NCBI GenBank assembly: GCA_034667725.1 | Contig: JAXDQS010000010.1 | Location: forward strand, 128,001-192,000 | Direction: 5' to 3' | Source: Thermoplasmata archaeon | GTDB taxonomy: Archaea; Thermoplasmatota; E2; JACPAO01; JAHFTW01 | Length of the DNA: 64,000 nucleotides | Part shown: positions 1 through 64,000 of the stretch, piece by piece | Layout: each line of letters opens with the position of its first letter | Numbering within the stretch: the first letter of the stretch is position 1 | The notes under the pieces: generated by a model | What the model saw: only the letters and a program-made list of their open reading frames with translations | Told to the model about the DNA's origin: nothing | Databases searched by the model: none | Translations under genes and position numbers: made by a program

Positions 1-11
1 GGCCATCCGCT

Positions 12-269
12 TCACTTGAAGTGGTCGGCGTTGATCTGGATGTACTTCTCTTGCCCCGCGGGCACTTCGTCATCGGGGAAGATGGCGTTGACCGGGCAGG
101 CGGACTCGCAGGCGCCGCAGTCGATGCACTCGTCCGGGTTGATGTAGAGCTGGGTGGCGGCGGCGTAGCCGGCGGCGTCCTTCTTGGGGTGGATGCAGTC
201 CACCGGGCAGACGTCGACGCAGCTGGTGTCCTTGGTGCCGATGCACTTCTCGGTGATGACGCGGGTCAT
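12..269 (-). CDS. fdxA: Dicluster (7Fe, FdxA-type) ferredoxin
   Basis: 85 aa; C-x7-C-x3-CP (KCIGTKDTSCVDVCPVDC) plus CIDCGACESACP. Confidence 0.92.
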   Translation of the reverse strand: MTRVITEKCIGTKDTSCVDVCPVDCIHPKKDAAGYAAATQLYINPDECIDCGACESACPVNAIFPDDEVPAGQEKYIQINADHFK

Positions 270-338
270 GGACGCAGGGGCTCCGGGATTGGGCGCGAAC
301 CTGGAGCGGCTTACTTAACGGTTGGCGATTCAGGTCGC

Positions 339-1634
339 CTAAATCCGGCGGCGGGCCGCGACGGCCAGCGAGGCCAGCAGCACCAGGACGACGGGGACGG
401 CGGAGGCGGGCTCGCTGCCTTCCTGGCTGGGGCCGAGCTCGTTGGGGAGGGCGACGACGCGCTCCTTGCTGGTCTCGATCAGGAGCGGCTTGTAGCGCAG
501 GGTGCTGGCGCCGTCGGGGTCGACCAAGAGCTCGCCGCCGGGTGGGATGTCCGCCAAGACGGTGGCGCCGACGGTGGCGTTGCGGGCGACGGCCCAGCCG
601 TGGTTCTTGACCAGGATGCCGCCACCGTCCGCAGGGGTCGCTTCGAGCCACGCGCCCCAGTGCTTGACGTTGCGGACGACCCAGTCGAGGCCGGCGAGCT
701 GGTCGGCGATGACGGCGGGGATGGGCTCGCCGTAGACGGGGATGAACTGGTCCTCGTGGACCTCGAAGGTGTGGCCGGGGACGCCGAGGACGCCGTAGGC
801 CCAGTCGTCGGTGGCGCCGGCGGCGAGGTAGAGCTCGGCGGCCTGCATGGCGTCGACACGACCGTGGGTGGCCTCCTCGAACGGCTTCTCGATTGACTCG
901 AAGAAGGCGGCGTCGGGGGCCTTGTCGTTGCTCCAGCCCCAGGGCCAATAGAACTCGGCGACCCCGGTGTGGGCGGTGACCCAGACGTCGGGCAGGATCT
1001 TGGCGCCGAAAGCCATGTTCGCCTTCACCTCGGCCTCGGAGGCGGGGCTGGGGCCGCGGTAGGTCTGGTCGGCCACGGTGTCGCCGGAGCCGGGGCCGCC
1101 CCATTGGAAGTCGTAGTTGCGGTTGACGTCGACCTGGTTGGCGTTCTTGCGGGTGTCCAGGTAGTTGCCGTCCGGGTTGACGATGGGCACGAGGTAGACC
1201 TCGGTCTCGCGCAGGTAGGCCTGGGTCGCGTCGTCGCCGCCGGCCAGCTCCAAGAGGTCGCGGGCGTAGTACATCAGGAGCTCGACGCCGAGGTACTCGT
1301 TGCCGTGGTGGCCGCCGTCGAGGTAGACGCGCAGCTTCTGGCCGGTGGCGGTGGCGGCGCCGTCGAACAGGACCGACTCGTCGGTGATGCGGATGCCCTC
1401 CAGCGGGAACCCGGTGGCGGTCGTGCCGATGGTGAAGCGCTCGGCGAGGGCGGGCCATTGCGCCTCCCAGGCCGCGAACGCCTCCTGGACGTCGGGCAGG
1501 CGGTGCACCAGCTGGTCGAGGCCCAGGGGGCCGAAGCGGGCGAGGCCTTGGTTGCTGCCGGGGTGGTCGGCGGCGGCCGGCGGGGCGGCCAGGAGAGCGA
1601 CGGCGGCGACGGCCGTCAAGGCCAGCAAGCGCAT
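339..1634 (-). CDS. Secreted M14-family zinc carboxypeptidase with C-terminal membrane anchor
   Basis: Signal peptide; HHGNE, VNPDG, VNRNY, TAHTG and FEV motifs; C-terminal hydrophobic helix plus RRR. Confidence 0.85.
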   Translation of the reverse strand: MRLLALTAVAAVALLAAPPAAADHPGSNQGLARFGPLGLDQLVHRLPDVQEAFAAWEAQWPALAERFTIGTTATGFPLEGIRITDESVLFDGAATATGQKLRVYLDGGHHGNEYLGVELLMYYARDLLELAGGDDATQAYLRETEVYLVPIVNPDGNYLDTRKNANQVDVNRNYDFQWGGPGSGDTVADQTYRGPSPASEAEVKANMAFGAKILPDVWVTAHTGVAEFYWPWGWSNDKAPDAAFFESIEKPFEEATHGRVDAMQAAELYLAAGATDDWAYGVLGVPGHTFEVHEDQFIPVYGEPIPAVIADQLAGLDWVVRNVKHWGAWLEATPADGGGILVKNHGWAVARNATVGATVLADIPPGGELLVDPDGASTLRYKPLLIETSKERVVALPNELGPSQEGSEPASAVPVVLVLLASLAVAARRRI

Positions 1635-1679
1635 GGGGACGGCTTGGGGTCGGGATGGATGAGCTTTGTTGCCTGGCCC

Positions 1680-2135
1680 TCACCGGCCGACGGGGTGGTC
1701 CTCGGCGCGCTGCCGGACGCCGCGCAGCACCCGCAGCACCACCGCCAGGTCGTCTTCGGGCACGCCGCGGAACAGCTCGGCCATGCCGGCCTCGACAGCG
1801 GCGCGCGCCCGCTTCGCGCGGGCCCTGCCTTGGGCGGTGAGCGACACCAGGCTGACGCGCTTGTCGGCGTCGTCCTTGCGCCGCCGGGCCAGCCCCTCGC
1901 GCTCCAGGCGGTTCATGACGCCCGTGAGGTTGGCGGCGGTGGCGCCCTCCAGCTCGGCCAGGCGCCCCAGCGGCAGCTCGCCGTACTCGTAGAGGAACCA
2001 CACCACCCGTGACTGGGCGGGGGTGATGCCGGCCTCTCGCAGCGCCCGGCCCATGTGGGTGCGCATCCCCCACAAGGCGCCGTGCAGGGCTTCGCCCACG
2101 TCGCTCGGGGACGGGGCGGTCGGCGTCTTTGCCAC
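1680..2135 (-). CDS. MarR-family transcriptional regulator
   Basis: GITPAQSRVV...LAELEG...LTGVMNRLEREGLARR..DDADKRVSLVSLTAQGR; GTG start at 2135 chosen by eye. Confidence 0.88.
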   Translation of the reverse strand: MAKTPTAPSPSDVGEALHGALWGMRTHMGRALREAGITPAQSRVVWFLYEYGELPLGRLAELEGATAANLTGVMNRLEREGLARRRKDDADKRVSLVSLTAQGRARAKRARAAVEAGMAELFRGVPEDDLAVVLRVLRGVRQRAEDHPVGR

Positions 2136-2223
2136 GCGCCCCCAGCGGCGGCGGCTCTCAAAGGTCTTCCCCGCGATTTCCTCAATGCCTAAACTATTTG
2201 CAGGCCCGGCGGTCTCCCCGCGC

Positions 2224-2979
2224 ATGGAAGGGTCGCAGCTTGCCAGCCTCCTGCTTGGCCTCCTGAGCGGCGGCTTCTTCGCCCTCGTGGGCTGGACCAT
2301 CCACCGCCGGCCCGTGAGCTCCGAGGTGGTGGCGGCCCGCGACGCCTTCGTGCTGTGGTGGGTGCTGCTCGGCGTCCTCAGCGTCCTGGGGGTCGCCCTC
2401 AACGTCGCCGTGGTCCTGGGGCTGCGCGACCTGGCGCTGCTGACGACGCTGCTGTTGGCGCTGCTCCTGCTGCTGTGCGCCGCGTTCTGGAGCCTTCTGT
2501 GCTACCTGCTCTACCTCTACCTCAACACCAACCGGCTGCGCTGGATCCTGGCCGTCGCCTACACCATCCTGTTCTTCGGCCTGGCCTACTTCGTCCTCTA
2601 CCAGCAGCCCATCGGCGTCGAGGAGACCCGCTGGGGCTTCAAGTTCGACTACGCCCGCGAGCCCAGCGGCCCGGCGGCCCTGGTGGCGGGGCTCCTGTTC
2701 CTGGTGCCGGTCCTGCTCGGCGCCGCCGGCTACCTGAGCCTGTACCGCAAGGTGGACAACCCCGTCCTGCGCCGGCGCATCCTGATCGTGGGCTGCAGCA
2801 TCCTGGTCTGGTTCGGCAGCAGCCTGCCCGCCACCTCGGACCGGGATTTGGGGGAGAACGAGACCTGGCAGCTCGCGAGCCGCCTCATCGGGCTGGCCGC
2901 CACGGCCGCCATCTACTACGCGTACGTCGGCCTCAAGCCCAAGACGGAGACGCCAGCGATGCCGAGGCACAACCCCTGA
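2224..2979 (+). CDS. Stand-alone ~7-TM membrane protein (resembles a membrane sensor domain)
   Basis: ATG 2224; about seven hydrophobic helices and no soluble output domain; divergent from MarR. Confidence 0.7.
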   Translation: MEGSQLASLLLGLLSGGFFALVGWTIHRRPVSSEVVAARDAFVLWWVLLGVLSVLGVALNVAVVLGLRDLALLTTLLLALLLLLCAAFWSLLCYLLYLYLNTNRLRWILAVAYTILFFGLAYFVLYQQPIGVEETRWGFKFDYAREPSGPAALVAGLLFLVPVLLGAAGYLSLYRKVDNPVLRRRILIVGCSILVWFGSSLPATSDRDLGENETWQLASRLIGLAATAAIYYAYVGLKPKTETPAMPRHNP

Positions 2980-2995
2980 GGCCCACCGTCAGAAG

Positions 2996-3290
2996 GACGA
3001 GCACTGATTCGCCCAGATTGGGAAGATTCCCACAGACAATCTGTGGAATTTTTTGGCTAGGCCCCGCCAAATTCAAAGCCAAGGTCTGTGGAATCTGTGT
3101 GCGTCGGGCACCCGACGGGCACCGATTCCCCCAGATTCGGAAGATTCCCACAGATCATCTGTGGAATTTCTGGTTAGGCCCCGCCAAATCCAAAGCAAGG
3201 GTCTGTGGAATCTGTGTCCAGTCGGCGGGAGACGCGACGGGCACTGATTCCCTCAGATTCGGAAGATTCCCACAGACCTCTTTGGAACTT
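2996..3290 (+). repeat. Palindromic mosaic repeat array 1
   Basis: Units start at 2996, 3114 and 3236 (periods 118 and 122): GACGRGCACYGATT..CAGATTSGGAAGATTCCCACAGA-nnn-TCTGTGGAATT..GGCTAGGCCCCGCCAAA..CAAAGC..GGTCTGTGGAATCTGTGT; between convergent genes. Confidence 0.95.
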
Positions 3291-3312
3291 GTCCGGTCGA
3301 GGAAACCGGCGT

Positions 3313-4764
3313 CTATCGGACGACCATCGGCTTGCCCGTCCCCGGCGCCGCCACCAGGTCGTGGTCCTCGACGACGGCCCGGCCCGCCAGGAAGGTGTGG
3401 CTGGGGAAGATGGCGTTGTGCCCCTCGAACGGAGTCCAGCCGCATTTGGCGTGCAGCTTCTTGGCCTCGACCTTGACGGTCTTCATGTCGTACACCGCGA
3501 AGTCGGCGCGCAAGCCGGGCTCCAGGCTGCCGCGGTCGTCCAGGCCCAGCAGCTGGGCGGGGTTGCGGGTGGCGGCGTCCACGACGACCTTGAGGTCCAC
3601 CTTGCCGGCCTTTGCCTGGGCCATCATGAGGGGCACCATGGTCTCGACGCCGGGCACGCCGCTGGGGGCCGCGTGGAAATTGTCCTCCTTCTCGATGCCG
3701 GTGTGCGGCGCGTGGTCGGACTCCAGGATGGGGATGCGGCCGGCGGCGAACAGGTCCCAGAGCTGCTTGCGGGCGGCGGGTCCGCGCAGGGGCGGGTTCA
3801 TCTTGCCGTAGGCGTGGGTGAGCGGGACGTTGGTGTCCAGCAGGAGGTGGTGCGGGCAGACGCCGAGGCTGAACTTGGCGGTGCGGGCGGCCTCGACGGC
3901 CTCGGCGCTGGCGGTGTGCGCGATGTGGATCTGGGGCGGCTTCTTGGTGGTGGCCACGGCCTTCATCGCGTCGTAGATGGCCTCGACCTCGGCCATCGGC
4001 GGGCGGAACATGTCGTGCTCCTGCAGGCTGGCCTCGTTGCGGCGGAGCTGCTGCAGGACGCGTTGGGACTCGGCGTGCAGGGCGACCGGGCGGCCGGCGG
4101 CGCCGGCGGCCTGGACGATGGCCTGGAACCGCGCCATGTCCTCCAGCAGGAGGTCGCCGGTGGTGGCGCCGAGGTAGGTCTTGACGCCGGCGGCGAGCTT
4201 GAGCATCTCCGGCAGGTCGCCGGTGTACCAGGAGCCGCCGGCCCAGGCGGCGTAGTCCACCACCGACTTCTGGGCCGCGAGGGCGAGCTTGTCCTTGAGC
4301 GCCCGGAGGGTGGTGGTCGCGGGCAGCGTGTTGGGCATGTCGACGAAGCCGGTGACGCCGCCGAAGGCCGCCGACACGGAGCCGGTGGTCAGGTCCTCCT
4401 TGTGGGTGTGGCCGGGCTCGCGGAAGTGGACGTGCAGGTCGATGGCGCCGGGCAGGATGGCCGCCGTGCCGAAGTCGTGATGGGTCGCAAGCGTCGTGGA
4501 CTTGGCAACGCGCACGATGCGGCCCGTGCGGGTGTCGATGTGCAGGACGCCGTCCGTGAGCTTGCCGCCGCGGTAGATTTGCCCTGCGATGGAGAGGTCG
4601 GCGTCGCCGTCGGTGTCGCGCGAGGCCACGCCGCCGGCCGCCTTGACGGTTCGGGTGGCGGGCTTGGGGGCCGCGACCTTGACGGGGGTTTTCTTGATGG
4701 GCTTCGCGACGGCCTTGGGCTTGGGCCTGGGCTTGGCCTTCGCCGCCTTGGCCGGCTTGGGCAT
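3313..4764 (-). CDS. pyrC: Dihydroorotase (amidohydrolase superfamily) with Lys/Ala/Pro-rich N-terminal extension
   Basis: DLHVHFREPG, DMPNT, CPHHL, KMNPPLR, SDHAPH, KCGWTPFEG; ATG 4764 overlaps the upstream stop. Confidence 0.85.
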   Translation of the reverse strand: MPKPAKAAKAKPRPKPKAVAKPIKKTPVKVAAPKPATRTVKAAGGVASRDTDGDADLSIAGQIYRGGKLTDGVLHIDTRTGRIVRVAKSTTLATHHDFGTAAILPGAIDLHVHFREPGHTHKEDLTTGSVSAAFGGVTGFVDMPNTLPATTTLRALKDKLALAAQKSVVDYAAWAGGSWYTGDLPEMLKLAAGVKTYLGATTGDLLLEDMARFQAIVQAAGAAGRPVALHAESQRVLQQLRRNEASLQEHDMFRPPMAEVEAIYDAMKAVATTKKPPQIHIAHTASAEAVEAARTAKFSLGVCPHHLLLDTNVPLTHAYGKMNPPLRGPAARKQLWDLFAAGRIPILESDHAPHTGIEKEDNFHAAPSGVPGVETMVPLMMAQAKAGKVDLKVVVDAATRNPAQLLGLDDRGSLEPGLRADFAVYDMKTVKVEAKKLHAKCGWTPFEGHNAIFPSHTFLAGRAVVEDHDLVAAPGTGKPMVVR

Positions 4765-5333
4765 CAGGCGAGCCCCCAGACGTTGATCTCGCCGGCGTCG
4801 ACCATCTCGGTGACGGAGGCGCGGAACGTGGTGAGCCAGCGGGCGAGCATCAGGCCGTGGCCCAGGATGAGGCCGGCAAGGACGCCGTTGAACGCGATGG
4901 CGGGGGCGCTCAGGACCTCGGTGGGGCCGGCGTCGCGCATCAGGGCCAGGACGACGAGGGTGGCCTCGACGCCCCAGAACACGAACAGCACGGCGGCGTA
5001 GAGGTAGGGGAGGTTGCGGCCGCTGCGGCCGTGGACCTTGCGGTGCAGCTCGGCGACCGACTCGGCGGCGGGGGCGTAGCGCATCCATTGGGTCCAAGTG
5101 CCGCGGATCGAGGCCTCGTATTTTCGGACCCGCATCCGGCCGGCAAGCAAGCCGACCAGGACGCCGACGAGGTAGGCGCCGGCGTGGACGGCCAGGCCGA
5201 CGAGCGGCATCAGCAGGTGGGCCAAGCCCAAGAACAGCAGGCCCAGCACGCCGCCCACCACCGCCCGGGTCCGGCAGGCACGCCGGTCCGCCCCCAGGAT
5301 GTCCAGGAAATGGCTGGCCACGCCTGAGGGCAT
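4764..5333 (-). CDS. Hypothetical 4-TM membrane protein
   Basis: 189 aa ORF with four hydrophobic segments; abuts the pyrC start. Confidence 0.7.
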   Translation of the reverse strand: MPSGVASHFLDILGADRRACRTRAVVGGVLGLLFLGLAHLLMPLVGLAVHAGAYLVGVLVGLLAGRMRVRKYEASIRGTWTQWMRYAPAAESVAELHRKVHGRSGRNLPYLYAAVLFVFWGVEATLVVLALMRDAGPTEVLSAPAIAFNGVLAGLILGHGLMLARWLTTFRASVTEMVDAGEINVWGLA

Positions 5334-5372
5334 GGCTCGGATGAGCCGCCCGCCTTTCTTGAAGGGCCCGGT

Positions 5373-6167
5373 TCAGTTCGGCGGGGCGTGGCCGAGCCAG
5401 CGCGCGAACACCAGGAACCCGGTGTGGCCCAACCCCTCGAAGCTGGGCCGGCTGCCGCGCTCCTTGACCTCCCAGCCGCGCTCGATCAATTCCAGCGCCC
5501 GCACCTGGGCAAAGCCAAGCTGGCCGAGGGCGCGGACGGTCGCCTCCATCTGGCTGACCTGCGGCGTGTAGCACGCGACCCGGGCGCCGGGGGCCAGCAC
5601 CGGGACGACATGGGGAAGGGCAAGCCAGGGCTCCGGCTGGTCCAGGAGGCAGGCCTGGAACGGGCCCGCGACGCCGGGGGCCAATCCTTGCGTCAAGTCG
5701 CCGATGGCGAGCCGCAGGCGGGCGTCGAGGCCGGCGCGGCGGGCGTTGTCGCGCGCCCAGTCGGCGAACTCGTCGCGCAGCTCCTGGGCGACCACCTCGC
5801 CTGCCGGGCCCACGGCCCAGAGGAGCGGGAGGGTGACGGCGCCGCTGCCGATGCCGGACTCCAGCACGCGCGAGCCGACCCCGACGCCGAGCTCCCACAC
5901 GATGCGGCTGGCGTCCTTCGGCGTGATGATCTGCGCCTTGCGCTGGAGGGTCGCGGCGAGGTCCACGAGGTCGGGGCGCAGCACGACGACGGCCTTGGCG
6001 CCGACGGTGGCGCGGGCGCCGTAGGGAAGCCCCTCGATGCGGGCGGGGTCGAACACGCCGAGGCCCTTCTGCTTGCGGGCGCCTTGGCCGTCGAGCTGGA
6101 CGAGGTGGACGTGACCCGTGTCGGGCTCCAAGAGGGCAACACGGTCCCCGGCCTGGACGGCCGTCAT
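5373..6167 (-). CDS. trmI: tRNA (adenine-N1)-methyltransferase TrmI/GCD14
   Basis: RKAQIITPKD, VLESGIGSG, LDQPEPW, YTPQVSQ, GHTGFLVFAR. Confidence 0.92.
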   Translation of the reverse strand: MTAVQAGDRVALLEPDTGHVHLVQLDGQGARKQKGLGVFDPARIEGLPYGARATVGAKAVVVLRPDLVDLAATLQRKAQIITPKDASRIVWELGVGVGSRVLESGIGSGAVTLPLLWAVGPAGEVVAQELRDEFADWARDNARRAGLDARLRLAIGDLTQGLAPGVAGPFQACLLDQPEPWLALPHVVPVLAPGARVACYTPQVSQMEATVRALGQLGFAQVRALELIERGWEVKERGSRPSFEGLGHTGFLVFARWLGHAPPN

Positions 6168-6517
6168 GGCTTCAGGGCGGCCTGGAGCTTGGCCTGCAGC
6201 TGGCCCATCTGCTCGCGCAGCTGCTGCTCCTGCTTCTGCATCCGCGCGACCCGGATCTCGAGGGTCTCGAGGTCTTCCTTGAGCTTGTCCACGGCCGCCT
6301 GCTTGGACGGCTCCTTCACCAGGAGGGCGCCGACGCTGCGGTAGACGGGCGCGTCGGCCGGCAGGGACTCCAGGGCCGCGAGCGCCTGCTCGGACTCCGC
6401 CTTCATCGCCTCGAACTGCCCGCGCTGGGCCGCCGTGGCCTGCATCTGCTGGTTCAGCGCCTGCAACGTCTGGAGCTGCTGCTGGACCTGGGGCGGGAGG
6501 GACTGGGCGTCGGCCAC
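6164..6517 (-). CDS. pfdB: Prefoldin subunit beta
   Basis: 117 aa coiled coil - VYRSVGALLVK hairpin - coiled coil; LPPQVQQQL N-terminus. Confidence 0.92.
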   Translation of the reverse strand: MADAQSLPPQVQQQLQTLQALNQQMQATAAQRGQFEAMKAESEQALAALESLPADAPVYRSVGALLVKEPSKQAAVDKLKEDLETLEIRVARMQKQEQQLREQMGQLQAKLQAALKP

Positions 6518-6564
6518 GGCGCGGGGCAGGAGGGGGCGGCTTAAGAGATGCGGACTCAGGCGAC

Positions 6565-7044
6565 TCAGGCGTCTTCGTCCTGGGCTTCATGGGCCAGCTC
6601 GGCAACACGGGGATGCGCCTTCTTGGCATTCAGGAAGTCCGATTCCAGCTCGGCCAGCTCCTGCGGGCGCATCACCAGCAAGACCAAGGGGCCGCCCAGG
6701 CCGACGTCGTCCACGCGGCAGAAGCTGAGCTCCACGTCATGCGAGTGCCCAAGGGGTCCCTGAATCCGGGTCCGCAGGATGTCCTGCGCGTGGCCCGGCC
6801 ACTCGCCGACCTCCTGCTCCGAGCACGCGCGCGCGATCCTGGTGACGTCCGGGTCCGTGAAGATGCGGTTGAGCCTCGCGCCCAACGCCTGGTCCACAGG
6901 AAGGCCCGACATCTCCTTTGCGGCCCGGTTGAACAGCACGACCTCCTGCCCCGGGAAGCGGACCAACACCAACCCGTCGCGGACGTTGTCGAAGATTCCG
7001 GGGAGGCCGAACCTCGCCTGGTCCTGGGCAGCCCCGCGAGCCAT
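6565..7044 (-). CDS. Stand-alone PAS-domain protein
   Basis: IFDNVRDGLVLV...VVLFNRAAKEMSG...LG..L..IF and VELSF..V PAS pattern. Confidence 0.7.
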   Translation of the reverse strand: MARGAAQDQARFGLPGIFDNVRDGLVLVRFPGQEVVLFNRAAKEMSGLPVDQALGARLNRIFTDPDVTRIARACSEQEVGEWPGHAQDILRTRIQGPLGHSHDVELSFCRVDDVGLGGPLVLLVMRPQELAELESDFLNAKKAHPRVAELAHEAQDEDA

Positions 7045-7284
7045 GGGCACTCAAGGGGTCCTGGGTTCATCCGCCCCTCGCCTGCGGCAAGCCCGAGGCG
7101 CGGCGAAGGACGGCGCGCACCGGCAGCCGGTCATCCTTGGGGGTGCGGCAACGGTTCCGGGGGCGGATGGACGAGCCGGCCGACGGCCCTTTGCGCTCCC
7201 GGCCGGCGGCCGACGGCCCCAGGGCCTTCGGCCCGACCCCAAAACACCAAAGGCTCGAACCTGTTCGAGTCCTTGGCGAACGCG

Positions 7285-7974
7285 ATGGGGATGACCGAGC
7301 TGCTGTTCCAGGTCGAGCTGCCGGAGTGGCCGCTGGCGACCTTCACCCGCGAGGTGCGCGACTCGCGCGTCATCATGAACCACATCCGGTTCGACGACGA
7401 CCACTTCCCGACGCGCAACATCTTCACGGTGCTGGCGCCGGAAGAGCACTACCCGCGGCTGGTCAACGCCCTGCGCGACTTCTACACCACCGTGACCGTG
7501 CTCCGGCAGGACGCCCAGGCCCTGTCCGTCCTCGTCGAGCCCGCCCCCGACCGGATGCGGTTCCTCAAGGCGCCCTTCACCGCCGCCCTGCGCGCCCTAG
7601 GCCCCGACCGCATCCTGCGGCCCATCATCATCAAGGACGGCTGGATGACCGTCGGCATCATCACGGCGGCCCAGATCGAGATCGGCGACATCATCCGCAC
7701 GGCGGGCGAGTCGTTCAAGCGCGCCGGCCTCAACATGAAGCTCATCCGGTGGGGCGAGTACCGCCCGGAGGACCACCCCATCGGCGACTTCGAGGAGAAG
7801 CTGACGCCCAAGCAGACGGAGATCGTCAAGATGGGCCTCGCGCTGGGCTTCTACGACAACCCGCGGCGCTGCAACCTCGAGACGCTGGCCGGCGTGTTCG
7901 GCATCTCCAAGGCGGCGGCGCACAACCGCCTCAAGAGCGCCGAGCGCAAGATCCTCACGAGCTACTTCAGCTGA
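7285..7974 (+). CDS. HTH-10 (bacterio-opsin activator-type) transcriptional regulator
   Basis: C-terminal LTPKQTEIVKMGLALGFYDNPRRCNLETLAGVFGISKAAAHNRLKSAERKI. Confidence 0.88.
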   Translation: MGMTELLFQVELPEWPLATFTREVRDSRVIMNHIRFDDDHFPTRNIFTVLAPEEHYPRLVNALRDFYTTVTVLRQDAQALSVLVEPAPDRMRFLKAPFTAALRALGPDRILRPIIIKDGWMTVGIITAAQIEIGDIIRTAGESFKRAGLNMKLIRWGEYRPEDHPIGDFEEKLTPKQTEIVKMGLALGFYDNPRRCNLETLAGVFGISKAAAHNRLKSAERKILTSYFS

Positions 7975-7976
7975 CC

Positions 7977-8480
7977 ATGCCCCGCGCCCCGTTGCCCATC
8001 CCCGAGGAGACCAAGGCGGTCGCGGCCCGCGACCGCGGCCTGGCCCGCGCCAGCGCCGCGCTGGCGCTCGCCGGCGTGCTGGCCTGCGCGCTGCCGTTCT
8101 GGCTCGCCCCGGGGATGCACGCCGACCGGGAGGGCCTCTGGGTCGCGGCGGCCTGCGTGCCCCTCGGCCTGCTGCTGCCGGTCTTTGCCCTGCGCCGCGC
8201 CGGCCTGGCCCCGCTTGCCGCGGGCGCGGCGGCCGGCCTGCTGCTCGGCCTCTGGGTCCATGCGCTCGCGACCGACCCGGCGCGCACCGCCGACTTTTGG
8301 CTCGCCTACGTCCTGGGCCTCGCGGCCGCGGCCGTCGGCGGCGGCGTCGCCGGCACCATCTGGTCGATGGCGGCCGACGACGAGCTGCGCGGCGTCCAGC
8401 TCGGCTGCGCCGTGGCCTGCGCCTGGCTGGTCGCTTGGGGCGGCACCGCCTTCGCCTTGGCTGTTGCCTGGCAAAGCTGA
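7977..8480 (+). CDS. Hypothetical multi-pass membrane protein
   Basis: ATG 2 nt after the upstream stop; about five hydrophobic helices. Confidence 0.6.
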   Translation: MPRAPLPIPEETKAVAARDRGLARASAALALAGVLACALPFWLAPGMHADREGLWVAAACVPLGLLLPVFALRRAGLAPLAAGAAAGLLLGLWVHALATDPARTADFWLAYVLGLAAAAVGGGVAGTIWSMAADDELRGVQLGCAVACAWLVAWGGTAFALAVAWQS

Positions 8481-8507
8481 AGTGCCCCCCGCCACCGTTC
8501 CCGCGCG

Positions 8508-9290
8508 ATGCAGCCCGGCCAGCCGCGCCCTGCGAAAGCCGCCAAGGCCACCGTCAAGCCGGCGACGAAGACGGTGCTGGTGGCCCAGCACCCGGCCGTC
8601 GCCGTCACGCAAGTGGAGGTCCAGGCGCCGGCGTCGGCCGTGGCCCGCGAGCCGCCCGGCCTGCTGGTCGCGCACTACGCGACGCTCTGCATCCCCGTCC
8701 TGCTGGCGGTGCTGTTCGTCGCCGGCCACGACGCCATGGACCGGCCGAATCCTGACGCCGGGGCCGCGCGGACCATGTACACCGTCGTGCTGGTCGCCGG
8801 CGTCGTGGGCTTGGCGGGCAGCGCCTACCTCGCCACGCGCAGCCACCCCGTGGCCATGCTCGGCGTCGCCGCCGGCATCCCGATCGCCCTCTGGGTGGCC
8901 TCGCTGGCCCGCGTCTACGGCGGCTACTACTGCGACAACATGAACCGGTGGTCCTGGAGCACCACCTACCCGTGCAACCGGGACGCCCTCATCGGCGGCG
9001 ACGTGACCCTGCTTGCGACCTTGCCCCTCATCGGCGCCGGCGTCGCCGCCGCCTTCCTGCACCGCGCCAACGCCAAGGCCGCGATGGCGCTGTTCGTCGG
9101 CACCACCATGGCGCTGGGCGCCGCCTTCGCCCTCGCCGCGGCGCTCGTCCTGCCCCAGGTCGGCGGCGACGTCGCCAAGGCCTCGGCCGCCAACCAGGTC
9201 GTCCACCACACGCCGGGCGTCGAGCTGGCCGTCCTCGCGGCCGCCCTGCTGGGCCTCGCCGCCATCGGGCGCCTGCGCCGCCGCCGCTAG
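8508..9290 (+). CDS. Multi-pass membrane protein with PGF-CTERM-like tail
   Basis: Several TM helices, a Cys-pair loop (YYCD...YPCN), C-terminus TPGVELAVLAAALLGLAAIGRLRRRR. Confidence 0.65.
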   Translation: MQPGQPRPAKAAKATVKPATKTVLVAQHPAVAVTQVEVQAPASAVAREPPGLLVAHYATLCIPVLLAVLFVAGHDAMDRPNPDAGAARTMYTVVLVAGVVGLAGSAYLATRSHPVAMLGVAAGIPIALWVASLARVYGGYYCDNMNRWSWSTTYPCNRDALIGGDVTLLATLPLIGAGVAAAFLHRANAKAAMALFVGTTMALGAAFALAAALVLPQVGGDVAKASAANQVVHHTPGVELAVLAAALLGLAAIGRLRRRR

Positions 9291-9619
9291 CGCAGCGTCC
9301 GGTCGAGCTTCGCCAGGTGGGTGCGCCAGAAGTCGGCCACGTCGCCGACGTAGCCCGCCGCCTCGCGCAGCCCCGCGTCCGCGATGGCGTGCCAGCGCTC
9401 GCGCCCGCGCGCCTCGACCTGCACCAGCCCCGCGGCGCGCAGCACCCGCAGGTGGCGCGACACCGCCGGCCGGCTCACCGCGAACCGCGCCGCCACGTCG
9501 CCGGCCCGCATCGGCCCCGCCGCCAGCACGACGAGGATCTGCCGCCGCGTGGCGTCCGCCAACGCGCGGAACGCCTCGTCCTGCACGGCGGCCTTGCGGG
9601 TCCGGACGGCGCGCGGCAT
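9287..9619 (-). CDS. ArsR/SmtB-family regulator
   Basis: AFRALADATRRQIL...VSRPAVSRHLRVLRAAGLV...GRER. Confidence 0.9.
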   Translation of the reverse strand: MPRAVRTRKAAVQDEAFRALADATRRQILVVLAAGPMRAGDVAARFAVSRPAVSRHLRVLRAAGLVQVEARGRERWHAIADAGLREAAGYVGDVADFWRTHLAKLDRTLR

Positions 9620-10101
9620 CAGGCCTTCGCCTTGGCGGCGGCCTTGACCTCGGCGCGCGGCGGCGCCGCGCCGGTGTCGCGCAGCCGCTGGGCGACCATC
9701 GGGATCGAGCGGCGCACCATCTGGGCCCACCCCTTGTCCATGCCCTTCTTCATGAGAAGGCCCATGAAGCCGGCGAGGCCGCCGTGGCGGAACTCCAACC
9801 GGGTGCCGCCGTCCGGCGTCGGCGTCAGCGTGAACGACACCAGGCTGGGCGACTTGTCCTTGCCGACGTTCCAGCGCAGCGCGAAGCGGCGCGGCGGGTC
9901 GGCCTCCACCACCTCGCACGGGCAGACGCCGTCCCAGAACGGGCGCGGCTTGTCGCGGAACGAGAAGCGGTGGCCCACCTTGGCCTCCACGAAGTCGTTC
10001 TCCATCAGCCAGGCGTCCAGGCCGGGCTTGGTGGCGATGGCCTGCCAGACGGCCTCCGGCGGCAGCGGGTAGGTGGCCTCGTGGACGATGTCGTCAGCCA
10101 T
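9619..10101 (-). CDS. SRPBCC/AHSA1-like ligand-binding protein
   Basis: PPEAVWQAI...WL...VG..F...EVVEADPPRR...W...GTRLEFRH; typical ArsR partner. Confidence 0.88.
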   Translation of the reverse strand: MADDIVHEATYPLPPEAVWQAIATKPGLDAWLMENDFVEAKVGHRFSFRDKPRPFWDGVCPCEVVEADPPRRFALRWNVGKDKSPSLVSFTLTPTPDGGTRLEFRHGGLAGFMGLLMKKGMDKGWAQMVRRSIPMVAQRLRDTGAAPPRAEVKAAAKAKA

Positions 10102-10311
10102 GAGGCGCAGGACCCGAGGGCGGGGCAAAGCGTTGCCGCATGGTTACAGATTGGGGACTTCTTTGGCCGGGGGCCGCCGCGCGCGCAGGGACCGAGGGCG
10201 CCCGCCTGCGCGAGCGCCAGCGAGCGCACGGGCCGAGGGAGCGGCCCCCTCGCCGGCTGGGGGTCCGGGGCGCGCAGCGCCCCGGCGCCGGATAGGCGCA
10301 GCCTATACGTG

Positions 10312-10695
10312 CTACATCTTGGTGATCATCTGCCGCCCCATCGCCACGATGTAGGAGACGTCGCCGCCGGCCACGAGGCCTTCGGAGAACTCCTCGGGGA
10401 TGGTGATCTCGAAGGTCTCGAACGAGTCCTTGTCCATCAGTTGGGCGACGCCGTTGTGGAACGAGAGCAGCTGGGCCTGGCGGCGGTCCACCATGGGGAC
10501 CCAGACCTTGTCGGAGACGGTGCCCAGGAGCGTGCGCTTGGAGTTGGTGAAGATGCTGCGGGCCTCGATGCGGGCCTTGGCCGCGCCGTGCTTGCCGGGC
10601 TTCGACTTCTCGATGGAGTCGATCTTGCAGGGCTCGTCGTCGATCAAGACGAACCGGCCTTCCTTCAGCTCACGAATCTCCGCCTGCTCCTTCAT
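10312..10695 (-). CDS. eif5a: Translation factor aIF-5A
   Basis: Hypusine loop SKPGKHGAAKARI; 127 aa. Confidence 0.96.
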   Translation of the reverse strand: MKEQAEIRELKEGRFVLIDDEPCKIDSIEKSKPGKHGAAKARIEARSIFTNSKRTLLGTVSDKVWVPMVDRRQAQLLSFHNGVAQLMDKDSFETFEITIPEEFSEGLVAGGDVSYIVAMGRQMITKM

Positions 10696-10811
10696 GCACG
10701 GCCTCAGAAGCGGGCACGGGCAGGCCTTGATAAACCGTTTCGGAGCCCGGGCGGCCAGTCGCACGGCCTTGCGGGAAAACTTATGCCCGACGCAGGGCGT
10801 GGTCGTCCCAG

Positions 10812-12347
10812 GTGCGTCGCGCCGCGGGTCGGGGGGCACGGTTGGCCGCGGCGGCCGCCTTCCTCGCCGTGGCTGCCATCCTGGCCTCCGCCCAGGAGGG
10901 GCCCACCGGCCTCCAGGAGTCCAAGTGCTGGACCTGCCACAAGGAGGGCGGCACGGTGGCGGGCGATCCGCTGGTGCGCATCGTGGACCTGGTGCCGCCG
11001 GCCTCGCTGCGCCTCGAGCCGGGCGAGCCGGCGCCGTTCGTGGTGACGGTGCGCAACCCTTGGCTCTCCGAATTGCACCGCATCGTCGGCACGCTCGACC
11101 TGTCGGACGCGCCGTCGCTGGGCTTCGAGCCGCCGCCCGACCCGGTCTTGGGCGTCAAGCGCGAGGGCGAACTGGCGCTTGCCCCCGCGGGCGTCAACGC
11201 CGAGCGGACGGCCGACGTGGCCGTGCCGGTGCTGGCCGGCGCCACCGACCTGCGCATCCGCCTGGTGCCCGGCAAGGCGACCGGCGTGGACGCGCCCAAC
11301 CTCGAGCTGCGGTTGTGGCCCGAGGGTGTGACGCACGACCTCGACCATGCCATCGTGGTGGACGGCGCCGGCAAGGGCGGCACCGAGACCTGGCGCGGCA
11401 CGGCGGAGACGCTGTCCCGGCTCGGCTATGGCGCCTGGACCGCCCAGGCGGCGCAGCGCGCGGCGACCGCCGGCGTGGACATCTCGGCGTTGGCCGCGCA
11501 GCCGTTCGAGGTCGTCGTGGACACGTGGTTCAACCTCACGGGCGACCGCACGCAACTGGCCGCGACCACCGACCGCCTCGACGGGCAGGCCGACCCGTCC
11601 GCGACCGGGAGCCTGACCTGGCGGCTGTTCGTGCAGCGGACGCCGCAGCCTGGCGAGGCCATCCGCATCGCCGTCGAGCTGGTGGCCTCCTACGAGCACG
11701 CGCCGCAGTTCAACGCGGTGGACGACTGGATCTTCCGCGACGGCCTGCGCGTCCCCATCCAGGCCCCCGCGTCGGGCGGCAGCGACGGCCCCGCCGGGAC
11801 CGAAGGCCCGACCACCATCGTGTTCAACACCACGGCGCCGCCCGCCGACACCGCCGGCGTGGGCGACGCGGGCTTCTGGAACGGGCGCGAGTGGGGCGAG
11901 GTGGTCGGCTACTTCACCACGTTCCTCATGGCCTCGGCGCTGGTGAGCGGCGGCGTGCTGGGCGGTGCCAGCCGGCGCGGCCTCAACAAGCTGTTCCGCA
12001 CCGCCAAGCGGCGCATCGCGTTCCACAACCTGACCTCCTACGCCATCCTGCTGGCCGCCGCCGCGCACACCGCCGTCTTCGTGGTGGAGGCCGAGTTCCC
12101 CTGGACCTTGGGCTTGCTGTGGGGCGGGCTCGGCATCGTGTTCCTCGCGGCCCTCGGCTGGACGGGCGCCTGGCAGATCCCGCTCATCCGGTCGTGGGGC
12201 TACAAGCCGTGGCGGGTCGTGCACTACGGCTGCGCCATCCTTGCCACCGTCGCGACCTTGGCCCACATCGCGCTCGACGGCGTGCACTTCGTCGATTTGC
12301 AGCAGAAACTGGGCTGGGCGGACCCCGTGGAGCAATGGCTTCCCTGA
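10812..12347 (+). CDS. Exported CxxCH protein with a C-terminal His-containing TM bundle (ferric-reductase/cytochrome b-like)
   Basis: Signal peptide, CWTCH, long beta-rich region, then about four TM helices with His pairs (FHN..AHT; VHY..AHI). Confidence 0.65.
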   Translation: MRRAAGRGARLAAAAAFLAVAAILASAQEGPTGLQESKCWTCHKEGGTVAGDPLVRIVDLVPPASLRLEPGEPAPFVVTVRNPWLSELHRIVGTLDLSDAPSLGFEPPPDPVLGVKREGELALAPAGVNAERTADVAVPVLAGATDLRIRLVPGKATGVDAPNLELRLWPEGVTHDLDHAIVVDGAGKGGTETWRGTAETLSRLGYGAWTAQAAQRAATAGVDISALAAQPFEVVVDTWFNLTGDRTQLAATTDRLDGQADPSATGSLTWRLFVQRTPQPGEAIRIAVELVASYEHAPQFNAVDDWIFRDGLRVPIQAPASGGSDGPAGTEGPTTIVFNTTAPPADTAGVGDAGFWNGREWGEVVGYFTTFLMASALVSGGVLGGASRRGLNKLFRTAKRRIAFHNLTSYAILLAAAAHTAVFVVEAEFPWTLGLLWGGLGIVFLAALGWTGAWQIPLIRSWGYKPWRVVHYGCAILATVATLAHIALDGVHFVDLQQKLGWADPVEQWLP

Positions 12348-12375
12348 GGCGCTTGGCCCGGACGGTGGATCAACC

Positions 12376-12972
12376 CTAGGCCGGAGCCGCCTGCCCCACG
12401 GGCGACCGGATCGGCGCGCGTGCCGCCAGCCAAGCGCCCAGGACACCCCCCAGCAGGTTGTTGTAGAGGTCCACGAGCGTGTTGGTGTAGTAGCCTTGGT
12501 CCACCGTCCCGAACAGCACGAACTGGGCGAACTCGTAGAGCTCCACCACGACCCCCGCCGTTGCGGCCACGCAGGCGGCCAGGACGACGGCGGCCACGCG
12601 CCGGGCCGGCAGGATGCGCGTCGTCCACAGGCCGGCGCCCAGCCCCAGCGCCGCGGAGCCCACCAGGTGGACGGCGTTGTCCCACCACGGCAGCGCGTAG
12701 TAGAGCCCGTTTGGGCCGCCGACCTGGTGGAGGCCGGCCAGGGAGCCGCCGCCATAGTGGAGCGCCGCCATGAGGCCCAGGAGCCAGGCGGGGCGCGCGG
12801 GCAGGAACCAGCCCTTGAGCCGTGCCAGCCCGACGCCGACGCACAGGATGCCGGCGCCGAACAAGGTGTAGCCGAACCAGAGCTGGTTGCCAGTGGCCAG
12901 GTTGAGCGCCGCGGCGGCAGCCAGCAGGAGGGCGGTGGCCGCGTAGGGCCGCCAGCGCGGGTCCGGCAGCAT
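12376..12972 (-). CDS. DUF2238-like membrane protein
   Basis: ALHYGG...YY..PWWDNAVH...VELYEF...YTNTLVDL..NLLG. Confidence 0.7.
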   Translation of the reverse strand: MLPDPRWRPYAATALLLAAAAALNLATGNQLWFGYTLFGAGILCVGVGLARLKGWFLPARPAWLLGLMAALHYGGGSLAGLHQVGGPNGLYYALPWWDNAVHLVGSAALGLGAGLWTTRILPARRVAAVVLAACVAATAGVVVELYEFAQFVLFGTVDQGYYTNTLVDLYNNLLGGVLGAWLAARAPIRSPVGQAAPA

Positions 12973-12999
12973 CTTGAGGCGCCGACCACTGGCAAGGAC

Positions 13000-13953
13000 A
13001 TGGCGTTTGCCGTCCACAGCCCGGCGCTGTTCGTGGGGGGCCTGCTGCTGCTGGCAGCGGTTCCCCTGGCAGCCCAGGGCGAGTGGCGCGTGTGGGCTTT
13101 CGACCACCCGGTGAGCAACCTGGAGTGGGACGAAGGGGGCCACGGGCCCGCCTTCGCCGCCGGCGGCTCCGGTGGCGGCGGCACGCATTCCGGTGGGGGC
13201 TCCGGTGGCCGCAGCACACATTCCGGTGGAGGCTCCGGTGGCGGCGGCACCCATTCCGGCGGTGGAGGCAGCGGTGGGGGCGGGGGCGGCAGTGGCACCC
13301 ACCCGAGCACCGGCACCGCCACGCCGGCCAAGGGCGGCGGCAGCGGCGCAGACACGCCCGCCACCGGCTCCGGCCTCACGGCGGGCTCCGGCGGGACCGG
13401 CCCTGGCGGCTCCGGCGGCCTGCTGGGCATCCTCGGCTCCGGCGGCCAGGGCTCCGGCGGCGGCTGGGGGGGCTCCCAGGGCGCCGGCTGGGGCTCGTTC
13501 GCCGCTGGCTTTGCAGCCTTCTTCATCGGGTTGGCCGCTGCCTTCGCCGCCTTCGCCAAGGCGCTCGCGGCGTTCGCGGCCGGCCTCTCGAAGATGTTCG
13601 CGGGTTGGGTTTTCCTCATTCCCGGCCTGCTTGCCATGCTTCTGTGGACATACTTCGGCATTCTGGGCGGCCTGCTGGCGGCCACGGCCATCGTGGTCTT
13701 CGCGCTCGTGGCCAACGCCGCCCAAGTCCCGGCCGTGGCCGCGGCGGCCGCCCCGCCGCCGGAGCTCGGCGTGCCCGTGGCAGACGAGGGGTGGGTGCCC
13801 CCGCAGGACGCCGCGGTGCCCGGGGAGGCGGCGGCGAAGAAGGGGTCCGCCAAGAAGGCGACCGCGACGAAGGCCACCGCCAAGAAGGCCGCCACGAAGA
13901 AGGCCAAGGGCACGGCCAAGACAGCACCCAAGAAGGCCGCCCGCAAACCGTAG
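13000..13953 (+). CDS. Glycine-rich membrane protein with Lys/Ala-rich C-terminal tail
   Basis: Signal-like N-terminus, GGGSGGGGTHS repeats, hydrophobic block, AAKKGSAKKATATKATAKKAATKK tail. Confidence 0.7.
   Translation: MAFAVHSPALFVGGLLLLAAVPLAAQGEWRVWAFDHPVSNLEWDEGGHGPAFAAGGSGGGGTHSGGGSGGRSTHSGGGSGGGGTHSGGGGSGGGGGGSGTHPSTGTATPAKGGGSGADTPATGSGLTAGSGGTGPGGSGGLLGILGSGGQGSGGGWGGSQGAGWGSFAAGFAAFFIGLAAAFAAFAKALAAFAAGLSKMFAGWVFLIPGLLAMLLWTYFGILGGLLAATAIVVFALVANAAQVPAVAAAAAPPPELGVPVADEGWVPPQDAAVPGEAAAKKGSAKKATATKATAKKAATKKAKGTAKTAPKKAARKP
13162..13260 (+). repeat. Intragenic 33-bp tandem repeat (GGGSGGGGTHS x3)
   Basis: CATTCC at 13186, 13219 and 13252, period 33. Confidence 0.85.
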
Positions 13954-13995
13954 TCGCGGCAACGGTCAAGACCCACCCGGCCCCATGGCGCCCTG

Positions 13996-15468
13996 ATGCC
14001 CAAGGCCGTGCGCACCTCCAGCGACGGCCTGCGCCGCGAGCTGAACCTGTTCGGCGCCGTCTCGCTCATCGTCGGCATCGTGATCGGCTCCGGCATCTTC
14101 CTCGGCGTCAACCGGGTGGCGGCCGGCGCCGGCTCGCCCGCCTTGGTCGTCCTGGTCTGGGTCCTCGGCGGCGCCCTTACCGTCATCGGCGCCCTCACCT
14201 ACGCAGAGCTGGGCACGATGTTCCCGCGCGCCGGCGGCGAGTACGTCTTCCTGCGCGAGGGCCTTGGCGGCTTCTGGGCGTTCCTGTCCGGCTGGACGGC
14301 CTTCACCATCAACCTGGCCGGCTCGGCGGCGGCGCTCGCGGTGGTGTTCGCGGCCCAGCTCGACGCGCTCAAGCCCGCCGGGTTTGGCGCGTTCGTGCTG
14401 GTGGACGCCTGGATCGCCGGCTACCACCTCGTCATCGAGGGCGTCAAGGTCACGGCGGCGGCCACCATCCTGCTGCTCGCGATCGTCAACTACTTCGGCA
14501 TCCGGCTCGGCGGCAACGTCCAGAAGACCCTCACCGTGCTGAAGTACACCCTTATCGTCGGCTTGGCCGCGGCGGCGCTGTTCTACTTCGGCGACAGCCC
14601 CACGCCCGACGTCGGCTTCTTCGAGGACGCCCGCTACAGCTACCACGAAGGTGGCGGCGGCACGGGCCCGATGGTGGTCCACGACGGCTTCGACCTCGGC
14701 CAGTTCCTCGGCCTCGCCATGGTCGCGGCGCTGTTTGCCTACGACGGCTGGACCAACGTGGTGCGCGTCGGCTCCGAGCTGCGGGACCCCGCCCGCAACC
14801 TCCCCAAGGCGATGCTCCTGGGCCTCGGCTCGGTGGCCGTGCTCTACATCCTCGTCAGCTTCGGCTACCTGCAGGTCCTCGGGTTCGCGGGCTTCGCCCA
14901 GAGCCCCAAGACGGTCGCCAGCGACGCCGCCCACGTGCTGTTCGGCGGCCCCGGCCAAGCCATCGTCGCCAGCATGATTCTGGTCTCGGTGGCCGGCAGC
15001 CTCAACGGCATCACCATCAGCGGCCCGCGCGTCTACTACGCCATGAGCCGCGACGGCGTCTTCCCCACCATGTTCTCGAAGGTCAACCGCCACGCCGTGC
15101 CCGCCCGCGCCATCTGGGTCCAGGCCGGCCTCAGCGTGCTGTTCCTGTTCTTCTTCGACTTCGAGTCGCTCACCGACAACGTGGTGTTCATCTCGTTCAT
15201 CTTCTACGCCATGGCCGCCGTCGGCCTCATGGTCCTGCGCAAGACCCGGCCCGACCTGGAGCGCCCCTACAAGGTGCCCGGCTACCCGGTCGTCCCGCTG
15301 CTGTTCATCGCGACCTCGCTCGCCTTCGTCGGCTACCTCTTGTGGCAGCAGGTCACGACCTTCTCGGCGAACAACTTCAGCCGCCTCGCGGGCCTCGCCG
15401 TCGTCGCGGCGGGCGTGCCGGTGTATTTCTGGTACCGCAAGCACCGCGGTCCGGTCAGCACGTCGTGA
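13996..15468 (+). CDS. APC-family amino acid permease
   Basis: LRRELNL, IGSGIF, YAELGTMFPRAGGEY, FAYDGW, ELRDPARNLP, RPYKVPGYP. Confidence 0.93.
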   Translation: MPKAVRTSSDGLRRELNLFGAVSLIVGIVIGSGIFLGVNRVAAGAGSPALVVLVWVLGGALTVIGALTYAELGTMFPRAGGEYVFLREGLGGFWAFLSGWTAFTINLAGSAAALAVVFAAQLDALKPAGFGAFVLVDAWIAGYHLVIEGVKVTAAATILLLAIVNYFGIRLGGNVQKTLTVLKYTLIVGLAAAALFYFGDSPTPDVGFFEDARYSYHEGGGGTGPMVVHDGFDLGQFLGLAMVAALFAYDGWTNVVRVGSELRDPARNLPKAMLLGLGSVAVLYILVSFGYLQVLGFAGFAQSPKTVASDAAHVLFGGPGQAIVASMILVSVAGSLNGITISGPRVYYAMSRDGVFPTMFSKVNRHAVPARAIWVQAGLSVLFLFFFDFESLTDNVVFISFIFYAMAAVGLMVLRKTRPDLERPYKVPGYPVVPLLFIATSLAFVGYLLWQQVTTFSANNFSRLAGLAVVAAGVPVYFWYRKHRGPVSTS

Positions 15469-16252
15469 GCGCGAGCGCCTTCGCCAGCACCGTGTACTCC
15501 CACGGCGACACCTCGGCCGCCGTCCGCGCCGCGCCGTTGACCTGGGCGATCGCCTCGGTCACGGCCTGCGGCGGCACGCCGAGCGTCTCCGCAAGCGGCG
15601 CCAGGCTGTGCCGCAGTGTCCGCGCCTTCGCCCCCCATGCCGCCTCCAGCACGGTGTCCAGCATCGCGAGGTCGAGCGCCTCGTCGCGCGGCTTGGGCCG
15701 AATCTCGACGACGCAGCACGGCACCGCCGGCGGCGGGTCGAAGTCCTTGCGGCGCAGCGGGAACAGCACCTTGGCCTTGGCGCGCGCCGCCACCTGCACC
15801 GTGAGCCGGCCGTAGCCCTCCTGCTTCGGCCCCGCCGTCAGCCGCTCCGCCAACTCCTGCGGCATCACCAGGACGGCGTGCCCGAAGCCATGGTCCAGCA
15901 GGCGGCGCAGCAGCGCAGGCAGGATGCGGAACGGCGGGTTCGAGACCACCGCGTCGATGCGCGGCGGCAAGCGGACCGCGAGCGCGTCGCCCTGCACGAC
16001 GCGGACGCCCGGCAGCGCCATGCTCGCAAGGCGCCCGGCCCGGTCGGCGTCGCGCTCGACCGCGAGCACCGAGCCGCCCGGCTGCACGGCCGCCGCCACC
16101 GCCCGCGTGAGGGCGCCCGTGCCGGCGCCCACGTCGAGCGCGTGCAGGCCCGGCGCGAGGCCGGCGGCGGCCACCAGCCGCGCCACGACCTCGGGGCTCG
16201 CCGACAGGAAGTGGGCGCCCTCCGCGCGGGTCTCGGGGTCGGTGCGGGGCAC
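15455..16252 (-). CDS. rsmA: rRNA adenine dimethyltransferase KsgA/RsmA family
   Basis: AHFL, DVGAGTG, VERD, GDAL, SNPPF, ELAERL, YGRLTV, FDPPPAV. Confidence 0.8.
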   Translation of the reverse strand: MPRTDPETRAEGAHFLSASPEVVARLVAAAGLAPGLHALDVGAGTGALTRAVAAAVQPGGSVLAVERDADRAGRLASMALPGVRVVQGDALAVRLPPRIDAVVSNPPFRILPALLRRLLDHGFGHAVLVMPQELAERLTAGPKQEGYGRLTVQVAARAKAKVLFPLRRKDFDPPPAVPCCVVEIRPKPRDEALDLAMLDTVLEAAWGAKARTLRHSLAPLAETLGVPPQAVTEAIAQVNGAARTAAEVSPWEYTVLAKALALTTC

Positions 16253-16302
16253 GGCCGCGCCACGGGCGAAGTCCTCATCCCCTTTGCCCTCCTGACCGCC
16301 GC

Positions 16303-17979
16303 GTGGACGCGCTCGAGGCCGCCCGCCGCCTGGCCGACGCCGCCTTCGAGGCGTGGCGGCGCATCCAGGACGACGCCGACCGGCACGCCAAGGTCGGCCT
16401 GGGCGCGGGCGGCAACCTCACCAGCCGCGCCGACGCCGTGCTGGAGGCCGCCATCCTGGAGGAGGCGCGCCGGCTCGGCATCGCGGTGCTGTCCGAGGAG
16501 GCCGGCCTCGTGGACATCCCGGACTCCAAGTGGCTCGCCGTGGTGGACCCGCTCGACGGCAGCCGCAACGCCGGCCGCGGCATCCCGTTCCACTGCACCA
16601 GCGTCGCCATCGCCCCGCGCGCCGGGACCCTCAAGGACCTGGAGGCCGGCGTGGTGCGGAACCTCGTCACCGGCGACACCTACGCCTGCCGCAAGGGCGG
16701 CGGCGCCACCGTCAATGGCAAGCCGCTGGCGCCCGCCGCGTTCGACCCCGAGGAGGTCATGGTCGGCGTCATCGCAGACTACTCCGAGACCGAGATCGAC
16801 GAGGCGCACGCCAGCCCCGACCACCACATCCGCGACCTGGGGTCGGCGGCGCTGGAGATGTGCCTCGTCGGCACCGGCGCCCTCGACGCCTTCATCGTCC
16901 GCAAGCCGTGGCTCCGGGTCATCGACCTGGCCGCCGCGACCCTGTTCATCCGCGAGTGCGGCGGCGCCGTCCACGATCCGATGACGGGCCTGGAGCTGGA
17001 GGTCCACCTCGATCTCGCGGTGCGCTGCGGCGTGCTTGCGACCCACGACGCCGAGGCGCGGCAGGCGGTCTCCACCACCCGCATCCGGCCCGTGCGGACG
17101 CCGGCGGGCAAGATGACCGGCCCCGTCACGCCGGGCCAGGACACGGCCCTCACCTGGGCCATCGTCGGCAAGGGCGGCATCCCGCACATCCGCCGCGAGG
17201 CGATGTGGCTGCGGCAGGCGCTCCTGGACCGCGGCCAGCACGTCCTGTTGGAGGAGGACTTGGCGAAGGCGACCGGCGAGAAGGGCCACACCCTCGACCA
17301 GCTCGACCGCGACGCCGACCTGTTTTTGACCGTGGGCGGCGACGGCACCATCCTGATGGTCCTGCACGCCACCGACAAGCCGATCTTCGGCGTCAACGCG
17401 GGCGCCATCGGGTTCCTCGCCGAGGTGGAGCCGCCGCAGGCCGCGCTCGGCATCGACCAGATTATCCGCGGCGACTACCGGGTCGAGCAGCGCGACAAGC
17501 TCCAGGCCTGGCTCGACCAGCGCCGCCTCCCGGACGCCACCAACGAGGTCACGCTGCAGACCAGCCGCATCGCCAAGCTCATCCGCTTCACCATCACCGT
17601 CTCGGGCGAGGTGCTGGACACGCTGCGCGGCGACGGCATCATCGTCAGCACCGCGACGGGCAGCACTGGCTACGCCATGAGCGTCGGCGGGCCCCTCGTC
17701 CATCCCCTCGTCCACGGCACCGTGCTGGCCCCGATCGCGCCGTTCCGCCTCAGCGCGCGGCCATGGGTCGTGCCCTCCGACGCCGTGATCGAGCTGACCC
17801 TGCTGGAGCGCGACAGCAGCCAAGGCGAGCAGCACGCCCGCGTCGTCGTGGACGGCCAGCACGGCCTCGACGTCCGCCCAGGCCAGACCGTCCGCATCAT
17901 GCCGAGCCCCCGCAAGGCCCGCTTCATCCGCCTCGGCTCCGGCTACTACGAACGGGTCCGCACCAAGCTCACGAGGTGA
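16303..17979 (+). CDS. Bifunctional NADP phosphatase (IMPase fold) / NAD kinase
   Basis: N-terminal SEE, DPLDGS, RDLGSAALE; C-terminal GGDGT, NE, GDG, TATGSTGY. Confidence 0.9.
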   Translation: MDALEAARRLADAAFEAWRRIQDDADRHAKVGLGAGGNLTSRADAVLEAAILEEARRLGIAVLSEEAGLVDIPDSKWLAVVDPLDGSRNAGRGIPFHCTSVAIAPRAGTLKDLEAGVVRNLVTGDTYACRKGGGATVNGKPLAPAAFDPEEVMVGVIADYSETEIDEAHASPDHHIRDLGSAALEMCLVGTGALDAFIVRKPWLRVIDLAAATLFIRECGGAVHDPMTGLELEVHLDLAVRCGVLATHDAEARQAVSTTRIRPVRTPAGKMTGPVTPGQDTALTWAIVGKGGIPHIRREAMWLRQALLDRGQHVLLEEDLAKATGEKGHTLDQLDRDADLFLTVGGDGTILMVLHATDKPIFGVNAGAIGFLAEVEPPQAALGIDQIIRGDYRVEQRDKLQAWLDQRRLPDATNEVTLQTSRIAKLIRFTITVSGEVLDTLRGDGIIVSTATGSTGYAMSVGGPLVHPLVHGTVLAPIAPFRLSARPWVVPSDAVIELTLLERDSSQGEQHARVVVDGQHGLDVRPGQTVRIMPSPRKARFIRLGSGYYERVRTKLTR

Positions 17980-17984
17980 GGGGC

Positions 17985-18527
17985 GTGGGATGGTTCGGCC
18001 GCAACAAGACCCGCCGCTTGGCCGTGCGGGAGGGCTACGAGAAACTGCCCGAGGAGGAATGGACCGAGGACGAGGTCGACCACCACCTCCAGACCTGCTC
18101 CGAGGACGAATACTGGGCCTACTGGGACCGCTGGAGCCTGGACACTTACGAGCACCCCACCGTCCGCAAGATCCGCAAGTCGGCGCTCGACATGGGCTTC
18201 GAGGCCGCGCGCGCCAGCTTCCCCCAAGAGTTCGGCTGCATGCTCCGGGTCGAGAAGGACACCATCACCGAACTCGTCCTGGTCCCCGGCACCATCCAAG
18301 GCGACGAGCACGCCATCTTCGCCCTGGGCAACCTCCCGGTGGACCGCAGCATCCAAGGCACGCTGCACAGCCACCCCGACCCGCATCCCTACCCAAGCGA
18401 CGCCGACTTCGAATTGTTCGAGCACCACGGCACCATCCACCTGATCCTCGCGCAGCCGTACGAGGGCGAGGCGTGGCGGGCGTACGACCACACTGGCGTG
18501 CCGACCTACTTGGACGTCGTTGACTGA
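17985..18527 (+). CDS. JAMM/MPN+ (Mov34) metalloprotease
   Basis: FPQEF...GTLHSHP.PHPYPSDAD; GAGGTG RBS upstream of GTG 17985. Confidence 0.85.
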   Translation: MGWFGRNKTRRLAVREGYEKLPEEEWTEDEVDHHLQTCSEDEYWAYWDRWSLDTYEHPTVRKIRKSALDMGFEAARASFPQEFGCMLRVEKDTITELVLVPGTIQGDEHAIFALGNLPVDRSIQGTLHSHPDPHPYPSDADFELFEHHGTIHLILAQPYEGEAWRAYDHTGVPTYLDVVD

Positions 18528-18531
18528 CCCA

Positions 18532-18822
18532 CGGGCACCCGACGAGCACCGATTTTCACAGATTCGGAAGATTCCCACAGAGGTCTGTGGAATTTTTGGC
18601 TAGGCCCAGCCAAATCCAAGCAAGGGTCTGTGGAATCTGTGTGCGTCGGGCACCCGACGGGCACCGATTCCCCCAGATTCGGAAGATTCCCACAGACGAT
18701 CTGGGGAATTTTGGCTAGGCCCCTCCAACTCCAAAGCCAGGGTCTGTGGAATCTGTGTGCGACGGGCACTGATTCCCTCAGATTGGGAAGATTCCCACAG
18801 GCGGTCTGTGGAGTCTGGGTCC
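18532..18822 (+). repeat. Palindromic mosaic repeat array 2
   Basis: Same unit as array 1, starting at 18541, 18656 and 18761; begins just after the 18527 stop. Confidence 0.95.
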
Positions 18823-18870
18823 AATTGGCAGTGGCGCAGGTTGAAACCTCCCAGCCCGCTCCAGTGACCG

Positions 18871-19851
18871 ATGGAGGCCTGGGAGCCATGGGTCGCCGCC
18901 GCCTTCGCCCCCGCCGCCGTGTGGGTCCTCTGGCGCTTCCAGACCTGGTCGGTCGAGTTCTTGCGCTGGCGCCTCGTCAAGCTGGTGGGCCACGCCAACT
19001 GGCTGTACGCGACGGTGAGCTTCTTCGGCGTCCTGCTGCATGAGCTGAGCCACGCCTCGGTGCTGCTGCTCTCCGGCCACGGCGTGAAGGAGTTCCGCAG
19101 CGGCATGGAGTCCGGCCACGTCCTGCCCGCCCGCACGCGCACCGGGTTCGTCGGCACGCTCTCGTTCTTGGTCGCGGCGCTGGCGCCCATGTTCATCCCG
19201 CCGCTGCTGGTCCTCCTTGGCGTCGTCTTCCTGGTGGACCGCGGCGTCGTGGACCTGCTGCCCGGCGGCGACGGCCTCCTGGGCGCCTGGGAAGGCCTGC
19301 GCGTCGTCCTCGTCGAGTTCCCCGTCCGCTTCGCCCAAGCCGTCGCCCGCCTCGACCTCGCCCACTGGCCCCACCTCGTCGTCCTGCTGCTCCTCTTGCT
19401 CGGGATGCCGGCGGCCCGCCCCAGCCACATCAAGCGCAGCCGGTTCCACGGCGGCTCCGAAGGCGACGTCGCCGTCCTCCGGGCCCGCATCCGGCACAAC
19501 CCGGTCCCGTTCCTGCTGTTTTTGGCCCTCCTCTACGCCGCCTACCTCACGGTGCGCGTCTGGCTGCCCGAGGCCTACTGGGGCGCGTTCCAATGGGTCT
19601 GGGCCGTCGCCGCCACCGGCGTCCTCCTGTCCGCGTTCGGCGCCGCCTGGTGGAGCCTCGCCGCCATGAACGCCCGCACCAGCCTGCTGTTCGCCTGGGT
19701 GCCGTTCCTGCTGTTCGTCGCCGTCGAGACGGCGCTGCGCGTCGTGCGCCCCACCGACCCCATGTGGGCCAACGCGGCGGCCGTGGCGGCATGGGCGGGC
19801 GCGACGGCGGTGCTGCGGTTCATGTTCCCGCGCCGGGTGCGCTCCTTCTGA
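18871..19851 (+). CDS. M50/M50B-like membrane zinc metallopeptidase
   Basis: LLHELSH in a hydrophobic segment, LAP, later Asp (SEGD); many TM helices. Confidence 0.7.
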   Translation: MEAWEPWVAAAFAPAAVWVLWRFQTWSVEFLRWRLVKLVGHANWLYATVSFFGVLLHELSHASVLLLSGHGVKEFRSGMESGHVLPARTRTGFVGTLSFLVAALAPMFIPPLLVLLGVVFLVDRGVVDLLPGGDGLLGAWEGLRVVLVEFPVRFAQAVARLDLAHWPHLVVLLLLLLGMPAARPSHIKRSRFHGGSEGDVAVLRARIRHNPVPFLLFLALLYAAYLTVRVWLPEAYWGAFQWVWAVAATGVLLSAFGAAWWSLAAMNARTSLLFAWVPFLLFVAVETALRVVRPTDPMWANAAAVAAWAGATAVLRFMFPRRVRSF

Positions 19852-19890
19852 AAGCGAACGCTTTTGCCGCGCGCCCGAGGTCTTGCCGCG

Positions 19891-20631
19891 ATGGGGCGCC
19901 TCCACCTCTTGCCCGGCGAGCGCGAGGAGCTCCGCCTGCGCCCCGCCGCCCTGAGCCGCCTCCCGGACTACGCCGTGGCCTTGGCCCCCGCGGCCGGCGC
20001 GGGCCTGCTCTGGCTTGCGACCCTGGCGCCCAGCTGGCGCCCGCCGGCCGCCGACGCGCCGTGGCTGCACCAAATCTACGGCACGCCGTTCGCCGTGGCG
20101 CTCTACGCCCTCGTGGTGCTGGCGGCCGCGGGCGCTGCGCACCTGCTGCTGCGCCGCAAGGCGTGGGGCTTGCTGGCCGCCGTCGGCGCGATGCTCTGGC
20201 TTGCGGCCGGGGTCGTTGCGTTCCCCGACGTGTCCGCCGAAACGCGCATCCCGGTCCAGCTTGCGTGCCTCAGCGTGCCGGCGCTGGCGTGGGTCGAGAC
20301 GGTGCGCCGCACGACCCGCTACGCCGTCACCAACCTCCGCCTCGTCGTCCAGGTCGCGCTGCCGCGCGCGGCCCAGGGCGCGTTCCTGCACGAGGATCTA
20401 GTGGACGTGGACGGCAGGCGCGGCCTCGGCGACACCGGCACCATCACCGCCGTGCGGCGCGGCACCGAGGCGCCCCGCGAGCTGCACCTGGCCGGCGTGC
20501 GGCCCTACAAGCGGGTGCTGGCGGCCGTCGAGCTGTTGGTGCAGAAGGCGACCCAGAGCGAGGCGCTGCGGCGGCAGGCGGGCATCGACCGGCGCGTCGG
20601 CGAGGCGCTGGCGGCGCTGCAACGGCATTAG
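19891..20631 (+). CDS. Membrane protein with bacterial PH-like domain
   Basis: LLPGE...LRP, TM helices, TRYAVTNLRLVV...GTI. Confidence 0.6.
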   Translation: MGRLHLLPGEREELRLRPAALSRLPDYAVALAPAAGAGLLWLATLAPSWRPPAADAPWLHQIYGTPFAVALYALVVLAAAGAAHLLLRRKAWGLLAAVGAMLWLAAGVVAFPDVSAETRIPVQLACLSVPALAWVETVRRTTRYAVTNLRLVVQVALPRAAQGAFLHEDLVDVDGRRGLGDTGTITAVRRGTEAPRELHLAGVRPYKRVLAAVELLVQKATQSEALRRQAGIDRRVGEALAALQRH

Positions 20632-20678
20632 CGACCCGCGCCACCACCGTTAAGGAGCAGGGCGGCGTCGCTGCGACC

Positions 20679-20993
20679 GTGCCCTTCTGCCCGAACTGCA
20701 AGAAGCTGGTCTATCCCGTCAAGGGCCAGATGACCTGCAAGAACCCCGCCTGCAACTGGACGGGGGAGGCGGCCGAGTCGGGCTCCATCCTGCGCAGCAC
20801 CGCCGGCGAGGGCACCCGCAAGCGCGTCATCCTGGAGGAGAAGGTCGAGGCCCGTCCCGAACAGGTCATCACCTGCCCGAAGTGCCAGCACAACAAGGCC
20901 TACTTCCACCTCATGCAGACCCGCCGCTCCGACGAGCCGCCGACGCAGATCAACGAGTGCGTCAAGTGCGGCCACTCCTGGCGCGAGTACTAG
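20679..20993 (+). CDS. tfs: Transcription factor S (RpoM/TFS)
   Basis: Two Zn ribbons (CPNC..C..C; CPKC..CVKC), QTRRSDEP, terminal WREY. Confidence 0.93.
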   Translation: MPFCPNCKKLVYPVKGQMTCKNPACNWTGEAAESGSILRSTAGEGTRKRVILEEKVEARPEQVITCPKCQHNKAYFHLMQTRRSDEPPTQINECVKCGHSWREY

Positions 20994-20999
20994 CTTCTC

Positions 21000-21386
21000 G
21001 ACGCGCGCCGATTCCCGCAGACGGTCTGTGGAGTTTTTCGCCACGCCCCGCCAGAATCAAAGCCAGGGTCTGTGTGCGTCGGGGAAACGGACGGGCACTG
21101 ATTTTTTCCCTGATTCGGAAGATTCCCACAGACTATCTGTGGAATTCTGTTCCTAGGCCCCGCCAACTCCAAAGCCAGGGTCTGTGGAATCTGTGTGCGT
21201 GGGGCACCCGACGGGCACCGATCTTCACAGATTGGGAAGATTCCCACAGATGATCTGTGGAATTTTTGGCTAGGCCCTGCCAGGTCCAATGTCGGGGTCT
21301 GTGGAATCTGTGTGCGTCGGGCGCCCGACGGGCACTGATTCCCTCAGATTCGGAAGATTCCCTCAGAGCTTGTGGAATCCTTGTCC
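21000..21386 (+). repeat. Palindromic mosaic repeat array 3
   Basis: Units at 21000 (degenerate), 21090, 21210 and 21327 (partial); begins 7 nt after the tfs stop. Confidence 0.95.
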
Positions 21387-21441
21387 AAGCAGCGCAGAAA
21401 AAAGAGCTGGAAGAAGGAAGGGAGAAGGAGTCCACGCCGTC

Positions 21442-21687
21442 TTAATGGCGCTTGATCACGGTGACGTCGTCGTCATCGTAGTCGCGGACGCGGTGGGTGC
21501 GCTCGGCGGGCGCGCGGTCCGCGAAGCCCATCACCGACAGGCCCAGGATCAGCAGGATGCCCGCGATGAGCATGCTCACCGGGACCCACCGGTCGAGGCC
21601 GGACTGGAAGAAGAACATCAGCAGGGCCCCGATGACAAGCAGGGTGCCCAGCAGGTAGAGGACCATGCGGCCAGCGCTCAGGGCCAT
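21442..21687 (-). CDS. Small 2-TM membrane protein
   Basis: 81 aa, two hydrophobic helices, charged tail; pyrimidine tract downstream on the minus strand. Confidence 0.7.
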   Translation of the reverse strand: MALSAGRMVLYLLGTLLVIGALLMFFFQSGLDRWVPVSMLIAGILLILGLSVMGFADRAPAERTHRVRDYDDDDVTVIKRH

Positions 21688-21892
21688 CAGAGCACCTCCG
21701 GGTCCCAGCAGGTCCGTTGGCTTGCTTCAGAGCGGAGGGTTCCGTCCATGGGCGCCTTTCTCCGTTCCCCTCCCTATGAGGCTTGGGCAAGGGACGCCGG
21801 GAACTCCACGGCGCCCCCCAAGCCGGTCCCGCGGAAGGCGCGGGGCGGCGAGCTTGGACGTTCCCCGCAGCAACGGCCGGTGTTTGCTCACG

Positions 21893-21900
21893 CTTAAGAT
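21893..21900 (+). promoter_or_regulatory. Putative TATA box of pcn
   Basis: CTTAAGAT ending 25 nt before ATG 21925. Confidence 0.5.
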
Positions 21901-21924
21901 GGCGCCTCCTTTGGAGCGCCCGCC

Positions 21925-22662
21925 ATGCTGAAGGCGAAGGTCAAGTCGGAAGTGCTCAAGACCATGCTGGACGCGGTCTCGACGCTGGTCGACGAGGCGA
22001 AGATCCAGGTCACCCCCGAAGGCATCAGCCTGAAGGCCGTGGACCCGGCGCACGTGGCCATGATCGACCTGAGCCTGGGCAAGCGCGCCTTCGTCGAGTT
22101 CAAGGGCACCGACATGGACCTGGGCGTCGACCTGGACAAGCTGAAGGACATCCTCAAGCTCGCCGGCGGCCAGGACATCATCGAGCTGGAGTACAAGGAG
22201 GACGCGCACAAGCTCGTCTTCAAGATTGGCAACGTCACCCGCCGCATGGCCCTCGTGGACACCGCCAACATGAGCGACCCGAAGGTCCCCAACCTCAACC
22301 TCCCCAACCAGGTCACCGTCCTGGCCGGCGAGCTCCTGAAGGGCATCAAGGCGTCCGAGGCGGTCTCCGACCACGTCGCCCTGGTGGCGCACGGCCGCTC
22401 CTTCGAGCTCATCGCCGAGGGCGACACCGACCACGCCGCCCTCCTTTTGGATGGCGACAAGCTCCTCAAGATCCAGGCGCCCGAGAAGTCGCGCAGCCTG
22501 TTCAGCCTCGACTACTTCAGCAACATGAGCCGCGCCGTGCCCCCCGCGGGCGCCGTGACGCTCCACCTCGGCTCCGACTACCCCGTCAAGATCGAGTTCG
22601 ACATCGCCGACGGCGCCGGCCACATCACCTACCTGCTGGCGCCCCGCATCGAATCGGAGTGA
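21925..22662 (+). CDS. pcn: DNA polymerase sliding clamp PCNA
   Basis: AVDPAHVAMIDL, GVDL, SLFSLDY, DYPVKIEF, YLLAPRIE. Confidence 0.97.
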   Translation: MLKAKVKSEVLKTMLDAVSTLVDEAKIQVTPEGISLKAVDPAHVAMIDLSLGKRAFVEFKGTDMDLGVDLDKLKDILKLAGGQDIIELEYKEDAHKLVFKIGNVTRRMALVDTANMSDPKVPNLNLPNQVTVLAGELLKGIKASEAVSDHVALVAHGRSFELIAEGDTDHAALLLDGDKLLKIQAPEKSRSLFSLDYFSNMSRAVPPAGAVTLHLGSDYPVKIEFDIADGAGHITYLLAPRIESE

Positions 22663-22666
22663 GCCG

Positions 22667-23002
22667 ATGCGCGCCGGCCTGCTCGCGTTGGCGGTCCTGC
22701 TGGCCGGCTGCACGACGCCCGCCGCCACCCTGAGCGGCGAGGGCCTGGTGAACGCCTCCGGCCTGGTCCAGATGGCGCCCGAGTGCGGCGCGGAGGGCAT
22801 CCTCAAGGTCGTCGTCCAAGGCACGGCGGGCGCGATCGAAGCGACCGTGACCGACGGCGCCGGCGCCACCATCGCGGACCGGGTCCGGTTCGCGGGCGAC
22901 CACGACGGCGAGATGGACCTCGGCGGCGCGGCGGGGACCTGGAAGGTCGAGCTGCGGCAAATCGGGTTCACGGGCGACTACAGCCTCGAGCTGGACTGCT
23001 GA
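22667..23002 (+). CDS. Small lipoprotein (paralogue 1 of 3)
   Basis: Lipobox LAGC; GTWKVEL..GDYSLELDC. Confidence 0.75.
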   Translation: MRAGLLALAVLLAGCTTPAATLSGEGLVNASGLVQMAPECGAEGILKVVVQGTAGAIEATVTDGAGATIADRVRFAGDHDGEMDLGGAAGTWKVELRQIGFTGDYSLELDC

Positions 23003-23039
23003 CGGCACCTTCAAGAGCCGGCGCCGGGGTGGACCGCCC

Positions 23040-23462
23040 ATGCGTGCCCTCCTGGCCCTCGCCGCCTGCGCCATGCTGCTCGCGGGCTGCACCGGCGACA
23101 ACTCCAGCGTCAGCAGCGTCCCCGGCGCCTTCAGCTACGGCGGCCAGGTCTCCGGCAAGGACGGCATGGAGAGCCACGTCTGGCAGAACGACGCCCAGAA
23201 GGCCTACGCAAGCTGGGGCGGCCAGGTCAAGTCCGGCTCGTTCACCTTGATCGTCAAGGACAGCGGCGCCCGCGAAGTGCTGCACGAGACCTTCCACATG
23301 GGCAACGAAGGCCGCACCCTTGCCACCGCCACCGGCGCGCCGGGCGCCTGGACGGTCGTGTTCATCTTCGACGACGCCACCGCCAACATGGGCCTCACGC
23401 TCACCTCCGGCGCCGGCCCCGGCGGCACCGCCCCGCCCACCGGCTGGGGAGGCCTCGCATGA
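23040..23462 (+). CDS. Small lipoprotein (paralogue 2 of 3)
   Basis: Lipobox LAGC; GSFTLIVKDSG...GAWTVVF. Confidence 0.75.
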   Translation: MRALLALAACAMLLAGCTGDNSSVSSVPGAFSYGGQVSGKDGMESHVWQNDAQKAYASWGGQVKSGSFTLIVKDSGAREVLHETFHMGNEGRTLATATGAPGAWTVVFIFDDATANMGLTLTSGAGPGGTAPPTGWGGLA

Positions 23463-23797
23463 TCCGCGCCCTCGTCCCCATCGTCGCGGCCCTGCTCCTG
23501 GCCGGCTGCGTCGGCGGCAACGCCATCACCATCAGCGGCCAAGGCTTCACCCAAGGCGACCAGAGCCGCACCCTCGCCTGCGGCACGGCCGCCACCGTCG
23601 CCTTCGGCATCCAGGGCGCCGGCTCGCTCCAGGTCCGCGTCCTCGACGGCGCCGGCCACGAGGTGTTCGAGCAGGCCGTCGCGTTCGGGCAGGACGGCGG
23701 CATCGAGTCGCTGAAGGGCCAGGAAGGCACCTGGAAGCTCGTCGTCGCCACCCCCGCCATGTACGGCGGCCAGTACAGCATCACCCTCACCTGCTGA
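23459..23797 (+). CDS. Small lipoprotein (paralogue 3 of 3)
   Basis: Lipobox LAGC; GSLQVRVLDGAG...GTWKLVV..GQYSITLTC. Confidence 0.75.
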   Translation: MIRALVPIVAALLLAGCVGGNAITISGQGFTQGDQSRTLACGTAATVAFGIQGAGSLQVRVLDGAGHEVFEQAVAFGQDGGIESLKGQEGTWKLVVATPAMYGGQYSITLTC

Positions 23798-23845
23798 CGC
23801 CCCCCTCTGGGGAAGGCTGAAGCGCCCCCCCTTCCTGGACACGGC

Positions 23846-24922
23846 GTGGCCGACCTGGTCCGCCTGGCCTACTACCCGTTCCTCCCGGAGGGACGGGCGG
23901 CAGTGCGGGAAGCAGGCATCGACACGGCCGACGTCCTTGCCAGCCCGCTCTTTGGCGGCGCCCGCCACCGCGCCCTCCAGCGCATCGAGGGCAGCCTGAA
24001 GGACGGCTTCCCCCCCGCCGAGGTGCTGGACGAGCGCGCCGCCCTGCTGGAGCTGCTGTCGGTCCCGGTGGCGCGGATGCTCGCCGTCCACCTCAACGAA
24101 CGGCAGCTGGTCACGCGCTACGCCCAGGCCGAGGCCCGCAACGCCGAGGCCCGGCTGGCGCGCGACCCGGCCGGCCTGCCGGACGCCATCGCCGCCACCG
24201 GCATCGCCGCCGAGCCCGCCGAAGGCGGCGGCTGGACGATGCACATCTCGGTCTACATTCGGCTGGCGCCCACCACCGACTCCGCTTGGAAACTGCTGTT
24301 GCGCCCCGTGCGCGCCGGCATGGTCGCCGTGACCGACGCCGAGATGGCGCGGCTGGTGCGCGAGGCCCTGGCCCGCCGCATCACCGACGAGCTGGAGGCC
24401 GAGCGCGGCAAGCCCCTGCCCCCGGAGGCGGTGGCGGCGCTGGCCCCGATGGCGGCGGCGCTGGCGCCCAAGCTGGAGGAGGCCCGCGAGTCCTGGAGCA
24501 CCGGCGACTTCGGCCCCGTCCAGCCGCACCTGTTCCCGCCTTGCATCAAGGAGGTGTTCGACGCCTTGCGCCGGAGCGAGAACGTCGCCCACCACGGCCG
24601 GTTCGCGTTCGCCACCTTCCTGCACACCGTCGGCTGGAACGCCGAGCAGATCCTCGACTACCTCTCGTCGACGCCGAACTTCGACCGCGAGAAGTCGCGC
24701 TACCAGATCGAGCACGTCACCGGCGAGAAGTCGGTGCAAGCCTACACGCCGCCGGGGTGCGCCACCATGCAGACCAACGGCGTCTGCCCGCTCGACAAGC
24801 GCGACGGGCTGTGCGCCAAGATCAAGCATCCCCTGTCGTACTACCGGGCGCAACTGCGGTTCCAGCAGCGCGACCTGGAGCGGGCGCAGCAGGCGGCGGC
24901 GCAGGCGGAGGCGAAGGCATGA
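23846..24922 (+). CDS. priL: DNA primase large subunit
   Basis: YPF, FPPCI, HHGRF, PNFD..KSRYQIEH, YTPPGCATM..GVC..C..IKHPLSYY. Confidence 0.95.
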   Translation: MADLVRLAYYPFLPEGRAAVREAGIDTADVLASPLFGGARHRALQRIEGSLKDGFPPAEVLDERAALLELLSVPVARMLAVHLNERQLVTRYAQAEARNAEARLARDPAGLPDAIAATGIAAEPAEGGGWTMHISVYIRLAPTTDSAWKLLLRPVRAGMVAVTDAEMARLVREALARRITDELEAERGKPLPPEAVAALAPMAAALAPKLEEARESWSTGDFGPVQPHLFPPCIKEVFDALRRSENVAHHGRFAFATFLHTVGWNAEQILDYLSSTPNFDREKSRYQIEHVTGEKSVQAYTPPGCATMQTNGVCPLDKRDGLCAKIKHPLSYYRAQLRFQQRDLERAQQAAAQAEAKA

Positions 24923-26217
24923 CCGAGGCCGTCGTCGCCGCGCCCAAGCCGCCGCAGCCCACCAGCTTCCCGCCCCCCGTCGCCCGCACCCTCGATTGGC
25001 TCCAGGCGCAATACGGCGAATGGTACGCCCGCAACCCGCCGCCGCTGCCCGACCGCTTCACCCGCCGCGAGTTCGGCTTCATCCTCTGGCCCGAGCGCCC
25101 GGGGCCGCCGCCGTTCATCCGCCACCGCGCCTACGAGAACGCCGACCGCTTCCACCACTACCTCCAGCGGGCGGGGCCGCACTCGGTCTACTACTCGACG
25201 GCCTACTACCGCCGGCCCGGCGAGATGAAGATGGCCGACAAGCAGTGGCTCGGGGCCGAGCTGATCTTCGACCTGGACGCCGACCACTTGGCGGAGGCCG
25301 AGAAGGCCAAGGCGGAAGGCCACGAGATGCCGCTCGGCGAACAGTTGGCGCTGGTCAAGTCGCAGTTCAAGCGCCTGCTGGACGAGTTCCTGTTCGGCGA
25401 CTTCGGGTTGAGCGACAAGGACGTCTGGATCACGTTCTCCGGCGGCCGCGGCTATCACGCCCACGTCGTCGAGGAGCGCCTGATGCAGCTCGACGGCAAG
25501 GGGCGTAGGGAGATCGTGGACTACGTGACGGGGAAGGCGCCGACGGAGCGCGGCAGCGCCAAGCCGGACCTGTCGCTGTTCATCACCGACAAGGCCGTGG
25601 GCGTCGACGGCAAGGGCAAGTTCGCCAAGGTCACGCGCCAGGAGACCATGGCCCCCGCCGACACGCCCGGCTGGCCCGGCCGCCTCACCCGTGCCTTGGT
25701 CGGGACGCTGCGCGCCAACGTGCTGGAGGCCGACCGCGCCGCCGCCAAGAAGTGGCTCACCAGCCTCGACGGCGTCGGCCCCGACGGCGCCACCCGGTTT
25801 CTGGACAAGTTCGGCGCGGACATGCTGGAGCGCATCGCCAACGGCAAGGTGGACCAGGGTCGGGTGGTGCGCGCCATCTGCCACCGCATCCTGGAGCAGC
25901 AGGCCATCCCGATGGCCAAGGGCGAGACCGACGAGCCCGTCACCGCCGACACCAAGCGCCTCATCCGCCTGCCGGGCAGCCTGCACGGCAAGTCCGGCCT
26001 CAAGGTCGTGACCCTCACCCGCGACAGCCTCGACCAGTTCGAGCCACTGCGGGACGCGGTCGCGTTCCCGATGGAGCCGGTGCGCATCGTGCCCCGCAAG
26101 GACCAGGAGGCGACCCTCGGCGGCGAGCGGGTGGCGGTCAAGGGCGGCGAGGCCGTCGAGGTGCCGATGCCGCACGCGGTGTTCTGGCTGGCCCGGCAGG
26201 GCGGCACCATCGCGTGA
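24919..26217 (+). CDS. priS: DNA primase small (catalytic) subunit
   Basis: REFGF, YYSTAYY, LIFDLDAD, FSGGRGYH, DEPVTAD..RLIRLPGSLHGK. Confidence 0.95.
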   Translation: MTEAVVAAPKPPQPTSFPPPVARTLDWLQAQYGEWYARNPPPLPDRFTRREFGFILWPERPGPPPFIRHRAYENADRFHHYLQRAGPHSVYYSTAYYRRPGEMKMADKQWLGAELIFDLDADHLAEAEKAKAEGHEMPLGEQLALVKSQFKRLLDEFLFGDFGLSDKDVWITFSGGRGYHAHVVEERLMQLDGKGRREIVDYVTGKAPTERGSAKPDLSLFITDKAVGVDGKGKFAKVTRQETMAPADTPGWPGRLTRALVGTLRANVLEADRAAAKKWLTSLDGVGPDGATRFLDKFGADMLERIANGKVDQGRVVRAICHRILEQQAIPMAKGETDEPVTADTKRLIRLPGSLHGKSGLKVVTLTRDSLDQFEPLRDAVAFPMEPVRIVPRKDQEATLGGERVAVKGGEAVEVPMPHAVFWLARQGGTIA

Positions 26218-26278
26218 GGGCCGGGACCGGGGGAAAACGCTGAAGCCACGCCCGCCGATGGCCTCGTGAGGGGACACG

Positions 26279-26866
26279 CTGGCCGGCCGACTCACGCTGG
26301 GGTTGTACAACTGCTACGACCCCAAGCAGTGGCACGAGATCATGCGCATCACCCTCGCGCGGGCCGCCCCCGTCGCCATGGCGTTCGACTGCCGGCTCGC
26401 GACCTTCGGCTTCCCCTTCGAGCAGGCCCGTGCCCGCGGCGCCAAGCGCACCGAGGCGCTGCGGTCGCCGGCCGACGTGGCCGGGTTCGTGGCCGAAGGC
26501 ACCTCGATCGGCGAAGGCGGTCGCTACCTTGCCGCCTTGGTCGAGGAGGGCCGCGTCACCCTCGCCGACTTCCCCAAGGACGGCGTGTTCCCGGCCAAGC
26601 TCGGCCAGCCGTTCGCCACCACGCCTCACCCTGGGCCCGGCAAGGCCACGACGCCGCGCGCCGCCGCCGAGGAGTTGGCCGCCGGCCGCGACGTGCTGTT
26701 GGTCTTCGGGCTTGGCCCGCGCGGCCTGCCTGATGCCGTGCTGGAGGCCGCGCCCCGCCACCTGGAGCTGACCGGCAAGGGCATCGAGATGGAGACCGCC
26801 ACCGCCTTGGCCGCGCTGCCGGCGATGGTGCGCACGCACTTGGGCTACCTGGAGGCGGCGCCGTGA
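26279..26866 (+). CDS. DUF531-family protein (SPOUT-like), probable CTG start
   Basis: LTLGLYNCYDP..WHE...LARAAP...GLGPRGLP..HLELT..IEMETATA; the LTLG segment lies upstream of the tracked TTG 26303. Confidence 0.75.
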   Translation: MAGRLTLGLYNCYDPKQWHEIMRITLARAAPVAMAFDCRLATFGFPFEQARARGAKRTEALRSPADVAGFVAEGTSIGEGGRYLAALVEEGRVTLADFPKDGVFPAKLGQPFATTPHPGPGKATTPRAAAEELAAGRDVLLVFGLGPRGLPDAVLEAAPRHLELTGKGIEMETATALAALPAMVRTHLGYLEAAP

Positions 26867-27477
26867 GCGGCCACCTCGGCGAGCGCCGCAACCGTCATGT
26901 CGCGCTCGTGACCGAGGACTTCCGGCTCTACCACCGCCTGGTGCCGTTCCTGGAGTCGTGCGGCCTGCGCATCCTGGGCCTGCGCCCCGCCGACGAGGTG
27001 CCGTCGAGCGTCCAGGTCCTCCTCGGCGGGCCGTTGGAGGATCCGCGCAGCATCGCCATCCGCGACGACGACGAGGCCACCCTGCTTGCCGTCTACACCG
27101 CCATCGACCGCCGGCCCGGCGCCGCCGGCTACCGGCGCGTCGTGTTCGGCGTCGATCCCGGGAAGGTCATCGGCCTCGCGGTGCTGGCCGACGAGGAGTG
27201 CCTGCTGGTGGGCGAGTCCCGCAGCGTCGAGGCCGCCGTCGAGCGCGTCGTGGCCTGGGCCTCCGGCGTCACCGCCACCCGCTGGGAGGTCCACGTCGGC
27301 GACGGCTCCCCGGCGGAGGGCCGCGCGCTGGTGGCCGCGCTGCGGGAGCGCCTGCCGCAGGCCGACGTCCGCCTGGTGCGCGAGCACGACACCACGCCGT
27401 TCTCGCCGGTGTCGGGGTCGCGCCACACCGACGCCGCCTGGCACATCGCGATGCGCCGCCCGGAGGACCGCCCATGA
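26863..27477 (+). CDS. Hypothetical protein with RNase H-fold (YqgF/RuvC-like) domain
   Basis: VFGVDPGKVIGLAV...VGDG...VREHDTT...DAA..IA. Confidence 0.65.
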   Translation: MSGHLGERRNRHVALVTEDFRLYHRLVPFLESCGLRILGLRPADEVPSSVQVLLGGPLEDPRSIAIRDDDEATLLAVYTAIDRRPGAAGYRRVVFGVDPGKVIGLAVLADEECLLVGESRSVEAAVERVVAWASGVTATRWEVHVGDGSPAEGRALVAALRERLPQADVRLVREHDTTPFSPVSGSRHTDAAWHIAMRRPEDRP

Positions 27478-28526
27478 CCGCCACCGCGGCGGACCTGGAG
27501 CAGGTGATGCGCGACATCGAGGCGATTCCCCAGAATCCGCGGCTGGGCCGGGTGCGGCACCTGTTCCACCGCGCCCAGCGGGTGGCGGACTTCGCATCGC
27601 ACATCAAGTTCGACATGGCCCGCGCCCTGGCCCGCATCAACCCGTACCCCAAGCCGTGGCGCCACGTCACGTTCCGCAGCGAGGACGGCGTCCAGCTCGC
27701 GGCATGGCTCGGCCCGCAGCACCGCACCTCCCCGAGCCCGTGGGGCCTGGTCCTCGTGCCAGGCATGTTCGCCTCCAAGGACGACACCTTCCACAAGCGG
27801 CAGGCCATCCACATCCACCGCCACTGGCGCGTGCCCGTCATGTCGATCGACCTGCGCGCCTTCGGCGAGTCCACCGGCATCGCCACCGCCGGCTGGAAGG
27901 AGGCGCTCGACGTCCACGGCGCCGCCCGCTACCTCATGCAGGAGACCGGCGTCAAGCGCGTCGCCGTGCTGTCCGAGTCGATGGGCGGCGCCGCGGCGCT
28001 CAACGCGCTCGCGCACGACTCCCAGAGCGGCGCCAACATCCTGGGCGGCGGCGTGCTCTGCTTCAGCGCCTTCGTGGACGCCCAGGACGCGGTGCTGCAC
28101 ATCAGCGAGAAGCCGCCGCGCGGCAGCCCGTTCTCGGCGGCCTGGGCCGGCTTCCGGCGGCTGCTCCTGATCAAGTCCGGCGGCGCCTACGCCCGCTTCG
28201 ACGAATACATGGTGGACGCCGCCAAGGTCAACGGCCTCCGGAACGTCCAGGAGCTCTACGACCTGGCGAACCCGAAGTGGAAGGTGCCGATGATGCGCCA
28301 GCCCCTGCTGGTGGTCCACGCCGTCGACGACCCGGTGGTGCCCATCCGGCACGCCCGCCGCATGGAGCGGTACGCCGAAGGGATGCCGAACGTGCAGATC
28401 CTCGTCACCCCGTGGGGGGGCCACACCCAGTTCGAGCTGATGGATGCTCACTGGTACTGGGAGGTGGCCCGCCGCTGGTTCGGCGCGGTCAACGGCGTGG
28501 ACCTGCCCAACCTGGCAGACGCATGA
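27474..28526 (+). CDS. Alpha/beta-fold hydrolase
   Basis: DLRAFGES, ESMGG elbow, HAVDDPVV, GGH. Confidence 0.85.
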   Translation: MTATAADLEQVMRDIEAIPQNPRLGRVRHLFHRAQRVADFASHIKFDMARALARINPYPKPWRHVTFRSEDGVQLAAWLGPQHRTSPSPWGLVLVPGMFASKDDTFHKRQAIHIHRHWRVPVMSIDLRAFGESTGIATAGWKEALDVHGAARYLMQETGVKRVAVLSESMGGAAALNALAHDSQSGANILGGGVLCFSAFVDAQDAVLHISEKPPRGSPFSAAWAGFRRLLLIKSGGAYARFDEYMVDAAKVNGLRNVQELYDLANPKWKVPMMRQPLLVVHAVDDPVVPIRHARRMERYAEGMPNVQILVTPWGGHTQFELMDAHWYWEVARRWFGAVNGVDLPNLADA

Positions 28527-28653
28527 TCGTGCTCGTATTAGCCAAAAAGGCTTGATGGGGAGGGAGATTGGCCGGCCTTGTCCAAAGGCACCGGCTTTGC
28601 CGGTGAACCTGCAGACAGACCACCGACCAACCTTTTCCCCCTTCCCCCTCCTT

Positions 28654-29475
28654 TTAGACGTTCGGGCAAGCCCAGTTCGAGTACGCCGACGGGGCCATGG
28701 AGACGTAGGTGCCCGCGCTCTGCCAGCCCGGCTGGTTGAGCAGGCTCGGGTGCGCGTACACCGCGGACAGCGCCTTGATGTTGAGCGTGCTCACGCAGAA
28801 CACATGGGACGCGTCGTACTGGTAGCTCATGATGTCCTTCATCGGGACGCGCTTGGCGTCGAAGTCCAAGGCGTCGCCGACGTGGCCGATGCCGAGGCAG
28901 TGACCGAACTCGTGGGCCACCAGGTCGTACATCTGGCGCGAGCCGCCCAGCAGGAAGTTGGTGTTGATGGCCAGGCACATGAAGCCGCCCTGGGTGCACT
29001 GCACCTGCGCCGAGACAAAGCTCGAGCCGGGGTGCTGGTGGGTCGGGCCGGTGGCGCGGCACAGGCCGAACGGCGTCTGCAGGCCGATGCCGAACAGCAG
29101 CACCGGGTCATGCTCCGAGACCAGGACCACGATCTCCGGGTCCGTCAGCGCCTCGTTGGTCGGGACGTCCACGCCCAGCGTGTAGGTGCGCAGGTCAAGG
29201 TTCGAGGTCATCCAGGCCGGGCCGAGCGCCTGGATGCCGTTCTCCCAGCCGTCCACCGCCTTGCGGACGGTGGTGAGGTCGCTGAGCACGAAGGGGCTGG
29301 CCGACGGCACGATGAGCACATCGATCTTGTAGGTGTCCTCGTTGTACAGGATGTACTCGTGGTAGTTCTCGTCCCAGAACTCGCAGCCCGGGGCGGCGGT
29401 GCAGATTTCGCCGTCGGAGACGGGAGTCAGGGCAAGCGTCAGCAACATCGCGGCGGCTGCGGCAGCAGTTCGCAT
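28654..29475 (-). CDS. Secreted metzincin (matrixin-like) metalloprotease
   Basis: Signal peptide, HEFGHCLGIGH, Met-turn IMSY. Confidence 0.85.
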   Translation of the reverse strand: MRTAAAAAAMLLTLALTPVSDGEICTAAPGCEFWDENYHEYILYNEDTYKIDVLIVPSASPFVLSDLTTVRKAVDGWENGIQALGPAWMTSNLDLRTYTLGVDVPTNEALTDPEIVVLVSEHDPVLLFGIGLQTPFGLCRATGPTHQHPGSSFVSAQVQCTQGGFMCLAINTNFLLGGSRQMYDLVAHEFGHCLGIGHVGDALDFDAKRVPMKDIMSYQYDASHVFCVSTLNIKALSAVYAHPSLLNQPGWQSAGTYVSMAPSAYSNWACPNV

Positions 29476-29525
29476 GTGGCGCGCAACAGGAGGTCTATGG
29501 ATAGCCGTTTTGGCTGATCGGGACA

Positions 29526-31028
29526 CTAGGGGGAAACATCGGCAAATCGGGAACGCAGCGAGGCGGCGAAGGCAAGGGCGAGCAAGACGAGCGCCATGGC
29601 GGGGGCCGGGGCCTGGACGTCCACCTCTTCAAGGGAGGGGGCCGAGACGGGGTCTGGAGGGCTCTGGGGTACGAGGTGTACGTCCAGTCGGGCCATGACT
29701 GGGTCGAAGGTCCCCTCTGCTGAGGCAATCCCGGCGTACGCCGCTTGGTAGCGGAAGGGACCGAGGGCCTTGGGCTCGTCTTGCTCGTGGCCCACGGTGT
29801 TGAAAGCCACCTGGACAGACCCGCTAGGCCCCGACGTTCCGTTGAACACGATGTTTCCGTTGAGGTCGCTAATTTTGAGGTCCGCGCCCTCTGCTGGAGC
29901 ATCCCCGTCCCAGAGCCGGACCATCGCGTAAGCAATCCAGGCGACGGGGACGCCGCCATTGGGCGGGGCCGTATAGGTACCGTTCTCCCAGCCCTCGAGA
30001 CGGCCGCTGACAAGCTGGATGCCGCTGCCGCCATTGCCCAGAATGGTGGCATCCAGTACGCGCACGGTCCCCGCTTGCCCGGTGACACCATTGCCGCGGT
30101 GGCCACGGATTGTGACCCCTTCCAGGGTGACATCTGCCCCTGCCATGATGTCCAAGCCGTCCTTCCCGGCGTCCAGGCCGTCGAAGGTGACGTTACGCAA
30201 GACCAGGCGAATCGCGCCTTCGGCATGCAAGCCATGGTTGGCGTAGCCGAAGACGTGCGTGTCCGTCAAAGAGGCCGTCCCGCCGTTGAGGAACATGGCG
30301 CTCGATCCACCGCGGAGCCGCATCCGGGCTGCTTCCAGGTTGCAGGAGTTCGTCTGGATGTGGCCGCCTTGGCCTTCCAAATCTGCATCTGCCACGGCAA
30401 GGCGGCATGGGTGGGCGCCGCCGCGGCCAAAGAGCGCGATGCCTACATCGGAGATTTTGATGCTGCGCAGGGTGGTGTTGCCGTACGAGACGATACCGAA
30501 GGCCCCGGTGCCGTGAATCAATCCGTCCGTCATCTGGAGCGTGGATTCCCGGCCGGTGACGATCCCCACGACGGAGTCGCGTAGCTCGAATCCGTCGAGC
30601 ACGGCCGTGCCATTGATGCGAAGCCCGCCGCGGTCCTGGCCGGCCGCTACGGACCACCCGTCCTGCGGCCCGTCCAGTCCCTCGATGAGGCTTCGAGGCA
30701 GGCCGGAGGTCTCCATGGCGCCTTCGATTGTTATGTAGAACCGGAGAGCGGCAGGCCGGATGATTGCTGCACGGCCTCCCAGCGGGGCCATCTCGAGTCG
30801 GCCGCCTTCCTCGACGACCAAGGCTTCGCCGACCTGGAGGGTCGAGCCCGCGAGCCGGAGGGTCGCGCCCGCAGCCACGCGGACCGTGCCCGGCACAGTC
30901 TTGTCGGCTTGGCGCAGCTCGGTGTCTTGTGCGACGGTCCAGTCGCCGACGCCTTCAGCGGCGGCCGGGGCATGCGGCAGGGACGCAAGAACGAGGAGAA
31001 TGCAAATGACCGGAAGGGAAGGGCGCAT
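29526..31028 (-). CDS. Surface protein with right-handed beta-helix repeats and C-terminal anchor
   Basis: Signal peptide; GDWTV; recurring N/G-G-I strand motifs; QAPAPA + TM + RSR. Confidence 0.72.
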   Translation of the reverse strand: MRPSLPVICILLVLASLPHAPAAAEGVGDWTVAQDTELRQADKTVPGTVRVAAGATLRLAGSTLQVGEALVVEEGGRLEMAPLGGRAAIIRPAALRFYITIEGAMETSGLPRSLIEGLDGPQDGWSVAAGQDRGGLRINGTAVLDGFELRDSVVGIVTGRESTLQMTDGLIHGTGAFGIVSYGNTTLRSIKISDVGIALFGRGGAHPCRLAVADADLEGQGGHIQTNSCNLEAARMRLRGGSSAMFLNGGTASLTDTHVFGYANHGLHAEGAIRLVLRNVTFDGLDAGKDGLDIMAGADVTLEGVTIRGHRGNGVTGQAGTVRVLDATILGNGGSGIQLVSGRLEGWENGTYTAPPNGGVPVAWIAYAMVRLWDGDAPAEGADLKISDLNGNIVFNGTSGPSGSVQVAFNTVGHEQDEPKALGPFRYQAAYAGIASAEGTFDPVMARLDVHLVPQSPPDPVSAPSLEEVDVQAPAPAMALVLLALAFAASLRSRFADVSP

Positions 31029-31100
31029 TGGATTTCCATCCTTTGGAAAGCGTTGAGATGAACGGACAGGAGGAGGGGAAAAGGGGTTTGAGACAACGCC

Positions 31101-31952
31101 TCAGAGGGTGCTCGTAAGGCGCACGCCGACCGGGCCGCCACCGTTGGGGCCGTTCGGGTCGCTGGCGCCGCAGGGCTGGTCCATCTCGAGCAGCGGCACG
31201 AAATTCACATTGAGCGCCGTGGGCTGCGTCGCAGCGGACCCGACAAGCACGCCCGTCGGTGCAGGCAGCAACGGGTGCGGATTGACGGTCAGCAGGTTGG
31301 TGAGGACCAGGGCGGGCAAGTTCGGGATTGTGACGACGAGCAGCGAGTCCACCACGGAGACCACCAGGTCGGGGAACGCGGCAACGTGACCGTTGCCGCC
31401 TGCCACGCCGACATCCCAGGTCATCCAGGCGTAAGCCTCGTCGTACACGAACGACTGCTCCGCGAAGATGAAGCAGCTGAACATGCCGAGCTCGGCGAGA
31501 TAAGCCCAACCGGTCTCCGTGCAGGGTGCGGGAGAGCTGGTCAGCTCGTTGCAGAGGTCGAACTCGGTCCAGGTCTTCGCGGCGGGCTGGGCCACAGGCA
31601 GGGCCACGCCGCTCACATCACTGAGGGCGTTGCGGCCGCTGTAGCACAGGCCGCCCACACCCGGCACGTTGTAGAACTCCAGCACACCAGGGGTGCTGAG
31701 GCCAGGGTTCACGGGATCGGTGGGGCTCGTGCTCTCGCACAGCAGCAGCGCCGGGTTCGCCAGGACGAAGTCGTTGGCATTGAGGGCAAGGGGTCCGCTC
31801 ACGGGCGTGTAGGGCACCGCCGCCGGCGGGATCGCGACTCCTAGGCCCGCGGTTCCTAGGACCGGTGGAGCGACGACGATGTGGTACCCGGAGGCCGGGA
31901 GGGCAAGCATGAGGGCCGCGAGCATCGCGGCGGGAATGTAGTTCTTGTTCAT
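31101..31952 (-). CDS. Secreted Cys-containing protein, paralogue A
   Basis: Signal peptide then YHI; shares motifs with 31969-32802; GGTG RBS. Confidence 0.72.
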   Translation of the reverse strand: MNKNYIPAAMLAALMLALPASGYHIVVAPPVLGTAGLGVAIPPAAVPYTPVSGPLALNANDFVLANPALLLCESTSPTDPVNPGLSTPGVLEFYNVPGVGGLCYSGRNALSDVSGVALPVAQPAAKTWTEFDLCNELTSSPAPCTETGWAYLAELGMFSCFIFAEQSFVYDEAYAWMTWDVGVAGGNGHVAAFPDLVVSVVDSLLVVTIPNLPALVLTNLLTVNPHPLLPAPTGVLVGSAATQPTALNVNFVPLLEMDQPCGASDPNGPNGGGPVGVRLTSTL

Positions 31953-31968
31953 GGGAAATCCACCTTGT

Positions 31969-32802
31969 TCAGAGGATGCCGACCGGCCCGACAGGGGTGC
32001 CGGCGCCGCCGGGCGAGGTGCCACAAGCACCGATGATCGTGGCTCCAGCGGGCGTGTAGACCGAAGTCTCGACAGAACCTTCAGTCACGCTGGCCGCAGC
32101 CGCATCCTGGGCGTCGACGAACACGGCCACATGGCCGGTCCAGGCCTGGTAATGGTCGACAAGGATGGTGTCGACGACGCCGTTGCCAGTGTGGGCAAAG
32201 CCAGGAGCGTCGCCACCCGTGTAGCCGCCATCGCCATCGTAGTTCATGGAAGCGTACCACTCGTCGTAGACCAAGGCCTTGGCCGCCGAGACAAAGCATG
32301 AGTAAACGCCGATTTCAGCGGTGAACCCGATGTTGGTGGTCGAAGCGGGGAACACGCACGCTGCCGCGGTGCCCGGCAAGAAGGGGCCATCCACGCCGTT
32401 GCGTCCCACGGTGGTCTCGTCACAAACCTCCAACTTGGTCCAGGTGGTCCTGGGGGCCGGCGGCGGAGCAGTCTCCGACAGGCCGGTGGCATCGTTGCGG
32501 CCCGTCGTGCAGAGGCCACCCTCGCCGTTGTTGCCCATGTCGCCGGGGAAGGCGAGGCGGTCGTCCGCAGCGGAGCCGGCGGAGCCAGCGCCCCATTCGA
32601 GCTCGCAGAGGTTGAGGCAGAAGACGGTGCCAACCATGGTGGGCTCATTGATGCACGTGGCGACGTGCCAGTCAGCGGCCGTAAGGGCCGTTCCCGGCGC
32701 GGCCCCACCAGGGGTGACGCCGTCGATATGGTAGGCTGTCGAAGGCATTGCAGCCGCCAGGAAGGCGGCGGCGACAAGGCCGACAAAAGTTCGGTTGTTC
32801 AA
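31969..32802 (-). CDS. Secreted Cys-containing protein, paralogue B
   Basis: Signal peptide then YHI; GGLC..GRN, WT...C, AE.G..SCF, VYDE.YA, GHVA.F. Confidence 0.72.
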   Translation of the reverse strand: MNNRTFVGLVAAAFLAAAMPSTAYHIDGVTPGGAAPGTALTAADWHVATCINEPTMVGTVFCLNLCELEWGAGSAGSAADDRLAFPGDMGNNGEGGLCTTGRNDATGLSETAPPPAPRTTWTKLEVCDETTVGRNGVDGPFLPGTAAACVFPASTTNIGFTAEIGVYSCFVSAAKALVYDEWYASMNYDGDGGYTGGDAPGFAHTGNGVVDTILVDHYQAWTGHVAVFVDAQDAAAASVTEGSVETSVYTPAGATIIGACGTSPGGAGTPVGPVGIL

Positions 32803-32866
32803 GTGTTCACGTTTTCCAGGCCAATCAAGGCCAAGACGCAGGAACCTTGCGGACTAGTTTGGCCTT

Positions 32867-32957
32867 TTGGCTAATGCAAAGGGGATTCCAGCCAACCTAG
32901 GCCATTCCTTTGGCATCGCCCAGTGATTGCAGTTGCATTAGCCAACAAATTTATATG
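32867..32957. promoter_or_regulatory. Divergent promoter with 13-bp inverted repeat and TATA box
   Basis: TTGGCTAATGCAA (32867-32879) / TTGCATTAGCCAA (32933-32945); TTTATAT at 32950-32956. Confidence 0.65.
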
Positions 32958-32980
32958 GGGGTAAACGTACTGCGAACTCG

Positions 32981-35509
32981 GTGGTTCCCTTGGCCGCGCC
33001 TCGGTCGCTCAAAAATCGTGTTCCTTTTTTCCTCCAATGGATGGCCCTGGCGTTCCTTGTTTCGGTTACGGTTTTGGCGCTCGCGACCCCTTCGGACGCC
33101 GCTCAGGCGGCGGTCCAGGACGGGAACATCCGAATGGGGGTCATGGACGACGGCCTCCTAGGAATCCAGGAATCGCCCGCTTACTACAGCGCCTCCACCA
33201 GCCCTTTCACCCTCCTGCGCGACACCACCACCAACAATGAAGTCAACGCCAATTTTGGCGCCCGAGCCAACTCGTGGGGCGTCGCCTACGACAGCGCCAC
33301 GGCGACGCCGCGGGTCGGTTGCACCCAGAGTGGGTATGCGTTCGGCTGTTCAGGCCCCCCGTCGGTGCCTTTCAGCGGGACGAAAGCCTTGACCCCGACT
33401 GGCTCCTGCGGGGTGCCGACGGCCGCCTGCGAAGTCAAGGTCTGCAACGACTTCTTCAGCGAGCTCCGGGTGTGCCATGAGTTCCGGTCTAATCCACACC
33501 CTGATATCATCGAGGTCACGGTCACCTTGGAGAGCCTTCGGCCTGCCGTGGACGGTCCGTTGCAGGACGTCCTTTACCAGCGCGCCATGACCTTCGCGCC
33601 GGAGCCTTACACTGGCGCCTACTCGAGCAGCAGGCCCATTGTCCCTTCCCATATGATTCTGGAAGGCGTGGCGCCGCCACCTCCGGCATTGGTGTGGTCG
33701 AGCAACCAGCCGGCAAGCACTCGCCCTCCGACGGGAGGCTACGCTCCAATGGGATCCTGCGCTACAGGAACCAGCTATACTCCAGCCGAACCCAGCGGCG
33801 GCTGGTATGCTGCCCCGATCGGTCCCTGCTTCCAGGGGGCGCTGTTCGAGTTGGACTTGGGGGATATCCTCAATGGTTCGCCAGCGACGTTCCAAATGTT
33901 CTATGGTGCTTCCACTTCCTTGGCCAACGCCAGGGCAGCCGTCGGCCCGGCCGGCGTCAACGCCGACTTCTGGGCCCTCGGCATGCATTCGTCCGACCCG
34001 TCGATGGGCACCCCCAACACCTTCATCTGGGCCTTCGGCGGCCTCTCGCCGCCCACAGCCTCCTTCACGACCTCCCGTCCCAGCCCGCCGCCCGCCGCCG
34101 TCTTCGCCGCCACCACCGTCTGCCTGGGCGACGCGATGACCTTCCTGGACACCAGCCTTCCGGCCGGTTGGCCCATCACGGCCTCGACCTGGGACTTCAA
34201 CGACCCCCCCGCCCCCGATGCGTCCTCCGGTCCACGCGGCTCCGTCACGCACACGTTCAGTGCGCCTGGCACGTACACGGTCCAACAAACGGTGCTGGAC
34301 GACGGCGGCCGCACGGCGACATCCTCCCAAGCCATCACCGTCCTCGACTGCGCCGTCCCCGTGCCCGACTTCGCTGGGGAGCCGTGCGAGGGCCGCGCCG
34401 CCGCTTTCACGGACCTCACGCCCGCCGGCCCACATCCCTACGTCTCGTCGCAATGGATTTGGGGCGACAGCGGCGCCACGGTCCTGAACCCCTACGCCAC
34501 CAGCACGACCCACACTTACGCCGCGTCCGGCACCGTCGCGGTGACGCTACGGGTGACGAACGCCATTGGCATCGTCGGGGCCACCACCAAGAACATCGAG
34601 GTCTGCCCCATCGTCTGCCCAGACATTGAGCAGCCCGGCGTCGTCGTGGCCTACGAAAGCCAGCGCCTGCTGCTGCCGCTGCGCGCCACGGATCCCAACG
34701 GTCCGGTGCTGACGTTCACCATGGGGCCGCTGGCCGCGGGCACCTTCACGGCTGCGCCTGCCTCCGGGGCGGGCCCGCTCGTGGTGGACGGCATGCTCGA
34801 CTGGACGCCGAACCCCGGAACGCTCGGCACAGTCACCGTGACGTTCGCCGCCAACGACACGTTCTGCACGGTCGTGCGCGACGTCACGTTCCGCGTCGGC
34901 CTGACGCCGCTTGCCGACTCCGACTTGGATGGCGTGCGCGACGCGGCCGACAACTGTCCCGACACCGTCAACCGTGGCCAGGAGGACGTCGACATGGACG
35001 GCATCGGCGACGTGTGCGCGCCCGCGCCCGTGGCCAAGCCGCCGCCTGCGCCGCCAGCGTTCCGCAACGGCACCGCGTTCGACAGGGACGGCGACGGCAT
35101 CCTCGACCGCGCGGACGGCTGCCCCGTGGACCAAGATCCGTTGCAGGAAGACTTCGACCGCGACGGCCGCGGCGACGCGTGCGACCTCGACGCGGACGGC
35201 GACGGCGTGGCCGAGCGCGGACAGTCGGGGGCCGCCACGGTCCACTTGGACAACTGTCCGCTGCGGCCGAACCCCGACCAGACGGACGGAGACCGCGACG
35301 GCCTGGGCGACGCCTGCGACGGCCCGCAAGAGGCCCTTACCCTGTCGCCTCCCACGGAGCCGCCCGCCGTCCGGTCCTCCTCCGAAAGGTACGGGCTCTG
35401 GATGTTCGCGCTGGCGTTCCTGGCCACGATGGGCGCATTAGGCCTCGCCGTGTTCTTCCTGGAGCGCCGCAACCGCAAGCACGAGCCGCCATTAGCCAAA
35501 AACGCCTAA
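32981..35509 (+). CDS. Surface protein with PKD domains and thrombospondin type-3 Ca-binding repeats, TM-anchored
   Basis: TWDF...HTFSAPGTYTV PKD x2; DSDLDGVRDAADNCP..N..Q.D.D.DGIGDVC repeats; C-terminal TM + RRNRK; alternative start ATG 33041. Confidence 0.85.
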   Translation: MVPLAAPRSLKNRVPFFLQWMALAFLVSVTVLALATPSDAAQAAVQDGNIRMGVMDDGLLGIQESPAYYSASTSPFTLLRDTTTNNEVNANFGARANSWGVAYDSATATPRVGCTQSGYAFGCSGPPSVPFSGTKALTPTGSCGVPTAACEVKVCNDFFSELRVCHEFRSNPHPDIIEVTVTLESLRPAVDGPLQDVLYQRAMTFAPEPYTGAYSSSRPIVPSHMILEGVAPPPPALVWSSNQPASTRPPTGGYAPMGSCATGTSYTPAEPSGGWYAAPIGPCFQGALFELDLGDILNGSPATFQMFYGASTSLANARAAVGPAGVNADFWALGMHSSDPSMGTPNTFIWAFGGLSPPTASFTTSRPSPPPAAVFAATTVCLGDAMTFLDTSLPAGWPITASTWDFNDPPAPDASSGPRGSVTHTFSAPGTYTVQQTVLDDGGRTATSSQAITVLDCAVPVPDFAGEPCEGRAAAFTDLTPAGPHPYVSSQWIWGDSGATVLNPYATSTTHTYAASGTVAVTLRVTNAIGIVGATTKNIEVCPIVCPDIEQPGVVVAYESQRLLLPLRATDPNGPVLTFTMGPLAAGTFTAAPASGAGPLVVDGMLDWTPNPGTLGTVTVTFAANDTFCTVVRDVTFRVGLTPLADSDLDGVRDAADNCPDTVNRGQEDVDMDGIGDVCAPAPVAKPPPAPPAFRNGTAFDRDGDGILDRADGCPVDQDPLQEDFDRDGRGDACDLDADGDGVAERGQSGAATVHLDNCPLRPNPDQTDGDRDGLGDACDGPQEALTLSPPTEPPAVRSSSERYGLWMFALAFLATMGALGLAVFFLERRNRKHEPPLAKNA

Positions 35510-35702
35510 TAGGGACAAGCGGAAGCCGGGTCGTCGCGCCTGCTGCGACGGCTTTGCGTCCGTCGGCCCAGGCGGCGCTTTTGCGGCCGTGCCATCGCCT
35601 TGCATCGCGGGCCGTTGCGGGCGGTCGCCGCCTCCTGTCAACACAGAGTCTATGAACCCCGCCGGGCCTGCGCGCATCGCAGCCGGTGGCTGCTGTGGTT
35701 GC

Positions 35703-36119
35703 ATGCGTGGATTCCTTGTCCTTGTCCTAGCCAGCTTCTTGGTCGTTCCTGCAACGGCCTTGCCGCCGTTGACCCCGGTCTACGCCTACGGCGTGATCCA
35801 GGACAACGGCAACTTCCGCCTCGAGTGGAGCCCGCCTGCCACGGGCACCAACGGCATGACGGGCTACCGCGTCGAGCGCTACGTCGACGGCGTCCTGGAC
35901 GACGCCATCGTGGTCGCCGCCAGCGTGCACGCCTTCATCGACGACGTGGTCCCGACCGGCCTCGTCTACTACATCGTCTACTGGGCGAACGCCGAGGGCG
36001 TCTCCCCCGGCAGCAACCCCGTGGTCCGCGGCGAATACCCGCCCTGCAACTGGTTCTACGAGTCGCATGGGTTCCCTGGCTACGATCTGAAGCCGGAATG
36101 CCTCGTCCCACCGGTGTGA
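35703..36119 (+). CDS. Secreted FN3-domain protein with C-terminal Cys loop (cassette 1, gene A)
   Basis: Signal peptide; LEWSPP..GYRVER..YYIV..NAEG.S..SN; ends YPPCNWF..PGYDLKPECLVPPV. Confidence 0.78.
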   Translation: MRGFLVLVLASFLVVPATALPPLTPVYAYGVIQDNGNFRLEWSPPATGTNGMTGYRVERYVDGVLDDAIVVAASVHAFIDDVVPTGLVYYIVYWANAEGVSPGSNPVVRGEYPPCNWFYESHGFPGYDLKPECLVPPV

Positions 36120-36122
36120 TCG

Positions 36123-37547
36123 ATGCGCGCGGGTGGGCTCCTCATTGTCCTGATGCTGTTGGCCTTGGCCGCGCCTGCGACCGACGCCGCCCCGCTGGGC
36201 GACCTGCAAGCCCGCCAGATGCGCACCCTCGACCTCGCCGTGGCCGCCGGCGCCGCCAAGGCCATCGCGGTCACGGCCCCCACCGACGGCCCCGTCTCGG
36301 GGCATGACCTGCGCATCACCGCGGAGCGCATCGTGGTCGTGACCAACGAGGCCTGGAGCAACGCGACCGTCTTCGGCGCCGCGCCCAAAACGGAGACCCG
36401 CTCGGCGCCGCCGCAGGCCCACGAGGACGCCACCGTCGCCACCACCCGCGTCGGCGAGCGCTTCGACCTCACCATCATCCCCGCCGACGGCCAGGTCCGC
36501 ATCGAGTCGCTGGGCGGCACCGCCCTCCCCTCCGCCGACCCCGTCGTGGAGGGGGGCCGCCACGTCGACGACCCCGACCAGCCGCCGCTGTGGGCGACGG
36601 TCCAGGCCACCGTGGTCTGGCTGCCCAGCGGCGACGTGTCGATCCGCCTCGAAGGCGACTTCTCGCTCTCGGTCTGGGACTGGGACCTCCGCGTCTCGGG
36701 CCGCGACCTCCGCAGCGGCTTCTTCCGCGACACCACCGTCGGGAGCCTCGGCGTCAGCCTGCTGTCGCAGGACTACTCCGCCGAGCAGTTCCTTCAGGTC
36801 GAGAACGGCACCCTCGACCTCCGCGTCCCCGACGGCCGCGCCGCCCGCGCCTACCTCGCCCGCCTCGGCGTCAGCACCGACGGCGCCCTCGCGCTCTCCG
36901 GCGCCAGCGGCGACCTGCCCACCGCGGACGGCGTGCGCGCCCTCGACGGCACCATCATCCTCGAAGGCGGTGTCGCCATCGAGCTCCGGACGCTCAAGGA
37001 CAGCCTGGTCGCCGACGTGCTCCAAGCCGATTCGCTGCGCGCGGACGGCGCCGTCGTGCCGCTCGCCTTCGCCTCCGACAACGGCCCCGCCTCCCCGCTC
37101 CCCTGGCTCCTCGGCCTGCTCGGCGCCGTGCCGCTGGTCGCCGCCGCCTGGCGCTCCGTCGTCCTGACGCGCGCCCGCCGCGTCACGCTGCTGCGGATGG
37201 ACGCCGGCCGCTACGAGCTGGCGCTGCACGGCAGCCGCGGCCTGCTGCGCTCGCGCCGCCACCGCATCTTCGCCCGCACCGTGCGCACCGTCGCGCTGCT
37301 GCGCCTCGGCCGCCCCGCGGAAGCCCGCCAGCTGCTCGACGAGCGCCACTGGCAAGGCCCGCTTGCGGCCTCCCGCCTCTACCTGCTTGCCCACGCCAGC
37401 GCCCTCGAGGGCGACCGCGACGCCGCCCAGCGCCACCTGCAGGCCGGCCTCGCGCTCGACCGCGGGCTGCGCGCCGACGCCGCCACCAACCCCACCCTCC
37501 GCCCCCTGCTTGAGCGCACCCTCGCCAGCCGGGAGGGCTACACGTGA
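36123..37547 (+). CDS. Single-pass membrane protein with beta-rich ectodomain and TPR-like cytoplasmic tail (cassette 1, gene B)
   Basis: Signal peptide, GDFSLSVW, TM LPWLLGLLGAVPLVAAAW, YLLAH...DAATNPTLRPL...EGYT. Confidence 0.78.
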   Translation: MRAGGLLIVLMLLALAAPATDAAPLGDLQARQMRTLDLAVAAGAAKAIAVTAPTDGPVSGHDLRITAERIVVVTNEAWSNATVFGAAPKTETRSAPPQAHEDATVATTRVGERFDLTIIPADGQVRIESLGGTALPSADPVVEGGRHVDDPDQPPLWATVQATVVWLPSGDVSIRLEGDFSLSVWDWDLRVSGRDLRSGFFRDTTVGSLGVSLLSQDYSAEQFLQVENGTLDLRVPDGRAARAYLARLGVSTDGALALSGASGDLPTADGVRALDGTIILEGGVAIELRTLKDSLVADVLQADSLRADGAVVPLAFASDNGPASPLPWLLGLLGAVPLVAAAWRSVVLTRARRVTLLRMDAGRYELALHGSRGLLRSRRHRIFARTVRTVALLRLGRPAEARQLLDERHWQGPLAASRLYLLAHASALEGDRDAAQRHLQAGLALDRGLRADAATNPTLRPLLERTLASREGYT

Positions 37548-37984
37548 ACGACGGCGACGCCACCCGGCAGGTCATCCTCAACCTCCTGCAGCAGCACCCA
37601 GGCCTGCACAAGAGCGAGCTGGCGCGCGCCCTCGGCCTCGGCTGGGGCACCATCTCCTACCACCTCCAAGTGCTGTGCCAGACCGGCGCGGTCCAGCAGA
37701 TGCGCCGCGGCCGCCGCCTCCGGCTGTTCCCCGGCGGCATGGACGAGAAGCAGATGCGCCTGCTGTGCGCGATGCGGCAGGACGTCCAGAACGACATCCT
37801 GAAGGCGCTGACCTTCTCGCCCGGCGCCGCCGCCGAGTCGCTGGCCGACGAGCTGGGCCTGAGCCGCCGCCTCATCCGCCGCCACCTTGCCAGCCTGGAG
37901 GAGGACGGCATCGTGGACGCCCTGCACGTGCCCCGCACCGACGTCACCAACCTGCGGCAAGGCCTGGAGCCCTACCACCGCTAG
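37544..37984 (+). CDS. Double winged-HTH regulator, COG3398-like (cassette 1, gene C)
   Basis: HPGLHKSELARALGLGWGTISYHL..LFP and LADELGLSRRLIRRHL..LEEDGIV; GTGA overlap with gene B, GGAGG RBS. Confidence 0.85.
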   Translation: MNDGDATRQVILNLLQQHPGLHKSELARALGLGWGTISYHLQVLCQTGAVQQMRRGRRLRLFPGGMDEKQMRLLCAMRQDVQNDILKALTFSPGAAAESLADELGLSRRLIRRHLASLEEDGIVDALHVPRTDVTNLRQGLEPYHR

Positions 37985-38044
37985 CTTGCCGCTTTCAAGA
38001 ATCCGCCCGGAAACCCTAACCCTGCGGCTTCTGGGTGGGCTCCC

Positions 38045-38482
38045 ATGGCACGATCTGCCGTCCTTGCAAGCCTGCTCATGATCGCCCTGCTGGGCACCCC
38101 CGTCCACGCCGGCGCCCCCTACCAGTCCGGCGAAGGCTGGTGCGGCGGCCAAGCCCCCATCGCGTCCGCCTGCCAGGCCAAGCCCTACACGCTGCCATCG
38201 TCCATCACCGTGGACATCGACGCCCACCTGCTGTGCCTGCTCGTCTCAGGCTGCGAGGACGGCGAGGTCGTGGTCACGCTGCACGGCGCCACCGAGACCG
38301 GCACCGTCGAGAAGAGCTGCTCCTACTCCTTCAGCGCCAACAGCTGCACCGGCATCCAGAGGACCGGCGCCATGTACGTCGGCCAGGACATCGTGGTCAC
38401 CGGGACCGCGACCCTGCGCTGCGGCTCGACGGTCTGCGGCAGCCTGCCCGCCGCGGCCGAGTGGTCGGTCGCCGTCTACTGA
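38045..38482 (+). CDS. Small secreted 8-Cys protein
   Basis: Signal peptide; eight Cys in about 120 mature residues. Confidence 0.65.
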   Translation: MARSAVLASLLMIALLGTPVHAGAPYQSGEGWCGGQAPIASACQAKPYTLPSSITVDIDAHLLCLLVSGCEDGEVVVTLHGATETGTVEKSCSYSFSANSCTGIQRTGAMYVGQDIVVTGTATLRCGSTVCGSLPAAAEWSVAVY

Positions 38483-38626
38483 GCCGTCCCGCGGCCCTCT
38501 TCCTTCACCCCAACCCCTTTATCAAGCACGCCCGTGCCGCACCTGGAACGTCGCCCCGCCGCGTGGGCCGGCAACCGCCCCAGGCACCCGTTCGCCTGAG
38601 GCCCATTGGACGCGGCACGTGATAGT

Positions 38627-40141
38627 ATGCCGCAATCCAAGGAGAAGTCCCCCAAGCTCAAGCTCAGCGCCCAGGCCCAGAAGGTCGTCGACCTCAAGGC
38701 CACCTTCGCGGACCTGAAGCTCAGTCCCACCACCATCGCGGCCCTCGACAAGCTCGGCTTCGCCCATCCCACCCCCATCCAGGAAAAGACCATCCCGCTT
38801 CTCCTGGAGGGCCACGACGTCATCGGGCAGGCGCGCACCGGCACCGGCAAGACCGCCTCGTTCGGCCTGCCCATCATCGAGACGTACGACCCGGCGGCCA
38901 AGCACGTTCAGGCGCTGATCCTGGCCCCGACGCGCGAGCTGGCGCTGCAAATCCACGACGAGATGATCCGCTACGCCGCCAACCGCGAGTTCCGCATCCT
39001 CGCCATCTACGGCGGCACCGGCTACGAGGTCCAGGACAAATCCCTCAAGCAGGGCGTCCACGTCGTCGTCGGCACCCCCGGCCGCATCATGGACCACATG
39101 GAGCGCGGCACCCTCGACCTGCGCTCCACCAAGCTCCTGGTGCTGGACGAGGCCGACCGGATGCTCGACATGGGCTTCATCGACGACGTCGAGAAGATCC
39201 TCAAGTCGATGCCGGGCAAGCACCACCGCCAGACCCTGCTGTTCTCGGCCACCATGCCCGAGGAGATCAAGGGCCTCACCCGCCGCTTCATGGTGCAGCC
39301 GCAGTTCGTCCGCGTCAGCGCCGACGAGCTCACGGTCCCCGAGATCGACCAGGTCTACTACCCCGTCGGCCGCCGCAACAAGCACTGGGCCCTCACCCGC
39401 GTCCTCGACAACGAGCCCGAGCAGGACCTGGTGCTGATCTTCTGCGCCACCAAGATGATGTGCGACCGCCTCAAGGAGGACCTCAACCGCTGGGGCTACA
39501 ACGCCGAGGCCATCCACGGCGACCTTCCCCAAAGCAAGCGCGAACGCGTCCTTGCGGACTTCGACGCCGGCAAGGTCAAAATCCTCATCGCCACCGACGT
39601 CGCCGCCCGCGGCCTCGACATCGACCGCATCACCCACGTCGTCAACTTCGACCTCCCCGAGACCGAGCCCGAGGTCTACGTCCACCGCATCGGCCGCACC
39701 GGCCGCGCCGGCCGCAAGGGCAAGAGCATCTCGTTCGTCAGCCTCGACGACAAGCCGCTCTTGAAGCGCATCGAGATGCTGATCGGCCGCGAGATCAAGG
39801 AGGCCACTCCGCCGGCCGGCGCCGACGGCAAGCCCGACCGGGTCGAGCGCAAGACCGACTGGGACGAGCTGGCCGACAAGTACGGCAACGTCCACCTGCG
39901 CGTCAACGCCGGCCGCGACGACGGCCTCACGCCCTACCTCCTGCACAAGCTGGTCGCGGAGTCCACCCGGCTCCCCGACCACGCCATCCGCGACATCATC
40001 GTCCACCGCCACGAGGCCGGCTTCGCCGTGCCCAAGGACGCAGCACTCTCGGCCCGCCAAGGGCTGCAGAGCATCAAGCTGGACGGCTACAAGCTCGACG
40101 CGGAGTTCGAGTCGCGCGAGACCACTGTCCGTACGGCCTGA
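38627..40141 (+). CDS. deaD: DEAD-box RNA helicase with DbpA-type C-terminal domain
   Basis: PTPIQ, ARTGTGKT, PTRELA, DEAD, SAT, ARGLD, HRIGRTGR. Confidence 0.93.
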   Translation: MPQSKEKSPKLKLSAQAQKVVDLKATFADLKLSPTTIAALDKLGFAHPTPIQEKTIPLLLEGHDVIGQARTGTGKTASFGLPIIETYDPAAKHVQALILAPTRELALQIHDEMIRYAANREFRILAIYGGTGYEVQDKSLKQGVHVVVGTPGRIMDHMERGTLDLRSTKLLVLDEADRMLDMGFIDDVEKILKSMPGKHHRQTLLFSATMPEEIKGLTRRFMVQPQFVRVSADELTVPEIDQVYYPVGRRNKHWALTRVLDNEPEQDLVLIFCATKMMCDRLKEDLNRWGYNAEAIHGDLPQSKRERVLADFDAGKVKILIATDVAARGLDIDRITHVVNFDLPETEPEVYVHRIGRTGRAGRKGKSISFVSLDDKPLLKRIEMLIGREIKEATPPAGADGKPDRVERKTDWDELADKYGNVHLRVNAGRDDGLTPYLLHKLVAESTRLPDHAIRDIIVHRHEAGFAVPKDAALSARQGLQSIKLDGYKLDAEFESRETTVRTA

Positions 40142-40166
40142 GCTTCGCAAAAACTGCCGTAGGCGG

Positions 40167-40445
40167 TCAAATCATCCTAGCCAGATAATTCTCGCCTTGC
40201 TCCACCTCGGCGTCGCAGTGGCGCTTGTACTTCATGGCCACGGTGACAAGGGTTGCGGTCAGAACGGCATATGCGACCATCAGTTCTGATTTTTGGATTA
40301 ACAACGCGTCCGAGCCGGCGAGCGCGATTCCAATCAGGGCAAGTGAGAGTGCCGATCCGAGAACGGCAAGCGCGACAACCGCTCGTAGCGCCACCCGCGC
40401 GACAAAGGCCCGAATCTTCAGTTGGTCAAGCTCACTTCGGTCCAT
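40167..40445 (-). CDS. Small 2-TM hypothetical protein with atypical codon usage
   Basis: 92 aa, two hydrophobic helices, visibly more A/T than its neighbours. Confidence 0.5.
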   Translation of the reverse strand: MDRSELDQLKIRAFVARVALRAVVALAVLGSALSLALIGIALAGSDALLIQKSELMVAYAVLTATLVTVAMKYKRHCDAEVEQGENYLARMI

Positions 40446-40506
40446 GAATCGGTCAGCGGGGCCGCCGGCATAACGATATCGAGTTAGTAAAACGAACCGG
40501 CCAAGC

Positions 40507-41583
40507 TCACACTAGCACGCACCCGTGCCACGCGATCTCGTCGCCCGGCTGGAACGCCATGCCCGTGATGCCGAGCGGCGCGGACGCGCCGTTGACGTCG
40601 TAGCACCAGTCCGACAGGGCGCCGTAGCCGTCGATGGACTCGACGCCGAAGCCGAACGAGTCGTTGAAGCTGAACTCGACGGCGCGGCCCGTCTGGGTCC
40701 AGGCCACCAGCACGTCGTGGACGTTGGCGTGCGGCGGGTGGGCGATGGGCTTGCCGTCATAGTCGGGCGCCGACAGGAAGGCGTCGATGTCGAGCCAGAC
40801 CTCGTCGTCCAGCGGCGCTTTCTGGGGGATGGCGGCCGTGAACTCGGCCTGCACGCGGGCGGAGGCGAGGCGGACCGCGACCACGTCGCGGACGGCCGTG
40901 GCCTTGCCGTCGTCGGCGAGCACCCGGAGCGGCGTCTGCCCGTAGTCGAGCGGCACGGTGACGCTCCATGGGCCGGCGGGCACGTCGGCCGTCGTGGCGT
41001 TCGTCACCGTCAGGCGGACGGCGCGGTCCACCGTGCCCGCGAGCACCAGGGTCGCGCTGCGGGTCGGCGCCGGCGCCGTGACGGTGAGCGTGAGGGGGCC
41101 CGTCGCCGGCTTCAGGGGCGCGGCGGCGGTCGGGGTGGCGGTCGCGGTGCCGGAGGCGGCGGTCGGGCTCGTGGAGCTGCCCTCCGAATCCTGGTCCAGC
41201 GGCGTGTAGGTCCAGGACACGGTGTCGCCGGCGTGGACCTGGACATCGTCCATGCCCGTCATGCTGGCGACCCCGTTGAGCGCGAGCGCCCAGTGGCCTT
41301 CGGCGCCTTGCGAGCAGCCGGGGGTCTTGGGCACGCCGTCGATGGCGTCGAGGCAGTGGCCGAAGCTGAACTCCTGCATGTCCACGCGGACCCCGGAGTG
41401 GTGGGACCAAGCCAGCAGCTGGTGGTAGGCGGTCGCGGCCTCGGCCGCGGGCACGGTGGCGTCCACGTCGGCGTGGGGCGCGGGGAAGTCGAGGAGGATG
41501 CGGGTCGTGGGGCCGTCGTCGGCGGCGCAGCCGGCAAGGAGGGCGGCGACGAGCAAGGCGATGGCGAGATGGGTCTGGGTCAT
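40507..41583 (-). CDS. Lipoprotein with two DUF4430 (transcobalamin C-terminal-like) domains
   Basis: LAGC lipobox; FG..(L/V)..IDG...W...NG.....G......GD...W occurs twice. Confidence 0.75.
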   Translation of the reverse strand: MTQTHLAIALLVAALLAGCAADDGPTTRILLDFPAPHADVDATVPAAEAATAYHQLLAWSHHSGVRVDMQEFSFGHCLDAIDGVPKTPGCSQGAEGHWALALNGVASMTGMDDVQVHAGDTVSWTYTPLDQDSEGSSTSPTAASGTATATPTAAAPLKPATGPLTLTVTAPAPTRSATLVLAGTVDRAVRLTVTNATTADVPAGPWSVTVPLDYGQTPLRVLADDGKATAVRDVVAVRLASARVQAEFTAAIPQKAPLDDEVWLDIDAFLSAPDYDGKPIAHPPHANVHDVLVAWTQTGRAVEFSFNDSFGFGVESIDGYGALSDWCYDVNGASAPLGITGMAFQPGDEIAWHGCVLV

Positions 41584-42512
41584 GGGCGGCACCGGGCGAG
41601 GAGGGCGGAATAGGCGAGCAGCAAGAGGGGAAGGAGGACGGCTGGGCCCGGCGCGGCGCGCGGCGTGGCCGCGGCGGCCGGCGGGCCGTCGAGGGCGAGC
41701 GCCAGCGGGGGCGAGGCGCGGCCGGCGCCTTCGCTGCGCAGCTCCAGGGTGTGGTTGCCGGGGAGGGCGGGCACTTCGAGGCGCCACGTCGGGCCGGTGG
41801 CGCGCGCCTGCCATGCGCCGTCGTCGAGGCGGAACGCGAGCGCCGTGGCGTTGCCGTCGGCGTGCCGGCCTTCGACCTGCCAGGCGTCGGCGCGCGTGGC
41901 CGCGGCCGTCGGAGGCGTGAGCGGGAGGGCGCGCCACGCCGCGACCGTGGCTGGCGCGGGCGGCACCGTGGCCTGGAGACTGGCGGTGGCGTCGAAGCGC
42001 TCGCCGCCGTCGGCGGCGTTGGCGGCGATGACGTGGTTGCCGTTGGCGGCCAGGACCGCCAGCCACGCCTGGGCGGGCTGCGGCTCGTGGGCCAGGTCCG
42101 GCGCGGTCCAGGCGACCTGCCACTCGCGCCGCAGGGTTCCGTCGGCAGTGTAGGTGGCTTCACGCGCGTCGGGGAGGCGGACCAGGTCCTCCATGCCGGC
42201 GGGGACCGCGAGGCGGCCGGCGCCGACGGCCAGGTCGAAGCCGCCTTGAGGCTGCGGCGCGGGCATGGCGGCCGGGCCGCCGCCGACGCGGACAGTCAGG
42301 AGGTAGCTGGCGCCGGGCAGCCAGCCGTCGGCGGGCAGGCCTTCGAGCGTGGCCGTGGCTTCGGTCGCCACCAGGGGCGGGACGGTGTGGCAGGCCAGGC
42401 AGGTGAGGCCGTTTTTGCCCGAGAAGCCGTCGGAGCCGCCGAAGTTGGCGGACGCGGTCCAGGCGACGGCCAGGAAGAGGGCGGCTGCGGCGAGGCGGGC
42501 GGCGGACGACAC
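41580..42512 (-). CDS. Choice-of-anchor V / Reeler-like surface protein with CxxCH
   Basis: Signal peptide, G.TCLACH, PG.SY.LTV, GGF.L, W...WTAP, AANGN; APGP + TM tail. Confidence 0.7.
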   Translation of the reverse strand: MSSAARLAAAALFLAVAWTASANFGGSDGFSGKNGLTCLACHTVPPLVATEATATLEGLPADGWLPGASYLLTVRVGGGPAAMPAPQPQGGFDLAVGAGRLAVPAGMEDLVRLPDAREATYTADGTLRREWQVAWTAPDLAHEPQPAQAWLAVLAANGNHVIAANAADGGERFDATASLQATVPPAPATVAAWRALPLTPPTAAATRADAWQVEGRHADGNATALAFRLDDGAWQARATGPTWRLEVPALPGNHTLELRSEGAGRASPPLALALDGPPAAAATPRAAPGPAVLLPLLLLAYSALLARCRP

Positions 42513-42622
42513 TTCAACCCCGGTTGTTGGGATTCAACCAGGATGGAACGGCCAAAAGGCTTGCTTCAACAGGTGTTGAGGGAGCCGCCACCATGATATC
42601 CACGCCAAGGGTCGCGCGCGCG

Positions 42623-44140
42623 ATGCCGAAGCCTGCCGCCGCGCCCGCCCCGACGGTCGAGGACGCCCTTGCCGTCCTGCCCGACCTCGACGCCGACCAG
42701 GTGCGCAAGGTCGTGGCGCTCGGCAAGAAGGCATGGCCGTACCGCTTCCCCGCGGAGCGCGACCTGGCCGCGCTGCGCGCCCGCCTGGAGGCGGCGCACC
42801 AGCCGGGCCAGAAGGGCGACGCGCCCGGGGCCAAGCGCTACAAGGTCGCGGGCCGGCTGCGCGCCAAGCGCGGCAGCGGCGGCATCGCGTTCCTTGATTT
42901 GGAGGGCCAGGACGGCAAGATCCAGTGCATCCTCGACAAGGGCGAGCTGGGGGACGCGGCGTTCGACGCGGCGCTGCACCTGCTGAACGAGGGCGACTGG
43001 GTCGGAGTCGCCGGCTACGGGATGCGCTCGAAGCGCGGCGAGCCCTCGATCGGCGCGGAGAAGGTCACGCTGCTTGCCAAGGCGCTGGTGTCGTTCCCGG
43101 ACCTGGGGCAGGCGGAGGCGCCGGAGCTGCGCTATGGCCGTCCGTATGTCGGCCTGATGCAAGGCCCGGCGGCGCGGCGGCCGTTCGTGCAGCGCGCCCG
43201 CATCACCCAAGTGGTCCGCCAAGTGCTGGAGAAGGCCGGCTTCCTGGAGGCGCACATCCCGGTCTTGGAGAAGGTGTACGGCGGCGCCAACGCCCAGCCG
43301 TTCGTCACCCACTCGAACGCGAAGGACATGCCGATGTACCTGCGCATCAGCCACGAACTGGCCCTGAAGAAGCTCCTCGTGGGCGGCCTGGAGCGGGTCC
43401 ACCACATCGGGCCGGCGTTCCGCAACGAGGACATCGACACCACCCACAACCCCGAGTTCACGCTGCTGGAGTGCTACGCCGCCTACTGGGACTACACAGA
43501 CATGATGCGGCTCACCGAGAAGATGTTCCAGGCCGCGGTGAAGGCCGTGAACGGCGGCTCGCTGGTGCTGCAGCGCCCGGGCAAGGAGCCGCTGGACTTC
43601 GGCACGTTCCACGTCGTCACGATGAAGGACGCGATCCGCTCGCACGGCGGCCCCGACCCCGACACCGTGTCGGACGAGGAAATCCAGAAAATCCTCGCGG
43701 AGGCCAACGTCCACATCCGCGGCGGCTACTCGCGCGGCCTCGGGGTCGCCAAGCTGTTCGAGGTCTACGCCGAGCCCCTCCTGGTGCAGCCGACCTTCGT
43801 CATCGACCACCCGCGCGAGACGACCCCGCTGTGCAAGGCGCACCGCAAGGACCCCAGCCTGGTCGAGCGGTTCGAGCTGTTCATCGCCGGCCGCGAGCAC
43901 GCCAACTCCTACTCCGAGCTCAACGACCCCATCCTGCAAGCGCGGCTGTTCGCCGAGCAGGAGGCCCGGCGCAAGGGCGGCGACGACGAGGCCCCGCCGA
44001 CCGACCAAGACTTCATCCAAGCCCTGAAGCATGGCATGCCCCCCGCGGGCGGCCTCGGCGTGGGCATCGACCGCATGGTGATGACCCTCCTCGACCTCGA
44101 CTCGATCAAGCAAGTGCTGCCGTTCCCGCAGATGAAGTGA
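42623..44140 (+). CDS. lysS: Lysine--tRNA ligase, class II
   Basis: OB fold AGRL..KR..G..F.DL; GGANAQPFVTH, YLRISHEL, FRNEDID..HNPEFT, ERFELF, GMPP.GG.G.GIDR; ATG 42593 is an alternative start. Confidence 0.95.
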   Translation: MPKPAAAPAPTVEDALAVLPDLDADQVRKVVALGKKAWPYRFPAERDLAALRARLEAAHQPGQKGDAPGAKRYKVAGRLRAKRGSGGIAFLDLEGQDGKIQCILDKGELGDAAFDAALHLLNEGDWVGVAGYGMRSKRGEPSIGAEKVTLLAKALVSFPDLGQAEAPELRYGRPYVGLMQGPAARRPFVQRARITQVVRQVLEKAGFLEAHIPVLEKVYGGANAQPFVTHSNAKDMPMYLRISHELALKKLLVGGLERVHHIGPAFRNEDIDTTHNPEFTLLECYAAYWDYTDMMRLTEKMFQAAVKAVNGGSLVLQRPGKEPLDFGTFHVVTMKDAIRSHGGPDPDTVSDEEIQKILAEANVHIRGGYSRGLGVAKLFEVYAEPLLVQPTFVIDHPRETTPLCKAHRKDPSLVERFELFIAGREHANSYSELNDPILQARLFAEQEARRKGGDDEAPPTDQDFIQALKHGMPPAGGLGVGIDRMVMTLLDLDSIKQVLPFPQMK

Positions 44141-44143
44141 CCC

Positions 44144-44614
44144 CTAGTCCAAGCCCAGGCGCTCGTCGTCCTCCAAGTGGCGGTCGCGCCGCGTGGTCCC
44201 GACGATGTGCTCCGGCGGCAAGAGCGGACGGTAGCGCGGCCGCGTGACCCCCACCTTCTCGACCACGCCGTCCTCGATCATCCGGGTCAGATGGGCGCGC
44301 ACCACCTTGCGGGTGAAGCCGATGTCGTCGCTGATGCGGTAGACGCCCGACATCGGGTGCGCCAGCAAGGCCTCCAGCACGCGCGCCGCGTCCTCGTCAT
44401 GCAGCGCCCGCAGCCACGGCCGGTCGTGCGCCGGCACCTCGCCGGGGAACAGCTCGTGGCTCCAGCCGCGGTCCTCGACGTGCAACAGCCGCTGGCGCGT
44501 CAGCACGCGGACGTGGTGCTGGATGGTCGCCCAGCGCACGCCCAGCAGCGAGCACAGCTCGTTCTTGGTGATGCCGGGGCGGCTGGCCACCGCCGCCCGG
44601 ATGCGGGCCCGCAT
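44144..44614 (-). CDS. Double winged-HTH regulator, COG3398-like (cassette 2, gene C)
   Basis: RPGITKNELCSLLGVRWATIQHHV..LFP and ISDDIGFTRKVVRAHL..MIEDGVV; start uncertain (frame open further upstream). Confidence 0.82.
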   Translation of the reverse strand: MRARIRAAVASRPGITKNELCSLLGVRWATIQHHVRVLTRQRLLHVEDRGWSHELFPGEVPAHDRPWLRALHDEDAARVLEALLAHPMSGVYRISDDIGFTRKVVRAHLTRMIEDGVVEKVGVTRPRYRPLLPPEHIVGTTRRDRHLEDDERLGLD

Positions 44615-44649
44615 CGCGTCACCGTCGCGCAGGGCGATGAAGAGCGGCG

Positions 44650-46053
44650 CTAAACGTATCCCTCCACGAGCGCCGCGCGGCGCGTCTCCGCCTTCCGAAG
44701 GGCCTCCGCCACCAGGCCCCGCAGCGCGGGGTCGGCCGCCGCATCGCGGGCGTAGCCGGGGCTGACCGCGATGCAGTTGGCCAACGATTCGAGCGCCTCG
44801 CCGCGCCGGCCTTGCAGCGAGCGCAGGTGGGCCAAGAGGTAGTCGCGGGTGTCGCGCCGCCGCGCCCAGCGACGCGCCGGGCCGAGGCGGCGCTCCGCGC
44901 GCGCCAACTGGCCCGAGCGCAGCAGCGCCACGGCCTCGGCGACGCGGGCGTCGCGGCCCGCCCACGGCAGCCACGCCAGCCGCGACGCGGTGGCGGCGGC
45001 TTGCGGGTAGTCGCGCGCGTCCATCCGGCGCCGCAGCAGGACGCGCTGGTGGCGGTAGGCGGTGGCCGCCAAGGCGACGACGGCCAGGCCGGCAAGCCAC
45101 CACGGCCACAGCGCGCCGAGGCCGGGGCCGTCGGCGGCCTCCAGGCCGGCGCCCTCGATGGCGGCGACGTCCCCCAGCTCGAGGCGCACCGCCGCCGACT
45201 GGGCGCGCAAGGCCCCCGCCAGCGGGGCGCGCAGCACGACGGTGGCGGGCGCCACCGCCTCGCCGGCGACCACCAGCCGCGCCGAATGCAGCGAGACGCT
45301 GCCGGCGGCCATCGCGAGGGACGCGTCCTCCAAGAGCGCCGTGGTGGCGTTGGCGAGCACCAAGGTCAGTTCGGCGCCGCGCAGGTCGGCGTACGCCTCG
45401 ACCTGGACGTTCTCCATGACGGGCACGCCTGGCGCGACCGTGGGCGTGCTGTGCTGCCCGGTCTCCGCCGTGACGGTCCCGTTGGCGCTCGCGAAGGTGG
45501 CGTCGGCGCCCCAGACGACCAGCCGGAAGTCGCCGCGCACCGACCACTCCCTGCCGCCCAGCGCCGCCAACGCCCCCCGCGCCTCATACGTGGTCTGCGG
45601 CCGGACCGTGCTGGCGTGCGGCTTGAAGGTGGTGGTGCCCGCCGTGGCGGCCTCCACCGCCAGCCCGGCCAGCTGGGCCTCGGCGGAGCGGGGCGCAAGC
45701 GGAATCAGGACGAGGCGGCAGTCCTTGGTCCCATTGACCAGCACGCGGACGTCGCGCAGGTCGCTGGGTTCGGTGGTCACGTCGGCGTCCAGCGGCGCAA
45801 CACCCACGGCCGAGTACGCGACCTGGCTGCGGTCCACCTCGACGTGGGCGCTCGCCGCCGTCCCCACCAGGCGGACGCTGCCGCACGCCTGCTCCTGATG
45901 GGACCAGGCGCGCAACGGGCCCGCGAGGTCCGCGTGCCCCGCGACCTCGACGCGGGTGGCGGTGCCTGTGACGGCGACGCCCGCGTGGACGGAAGGAGAA
46001 AGAAGGAGCAGCAGGAAAAGGGCCAGCGCCCAGGCCCAGCCCGGCCGGTGCAT
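44650..46053 (-). CDS. Single-pass membrane protein with beta-rich ectodomain and TPR-like tail (cassette 2, gene B)
   Basis: Signal peptide, GDFRLVVW, TM WPWWLAGLAVVALAATAY, YLLAH...DAAADPALRGL...EGYV. Confidence 0.78.
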   Translation of the reverse strand: MHRPGWAWALALFLLLLLSPSVHAGVAVTGTATRVEVAGHADLAGPLRAWSHQEQACGSVRLVGTAASAHVEVDRSQVAYSAVGVAPLDADVTTEPSDLRDVRVLVNGTKDCRLVLIPLAPRSAEAQLAGLAVEAATAGTTTFKPHASTVRPQTTYEARGALAALGGREWSVRGDFRLVVWGADATFASANGTVTAETGQHSTPTVAPGVPVMENVQVEAYADLRGAELTLVLANATTALLEDASLAMAAGSVSLHSARLVVAGEAVAPATVVLRAPLAGALRAQSAAVRLELGDVAAIEGAGLEAADGPGLGALWPWWLAGLAVVALAATAYRHQRVLLRRRMDARDYPQAAATASRLAWLPWAGRDARVAEAVALLRSGQLARAERRLGPARRWARRRDTRDYLLAHLRSLQGRRGEALESLANCIAVSPGYARDAAADPALRGLVAEALRKAETRRAALVEGYV

Positions 46054-46095
46054 CAGCCGTGGGACAATGAGGCCGGATATCGCCCTTCTGGGCGA

Positions 46096-46284
46096 CTAAG
46101 GGCCGATGGGCGGCAACGGCAGCAGGCAGGTGGGGTCGAGGGTGTAGGTGGGTGGGTTGGTGTCGTCGTCGTGCATGAACACCTGGCAGTGCGGCCAGTG
46201 GTCGAGCGGGCCTTCATCCTCCCCCGGCGGGTCGGCGGGCTCGTCCGCGACGCAGTTCGGAATCCAGGCCAAGGCGATCGTCAA
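46096..46284 (-). CDS. Small putatively secreted Cys-loop peptide (cassette 2, gene A)
   Basis: Ends WPHCQVF...PPTYTLDPTCLLPLPP, matching the tail of 35703-36119; start uncertain. Confidence 0.65.
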   Translation of the reverse strand: MTIALAWIPNCVADEPADPPGEDEGPLDHWPHCQVFMHDDDTNPPTYTLDPTCLLPLPPIGP

Positions 46285-46584
46285 CAGGGCTGTCGCTAGT
46301 CTCGTGGGGCATCACTTCCGGCCGCCGAAGCCGACGGCCGGAGTCCCATCCCGCAGCAGGCTTATCGCCCGATTCGCAAGAACTGGGGTCGTTCTTTGCT
46401 AAAAATGGGAACGTTCCGAAAGCAACGCCCGGCCGCGACGCCCATGCACGACCAAAAGCGCGCATCCCGCGGTTTTGCTCCAATGACCCGGGCTTGCGTT
46501 GGGCGGCGGACCAAGGCCATGGTGCAAGCGAAGGTCTCGGGCTGTCCCAAAAGCATCATGACCTAGGGCGGCGGAGGTTTCCCA

Positions 46585-47469
46585 ATGAGCCCCGGGCGCG
46601 CCTGCATCGGGCTTGGCCTTGCTGGCCAAGGCGTGGCGCTGCTGTCCGGCGTCGTGCCCCACGAGGACCCGCTGGTGGGCGCCGGCCTCTTGGCCTTCGG
46701 CCTCGCCTTGGTGGCCACGGGGACCATGCCCGCCTTGCCGGCGCTGCGGCGGTGGCACCTGCTGGCCTGCGGCGGCGCCGCCCTCGCCGCCGCCGGCGCC
46801 GCGTGGGCACTCTCGGGCCGGGCCCCCTCGGGGCCGCTGCTGCTGCTCGGGCTCCTGGGCACGACGCTCGTGGCCGCCGCCGCGCTCCACGGACGGTCCT
46901 TGCAGGCGGGCGGACGGGCTTGGCCCGCCCGGGACCTTGCCGCCGGCGCCGCCGTCGCCCTCGGGGCGCCGCTTGCGGTCTGGCTGGCGCAGGCCGCCTT
47001 CAAGCGGGTGGCCGCCACGACGCCGCTGGAGGCGTTCGAGATGCTGTTCCTGGTGGCGCCGGTCCACTGGATGCTCGGCCAGGCCGGGTTCGCCACGACC
47101 ATGGACGGCCAGACCCTGACCATGCAGGGCACGCACGGCCTCCTGACGGTCCAGGTGGGCGCGGCGTGCTCGGGGCTGCAGGCGATGGCGTTGTTCATGG
47201 GGATGCTGGCGCTGTTTGCCGCCACGCAGCGCCCGCCGGGCCGCCGCCTTGCCGTCTGGACCGTCGTGGGCTTGGCCGGCGTCTACGTCGCCAACGTGCT
47301 GCGGCTGTTCGTCGTGATCCTGGCCGGCCACCAATGGGGCGCTGGGGCCTTGCAGGAGGTCCACGCCAACGCGGGCTGGGCGTTCTTCGTGGCCTGGAGC
47401 CTGCTGTTCGCCGTGTGGCTGCGGCGCGACCTTCAACGCATGCGGGCCGCGTCCCCGCCCATGGCCTGA
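46585..47469 (+). CDS. Exosortase/archaeosortase family protein (ArtC-like)
   Basis: About eight TM helices; catalytic-type Cys (AACSGL), Arg (ANVLR) and His (EVHANAG). Confidence 0.88.
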   Translation: MSPGRACIGLGLAGQGVALLSGVVPHEDPLVGAGLLAFGLALVATGTMPALPALRRWHLLACGGAALAAAGAAWALSGRAPSGPLLLLGLLGTTLVAAAALHGRSLQAGGRAWPARDLAAGAAVALGAPLAVWLAQAAFKRVAATTPLEAFEMLFLVAPVHWMLGQAGFATTMDGQTLTMQGTHGLLTVQVGAACSGLQAMALFMGMLALFAATQRPPGRRLAVWTVVGLAGVYVANVLRLFVVILAGHQWGAGALQEVHANAGWAFFVAWSLLFAVWLRRDLQRMRAASPPMA

Positions 47470-49088
47470 CGCAGCACGACGTGGAACACCTGGGCTTGGC
47501 CGTTGTCGAAGACGAGGTGGAGGTCGTCGGAGCGCGCGAACTTGCCGTACGCCTCGGCGCCGACAGGCTCCCGCAGCGGCCCGAACTCCATGAAGCCGGA
47601 CGCCTCCACGTCGTGGCGCAGCACGAACACCTCGAAGCCGGCCAGGTAGGGCAGGGTGGTCGTCGGGTCGGTGCTGTACCAGAAGTCCCGCAGCAGCGAC
47701 TCGCTGGGACGGAACGCGATGGCGTCATGGAAGCCGTAGCGCCGGAACAGCACGCTCGACAGCTCCAGGGACGAGTACACGACGGCGTCGTGGCGCTCGT
47801 GGCCGTCCATCCATTCGAGCGCGCCCCGGTCGCCTTCCGAGTAGTTCGGGGTGGCGGTGGCGACCAGCAGCGGCGTCGCCACCACGAGCCCCGCCAGCAC
47901 GGCGCCGGCGGTCCGCAGCGCAACGCCACGCCGGACGAAGCGCGCCAGCAGGTAGAGCGACGCCAGCAGTCCCAACGGCGCGAGGTAGATGACGCTCCGG
48001 TTGAGGAAGCTCACGCCGAGGCTGCCCACCAGCACGGCGCTGAACAGGCCGACGCCGACCGCCCACTGGGCGAAGGCGCCGTGCGCCGGCTGCACGGGCC
48101 GGCCGGCCCACCAGTCGCGCAACGCCAGCAGCACGAGCCAGCCAAGCGGGGCGAACACGGCCGCGCTGCCGGCGTACAAAAGCGCCGACCGCCACGGCTC
48201 GCGGTTGAGGTGGCTGGCGTAGTCGCCGCCCGTGTCGGGGCCCAGCACGGGCGCCGCCGTCATCTGGGCCGACAGCTCCAGGTGGCTCGTCAAGGCGCCG
48301 TTCAAGAGCAGCATCCCCACCAGCGCCAGCGGCACCGCGATGCTGAACGCGAGCGGGACGAGCGGCGTGAACGGCGTGCGCCGCAGCCGGGCCAGCAGGT
48401 GCAGGGCCAAGAAGCCCGCGAACAGGAGGATGACGTAGTACGACACAGTGTAGTACCAGAAGGGCAGGACCGCGATGGGCACCAGGGCAAGCGGGATGGC
48501 GCGCCGGTCCCCCAGGAGGCTGCGCCGCAGCAGCAGGTGCAGCACGATCGCCACCGCCACCAGCGACGTGCTGGGCATGAGGACGCGCAGGTCGAGCACG
48601 AACGGCGCGCTCACCACCGGCAGCGCCAGCGGCGCCAGCGCGTGCCACGGGGCCTTGGCGGGCCGCATCAAGAGGTCGGCGGTCGCGAACGTGAGGCCCA
48701 GCAGGGCGAAGGCCCCGAACGGGACGCGGGCCGTCTCCTCGGGGGCCGCCCCGGCCAGGCTGCTCAAGGTGGCAAGCAAGGTGGGCTGCAGCGGGATGCC
48801 GTTCCAGAAGTGCCATGTCGTGGTCGCGTAGAAGCTGGGGCGGCCGAGGCCCATCTCCTCCTGGAACGGGCCGAGCGTGTCCGCGAACGACGAACGCGCG
48901 AACACGTCCTCGTTCACCGGGACGCGGCCGTCGTCGAGGGCCGCCTGGGCCAAGAGGTCATGCGAGAACAGCCACTCGTTGGGCGCGTAGGGCGACGCCC
49001 GCGTGCCGGCGTTCGCGACCGCGAAGAACAGCGTGCAGCCGGCCAAGGCCAAGAGCGCGAGCCGCCAGCCGACGGGAAGGCCGCGCAC
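47433..49088 (-). CDS. Polytopic membrane protein, GT-C/DUF2206-like (possible surface glycosylation)
   Basis: More than ten TM helices, early loop PNEWLFSHD, soluble C-terminus ALEW...LVFDNG. Confidence 0.55.
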   Translation of the reverse strand: MRGLPVGWRLALLALAGCTLFFAVANAGTRASPYAPNEWLFSHDLLAQAALDDGRVPVNEDVFARSSFADTLGPFQEEMGLGRPSFYATTTWHFWNGIPLQPTLLATLSSLAGAAPEETARVPFGAFALLGLTFATADLLMRPAKAPWHALAPLALPVVSAPFVLDLRVLMPSTSLVAVAIVLHLLLRRSLLGDRRAIPLALVPIAVLPFWYYTVSYYVILLFAGFLALHLLARLRRTPFTPLVPLAFSIAVPLALVGMLLLNGALTSHLELSAQMTAAPVLGPDTGGDYASHLNREPWRSALLYAGSAAVFAPLGWLVLLALRDWWAGRPVQPAHGAFAQWAVGVGLFSAVLVGSLGVSFLNRSVIYLAPLGLLASLYLLARFVRRGVALRTAGAVLAGLVVATPLLVATATPNYSEGDRGALEWMDGHERHDAVVYSSLELSSVLFRRYGFHDAIAFRPSESLLRDFWYSTDPTTTLPYLAGFEVFVLRHDVEASGFMEFGPLREPVGAEAYGKFARSDDLHLVFDNGQAQVFHVVLRQAMGGDAARMR

Positions 49089-49850
49089 TCACGCGCTCCC
49101 GACTTGCAGCACGAAGTGGACCTCGCGCGCCATGCCGGCGGCCTCGAGGCGTGCGTCGAAGGCGTGCAGGCCGGGCGCGTCCGTGGGCACGACGAACGCG
49201 ACGGCGTGGCGGCCATGGGGCGCAAGCCGGATCGCCGTGGCCTCGCCGTGGCCGTCCCAGGCGAGCCGGAGCGTCCCTTCGAGCGCCGCGTCGCCGCTCG
49301 CAAGCAGCACCGTGACGGGGACGGTGGCGTTCACGGCGACCACGGCGGGCAGCACAAGCGCCTGGCCGTCGGGGCCTTCCAGCCAAAGCGCGGCCGGCAG
49401 CTCCGCGCCTGGCTGCGGCCACCACGCCACGACGCCGGCCAGCAGGAACGTGGCGCCGCACAGGGCCAGCGTGGAGCGCGTGCTCGGCGCCACGGCGAAC
49501 CCGGCCGGCTCGGCCCCTAGGCGGCCCTTGCGGGCGGCGGCGACGATGGCCGCGACGGCCACGACGACCATGATCGCCAGCACCAGCGACCAACGATGGA
49601 AGCCGAGGGTGGCCGAGGTCGCAAGCGCGAGGACGGGCAACAGCAGAAGCCCCAGGCCGGCCGCGAGCGCATGGCGCTCCAGGCCGACGCAGCGGCCGCG
49701 CGGATAGGCCATGTCCAGCAAGGCGTAGCCTGGCGCCCAGACCGCGCCGAGCGCCACGAAGGCCCAGCTCCAGGGCGGCTCCAGGGGGAAAAGGAGGAAG
49801 AGGGGGGCGCAGGCCGCAGCCGCCAATGCCTTGCGCCCGTCCATCGTCAT
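49089..49850 (-). CDS. DUF1616-like membrane protein
   Basis: APGYAL...YP.....LER.AL..GL.L; C-terminal L.GPDG.A..LP...REVHF.L.V. Confidence 0.7.
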   Translation of the reverse strand: MTMDGRKALAAAACAPLFLLFPLEPPWSWAFVALGAVWAPGYALLDMAYPRGRCVGLERHALAAGLGLLLLPVLALATSATLGFHRWSLVLAIMVVVAVAAIVAAARKGRLGAEPAGFAVAPSTRSTLALCGATFLLAGVVAWWPQPGAELPAALWLEGPDGQALVLPAVVAVNATVPVTVLLASGDAALEGTLRLAWDGHGEATAIRLAPHGRHAVAFVVPTDAPGLHAFDARLEAAGMAREVHFVLQVGSA

Positions 49851-49870
49851 CGGGAGTCCCGGTCCAGGGA

Positions 49871-50905
49871 TTACCGGCGGCGCCACAGCACGAAGCCGAC
49901 CGCCAGCACCGCGCCGGCGCCCGCAAGCCCCAGCGCCCAAGCGGTCGGGAAGGAAGGCACCGCCACGCTCGTGCACGTGGCCGAGTCATCCGACTCGGCG
50001 CCTGCGGCCAAGGCCGTCAGCTTGTAGGTGTAGGTTTGGCCGGCGGCCGCCGTGGTGTCCTCGTAGGGGCTGGTGACGCCGCTGGCAAGCAGGATGAAGG
50101 GGTCCGAGCCGGTGGCGCGGTAGATGTTGTAGGAGGTCGCGTCCGCGACGGCGTCCCACTCGACCTCCACGCCCGCCGCCGTCGGGGCGCACGTGACGTT
50201 GAGCGGCGCGCACGGGACGTCCTGGATGGTGTTGCCGGCCAGCGTGACCGCGCCGTCGAGCGCCAATGCGCTGCCATCGATGGTGGCGCCGGTGCCGACG
50301 GTGATGCTCGCCTGCGCCAGGATGTTGCCTTCCAGGTGGGAGCTGGAGCCAAGCGTGGCGCTGCTGGTGACCTGCCAGAAGACGTTGCAGGACTGAGCAC
50401 CGTTGATGAGCACCACGTTGCTGCCCGAGGCGGTGATGAGCGTCGAGCCGGACTGGAAGATGAAGACGCTGCTCGGGTCGCCGCCCCCGTCGAGCGTCAG
50501 GGTGCCCGTGATGGCCAACGAGTCGGGGGCGTCGTCGTCCGCGTAGACGCCAGGCCCCAAGGTGAGGCCGCCGAGCTCGCCGCCCACGACCGGGATGGCG
50601 CCCGTGCGGTCGCGGGCGTCGGCGTAGGCGGCCAGCAGGTCCGCCTTGGCGGCCGCGGTCACGGCGTCGTCGTGATGGTTCGTCCCCGTGACGGTGACGG
50701 TGCCGAACCCGGTCTGGGAAGCGGTAGGGTGGGAGCCCACGTCGCCCCGGATGGTCGTGGTGCCAGTGTTGGTGATGCCGGCGCCAGCCAAGACGGCGAA
50801 CGTGGCGGCGTCCCCCAGGACGACGACGTCGGCGGCGGTCGCGGCGGGGACGAGGAGGACGAGGGGGACCAAGAGGGTCGGCAGCCATGCGAGTTTGCGG
50901 TGCAC
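49871..50905 (-). CDS. Ice-binding-family (DUF3494) protein with FN3-like domain and VPSFPT sorting signal
   Basis: LGDAATFAVLAGAGITNTG.T.I.GDVG, LGGLTL.PGVY, VFIFQ, NVFWQV.SSATLG, GNILA..SIT; tail VPSFPT-TM-RRR. Confidence 0.9.
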   Translation of the reverse strand: MHRKLAWLPTLLVPLVLLVPAATAADVVVLGDAATFAVLAGAGITNTGTTTIRGDVGSHPTASQTGFGTVTVTGTNHHDDAVTAAAKADLLAAYADARDRTGAIPVVGGELGGLTLGPGVYADDDAPDSLAITGTLTLDGGGDPSSVFIFQSGSTLITASGSNVVLINGAQSCNVFWQVTSSATLGSSSHLEGNILAQASITVGTGATIDGSALALDGAVTLAGNTIQDVPCAPLNVTCAPTAAGVEVEWDAVADATSYNIYRATGSDPFILLASGVTSPYEDTTAAAGQTYTYKLTALAAGAESDDSATCTSVAVPSFPTAWALGLAGAGAVLAVGFVLWRRR

Positions 50906-51225
50906 GGCCGGTCATCCGGGAACCTTCGACATGTCCTTTTTTTTGTAGAACCGGGAGCGTTCCGTCAAGCTTCAATGCCGGGCCCGTTGCGCCGCGTCAA
51001 CATGTTCGGGTCGGTCGGTTGCCGCTATCTTTTCGGGGCCGGCGGTTGGATCATTTTCGGGGGCAGGGCGATGAAGTCCGCCGCATTGCACCGCAGCGCG
51101 GACGCCAAACGCAAGGCCGTCTTGGACAGCCTGCGCGCGGTGTCGCGAAATCCACCCGACGCCCATCCCATGCCCTGACGAAATTCGCAAGGTTTTTCCA
51201 TAATGGTTTTGTCAGCGGTTGCAGC

Positions 51226-51642
51226 ATGAAGCTACTGACCATTTTGCGCTACGCCCTGCTTGCCATCGATGTAGTCGCCACGGTTTTGATTTCCGGCGGG
51301 CATTTCCACTCCATGGGATACTATCCGCCGATGGAGCAGGCGCGCACGGGGCTAGGCGTCTTGGCGGTCGGCGGCCTTGTCGGCTGGCCGCTTCTGCTGC
51401 CACACAGGGCGCCATGGAAAGGACTCGTCAAGCGATGGCAGGACCGCAAGGCCGCCAAGACCGAGAGGCAGCAGCAAGCCGCCGCGCAGAACAGCCTGCA
51501 CGGCCCCAACATCAACACGCAGTCCAGCAAGCGCGGGCTCTTCTGGAACAAGACCGTCTACAACATCTATCAGCTGCAAGCCCCAGGCCCGGGGTCGAGC
51601 CGGTCGCCGACGATCGACCCGGCGTCGCCTTCGGACGAGTAA
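51226..51642 (+). CDS. Small 2-TM hypothetical protein
   Basis: ATG 51226, two hydrophobic helices; 3' end overlaps the convergent gene. Confidence 0.45.
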   Translation: MKLLTILRYALLAIDVVATVLISGGHFHSMGYYPPMEQARTGLGVLAVGGLVGWPLLLPHRAPWKGLVKRWQDRKAAKTERQQQAAAQNSLHGPNINTQSSKRGLFWNKTVYNIYQLQAPGPGSSRSPTIDPASPSDE

Positions 51643-52658
51643 GGCAAGCGGAACACCCACATTCCGGCCGCGTCCGGGTACAGCATCACGTGGTCGCGGG
51701 GGTCTTCTTGGACCCGGCAAGACGTCCACGAGCCGCCCGTCTTCATGAGAAGGTCCGTCCAGCCGTCGCCTTGCGCCAGGACGAAGGTGGCGTTCCCCAG
51801 GACCCAGATCCCTTGTGGCGTCTTGTTCAAGGCGACGATCTCCGTGGCAAGCTGGCCTGCTTGCAGGCGGGCCAGCATGGTTTGTCCCGTGGCAGACTTC
51901 CACGCAAACGCATGGAGCCCTTCGGCTTGGGCCGCGACGCAGGAAGTGGCCCCCGCGAAGGCAAGGGGGTCAAGCACCCGTTGCTCCACCAAGGCCCCCT
52001 CGTCGTCGAGGATGGCGGCCTCCAAGACGCCCCCTTGGCGTTGGCAGAGAGCCAACGTCTGGCCGTCGCTCCCTAGGCTGGGCACGTTAAGGCCTCGATC
52101 GACGGCAGGGTCCAAGGCGACGTCCACGAGGTGGTCGCCTTCGACCTTGACGAGCCGATGCGCGTCCAGGCCGTCCGGGTCCAGCAGCAAGGCATACGCG
52201 ACGCCTTGGTGGAGCACCGCGTTGCCGACGTGGTAGCCTGACCGTTTGTCGGCCATGAGGGTGAACCGCAGGTCGGATTCCTGCAACGCGTAGACGACAG
52301 GCCCTGGCTCGGACTCCAGGAACACCGTCCCCACGCCGTCGTGCCGCACGGCGGCCACGGCATAGGCGCTGCCGGGGGCGGAGCCGCGCCCGAGCTCCCG
52401 CGCCACTGGATCCAAGGCCACGGCCTCGGCGGCCGAGCCCCCCGACAAGTAGACGCGGGACAAGCCGTCTTGGGCCGTGGGCAGCAGCCGGACGGCGTAC
52501 GTCAGGTTCGCCTGGTCCGTCGGGAAGACGAACTCGAAATGCGTCCCAAGGGGCTCCGGGGCCGATGGCTCCTCGGGCCGGCTTGGCGGGACGGTGCAAC
52601 CGGCCAGGACCACGACGAGGCAGGCGGCCAATGCTGTTCGGGACAGGTTGGTGCGCAT
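51570..52658 (-). CDS. Lipoprotein, possible beta-propeller
   Basis: Lipobox VLAGC; alternating short beta-strand pattern. Confidence 0.65.
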   Translation of the reverse strand: MRTNLSRTALAACLVVVLAGCTVPPSRPEEPSAPEPLGTHFEFVFPTDQANLTYAVRLLPTAQDGLSRVYLSGGSAAEAVALDPVARELGRGSAPGSAYAVAAVRHDGVGTVFLESEPGPVVYALQESDLRFTLMADKRSGYHVGNAVLHQGVAYALLLDPDGLDAHRLVKVEGDHLVDVALDPAVDRGLNVPSLGSDGQTLALCQRQGGVLEAAILDDEGALVEQRVLDPLAFAGATSCVAAQAEGLHAFAWKSATGQTMLARLQAGQLATEIVALNKTPQGIWVLGNATFVLAQGDGWTDLLMKTGGSWTSCRVQEDPRDHVMLYPDAAGMWVFRLPYSSEGDAGSIVGDRLDPGPGACS

Positions 52659-52665
52659 GGCATCC

Positions 52666-54327
52666 TCAGCAGGACCCTGGGTCTGTGAGCCCTGTGGTGC
52701 CCTTGGAGCCTTGGGCGCCGCCACGCATGTCATGGGCGCCATCCGACCCGGATTCGAAGCCCGTTCCGTGCTTGCCGCCTTCGGCGGTCAAGTCCTGGAG
52801 CCGGCCGCCGTCGCCGCCGCAGCCGCCGTCGCATTGCACGTCGCGGTGGAATCCGCCGCTGCCGCCAGCTCCGCCGGCGCCGCCGTTGCCGCGATGCGCG
52901 ATGGCGAACCCGCCGTCGCCGCCGCGGCCGACGGGGGTGGTGGCGTTGCCGCCGGCGCCGCCGGTGGCCTTGCCGAGGCCGCTGTCGCCGCCGGCGCCGC
53001 CGGGGCTGCCGGCCGTGCAGGGATAGTCGCACGACACGACGCCCCACGAGGAATGGTATTCGCCGTTGCCGCCCATGCCGCCGGCGCCTCCCAGGCCGCC
53101 GTCGCCGCCGGTCAGGTAGGCATTGCCGCCGTTGCCGCCATGCACCGGGCCGTCGTTGCCGCGCCCGCCTGAGGCGTTGTAGGTGTGACCGTTGTCGCCC
53201 CGGCTTCCGGCTCCGGACGCGGCGGCCATGGTCCGGGTGGAGCAGTCGGCGTCATGGCCGTTGTCGCCCGAGCCGCCCGCAGGGGCAGGGGCTCCGCCAC
53301 CAACGTCGTCGGATGGCCCGTCGCGGCTCTTGGTCAGGCAACTGCCAAACGGGTGGGCGTCCCGGCAATCCTTGAGCCGGTCGCACGTGACGCCGGGCTC
53401 CCTTGGACAGGTCCGCCGCGCCACTTGGTCCACGAGGCAATACGGGGGATCGGGATGGGGGTAGCACTCGATCAGGCAAGTGGTGGCGTCCTTGTCGCAA
53501 GCGGGTTCGCAGGCGTCCGGGGCCGCCAACGCCAGGCCGCCGTCGCCGCCGCGGCCGCCGGCAAGCGCGGACTGGAGCACGGACGGCGGAATGCCGGAAA
53601 ACTCGCCCAGGCTCTTGCCCCCGGGTCCGCCGAAGGCCGCCGCGTCGCGGCGTTGCGTGAAGGCCAAGGCGGCCCCTCCGGCTCCGCCGGCGCCGGCTTG
53701 CAGGACGCCGCGCGGCAGGCTGAGTCCCGAGGCTGGGCCAGCGTACGTGATGGCCAGCTTGCCGCCGTCGCCGCCAGCCCCGCCATCAGCGCGCGCCAAG
53801 CTGTCGGCGATACAGCCCGGCACGACGCCTCCCAAGCCGCCGTCGCCGCCGGGGCCCGTGCACAGCAAGGCCGTCGGGTCGATGCGCAGCGCAGGCGTCT
53901 CCTTGGTCTTGGCATCGTCCAGCAGGAAGATGCGCAATTTGCCGCCCGGGCCGCCGTCGGAGCCGGCGGCCGTGTTGGTGGCCACCACGTCCTTGCCGAT
54001 GCGGCCGGCGCCGGTGCACAAGGTCGCGCCGCGTCCAAGGACGATGCTTTCCGCCTGGATGCAAAGCCCTGGGGCAAGCCCGGGCTCGGCGTTGGCGGTC
54101 CCTAGATGCCCGTCGATCACCAGCTTGGCGGCCCGGACCACGGTGTCCACGGGGTACGTCACGTTGGAGCTCGCGGGCACCGTGAAGATGGGGGCCTCGA
54201 CCACGTTGCCGGTGTCCGAGCACAGGGGGTTGCTTGGAGAGAGGTCGAACGGAACCGTCAGGCCGCCAACAATCAAGAATCCCAATGCGGCCGTGAACGT
54301 CGGCCTGAACTTGGGTGGAGCCTGCAT
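52666..54327 (-). CDS. Exported glycine-rich (GGxGGxGG repeat) and Cys-rich protein
   Basis: N-terminal hydrophobic segment; many GG(A/D/N)GG(A/D/N)GG blocks interleaved with Cys clusters. Confidence 0.72.
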   Translation of the reverse strand: MQAPPKFRPTFTAALGFLIVGGLTVPFDLSPSNPLCSDTGNVVEAPIFTVPASSNVTYPVDTVVRAAKLVIDGHLGTANAEPGLAPGLCIQAESIVLGRGATLCTGAGRIGKDVVATNTAAGSDGGPGGKLRIFLLDDAKTKETPALRIDPTALLCTGPGGDGGLGGVVPGCIADSLARADGGAGGDGGKLAITYAGPASGLSLPRGVLQAGAGGAGGAALAFTQRRDAAAFGGPGGKSLGEFSGIPPSVLQSALAGGRGGDGGLALAAPDACEPACDKDATTCLIECYPHPDPPYCLVDQVARRTCPREPGVTCDRLKDCRDAHPFGSCLTKSRDGPSDDVGGGAPAPAGGSGDNGHDADCSTRTMAAASGAGSRGDNGHTYNASGGRGNDGPVHGGNGGNAYLTGGDGGLGGAGGMGGNGEYHSSWGVVSCDYPCTAGSPGGAGGDSGLGKATGGAGGNATTPVGRGGDGGFAIAHRGNGGAGGAGGSGGFHRDVQCDGGCGGDGGRLQDLTAEGGKHGTGFESGSDGAHDMRGGAQGSKGTTGLTDPGSC

Positions 54328-54676
54328 GTTCGCCGATGCGCTCACTTTCAGTGTGGTTGAAAGGGTATTGGACGCAGTTGGAACAATATGCAGTTATAAC
54401 AATAGGAACACTAGGGGAATCCATCTCGTTACCGCAACGGTCCCATCTCTTGCAAATAAGCTTATGCTGAAGGGCACTTTTTTATTCGCCCTTCTCAGAA
54501 CAAAATGGGTCTGAGGGCATCGCATCCGCGGCTGCGCGGGGATTCTTTCCTGACCGAACTTCGAACGCCCTCTTTTGAAGAAATCAAGAATTCTATGCCA
54601 GCGTCTCGTCTCAGTCCAATCCAACGAGGCGACCGGAGACTTCTTTCCCATTGATTCCGCAAACCCGGTGATTCAG

Positions 54677-56434
54677 ATGATCGCCAAACAAACCCCGACC
54701 AAGCAACTGGCCGCGGCCGCCCTTGCAGTCCTGCTTCTGGGCCCCGCCGTCAGCCTCACTGGCTCCCTGGAGCCGTTCGCGACGGAGTCTGCCGTGTCCT
54801 TGGGCACCTTCGAAGGCGCGCCGCTCGCCGCCAAAGCGCAGCTGCGGGATGCCCGTCTTGCCTGCGCCGCGCTGCACGGCTTGGAGCCCCATAGCCGCGA
54901 CTACCAAGCACCGATCGGCTGCGACCGCGAAGGCGGCTTGGACTTGCCTCCGGGAACCTGCGACGGCTGCGACCCGTCCCCACTCTATGCCTTGTCCTGC
55001 GCCGACGGCTCGCCCGGCCTCGCCCACCAAGGCGCGGACCTGGCCTGTGCCAGCGAGGCCGGCCGGTACGCCCAATGCGTCGTGGTGCCCCTGCTCCCGG
55101 TCAACATCACCCCGATTCCCTTGGACTTCGGCGCCACCTGCGAGCCGGGCGACGAAACCCTGTGCAAGACCGCCGTGGCGGACCTCTGCGCCTACGTCCC
55201 CCACATCGTGGAATCCATCCCCCAGGAAATCGAGGCCTTGGGCCCTGCCCTCGCCTCCGCCATGGCGCTCACGTCCTGCGACTCCGTGCCTTGGCTCAGT
55301 CTCCATCTCAGGTGCGGCGGCTCGGGCGGCCCCGCCCCGCCCAAGACCCCCCGCCCGGACGGAATCCACTGCGAGGACCGCCAATCCACTGGCGCCGGCG
55401 GCGCCTGGAGCCTGGTGATCCCGACGGCCGACCTAGGCCCGTCCTCGCCACCCTCGATGGCGGGCTTCACGTCCTACGCCAGCCTGTCCTTGGACATCCC
55501 CGACGCGGGGACGAACAGCCAACGAATCTGCTACAAGCCCGGCACCTGGGATCCCGTGTCGCCCCCAACGCGCGAGCCTCCTTCTGCGGACGCAATCGCC
55601 GCGAAGCAACATGAGTGCGACGTGAGCATGATGATCTTCGCGGTCGGCGCTGCCGTCGCCATCGCGGGGGCCTTCAAAGGGAACCCCGGCGTCGTGATGG
55701 CCGGCGTCGGCATGATGGCGACCGGTGCTGCCATGTCAGGCGCGTGCGCCGAGGCCGAGGCCATGCGCGACGATCCCGGCTACATGAAGTGCGTCGGGCA
55801 CGCCCAGGTCACCTGGGGCGGCGCCAACGGCAACAGCTTCGACCACGCAATCCTCAGCACCGGAATCTTGGCGGTGTCCAGCCACTCTGACGGCCCTGGC
55901 TACCGCGAGGAAAACTTCCCGCCGCTCAACAAGCCCCTCTTTGACGCCGAGGGCTACCATTATGGCAACGAAACCGCCTGTCCCGGCAACATGGAGGCCA
56001 ACAACCAAGCTGCTTGGGACCGCTTCCTGGAATACATGGACACGACCAGCACCAGCGGCTCCGCGAAAGCCTCCCTCGACGTCGCGGCGCACATCGCAGG
56101 CACGGGCGCGGTCTTCGACCCGTTGTTCAGGCTTGCCCCCGGCGTCTTCACGACCTCGGCCGGCAACCTGGTCTTCGGGTGCAGCACCACGGTCTGCGAC
56201 GTCCAAGCCACCATCAGCATCGAGAGCTGCGGCCAGCAGGTCATGGCGGCCAACGCCAACCAAGTCCAATACTCCTTCATCGGCAAGGCCGGCTGCACCA
56301 CCTTGGCGATCACCGTGAACGGCCGCGCCGTCACCGTCACCCTGCCGCTGGTGCGGCTGGACGGCAGCTTCGGCGGCGAAGGCAACACCATCATAGGAGG
56401 CGGAGCGCTGGGAGCGATCCTGGCCACCGTTTGA
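54677..56434 (+). CDS. Large secreted Cys-rich protein with internal hydrophobic hairpin
   Basis: Signal peptide; over 20 Cys; MMIFAVGAAVAIAGAFKGNPGVVMAGVGMMATGAAM; hydrophobic C-terminus. Confidence 0.68.
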   Translation: MIAKQTPTKQLAAAALAVLLLGPAVSLTGSLEPFATESAVSLGTFEGAPLAAKAQLRDARLACAALHGLEPHSRDYQAPIGCDREGGLDLPPGTCDGCDPSPLYALSCADGSPGLAHQGADLACASEAGRYAQCVVVPLLPVNITPIPLDFGATCEPGDETLCKTAVADLCAYVPHIVESIPQEIEALGPALASAMALTSCDSVPWLSLHLRCGGSGGPAPPKTPRPDGIHCEDRQSTGAGGAWSLVIPTADLGPSSPPSMAGFTSYASLSLDIPDAGTNSQRICYKPGTWDPVSPPTREPPSADAIAAKQHECDVSMMIFAVGAAVAIAGAFKGNPGVVMAGVGMMATGAAMSGACAEAEAMRDDPGYMKCVGHAQVTWGGANGNSFDHAILSTGILAVSSHSDGPGYREENFPPLNKPLFDAEGYHYGNETACPGNMEANNQAAWDRFLEYMDTTSTSGSAKASLDVAAHIAGTGAVFDPLFRLAPGVFTTSAGNLVFGCSTTVCDVQATISIESCGQQVMAANANQVQYSFIGKAGCTTLAITVNGRAVTVTLPLVRLDGSFGGEGNTIIGGGALGAILATV

Positions 56435-56436
56435 CC

Positions 56437-56796
56437 ATGACCAACCGAACGATCCTTGGACACCTTGTCGGCTTGCTCGGCATCGCCGCCTTCAGCTTCT
56501 GGGGCATCGAAATCCTGCAAGGCTGGGCCTGGAGGGGCATCCTGGGGGTGTTGCTTGGGGTCGCAGGCATCGCAGCCTACGTTCGACTCGTGGCCAAGGA
56601 CGACCCGAACACGATGCGCTCCCCGCTGGGCTGGGGCACCATCGCCGCCGTGGCCGTCCTTGCCAGCCTGGTTGCGCTTCAAGGATACGGCGCCTTGCCC
56701 GACCTTGAGGTCGGCTTCTGGGTGTTCGTCGCCCTGCTGATCATCGGGGCGACCGCCGCAGCGGTGCGGACGCGAACCGCCAAGCGCCTCCACTAG
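56437..56796 (+). CDS. Small 4-TM membrane protein
   Basis: ATG 2 nt after the upstream stop; 119 aa, four hydrophobic helices. Confidence 0.68.
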   Translation: MTNRTILGHLVGLLGIAAFSFWGIEILQGWAWRGILGVLLGVAGIAAYVRLVAKDDPNTMRSPLGWGTIAAVAVLASLVALQGYGALPDLEVGFWVFVALLIIGATAAAVRTRTAKRLH

Positions 56797-56920
56797 CGAT
56801 GCTTGGCCGAGCCGTGGTTCACTCCTTTAATAGCCCTGCACCGTCGCGCAACCTGCGCTCTGGTGCGTCTGGGTCGCCGGCCCCCGACGAAGCGAGTTTC
56901 GCACCAAGGAGAGCACTTCA

Positions 56921-56994
56921 GGGCCCGTAGTGTAGCTTGGATATCACAGAAGCCTCCGGAGCTTCAGACCGGGATTCGAATTCCCGCGGGCCCG
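56921..56994 (+). tRNA. tRNA-Arg (anticodon CCG)
   Basis: Acceptor GGGCCCG/CGGGCCC; anticodon arm GAAGC-CTCCGGA-GCTTC; T arm CGGGA-TTCGAAT-TCCCG; no encoded CCA; T-tract follows. Confidence 0.95.
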
Positions 56995-57027
56995 CTCCTT
57001 TTCCGTCCTGGCTGCCTGCCGCGCGTG

Positions 57028-57309
57028 ATGGCGGACCCCGACAAGGCGGACCTGCAACGGATGGCGGAGGAGCTGCGCCGGCAGGCGGAGGATTTGGCCA
57101 AGACCGTGCGCCGCGCCTTCGAGGACGTGGCGGAGAACGCGCAGGTCGAGGCGGAGAAGGCGGGCGCCAAGTTCGCGGCGGCCTATCCTGACTTGTACGC
57201 CGAGCTGCGCAAGACGGGCAAGCAGCTGGAGCGCACGGCGCGGCAGGCGGCGAAGGACTTCGGGTTGGCGGGCGGTCAGTCCGACGACCGGAAGCGCTCC
57301 AGCAAGTAG
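57028..57309 (+). CDS. Small amphipathic helical protein
   Basis: 93 aa A/E/K/R-rich helical sequence. Confidence 0.6.
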   Translation: MADPDKADLQRMAEELRRQAEDLAKTVRRAFEDVAENAQVEAEKAGAKFAAAYPDLYAELRKTGKQLERTARQAAKDFGLAGGQSDDRKRSSK

Positions 57310-57473
57310 TACGCCGCCGTCACCGTGCCCAAGGCCACGAGCGGGAAGGCGAGCACGGCGATGCCCCAGGCCTGGAGGGCGCCGTCGTGGCTCGACAGGA
57401 GGGCGGCGCCGGTGAGCATGACGGCGCTGAAGGCCAGCCACAGCAAGGGGTAGCGCAGGCGCCGTTCGGCCAC
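57276..57473 (-). CDS. Small 2-TM protein
   Basis: 65 aa, two hydrophobic helices. Confidence 0.5.
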   Translation of the reverse strand: MAERRLRYPLLWLAFSAVMLTGAALLSSHDGALQAWGIAVLAFPLVALGTVTAAYYLLERFRSSD

Positions 57474-57526
57474 GAGGGCGCCGACGGCCCTGCGGGCTTC
57501 TATGTTTGGGCGCCGTGCCCGCCCCG

Positions 57527-57889
57527 ATGGCCGACCTGCACGCCGACTTGTCGAAGTGGCTCGCCTGGGAGTTCGATCGCGCTTGGCTGGAGGCGCACGC
57601 GGGCTGGAAGGACTTCGGCAACGGCTCGCGCATCGGCAAGCTGGCGCGCAACGGCAACGTCGGCCTGGTGGTGTACCACATCGCGGACGGGGCGCCGGAC
57701 ACGGTGTTCGGGGCGCACACGCACACGGGCGGCGAGATGTACCTGGTGCTGGCCGGCGAGACCTATGACGACGAGGGCGTCTATCCGAAGGGCTCGCTGG
57801 TCTGGATGAGGCCGGGCTCCCGCCACTTGCCCAAGACCCGGGGCGACACCTGGATCCTGGTGCTTTGGCCGGACGGAGTCCGGGTGTAG
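57527..57889 (+). CDS. Cupin-domain protein (ChrR-like)
   Basis: AHTHTGGEMYLVLAG..D..G.Y..GS...PGSRH.P. Confidence 0.85.
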   Translation: MADLHADLSKWLAWEFDRAWLEAHAGWKDFGNGSRIGKLARNGNVGLVVYHIADGAPDTVFGAHTHTGGEMYLVLAGETYDDEGVYPKGSLVWMRPGSRHLPKTRGDTWILVLWPDGVRV

Positions 57890-58152
57890 CTGCACCGGAA
57901 GCGGCCGGGCTGGACCCAACGCCTTCGCTTCGACTGGAAGCTTCAAATGATGGCCGTGGCGGGCGCGGTTTCGGCTAAAGCCCTTCCCGCGGACGAATCT
58001 GTCGGCTTATCTAGCCCGGCGCATCCATGGGGGGTGGAAGCCGTGATTCCATGGAACCCAACTGCACCTCCGAGACGCACGAGTACTTTTACTGGTGAGT
58101 CCACCGGAAGCAACCCTTCGCCTGTCGCCTCCCCCGCTCTGTCCCCTGTCCT

Positions 58153-58398
58153 TCAGGCCCCTTTGCCCTTCTTGGGGCCAAGGGGTCGGATCCCCACCAT
58201 CTTGGCGTAGAAGCCGTTGGGGAAGCCGCGCACCAGCCGGTCGTGCCGCGCCACCGCGCCGGGCACCCCCGCACGCACCCGTTTTTGGGCCCGCCACACC
58301 AGCGGCAGGAAGACGGCGAAGCCCAGCAGGTAGAGCCCGCCCAGGGAATACCAGACCCAGGTGGCTGCCGTCCAGCCGGCCGGGTCCCAAGGCGCCAC
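58153..58398 (-). CDS. Small membrane protein with LemA-C-terminus-like motif
   Basis: One TM helix, then AVARHDRLVRGFPNGFYAKMVG. Confidence 0.55.
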   Translation of the reverse strand: MAPWDPAGWTAATWVWYSLGGLYLLGFAVFLPLVWRAQKRVRAGVPGAVARHDRLVRGFPNGFYAKMVGIRPLGPKKGKGA

Positions 58399-58421
58399 GG
58401 CCGGCCCAGTTTCCCGCCGGA

Positions 58422-58427
58422 TTTATA
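58422..58427. promoter_or_regulatory. TATA box centred between divergent starts
   Basis: TTTATA/TATAAA lies 24 nt from both GTG 58398 (-) and GTG 58451 (+). Confidence 0.6.
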
Positions 58428-58450
58428 GGCCCATCCCATCGCCGCCCCCC

Positions 58451-59722
58451 GTGGCGGAGAAGACCCCCCAGCTGAACCCGTACGCGATGGCCTTGGCGCA
58501 GCTCAAGACCGTCGCCAAGCGCATGAAGCTGGACCCCAACGTCCACGAGGTCCTCAAGCACCCCATGCGCAGCCTCGAGGTCGCCCTCCCCGTCCGCATG
58601 GACAACGGCACCATCCGGGTCTTCACCGGCTACCGCGTCCAGCACTCGATGGCCCGCGGCCCCGCCAAGGGCGGCGTCCGGTTCCACCAGAACGTCAGCC
58701 TCGACGAGGTCAAGGCGCTCGCGATGTGGATGACCTGGAAGTGCGCCGTCGTCGGCATCCCCTACGGCGGCGCCAAGGGCGGCGTCATCGTGGACCCCCG
58801 CGAGCTGACCCACGGCGAGCTGGAGCGCATGGCCCGCCGCTACTTCTCCGAGATTTCGGTCATCATCGGCGAGCAGAAGGACATCCCCGCCCCCGACGTC
58901 AACACCAACGCCCAGACCATGGCGTGGTTCATGGACACCTACTCGATGGGGCAAGGCTACGCGGTGCCCGCCATCGTCACCGGCAAGCCCGTCGACATCG
59001 GCGGCTCCGAGGGCCGCGAGAAGGCCACCAGCCGCGGCATCACCTACTGCGTCCGCGAGGCCGCCAAGGCCATCGGGCTGGAGCTCAAGGGCGCCACCGT
59101 CGCGATCCAGGGCTTCGGCAACGTCGGCGGCAACGCGGCCCCCCTGTTCGCGGAGATGGGCTGCAAGATCGTGGCCGTGTCGGACGTCAACGGCGCCATC
59201 CACGCCCCCGACGGCCTCGACGTGCCCAAGCTCATGGCGCACCTCAAGCAGACCGGCACCGTCGTCGGCTTCCCCGGCAGCAAGGCCATCGGCAACGCCG
59301 AGCTCCTGGCCACCAAGGTGGACATCCTGGTCCCCGCCGCCTTGGAGGGCGTCATCACCAAGGACAACGCCGGCGCCATCGACTGCAAGATCCTCGCGGA
59401 GGGCGCCAACGGCCCCACCACCCCCGACGCCGACGACATCCTCCTCAAGAAGGGCGTGTTCGTCATCCCGGACGTGCTGTGCAACGCCGGCGGCGTCACG
59501 GCCAGCTACTTCGAGTGGGTCCAGGGCCTGCAGTCGTTCTTCTGGACCGAGGACGAGGTCAACCAGCGCCTCGACCAGATCATGACCAAGGCGTTCCACC
59601 AGGTCCACGACATCTGGATCAAGGAGACCAACGTCTCGCCCCTCACCATGCGGCAGGCGGCGTATATGCTCGCCGTCAAGCGGGTCGCCGACGCGATCAC
59701 CAAGCGCGGCATCTATCCGTAG
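58451..59722 (+). CDS. gdhA: Glutamate dehydrogenase
   Basis: GYRVQH..RGPAKGG.RF, MTWK, PYGGAKGG, DIPAPD, TGKP, QGFGNVG, EGANGP, NAGGV..SYFEW. Confidence 0.96.
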   Translation: MAEKTPQLNPYAMALAQLKTVAKRMKLDPNVHEVLKHPMRSLEVALPVRMDNGTIRVFTGYRVQHSMARGPAKGGVRFHQNVSLDEVKALAMWMTWKCAVVGIPYGGAKGGVIVDPRELTHGELERMARRYFSEISVIIGEQKDIPAPDVNTNAQTMAWFMDTYSMGQGYAVPAIVTGKPVDIGGSEGREKATSRGITYCVREAAKAIGLELKGATVAIQGFGNVGGNAAPLFAEMGCKIVAVSDVNGAIHAPDGLDVPKLMAHLKQTGTVVGFPGSKAIGNAELLATKVDILVPAALEGVITKDNAGAIDCKILAEGANGPTTPDADDILLKKGVFVIPDVLCNAGGVTASYFEWVQGLQSFFWTEDEVNQRLDQIMTKAFHQVHDIWIKETNVSPLTMRQAAYMLAVKRVADAITKRGIYP

Positions 59723-59886
59723 CGAGCGCAAGCGAGCGTCCGGAGGGTCCAGCGCGGGGCCGCGAGGCGCCGCTTGAGGGCGCATAGCGCCAGCGCGGCG
59801 CCACGAAGTCGGCGCGGCGCGTAGGCGCGTCCCGCCGTCAAGCGGGTCGCCGACGCCATCACCAAGCGCGGCATCTATCCGTAGCG
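59671..59886 (+). repeat. 54-bp direct repeat of the gdh 3' end
   Basis: 59671-59724 and 59833-59886 are identical at 53 of 54 positions. Confidence 0.95.
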
Positions 59887-59904
59887 GGCGCGACGCCCGG
59901 ACCC

Positions 59905-59953
59905 GACACAGATTCCACAGACCTTGGTCAAGTGGTGCTGTGGAATCTGTGTC
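59905..59953. repeat. Solitary inverted-repeat member of the mosaic repeat family (possible bidirectional terminator)
   Basis: Perfect 16-bp IR GACACAGATTCCACAG / CTGTGGAATCTGTGTC with a 17-nt loop, between convergent genes. Confidence 0.9.
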
Positions 59954-59962
59954 CAGGGGGAG

Positions 59963-61081
59963 CTAGTGCGCGGCCGGCGCCACGACCGGCAGCCAGAACG
60001 CCATGCGGGCCCCTTGGCCCGGGCCGGCGCTGTCGGCCGTGAGCTCGCCGCCGTGCAGCTCGACGATGGCCTTGCTGATGTAGAGGCCGAGGCCGGTGCC
60101 GGGGCGGTCGTGGCCGCGGTAGAACGGCTGGAACATGCGGCGGCGCTGATCGGCCGTGAAGCCGAGGCCGGTGTCGGTGACCGCGACATGGACGGCGGGC
60201 CCGGCGGGGCTGGCGCGCGCCTCGGCGTGGATCAGGATGCGGCCGCCGTCCAGGGTGAACTTGAGGGCGTTGCTGAGGAGGTTGTGGAGCACCTGGGTGA
60301 TGCGGTCGGGGTCGAGGGCGGCGGGGAGGGCGCCGGGGCACTCCAGGTCGAGCCGGATGCCGGCGCGCTCGGCGGCGGGGCGGTAGGTCTCGGCGCACTC
60401 GCCCAAGAGGACGCAGAGGTCGGTGTCGCTGCGCCGGATGGAGCGCTTCTGCCAGTCGAGGCGGGCGACGTCGAGGACCTGGCGCACCAGGTTGTGCAGC
60501 CGCTTCAGGTTGCGGTCCATCAGCTCCAGCGACCGGGCGAGGCGCTCCGGGTCGGCGCCCAGCTCGCGCAGGTACTGGAGCTGGAGCAGGATCGGGGTCA
60601 GCGGGGTCAGGAGCTCGTGGGCGACGGCGTTGAGCATCTCGCGGCGCTCGTCGTCGAGCTGGCGCAGCCGCTCGTTGGAGTGGCGCAGCGCCTCCTCGGC
60701 GCGCTTGCGGTGCGTGATGTCGCGCGCGACCTTGGAGGCGGCCACGACGCGGCCGGTCGCGTCGCGGATGGGGGACACGGTGACGGACACGTCGATGAGG
60801 CGGCCGTCCTTGCGGCGCCGCACCGTCTCGTAGTGGTCCACCTTGTGGCCGGCGCGGATGTTGGCCAGGATGGCGTCCTCCTCCCCTTCGCGGCCGGCCG
60901 GGAACAGGATGGTCATGGGCTTGCCGATGGCCTCGGCCGCGGTGTAGCCGAACATCTGCTGGGCGCCGCGGTTCCAGCTCAGGATGCGGCCGTCGAGGTC
61001 CTTGCTGACGATGGCGTCGTCGGACCCCTCGACGATGGCGGCAAGGTGGGCAAGGCTTGCGACCTCGTCCAGCGGGGCCAT
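59963..61081 (-). CDS. Cytoplasmic PAS-domain sensor histidine kinase
   Basis: PAS (SDDAIV..DLDG.I.SWN), H-box AHELLTPL, N-box NLLSNALKFT, DTGLG, FQPF, GTGLGL. Confidence 0.93.
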   Translation of the reverse strand: MAPLDEVASLAHLAAIVEGSDDAIVSKDLDGRILSWNRGAQQMFGYTAAEAIGKPMTILFPAGREGEEDAILANIRAGHKVDHYETVRRRKDGRLIDVSVTVSPIRDATGRVVAASKVARDITHRKRAEEALRHSNERLRQLDDERREMLNAVAHELLTPLTPILLQLQYLRELGADPERLARSLELMDRNLKRLHNLVRQVLDVARLDWQKRSIRRSDTDLCVLLGECAETYRPAAERAGIRLDLECPGALPAALDPDRITQVLHNLLSNALKFTLDGGRILIHAEARASPAGPAVHVAVTDTGLGFTADQRRRMFQPFYRGHDRPGTGLGLYISKAIVELHGGELTADSAGPGQGARMAFWLPVVAPAAH

Positions 61082-61169
61082 CGGTTGCCGCCATCCGCCC
61101 GTGGCGTAAAAGGGGATGCGGCGGCGGCGAACCGGGGACAGGCCGCGGTTTTTCGCGGCGCGAGGGCGG

Positions 61170-64000
61170 CTAGGCCAGCGCGATGCCTGGCTTGAGGGGG
61201 GCCGCGACGTCCTTCTTCGGATGCTGCGGGGCGGCTGGGTCGTCGGCGGCGTACACCTCGACGGCGGCGAGGCCGAAGTGGCTGGCGAGGAACCCCTTGG
61301 CGCCCGCCAGGATGACGGCCTCGTCGGCCCGGGCGGCCAGCAGGGTCTTCTGGTCGGCGGTGAGCTGCGTCACCTGCGCCGGCAGCTTGCCCGTGAACGC
61401 CTGCACCGGCTTGCCCAGCGCGCGCATCTTGGGGTCGGCCATGACCTCGCCCATGAAGCGGCCCATGGGGAACTTGCCGCCCTCGGCGGCCGCCATCTGG
61501 ACGGCCTTGGCGGCCAGCTCGCGCTTCCAGGCGGGCGTGGTGTAGAGCGCCAGGCTGTGCACGCGCTCGACGCCGGCGAGCCGCTGCACGGTCTGGATGT
61601 CCTCCAGCACGAGGCGGACGTAGGCCTCGGAGGCAAGCGCTGCCGCGTCGACGGGGCCGGGGACCGGGAACGCCGCGGTGGTGGCGAGGCCCTTGCCGCC
61701 GGCCATCTCGTGCATCTCCTCGGCCACGTGCGGCACGATGGGGCAGAGCGCCAGCGCCCACTGCAACAGGACGTCGCGCAGGGCCTGCCGGTTGGCGCCG
61801 CCGCGCCGGGCGTACCAGCGCAGCACCTCGGGCACCTCGTACACGAGGGCGCCCGCCGCGCCGCGCAGGTCGTACGCCTCGTAGGCGTCGCGGGCGTTGG
61901 CGAGCGTGCGCGCGAACGCGGCGGCCAGCCAGGCGTCGGTCGGGTGCGGGCCGCCGTCGGCCGCGAGCGCCTCCTCGGTGGCTCGCAGCAGCCGCTCGAC
62001 GTGGCGGCGGTAGTCGAGCACGATGTCGGGGTCCCACTCGATGTCGACGTGCGGGCTGCCGACGTGGCAGTAGTAGAGCCGCATGGCGTCGACGCCGTAG
62101 CGGGCCGCGGCGCCCGGGATGGGCTCGGCGCCGCCCTTGGACTTGGAGATCTTGGCGCCGGCCTTCTGGGTGACCCACCAGTTGACGAAGATGCCGCGCG
62201 GCCACAGCTTGGGGTCGTCCAGCAGGGCGACCTGGGTCATGATGTAGACCGGGAAGTGGACGGTCTGGTGCTCCTTGCCGCCGAGGTTGAGGTCGACGGG
62301 GCCCCAGTGGAGGACGTCCTTGCGCACCTCGGACCAGAGCGCGCGGGCGGGCTCGCCCTTGCCGTTGAAGACGTGGTCGAAGAAGGCGTCCGTGAGCTCC
62401 TCCTCCCGCAGGCCGCCGTGGGGCGGGTCGGGGTTCCACCGCGACTTGAGGTAGCGGCTCACCAGGTAGAACCACGGGTAGAAGGTGGAGTCGGCGATGG
62501 GCTCGACAATCCAGCCGGGCTTGAACGGGAACTCGGTGCCGAGCCAGGCGCCGCGGCGGACGCAGGCGCGGTCGCCGAACCAGTCGAGGACGTTGGGCAA
62601 TTCGTCCTTGTAGCGCTGCGGGAACACGGCCATGGTGGCGGCGTGCCCCTTCGCGACCCGGGTCCACTCGGGGTCGCCGTAGTGGATGAAGTCCTGGTCG
62701 GGGATGCGCTTGACGTCGACGACCTCGCCGGCGCGCGACACCACCAATTCCGAGAACTGGCGCAGCACCCGCGCCCGCCCCGCCGCAAGGAAATCCTGCT
62801 TGATCTGGTCCTTGACGCCCTTGATGCGCTTGCCCGCGTAGGGGCCGCACGCCTCCGTCAGGACGCCCTTGTTGAACTCCTCGGCGTACAGCTCCTCGGT
62901 GGCGGCCTGCAGCAAGTCCTTGTCGTGCTGGGACTGGACCTTGTGGCGCTCGACGGCCAGCCTCGCGGGGATGCCCTTGGGGGCGCCCTCGACGGTGCAG
63001 ATGACCGGCGGCTCGCCAAGGGTCGCCACCAGGCCGGCGTCGCGGTAGGCCGCGTAGTCGAACGGCGCGTGCGCCGGCACCGACATGACGATCCCGGTCG
63101 CGACCGCCGGGTCCACGAAGGCGCCGGCGACGATGGGCACCTCGCGGCCGCCGGGCTCGGGCTCCATCGGGACCCGGACCTTGTGGCCGATGAGCTGGCG
63201 GGCCGGCACCTTGCGGCCCGTGGCCTCGGCGCGCTCGAACTGCCACTCCAGCTTGCGCTTGCCGGCGGCGGACACCAGCCACAGCTCGCTCGGGTCCTTG
63301 TCGGCCACGGCGCCGTCCTGCCAGACCCGCACCAGGTGGTACTCGGTCTCCGGGTGCATCCAGACGTTGGTGCAGCCGTACACGGTCTCGGGGCGCAGCG
63401 TGGCGCACGGCAGCACCACCCGCTCCTCGTGGACGACGTTGCGGGGCAGCGTGAACTTGAGGGCGACGTACTCCAGGATCTCCGCCGAGCCGCCCTGCTT
63501 GATGTCGGTCTCCGACTTGTCCACTGCGACGGGGCCGGCCACCGGGCAGAACGGGGCATAGTGCGGCTTCTCGATGAGGCGGCCCTTCTGGTGGAGCGCG
63601 CGGAACTGCCATTGGATGAACCGCATGTAGGCCGGGTCGATGGTGGTGACGTTGCGGCGCTCGTCGATGAGGAACCCGAAGCGCTTCCAGTAGTCGTTGG
63701 TGTACACCTTGGCGAAGTAGTCCACCACGGCCTTCGGGTCCGCGAGCGCCTGGATCGGCCCGGTGTAGCCGTTGGCGCGCAGGTAGTCGTCCTTCTCGCC
63801 CCGCTTGACCTCGGCCGCGAACGCCACCGACGGGATGCCCGAGGCGTGGAAGCCGGCCGGGAACAGCACGTCGTGCCCCGTCATCCGCTTGTGGCGCGCG
63901 AACACGTCGGTGTAGGTGAAGCCCCGCATGTGCCCCACGTGCAGGTAGCCCGAGATGCCCGGATACGCGAAATGCAGGAAGAACGTCGGCTTGCCCGACG
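61170..64000 (-). CDS. leuS: Leucine--tRNA ligase, archaeal type (5' end lies outside the window)
   Basis: GYLHVGH, ATLRPET.YG.TN.W, TGIVMSVPAHAPFD, KISKSKG. Confidence 0.95.
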   Translation of the reverse strand, partial: SGKPTFFLHFAYPGISGYLHVGHMRGFTYTDVFARHKRMTGHDVLFPAGFHASGIPSVAFAAEVKRGEKDDYLRANGYTGPIQALADPKAVVDYFAKVYTNDYWKRFGFLIDERRNVTTIDPAYMRFIQWQFRALHQKGRLIEKPHYAPFCPVAGPVAVDKSETDIKQGGSAEILEYVALKFTLPRNVVHEERVVLPCATLRPETVYGCTNVWMHPETEYHLVRVWQDGAVADKDPSELWLVSAAGKRKLEWQFERAEATGRKVPARQLIGHKVRVPMEPEPGGREVPIVAGAFVDPAVATGIVMSVPAHAPFDYAAYRDAGLVATLGEPPVICTVEGAPKGIPARLAVERHKVQSQHDKDLLQAATEELYAEEFNKGVLTEACGPYAGKRIKGVKDQIKQDFLAAGRARVLRQFSELVVSRAGEVVDVKRIPDQDFIHYGDPEWTRVAKGHAATMAVFPQRYKDELPNVLDWFGDRACVRRGAWLGTEFPFKPGWIVEPIADSTFYPWFYLVSRYLKSRWNPDPPHGGLREEELTDAFFDHVFNGKGEPARALWSEVRKDVLHWGPVDLNLGGKEHQTVHFPVYIMTQVALLDDPKLWPRGIFVNWWVTQKAGAKISKSKGGAEPIPGAAARYGVDAMRLYYCHVGSPHVDIEWDPDIVLDYRRHVERLLRATEEALAADGGPHPTDAWLAAAFARTLANARDAYEAYDLRGAAGALVYEVPEVLRWYARRGGANRQALRDVLLQWALALCPIVPHVAEEMHEMAGGKGLATTAAFPVPGPVDAAALASEAYVRLVLEDIQTVQRLAGVERVHSLALYTTPAWKRELAAKAVQMAAAEGGKFPMGRFMGEVMADPKMRALGKPVQAFTGKLPAQVTQLTADQKTLLAARADEAVILAGAKGFLASHFGLAAVEVYAADDPAAPQHPKKDVAAPLKPGIALA

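Follow-up and report, generated by a model that had tools for sequence, protein, structure and literature searches.

Repeat arrays in the window

The window, a stretch of 64,000 nucleotides from the genome of a Thermoplasmata archaeon, contains three intergenic arrays of palindromic repeats at 2996-3290, 18532-18822 and 21000-21386. They lie where the first-pass annotation had placed them, with all units on the + strand, and follow + strand stop codons at distances of 4-16 nt by our own gene calls. Array 1 starts 16 nt behind the stop codon at 2977-2979, between the convergent genes 2224-2979(+) and 3313-4764(-), the latter an amidohydrolase gene, and is built from two modules in the order L 2996-3050, R 3051-3112, L 3113-3167, R 3168-3234 and L 3235-3290. 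The right arm of the final L (3235-3290) is decayed. Array 2 separates the co-directional genes for a JAB-domain protein (17985-18527, +) and a membrane protein (18871-19851, +), 4-12 nt behind the stop codon at 18525-18527; a half-terminus (18532-18539) comes first and is followed by L 18540-18592, R 18593-18654, L 18655-18708, R 18709-18759 and L 18760-18822. Array 3 begins 6 nt behind the stop codon at 20991-20993 and lies between a convergent pair, a TFS-type zinc ribbon gene (20679-20993, +) and 21442-21687(-). It consists of a partial L 21000-21034, a truncated R 21035-21088, L 21089-21146, R 21147-21208, L 21209-21263, R 21264-21325 and L 21326-21386.

Tandem Repeats Finder assigned periods of 118, 115 and 117 nt and 2.1-2.6 copies to the three arrays, and a repeat search of the window recovered nine L and seven R copies in register; the ten L modules counted earlier are obtained if the degenerate first L of array 3 is included. 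The motif TCTGTGGAATCTGTG (at most one mismatch) occurs eight times and the inner hairpin pattern five times in the window, each against 0.00 in 100 shuffles. The spacing of 9-10 nt between GATT and CTGTG was likewise seen in the arrays. At the Rfam gathering score the only match in the whole window is a tRNA at 56921-56994, and the arrays match no family. A CRISPR array was rejected, as the entire unit repeats without unique spacers.

A fourth and simple member of the family had been overlooked. It is a stand-alone palindrome at 59902-59956, in which a 20-nt arm (ACACAGATTCCACAGA), a 15-nt loop and a 20-nt inverted arm (CTGTGGAATCTGTGTCCAG) follow each other. It lies between convergent genes, with the stop of the right-hand gene 6 nt away, and its DNA fold reaches -21 kcal/mol (z -5.1).

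Anatomy of the foldback unit

Each L (about 74 nt) or L+R (about 117 nt) unit is a foldback element complete in itself. A phased 9-nt word builds up the inverted arms, reading CACAGATTC in the left arm and GAATCTGTG in the right one, and the arms end in the termini CCCGACG and CGTCGGG. The simplest form is the perfect hairpin of 55 nt at 59902-59956, and the inverted arms of the simple form measure 20-24 nt. The short form L has the layout arm-loop-arm, and the long form L+R adds an insert of about 43 nt that brings a small hairpin of its own and repeats the right arm, so that the palindrome becomes branched. The annotated palindrome CGTCGGG-CA-CCCGACG was found at 3100-3117 and recurs at 18642-18659, 21195-21212 and 21312-21329. 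It is read here as the right and left termini of two adjoining foldback units, and in minimum free energy folds of L+R units the 5' end of the unit pairs with its 3' end. A whole array folds better than shuffled sequences on both strands (z -6.3 and -4.4). In L+R units the inner hairpin is followed on the + strand by a run of T5-6; for all three upstream genes of the window the + strand is the sense strand.

A conserved stem with a variable loop had been described as the pattern expected under selection on a hairpin. The pattern itself was borne out by 92 L units, which have 36 distinct loops and in which the per-site departure from the consensus is 0.00-0.20 in the arms and 0.31-0.57 at five positions out of the seven in the loops, the last positions of the loops departing less (0.12 and 0.00). 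The proposed selection was not: stem changes went uncompensated (1 compensated, 13 wobble and 34 broken pairs), so that the family gives no evidence that a hairpin, of RNA or of DNA, is itself what selection acts on.

Distribution in the host genome

Genome-wide counts establish that the arrays belong to a dispersed, non-autonomous, hairpin-forming repeat family, as the first-pass annotation had suspected. In the 2.3 Mb of the genome the arrays number 38, alongside some 15 palindromes that stand singly, and the arm is present 130 times. A profile built from six window units gave 106 matches in the 38 arrays (58 L, 36 L+R, 1 R and 11 partial), and the 130 copies of the 20-nt right arm (at most three mismatches) include 25 outside arrays, at 15 loci, which are mostly perfect palindromes. 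CACAGATTNCACAGA was found 91 times genome-wide and its reversed control not once. With a G+C content of 56%, the arrays are as AT-rich relative to their host as had been noted, the genome as a whole standing at 71% and its total intergenic DNA at 66%. They make up about 4% of the intergenic DNA and account for AT-rich islands behind genes, which is of use in annotation.

The family is intergenic, and overlaps between an array and a called gene never exceed 30 nt. By the gene calls of our own crude codon-usage finder, on which all context statistics depend, convergent gaps make up 31 of the 52 occupied gaps compared to 360 of 2124 genome-wide (binomial P 6e-12), and a gene 3' end adjoins 33 of the 38 arrays, at 30 nt or less in 24 of these 33. 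The units of each array lie on one strand, the exception being two separate arrays in one gap on contig C5. A second family in the same genome, with the word CACGGAT, comprises about 26 hairpins and is not enriched between convergent genes (6/28).

A nuclease gene beside the same arms

The first-pass annotation had mentioned a tie between such repeats and GxxExxY genes, and this tie proved real. The genome has exactly one TIGR04256/PF13366 gene, on another contig (C5:135449-135892, -), which scores 128 bits with TIGR04256 (cut-off 35) and 119 bits with PF13366 (PDDEXK_3; cut-off 22). Its 3' end runs into three units of 93-97 nt, with a fourth copy nearby, and the arms of these units are identical to those of the window arrays; the upstream flank has just a decayed hairpin. 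Since the arms of the arrays match those beside the sole GxxExxY gene, an undescribed partnership of repeat and nuclease is indicated, and the arrays are very probably gene-less members of the GxxExxY-arm family.

In the GxxExxY protein E27, Y30, E77 and K79 are invariant and D67 is nearly so, and the host protein has an intact E..D..ExK motif. Its structural model (pLDDT 91) is closest in the PDB to chains of SSO0001 (4ic1), followed by lambda exonuclease, RecE, AdnAB/AddAB and Cas4-family chains. The protein is a small PD-(D/E)XK nuclease with a Cas4/RecB-like fold. A scan for protein columns that track the letters of the word gave no clean specificity residue. The function of PF13366/TIGR04256, a large family spread over many phyla, is given as 'Unknown' in the entry of a 2012 survey of PD-(D/E)XK proteins (PMC3424549). 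Our literature search returned passing mentions of GxxExxY elsewhere and no paper that links the family to repeats.

A RAYT partner, also raised in the first-pass annotation, was not found: the host genome (90% complete) gave no match to PF01797 (Y1 transposases), which did match in control genomes. GxxExxY is the sole gene found inside such arms, PF01797 being the one transposase family searched.

Words and cassettes across the genus and beyond

GxxExxY genes occur in all 12 other genomes of the genus, in none of 12 from other genera of the family, in none of six from the order and in one of ten from the class. Among 36 cassettes of the genus, one word stands inverted at both sides in 20, at one side in 10 and at neither in 6, and the words vary between GxxExxY paralogues. 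Proteins with the same word group in the tree, the CACGAAT clade with support of 97/98. A table of five words in 13 genomes, in which 20 or more matches counted as high copy, places a same-word gene in 17 of 27 high-copy cells and in 3 of 38 low-copy cells (Fisher 4e-6, calculated over relatives that are not independent). Ten of the 27 high-copy families are thus without a cognate gene in the same assembly, examples being 134 CACAGATT matches in genome G002 (90% complete) and the CACGGAT hairpins of the host, whose one GxxExxY gene is CACAGATT-linked.

The spacer between the JAB-domain gene and the membrane-protein gene, which holds array 2 in the host, measures 0-15 nt in four species and carries palindromes of four other words in four species. 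The comparison shows repeated and independent invasion of this spacer. The flanking proteins of the relatives are just 57-76% identical (57-69% at the empty spacers of the four congeners), a divergence too great for placing exact insertion boundaries or target duplications. In other species the TFS and amidohydrolase genes, too, are followed by hairpins with different words. In other phyla GxxExxY genes are flanked by the same words, and throughout the genus by other words: of 124 loci retrieved there with nothing but the word, six have a GxxExxY homologue no more than 1.5 kb away, and the word brackets it.

How the arrays may have arisen

The first-pass annotation had proposed, as one option, spread by a trans-acting enzyme, and we infer the same. 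In the explanation that we favour, each array is a stack of two to four complete foldback elements that carry no gene and were inserted next to one another immediately after a stop codon. These elements are very probably relatives of a cassette whose small GxxExxY nuclease gene is surrounded by arms of the same kind. The nuclease, probably a multimer, may recognise the word array, in its phased arrangement, on DNA that is single-stranded or folded back, and cut at the ends of the element. Cutting would let the cassette and its gene-less copies be copied to new sites, preferably at gene 3' ends and beside existing copies. We judge this explanation as a whole to be somewhat probable; for the part in which the nuclease mobilises the arrays, the chances seem about even. 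Sharing of a word between cassettes and gene-less copies would also be expected from simple descent, by loss of the gene from a cassette, whatever the mover.

In the alternative that fares best, though we consider it unlikely, the palindromes spread without GxxExxY. Hairpins would be acted on by the replication or repair machinery of the host, or some other transposase would move them, and the gene would be cargo or a selfish lodger in some copies which shares the word by descent. The high-copy families that have no same-word gene, including CACGGAT here and CACAGATT in G002, are consistent with it, as are the failure of the protein-column scan to find a specificity-determining residue and the six genus genes without arms. 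Orphan words can, however, be one letter from the resident word (CACGGAT and CACAGAT), so that cross-service is possible, and high-copy families are strongly enriched for the words of resident genes. No Y1 transposase was found by the PF01797 search of the host genome. Further, 20 of the 36 cassettes keep phased one-word arrays on both sides although the word differs between paralogues, which makes sequence-specific recognition hard to avoid.

Rather less probable is a nuclease that leaves the repeats in place and uses them as genome-wide marks, cutting adjacent single-stranded DNA in recombination, DNA uptake or defence, with the repeats spread by other means. The logic of the association is that of Ssn and its NTS/SRM hairpins (Chenal et al., 2025; PMC11893778), and the closest folds are Cas4/RecB-type nucleases that act on single strands or DNA ends. 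The fold is nevertheless PD-(D/E)XK and not GIY-YIG, and such marking leaves unexplained why whole cassettes, gene and both arms, are found at different loci in different species and why one spacer was invaded independently by different words.

It is very unlikely that the arrays are kept mainly for a host function, as terminators, protectors of mRNA 3' ends or arrays of binding sites for chromatin proteins, with an incidental link to the nuclease. Their position immediately after stop codons, with a strong preference for convergent gaps, the T5-6 run after the inner hairpin on the sense strand and the folding of the whole array would suit such a role. Against the RNA 3'-end role suggested by the first-pass annotation, arrays in co-directional gaps are unbiased relative to transcription (four same-sense, seven antisense); moreover, stems lack compensatory change, four congeners lack the array of the JAB-membrane-gene spacer, the CACGGAT family is unenriched between convergent genes and no Rfam family matches.

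Local tandem duplication of the MIRU/VNTR type, or a unit number made by the assembly, would fit the direct head-to-tail units, their regular period and the fact that no independent contig bridges a whole array, and is scarcely credible for a family present at more than 50 loci in which none of 35 L+R units has its nearest relative in its own array and units are as alike within arrays (identity 0.82, a difference of about 18%) as between them (0.81), while exact contigs of run X1, which may be the source sample and so does not count as independent, enter all three arrays from unique DNA (3249-3813, 17557-18586 and 19124-21164). The minisatellite was therefore rejected, and because likeness within arrays is no greater than between loci, the arrays look like side-by-side insertions and not like young local duplications.

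Comparison with known systems

BIMEs alternate REPs in opposite orientation. The arrays resemble them as intergenic mosaics at the 3' ends of genes, assembled from a small set of recurring modules, but the label BIME-like does not extend to the alternation, all units here being direct and head-to-tail. Like MITEs, the elements are non-coding, are bounded by terminal inverted repeats, occur in many copies and have a full-length relative that bears a gene. Unlike the parents of MITEs, the full-length form carries just a tiny nuclease gene and not a recognised transposase, with PF01797 as the family searched, and the whole element is little beyond its two arms.

According to Bertels and Rainey (2011; PMC3116915), REP and REPIN sequences are short, dispersed, extragenic and non-autonomous hairpin repeats in tens to hundreds of copies, which the present family resembles. 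In both systems a cluster of each flavour lies beside a single- or low-copy cognate gene, and clusters can grow by insertion into or beside copies. In our case the partner is a PD-(D/E)XK GxxExxY protein of about 120-150 aa, where the RAYT is a Y1 HUH transposase; the arms consist of 9-nt words in arrays in place of a single REP, and the host is archaeal. Ordered REPIN clusters consist of nearly identical tandem copies (PMC3116915), whereas in the present family divergence between units is the same inside an array as across arrays. Similar in logic is Ssn, a demonstrably active nuclease whose gene is flanked by the NTS/SRM repeats that it cleaves and that have hundreds of genomic copies (Chenal et al., 2025; PMC11893778). 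Both systems combine a small nuclease gene with the same scattered hairpin repeat on both sides, variant repeats with variant genes and a distribution across phyla; the nuclease here is of the PF13366 PD-(D/E)XK type compared to GIY-YIG, the repeats are phased arrays of 9-nt words and the role is predicted only. Our search found no paper describing a GxxExxY cassette with word-array arms.

A broader idea, which we hold tentatively and with less confidence than the explanation of the arrays, is that GxxExxY proteins are small Cas4-like nucleases, each paralogue reading its own 9-nt word as a phased foldback array, and that they drive a selfish or domesticated system in the style of REP/RAYT in many bacterial phyla and whole archaeal genera. 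One genus would then offer a ready-made natural collection of ten or more word specificities (CACAGAT, CACGGAT, CACCGAT, CGCAGAT, CGCCGAT, CGCGGAT, CACGAAT, CACTGAA, AACAGAT and TACGGGA), and a large orphan family would gain a function and might supply sequence-specific nucleases. The genus offers a compact test bed, with one to eight GxxExxY genes in a genome, every gene having a word of its own, with matching and orphan gene-less families and with one spacer invaded independently several times. If GxxExxY proteins mobilise or act on word-array palindromes, they would be the third enzyme class paired with genome-wide hairpin repeats, after the Y1 RAYTs and the GIY-YIG Ssn, and one that operates in Archaea.

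Position and genomic distribution of the arrays

Inspection of the window sequence places the three arrays at 2996-3290, 18532-18822 and 21000-21386, as in the first-pass annotation, and Tandem Repeats Finder returns periods of 118, 115 and 117 nt, respectively. Nine copies of the L module and seven of the R module were found in register by repeat search, all on the + strand, so that the single orientation described earlier holds; the core words have 0 occurrences in 100 shuffles of the window. With gene calls from our own codon-usage finder (90% coding), each array begins within the expected 20 nt or so of a + strand stop codon: 16 nt past gene 2224-2979, 4-12 nt past gene 17985-18527 and 6 nt past gene 20679-20993, the first and third between convergent genes and the second between co-directional ones. 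A fourth, simple family member at 59902-59956 had been missed. At gathering score no Rfam family matches the window arrays. Genes for PCNA and for a zinc ribbon of the TFS type lie in the window, which identifies the host as an archaeon. The window also contains unrelated coding-type tandem repeats with a 33-nt period at 13165-13283 and with G+C-rich 9/18-nt periods around 52800-53560.

Exact Logan contigs of sequencing run X1 span the junction between unique DNA and an array at 3249-3813, 17557-18586 and 19124-21164; this run holds 94% of the sampled words of the stretch and may be its source sample, so the support is not independent. Joints in Logan contigs may reflect either array variants or the cross-mapping of sequence from elsewhere in the genome, and no Logan contig from two soil metagenomes bridges a whole array, unit number being taken from the assembly. 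A collapsed or expanded assembly artefact is argued against because the units differ by about 18%.

The copies are not confined to the window; confinement to these copies, with no bias of conservation between stem and loop, had been named as one outcome that would undo the proposal. In the assembly of this genome (2.32 Mb, 26 contigs, 71% G+C, 90% complete), of which the window is C10:128001-192000, a profile of six window units yields 106 matches (58 L, 36 L+R, 1 R and 11 partial) that merge into 38 arrays with a median length of 254 nt and a maximum of 515 nt. The 20-nt right arm (<=3 mismatches) occurs in 130 copies, 25 of them outside arrays at 15 further loci, where most form perfect inverted arms of 20 nt with a loop of 2-17 nt. 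Overlap between an array and a called gene never exceeds 30 nt. Convergent gaps account for 31 of the 52 occupied gaps compared to 360 of 2124 genome-wide (P 6e-12), a gene 3' end adjoins 33 of the 38 arrays, within 30 nt for 24 of those, and an array fills a median 71% of its own gap. In co-directional gaps 4 arrays are sense and 7 antisense. The higher AT content noted earlier is borne out, with 56% G+C in arrays compared to 66% in all intergenic DNA and 71% in the assembly.

Contigs C1 (368 kb), C2, C4, C11 and C12 carry no L or L+R arrays, about 12 being expected by length; simple CACAGATTC palindromes are present on these contigs, as are CACGGAT hairpins. The pattern may reflect regional bias or heterogeneity of the bin. 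Inverted array pairs 4-5 kb apart (C10:118957-124664, C3:143968-148119 and C3:382191-387951) were considered as composite elements and rejected: the genes between them look ordinary, judged from N-terminal sequences only, and the pairs are probably just operon ends. A CRISPR reading was dismissed for lack of spacers, and replication-origin boxes for a copy number that is far too high.

Unit anatomy and sequence conservation

The modules of the previously proposed L-(R-L)n grammar are real, and in-register alignment of all arrays of the genome recasts the basic object as a palindrome with the left arm (C)TGGACACAGATTCCACAGA and the right arm TCTGTGGAATCTGTGTCCAG, a 9-nt word occurring twice in phase on each side. 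The L module is this palindrome with an extra word in the left arm (…CACYGATTC-nCACAGATTC-GGAAGATTC-CCACAGA), a loop of 3-4 nt and a short G+C-rich tail, and it also repeats alone at a period of ~74 nt, as in the four units at C7:17782-18070. The R module is an insert of ~43 nt containing a small hairpin (TTGGC…GCCAA), after which the right arm appears a second time. When L+R units are folded as DNA, the 5' end (CGACGGGCAC-GATTCC) pairs with the 3' end (GGAATC-TGTG…GTCG) and encloses the inner hairpins, so that each unit forms a complete branched foldback. The sequence of the reported second hairpin, CGTCGGG-CA-CCCGACG, is present and is now read as the right terminus of one unit abutting the left terminus of the next.

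Profile-anchored extraction allowed 92 of 94 L units to be compared, with 36 different loops among them. Departure from consensus is 0.00-0.20 per site in the arms, on average about 0.04, and 0.31-0.57 at five of seven loop positions; the last loop position departs by 0.12 in 3-nt loops and by 0.00 in 4-nt loops. The contrast between conserved stem and variable loop is thus confirmed. The selection on pairing that it had suggested is not, as only 1 of 48 changed stem pairs is compensated, 13 being wobble and 34 broken. With so few compensated pairs, the conservation is one of sequence and not demonstrably of pairing, and might stem from recent origin or from a protein-binding word. The real 'covariation' lies between families: from one cassette (a GxxExxY gene with its arms) to another, the two arms have changed word in concert.

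None of the 35 full L+R units has its nearest relative in the same array, and mean unit identity is 0.82 within arrays (12 pairs) compared to 0.81 between arrays (583 pairs). Nearest relatives elsewhere and equal identities argue against young local tandem duplication; homogenisation of older arrays by conversion is a possible alternative. The data fit units that would have arrived one by one beside existing copies, as the passages on unordered REPIN clusters in PMC3116915 likewise describe.

A resident GxxExxY gene shares the arms of the arrays

Several kinds of partner gene had been suggested. The search for a Y1/RAYT transposase gene was negative in this 90% complete genome. The suggested link to GxxExxY genes is found here: the sole gene of this small PD-(D/E)XK nuclease family (C5:135449-135892, - strand; TIGR04256 128 bits, PF13366 119 bits) continues at its 3' end into three units of 93-97 nt (C5:135202-135464), with a fourth nearby at C5:135014-135114. 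All four share their arms with the window arrays, and upstream of the gene there is only a decayed hairpin. The arrays are, with high confidence, gene-less members of the palindrome family that forms the GxxExxY arms.

Residues E27, Y30, E77 and K79 are invariant among 34 genus sequences and D67 is nearly so. The AlphaFold model of the resident protein (pLDDT 91) matches best, among solved structures, the SSO0001 chains of 4ic1 (E 1e-4, TM 0.52 over 101 columns), with lambda exonuclease, RecE, AdnAB/AddAB nuclease domains and Cas4-family chains ranking next; a PDB sequence search gave 0 matches. Relatives of the protein were not found among viral contigs, and a mutual-information scan for protein columns that track word letters returned only noisy C-terminal ones. 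Many GxxExxY reading frames of the genus extend into the downstream arm (e.g. loci L145, L190, L185 and L143), so that repeat words code for the C-terminal tails (with runs like S-V-T-S-V).

GxxExxY genes occur in 12 of 12 other genomes of the genus, 0 of 12 family genomes from other genera, 0 of 6 at order level and 1 of 10 at class level. Across the phylum, 25 of 301 sampled genomes lie above the cut-off, and matches at E ≤ 0.001 occur in 16 of 137 genera. When 36 genus cassettes were marked mechanically, 20 had a single 9-nt word on both sides in inverted orientation, 10 had it on one side and 6 on neither. The word varies between paralogues of the genus (CACCGAT, CGCCGAT, CGCGGAT, CGCAGAT, CACGAAT, CACGGAA, CACGGGG, CACTGAA, AACAGAT, CACAGAT and others), and same-word proteins group in the resolved parts of the short-protein tree (CACGAAT 97/98, a CACCGAT pair 99/93 and CGCAGAT pairs); the resident protein falls in an unresolved polytomy with two other CACAGAT-type genes. 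At locus L210 (G012:C49:414-1556), a GxxExxY gene split into two overlapping pieces is still bracketed by a TACGGGAAT-type word, which in G012 also makes up hairpins without a gene behind two further genes.

A genome-collection scan with a 16-letter word gave at least 124 loci in many phyla, many possibly chance matches, and the word is too short for a taxonomic range to be drawn. Among the loci listed, about 45 show both arm orientations and at 6 of the 124 a GxxExxY homologue lies no more than 1.5 kb away (a cyanobacterium, a Flavobacterium, two overlapping Prevotella loci, a Planctomycetota MAG and one more). GxxExxY genes at six loci from other phyla are bracketed by inverted word runs or a hairpin per side. 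In a Frigoriflavimonas record (L063, 1380-4836; Bacteroidota, 31% G+C), at least 12 units of ~180 nt follow one another in tandem, each with inverted arms of CAC(A/G)GATTT words, in parallel with the window arrays.

Words, genes and repeated insertion within the genus

Five word dimers were counted in 13 genus genomes, with 0-2 matches for reversed-pattern controls, and set against the words, assigned by eye, that flank the GxxExxY genes of each genome. A same-word gene accompanies 17 of 27 high-copy cells (>=20 matches) and 3 of 38 low-copy cells (Fisher 4e-6, with relatives that are not independent and four assemblies 65-76% complete). The 10 high-copy exceptions without a same-word gene fall in G010 (three), G001 (two), G005 (two), G002 (134 CACAGATT matches), G003 and the present genome. 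The latter harbors a second palindrome family, of about 26 compact CACGGAT hairpins 57 nt long, each arm of which has three CACGGATNN words (81 pattern matches in 28 clusters, e.g. C10:437530-437586). The family is distributed over C1, C2, C3, C4, C6, C7, C10 outside the window, C11 and C12, and shows no enrichment in convergent gaps (6 of 28). The 90% complete assembly yielded no GxxExxY gene flanked by CACGGA. The word is one letter from CACAGAT, so it is possible that the single resident protein also serves this family; loss of a CACGGAT gene or an assembly gap is equally possible.

The gap occupied by the second window array, between a JAB-domain gene and a membrane-protein gene, was compared in 10 relatives. 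It is empty (0-15 nt) in G009, G002, G007 and G006, and holds a GCAGAG-word palindrome in G011, a CGCGGA-word palindrome in G003, a CACGAA-word palindrome in G008 and, in G005 (L164), an AACCGAT palindrome with a AACAGATG-word palindrome nested inside; the spacer of G012 has ~85 nt without evident repeats and that of G004 is not syntenic. Both G003 and G008 have GxxExxY genes flanked by exactly the word of their JAB spacer. Other-word palindromes also lie behind the TFS gene in G002 and G012 and behind the amidohydrolase gene in G012. The series demonstrates that gains at gene 3' ends happened repeatedly and independently. The flanking proteins are only 57-76% identical, which puts insertion boundaries and target duplications beyond resolution, and a metagenome scan with the JAB protein gave one distant, non-syntenic locus. 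That the GxxExxY nuclease is the agent spreading the arrays is a reading that we consider about as likely as not.

Comparison with known repeat systems

The observation in the first-pass annotation is confirmed and its interpretation partly supported. The present analysis contributes the stacked-foldback grammar, a nearest-neighbour test against duplication, a multi-species insertion series in one spacer, a table of five words in 13 genomes with its exceptions, and the orphan CACGGAT family. In BIMEs neighbouring units alternate in orientation, a rule that the arrays fail. In the literature searched, no description of the GxxExxY-repeat pairing was found and GxxExxY is mentioned only in passing; papers on CACAGAT palindromic or intergenic repeats were irrelevant, and those on CACAGATT with AATCTGTG, among those listed, were unrelated by title. 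The entry for PF13366 in a 2012 survey gives its function as 'Unknown' (PMC3424549). The pairing resembles the REP/REPIN-RAYT system (PMC3116915) in its mode of working, and the defining enzyme of that system, Y1/RAYT, was not found in this 90% complete genome. It also resembles Ssn-NTS (PMC11893778) in its mode of working and likewise fails the test for the defining enzyme, the partner here being PF13366.

Follow-up and report, generated by a model that had tools for sequence, protein, structure and literature searches.

Three adjacent genes, encoding an exported protein (A), a type I membrane protein (B) and a double winged-helix regulator (C), form a real and recurrent unit of fixed gene order in uncultured Thermoplasmata, and from its predicted function this triad looks like an apparently new mode of passing a signal across a membrane. 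The unit occurs in four complete copies in the host genome, in related genomes and on unrelated metagenome contigs, where the A-B-C order is repeated. The host is an uncultured Thermoplasmata archaeon represented by a metagenome-assembled genome of 2.3 Mb with about 70% G+C, and the window, the whole stretch of DNA that was analysed, comprises 64,000 nucleotides of it. The original prediction was accompanied by the statement that no description of such a unit was known, and indeed no record of it was found in Pfam, NCBIfam, PADLOC or the literature; searches of the literature on HVO_0163, COG3398, two wHTH domains and archaeal membrane sequestration returned nothing on the triad.

The triad is proposed to be a self-contained, lineage-specific transmembrane signalling cassette. 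A would be exported, and its universal part, a putative disulfide-stapled C-terminal beta-hairpin, would pair with the fast-evolving, beta-rich ectodomain of B and would therefore give each cassette a private A/B specificity. The three-repeat TPR domain of B would bind, or otherwise control, the co-translated C, such that a change outside the cell would alter the amount of free C that reaches the DNA, by sequestration and release and with no kinase. The binding of A to B and of B to C, the sequestration and release and the target genes are all predicted, and the core of the scheme, pairing of the hairpin with the ectodomain and control of C by the TPR tail, is put forward tentatively, at somewhat under an even chance.

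The two cassettes and their recurrence

The translated open reading frames confirm the two cassettes of the original prediction, each in the order A-B-C, at the following positions:

A1, 35703..36119, + strand: signal peptide, FN3-like domain and C-terminal two-Cys hairpin (YPPC...PEC LVPPV)
B1, 36123..37547, + strand: signal peptide, all-beta ectodomain of about 300 aa, TM helix and cytoplasmic tail with three TPRs, ending in EGYT
C1, 37544..37984, + strand: double winged-helix regulator that starts with GTG, within a GTGA overlap with the stop of B1
A2, 46096..46284, - strand: A of the short class, with acidic linker and two-Cys hairpin (WPHC...PTC LLPLPP); start codon uncertain
B2, 44650..46053, - strand: paralogue of B1 with identical architecture, ending in EGYV; profile E 1.8e-163
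C2, 44144..44653, - strand: double wHTH regulator; its TTG start lies within a TTGA overlap with the TGA stop of B2

The motifs that had been quoted for B (GDFxLxVW, RMDAxxY, ALLRxG, YLLAH, DAAx[ND]PxLRxL and the terminal EGY[TV]) are all present in the translations, as are DGDAxR of C and both Cys tails of A. All three genes had also been said to align, which by pairwise BLASTP holds for C along its length (32% identity over 145 aa, E 5e-24) and for A in the tails (E 8e-4), but for B in the tail only (38% over 88 aa, E 4e-8), the two ectodomains being joined by profile search and not by pairwise BLASTP.

Spurious long ORFs are plentiful in a genome of such G+C content, and A2 as assembled is without a proper signal peptide, both of which would suit a chance resemblance or annotation artefact in which the short ORFs are not genes and the cassettes are unrelated. 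This explanation has next to no probability and is already refuted by recurrence, given that all three genes are conserved in dozens of genomes. The GC3 in the called frames of the cassette genes is 0.82-0.96, profile E-values of B among related genomes reach down to 1e-186, and the structure models are confident.

Beyond the two cassettes, the host genome carries two more complete triads (triads 3 and 4) and two partial ones, and the triad is present in most genomes of the host's family and order. Of 41 related genomes, 22 carry B, as do 18 of the 20 sampled from the host's own order; the distribution of the unit is patchy across the phylum, and B has up to 12 paralogues per genome, with 4-12 copies in some lineages. 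In a library of 1.84 billion proteins, B is represented at E <= 1e-30 by at least 927 clusters (50% identity), the best 150 of which are all full length. A word-index protein search with B1 alone returned one relative, that with the B alignment was dominated by TPR proteins, and a related-locus search seeded with C1 returned no match.

The three protein families

The A proteins consist of a signal peptide, an optional FN3 domain and the hairpin ([YW]PxC, strand, PP, strand, xC[LI]xP). As predicted for A1 and A2, they are alike only in the two-Cys tail, which is the sole part common to all A proteins, and among 30 long A proteins both Cys show little or no variation. In the 2.3 Mb genome, translated in six frames, the strict two-Cys pattern is confined to A1 and A2, and every match in that genome to an HMM built from 59 A tails adjoins B. 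Most A proteins are FN3 proteins of 120-220 aa. The description of A1 as an FN3 protein fails for the protein alone, which scores under the Pfam threshold (PF00041, 14.1 bits, cut-off 25), but it stands for the family: PF00041 is matched at E <= 0.01 in 7 of the 30 long A proteins, and their profile matches single FN3 domains of solved structure in the PDB (e.g., FN3con, E 2e-13, profile positions 27-109), so that long-class A can be assigned to FN3 by family profile.

Short A proteins of 62-74 aa with clear signal peptides are encoded at 13 related loci and hold, besides the signal peptide, a linker and the hairpin and nothing more. A2 as assembled has a mere stub of a signal peptide; a canonical one would result from an ATG at 46312, which is offset from the A2 frame by one base, with a CCCC run in between. 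In the orthologous locus (L005) a stop stands in place of the upstream ATG at 35652, which supports 35703 as the start of A1; the A1 orthologue (P0008) keeps the hairpin motif. Archaeosortase substrates (PGF-, PEF- and VPXXXP-CTERM) are defined by a motif, a TM helix and a basic tail, in this order, at the C-terminus. A was ruled out as such a substrate, since no TM tail follows its motif: the A proteins terminate 2-12 residues past the second Cys, with no hydrophobic helix, which makes A an improbable substrate for the product of the neighbouring archaeosortase-family gene.

The topology predicted for B, with signal peptide, ectodomain, one TM helix and TPR tail, is borne out by AF2 models and structure matches. 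For B1, the pLDDT is 89.7 over the full length and 94.4 over the ectodomain, and the TM helix lies at about residues 328-350. A TPR domain is a right-handed superhelix of helix-turn-helix repeats, recognised here by a Pfam model over threshold or by a match to solved TPR domains, and the tail of B qualifies through the match of its predicted model to solved structures and not through sequence thresholds. By Foldseek, it matches the TPRs of type III secretion class II chaperones and of the Hop type (prob 1.0, TMt 0.78, 26% identity), and by VIA it matches the TPR domains of Sti1, OGT and IpgC with Z 12-13 over 114-128 residues, a Z near 13 being the tool's own trust limit for helical repeats. 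The sequence matches are sub-threshold (TPR_4, 17.3 bits vs 27 in Pfam; TPR_END_plus, 19-24 bits vs 32 in NCBIfam). Peptide binding by the TPR fold is established.

The ectodomain of B1 found nothing convincing in the PDB by Foldseek (TM <= 0.15). With VIA-align against 48,161 chains the best Z, 6.7, came from the beta-sandwich domains of PI3K and of NAD and lipid kinases and covered about 95-109 of the 299 residues, which is not convincing, and the ESM Atlas, searched by shape and features, gave matches to the TPR part or nothing, with no ectodomain relative. The modelled ectodomain may have no structural counterpart, and the absence of a match is no proof of a new fold. Its invariant residues are limited to Gly, Pro and Trp. 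A role of B as an enzyme was ruled out, since conserved polar residues are absent from the ectodomain, and a 628-aa protein (P0077) was rejected as an A-B fusion, given a mis-called start and no hairpin. A word-index search for the ectodomain alignment among longer proteins, a weak search for fused B-C forms or output domains, found no match.

The C proteins are of 146-169 aa, with two wHTH domains and no hydrophobic segment, and Pfam supports the prediction that they are double wHTH regulators, here of the HVO_0163 type. C1 is a member of PF24266 (HTH_HVO_0163_N) at 55.9 bits (gathering threshold 31), C2 scores 30.2 bits, just below the cut-off of 31, and HTH_24 and HTH_5 match both halves of C1. 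The same family is found in C of the orthologous locus and of metagenome neighbours. A function for the PF24266/HVO_0163 family was not found in the literature, where the one paper to name HVO_0163 is an acetylome study. A complex prediction for the tail of B1 (residues 340-474) with C1, from alignments of 36 and 33 rows, respectively, and run without controls, scored 0.03 against a mark of 0.32 and is evidence neither for binding nor against it.

Linkage, divergence and competing readings

Gene linkage was scored for 76 B genes from 41 related genomes, with A evaluable for 73 and C for 74. An A hairpin gene lies directly upstream of B in about 61 of 73 cases (about 84%), against a background of 12.8%, the share of likely coding ORFs that have a generic C-x(9-34)-C close to their C-terminal end. 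The next gene downstream of B encodes a double-wHTH C in 42 of 74 cases (57%), and the start of C overlaps the stop of B in 24 of 38. The predicted co-occurrence in A-B-C order is thus upheld for A; C is absent beside 43% of B, so that the core of the unit is the A-B pair, to which one subfamily adds C as an accessory. The C-terminal GY[TASV] of B is associated with an adjacent C (30/37 vs 12/39). TPR-like tails are found in all B subfamilies, with adjacent C or with none, and because they persist where C is absent, the tail needs another partner or a C encoded elsewhere. B-like proteins of distant Thermoplasmatota families have no A hairpin gene (6 of 6 inspected), such that A is dispensable for some B.

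In two pairs of orthologous triads, identity rises from the outside to the inside: 36% for A, 55% for the ectodomain, 75% for the TM helix, 91% for the tail and 95% for C in the first pair, and 32, 29, 40, 75 and 92%, respectively, in the second. The gradient of the first pair is also covered by the nucleotide profile, and C1 is 95% identical to its orthologue (P0009). As far as sequence divergence can tell, the split between a fast outside (A and ectodomain) and a slow inside (tail and C) fits two interaction pairs. Recent paralogues within one genome are 66-82% identical in the FN3 part of A, 36-48% in the hairpins and 27-32% in the B ectodomains; hairpin and ectodomain diverge together. Over 24 triads, the distances of tail and C are the best correlated (r 0.72; partial 0.61 given the ectodomain), compared to a partial r of 0.29 for ectodomain and C, and the hairpin distances are saturated, so that their matrix carries no information (r about 0.14). 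The correlation of tail and C and part of the GY signal could stem from DNA adjacency, via fewer recombination breaks, and a GAGGG Shine-Dalgarno-like sequence with the overlapping start codon could also feed both.

An arms race or surface variation would account for fast change on the outside no less well than signalling would. A and B might form a variable surface structure, for adhesion, as a scaffold or for self/non-self, in which C only switches the operon and never touches B and the TPR tail anchors B to another cytoplasmic or envelope-assembly partner. Such a structure would suit the stronger linkage of A than of C to B, the dispensability of C, TPR tails kept irrespective of an adjacent C, and FN3 domains, which are typical of surface proteins, although short A, a linker and hairpin, is poorly suited to a structural or adhesive role and the ectodomain has no adhesin-type repeats and invariants no richer than Gly, Pro and Trp. 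Most of the roughly 25 C-like regulators in the host genome, PF24266 members by family, lie away from B genes, as the surface structure would predict; yet the overlap of C start and B stop and the joint conservation of tail and C at 91-95% suggest more than shared transcription. Cassettes 1 and 2 adjoin a gene for a PKD/TSP3 protein and an archaeosortase-family gene, which also speaks for a surface structure, and such surface-protein loci had been named as plausible targets of both cassettes. That setting is not general: the genes around triads 3 and 4 are of housekeeping type, and we take them, from reading translations without a family search, to be PheRS-like, endonuclease III-like, MsrA-like and AlaRS-like, and the upstream neighbour differs at the orthologue of triad 1. 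On balance, the surface structure is considered unlikely.

A and the ectodomain could also be targets, decoys or sensors at an interface with viruses or competitors, with C launching protection, or with surface variation only. This is thought very unlikely, despite extracellular parts that diverge extremely fast beside a conserved inside, paralogues that number up to 12 per genome and a patchy distribution within the phylum. The triad falls outside the PADLOC families, since A1, A2, B1 and B2 have no PADLOC match and the matches of C1 and C2 are confined to the generic wHTH part of Csa3/CasR/CARF models. The ectodomain model is unmatched among the predicted viral structures of BFVD (TM <= 0.17), and no mobile-element or defence-island genes were identified beside the four triads, by Pfam in the window and by reading translations elsewhere.

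The relay from A through B to C could be taken further, to private-channel recognition systems, the first in archaea, in which each A hairpin is read by its cognate B ectodomain only. Joint change of hairpin and ectodomain would then create pherotype-like specificity groups within or between populations, and a membrane-tethered TPR would hold or free a double-wHTH factor, free of phosphorylation, behind an ectodomain of new fold. The conjunction of these claims is regarded as quite unlikely.

Known systems, significance and upstream boxes

In FecA-FecR-FecI an extracellular third component delivers the signal, and the RsgI-SigI sets of clostridia are multi-paralogue. Like such ECF sigma/anti-sigma systems, the triad comes in many paralogous sets, and its membrane protein crosses the membrane once, varies in its outside domain and is co-transcribed with a transcription factor of its own. 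Unlike them, its inside domain is a TPR, its factor is a double wHTH and its ectodomain and hairpin belong to unrelated families. Pfam and NCBIfam searches at permissive E-values placed none of A, B and C in sigma-70 or anti-sigma families, and the triad gives no sign of regulated proteolysis. To our knowledge, sigma factors are absent from archaea.

The tail of B is structurally closest to YscY, PcrH and IpgC (Foldseek prob 1.0, TMt 0.75-0.79, at most 26% identity; VIA Z about 12). Type III class II chaperones are three-TPR modules with a groove that holds extended peptides, and IpgC also partners the transcription activator MxiE. Unlike these soluble proteins of bacterial secretion, the B tail is membrane-tethered behind a large ectodomain, in an archaeon without that system, and it scores 19 bits against NCBIfam SctY (threshold 70).

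ToxR/ToxS, TcpP/TcpH and CadC are transmembrane transcription regulators with a partner, surveyed in PMC10269533, which mentions neither TPR nor Thermoplasmata. The triad resembles the ToxR type in a winged-helix regulator under outside control at the membrane and a second outside-facing protein. In the ToxR type, however, DNA-binding domain and TM helix share one polypeptide; the triad is set apart by a soluble C that is a polypeptide of its own and by a B with no HTH match, and no fused form was found in fusion searches that were weak.

As in agr and comQXPA, a secreted product, a receptor and a regulator share one operon, with hypervariable signal and sensor and a conserved regulator; as in RRNPP, TPR and HTH are combined. 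The agr and com systems relay via histidine kinases, and the RRNPP TPR binds an imported peptide in the cytoplasm and is fused to the HTH. The triad differs in that its TPR is anchored to the membrane and that A is, in most cases, an FN3 protein and not a peptide. It is also set apart from two-component systems, given that Pfam finds no HisKA/HATPase_c or receiver domains in A, B or C.

Archaeal transmembrane signalling is little known beyond borrowed two-component systems and chemotaxis. If the relay is true, the triad would be an archaeal counterpart to anti-sigma signalling made from unrelated parts, and a natural set of orthogonal sensor-regulator pairs; if A and B instead form a variable surface complex, they would still amount to two new protein families, characteristic of an entire order of uncultured Thermoplasmata. 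The unit is compact, at three genes, and has hundreds of natural variants, as counted in the clusters above. The hairpin, defined at 20-30 residues, can be synthesised, and the regulator is small and soluble. Because the hosts are uncultured, testing needs heterologous work.

Two boxes lie upstream of the cassettes in the window:

CCATTAGCCAAAAACGCCTAATAGGG box, 35487..35516, + strand: upstream of A1 and kept in the orthologous locus L005; candidate promoter or operator
CGGAACGTTCCC box with the A/T-rich stretch after it, 46402..46440, - strand: upstream of A2; a look-alike is at about 50948-50985

The 10-nt core of the CGGAACGTTCCC box alone is not above chance (3 matches, 1.85 expected), and a search for recurring 10-mers ahead of triads 2-5 pointed to no clear operator. 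A link of the CCATTAGCCAAAAACGCCTAATAGGG box to C1 may be conjectured. The host genome encodes about 20 histidine kinases and 24 receiver domains, which rules out that the triads replace missing two-component systems. The description kinase-free concerns the triad and not the organism, with kinases present elsewhere in the genome. The sequence ATTAGCCAA has 10 copies in the genome, 4 of them in the window, mostly 35-100 nt ahead of genes for secreted proteins, and the ATTAGCCAAA box of triad 1 is the only upstream element that stands out in the 10-mer search.

Recurrence of the three-gene unit

Both cassettes lie on contig C10 of an archaeal assembly of 2.32 Mb (26 contigs, ~70% G+C). Each encodes a secreted protein with a C-terminal two-Cys hairpin (A), a protein with an ectodomain, one transmembrane (TM) helix and a cytoplasmic TPR tail (B), and a double-wHTH regulator (C).

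35703-36119, + strand, A1 of cassette 1
36123-37547, + strand, B1 of cassette 1
37544-37984, + strand, C1 of cassette 1
46096-46284, - strand, A2 of cassette 2
44650-46053, - strand, B2 of cassette 2
44144-44653, - strand, C2 of cassette 2

The called frames have GC3 values of 0.82-0.96, and all the motifs quoted for the two cassettes in the original prediction are found in the translations. By BLASTP, C1 and C2 are 32% identical (E 5e-24), B1 and B2 are 38% identical across their last 88 aa (E 4e-8), and the tails of A1 and A2 match with an E value of 8e-4. An artefact reading of the triads was excluded. Whole-genome tblastn with frame analysis gave two further complete triads, and two other loci of the same genome carry part of the unit.

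L001, triad: A 3812-4027, B 4052-5392, C 5386-5889
L002, triad: A 3033-3527, B 3518-4936, C 4930-5412
L003, B and A, without C
L004, B alone

A 12 kb metagenome contig (L005) carries an orthologue of triad 1, in which the three genes and the Cys motif are all kept. By a profile built from six B proteins, 22 of 41 related genomes have B, at up to 12 copies per genome. Of 401 genomes from across the phylum, an ectodomain-only profile finds B in 33, among them 18 of 20 sampled from its own order and 7 of 9 from one other family; it finds none in several large families (0/54, 0/48, 0/36 and 0/58 genomes). Among 1.84 billion representative proteins, a profile search returned 927 clusters at E <= 1e-30, the best 150 of which are full length (440-530 aa) save for two entries, one a TPR-only giant and the other with a mis-called start. 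The suspicion that the triad is undescribed is borne out by full-text literature searches, which returned no description, and Pfam, NCBIfam and PADLOC hold no family for the A tail or the B ectodomain. This putative membrane-tethered control of a transcription factor would be a known kind of system built from new component families.

Linkage of the genes and the forms of A

The flanking DNA of 76 B matches was examined. The gene upstream of B ends in a C-x(12-29)-C loop in about 61 of 73 evaluable cases, and C follows within 150 nt on the same strand in 42 of 74. The start of C overlaps the stop of B in 24 of 38 cases (ATGA, GTGA, TTGA and TGATG types). Across this genome, 12.8% of likely coding ORFs contain the generic Cys pattern. 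An HMM from 59 A tails, with the consensus [YW]PxC, short hydrophobic strand, (P)P, second strand, x-C-[LI]-x-P, has matches in this genome that all adjoin B, and the strict two-Cys motif has no occurrence outside A1 and A2 in the six frames of the genome. Therefore, A and B are the core pair, and C is an attachment of one B subfamily. C adjoins 30 of 37 B genes whose products have tyrosine at position -2 (GY[TASV]-COOH) and 12 of the 39 without this end. B proteins of other subfamilies, which terminate in [FW]W[LQ][QL]P or DP[AS][FV]x, lack an adjacent C while having TPR-like tails (loci L013, L054, L060, L062, L096; L020, L065, L076, L089, L004, L061); most have an A hairpin gene upstream. 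Among distant families of the phylum, C is beside 2 of 10 B-like genes, and the A hairpin gene was found at none of six inspected.

By length, the A proteins form two classes, in which both Cys residues and one Pro of the tail are invariant or nearly so. The short class (62-74 aa, including A2) consists of signal peptide, acidic linker and hairpin; the long class (~120-225 aa, including A1) has an FN3 domain in place of the linker. The description of A1 as an FN3 protein is upheld by its family, since the long A profile matches solved FN3 domains and 7 of 30 members match PF00041, but A1 by itself is sub-threshold. The claim that A2 is secreted was too generous for the gene as assembled, in which the start is a TTG and only eight hydrophobic residues stand ahead of the acidic linker, a mere stub of a signal peptide.

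46312-46310, - strand, alternative ATG start of A2, shifted from its frame by one base, with a CCCC run in between (46284-46312)

With one C fewer in this run, A2 would gain an in-frame canonical signal peptide, MPTRLATALLTIALAWIPNC..., resembling the short A proteins of relatives. Either the assembly slipped here or the frameshift is genuine.

Folds, divergence and a possible mechanism

In an AlphaFold2 model of B1 from a 36-row alignment (mean pLDDT 89.7), the signal peptide is followed by an all-beta ectodomain, whose strands reach 28 residues in length, and then by a single long TM helix and seven helices. Modelled by itself, the ectodomain reaches pLDDT 94.4 and pTM 0.90, and it has no convincing structural match in PDB, BFVD or the ESM Atlas. 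Invariant positions of the ectodomain are limited to Gly, Pro and Trp, a pattern that speaks against an enzyme. The modelled tail is a three-repeat TPR, similar by Foldseek to YscY (prob 1.0, TMt 0.75-0.79, 26% identity), PcrH and MamA. VIA matches to the TPR domains of Sti1, OGT, IpgC and Hop have Z of 12-13, and the VIA list also includes GmaR-MogR (7x9s). Such TPR domains hold peptides in extended form, a property well established in class II chaperones and in Hop, and IpgC is also a partner of a transcription activator. C is a winged-helix pair with ~25 double-wHTH paralogues in the genome; C1 exceeds the cut-off for PF24266 (HVO_0163 N-terminal HTH) and C2 falls slightly below.

Between the window and L005, amino acid identity is 36% for A, 44% for the B signal peptide, 55% for the ectodomain, 75% for the TM helix, 91% for the tail and 95% for C. 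Nucleotide identity is ~50-60% from A to the middle of the ectodomain and 86-97% across the tail and C, collapsing past the C stop. A second orthologous pair gives 32% for A, 29% for the ectodomain, 40% for the TM helix, 75% for the tail and 92% for C. Three recent paralogues in one relative (L013, L062 and L077) are 66-82% identical across the signal peptide and FN3 part of A, 36-48% in the hairpin and 27-32% in the ectodomain, such that hairpin and ectodomain diverge jointly and outpace the remainder of A. These cassettes look as if they diversified through replacement of their specificity parts. In pairwise distances among 24 complete triads, tail correlates with C (r 0.72, partial 0.61 given ectodomain) more than ectodomain does (r 0.54, partial 0.29 given tail), a ranking that could also be explained by DNA adjacency.

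The analysis points to two contact pairs divided by the membrane. Outside, the A hairpin would pair with the B ectodomain; inside, the membrane-tethered TPR tail would hold or modulate C; and the state of B would be set by events at the outer pair. That B is such a holder or modulator is suggested by the peptide-holding type of its TPR, the IpgC precedent and the GmaR-MogR match, and is tentatively preferred. The main rival, rather unlikely in our estimate, sees A and B as a variable surface complex, with an operon that simply includes a regulator of its own; an arms-race interface is improbable. The logic resembles that of ECF sigma/anti-sigma sets (Fec, RsgI-SigI), ToxR/ToxS-type regulators and peptide pherotype loci, without the defining features of any of them. 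Kinase-free signalling, as proposed, would not mean an organism short of kinases, as the genome encodes ~20 histidine kinases together with 24 receiver domains. One kinase domain lies in the window, at ~59984-60313 (-).

Upstream boxes and neighbouring genes

A box, CCATTAGCCAAAAACGCCTAATAGGG, lies ~190-215 nt upstream of the A1 start and is conserved in L005. The ATTAGCCAA(A) box has only 10 copies in the 2.3 Mb genome, four of them within 7 kb here.

Window: 28537, 32867 (-), 32937, 35491
Elsewhere in the genome: C3:244074, C3:353189, C3:605045, C6:92501, C1:229352, C10:390880
L005, around the triad: 8201, 9180 (-), 9350

Most copies stand 8-10 nt ahead of a TATA-like stretch, mostly 35-100 nt upstream of genes for signal-peptide proteins, including A1 and a PKD/TSP3 gene (32981-35509, +) whose promoter has two inverted copies. 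By its placement, ATTAGCCAA looks like a candidate regulon box for secreted proteins, the triad 1 operon included. Upstream of A2, at 46402-46440 (-), a CGGAACGTTCCC box precedes an A/T-rich stretch; the 10-nt core of this box, taken alone, is no more frequent than by chance. The combination of a shared CGGAACGYTCCC box and A/T-rich stretch recurs at ~50948-50985 (-), ahead of a minus-strand operon beside the archaeosortase-family gene.

Surface-protein neighbours, proposed as plausible targets, are not general. Triads 3 and 4 lie among other genes, whose translations read by eye as PheRS-like, endonuclease III-like, MsrA-like and AlaRS-like products, and the triad 1 orthologue in L005 is preceded by another secreted protein than in the window. 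There, the gene directly upstream of cassette 1 encodes an 842 aa surface protein with PKD and thrombospondin type 3 repeats. Divergent from cassette 2 is an exosortase/archaeosortase family gene (46585-47469, +; TIGR04178, 67.8 bits), for which the nearest model is archaeosortase C, under that model's cut-off. The A proteins have no sortase-substrate TM tail, and therefore a direct archaeosortase link is unlikely.
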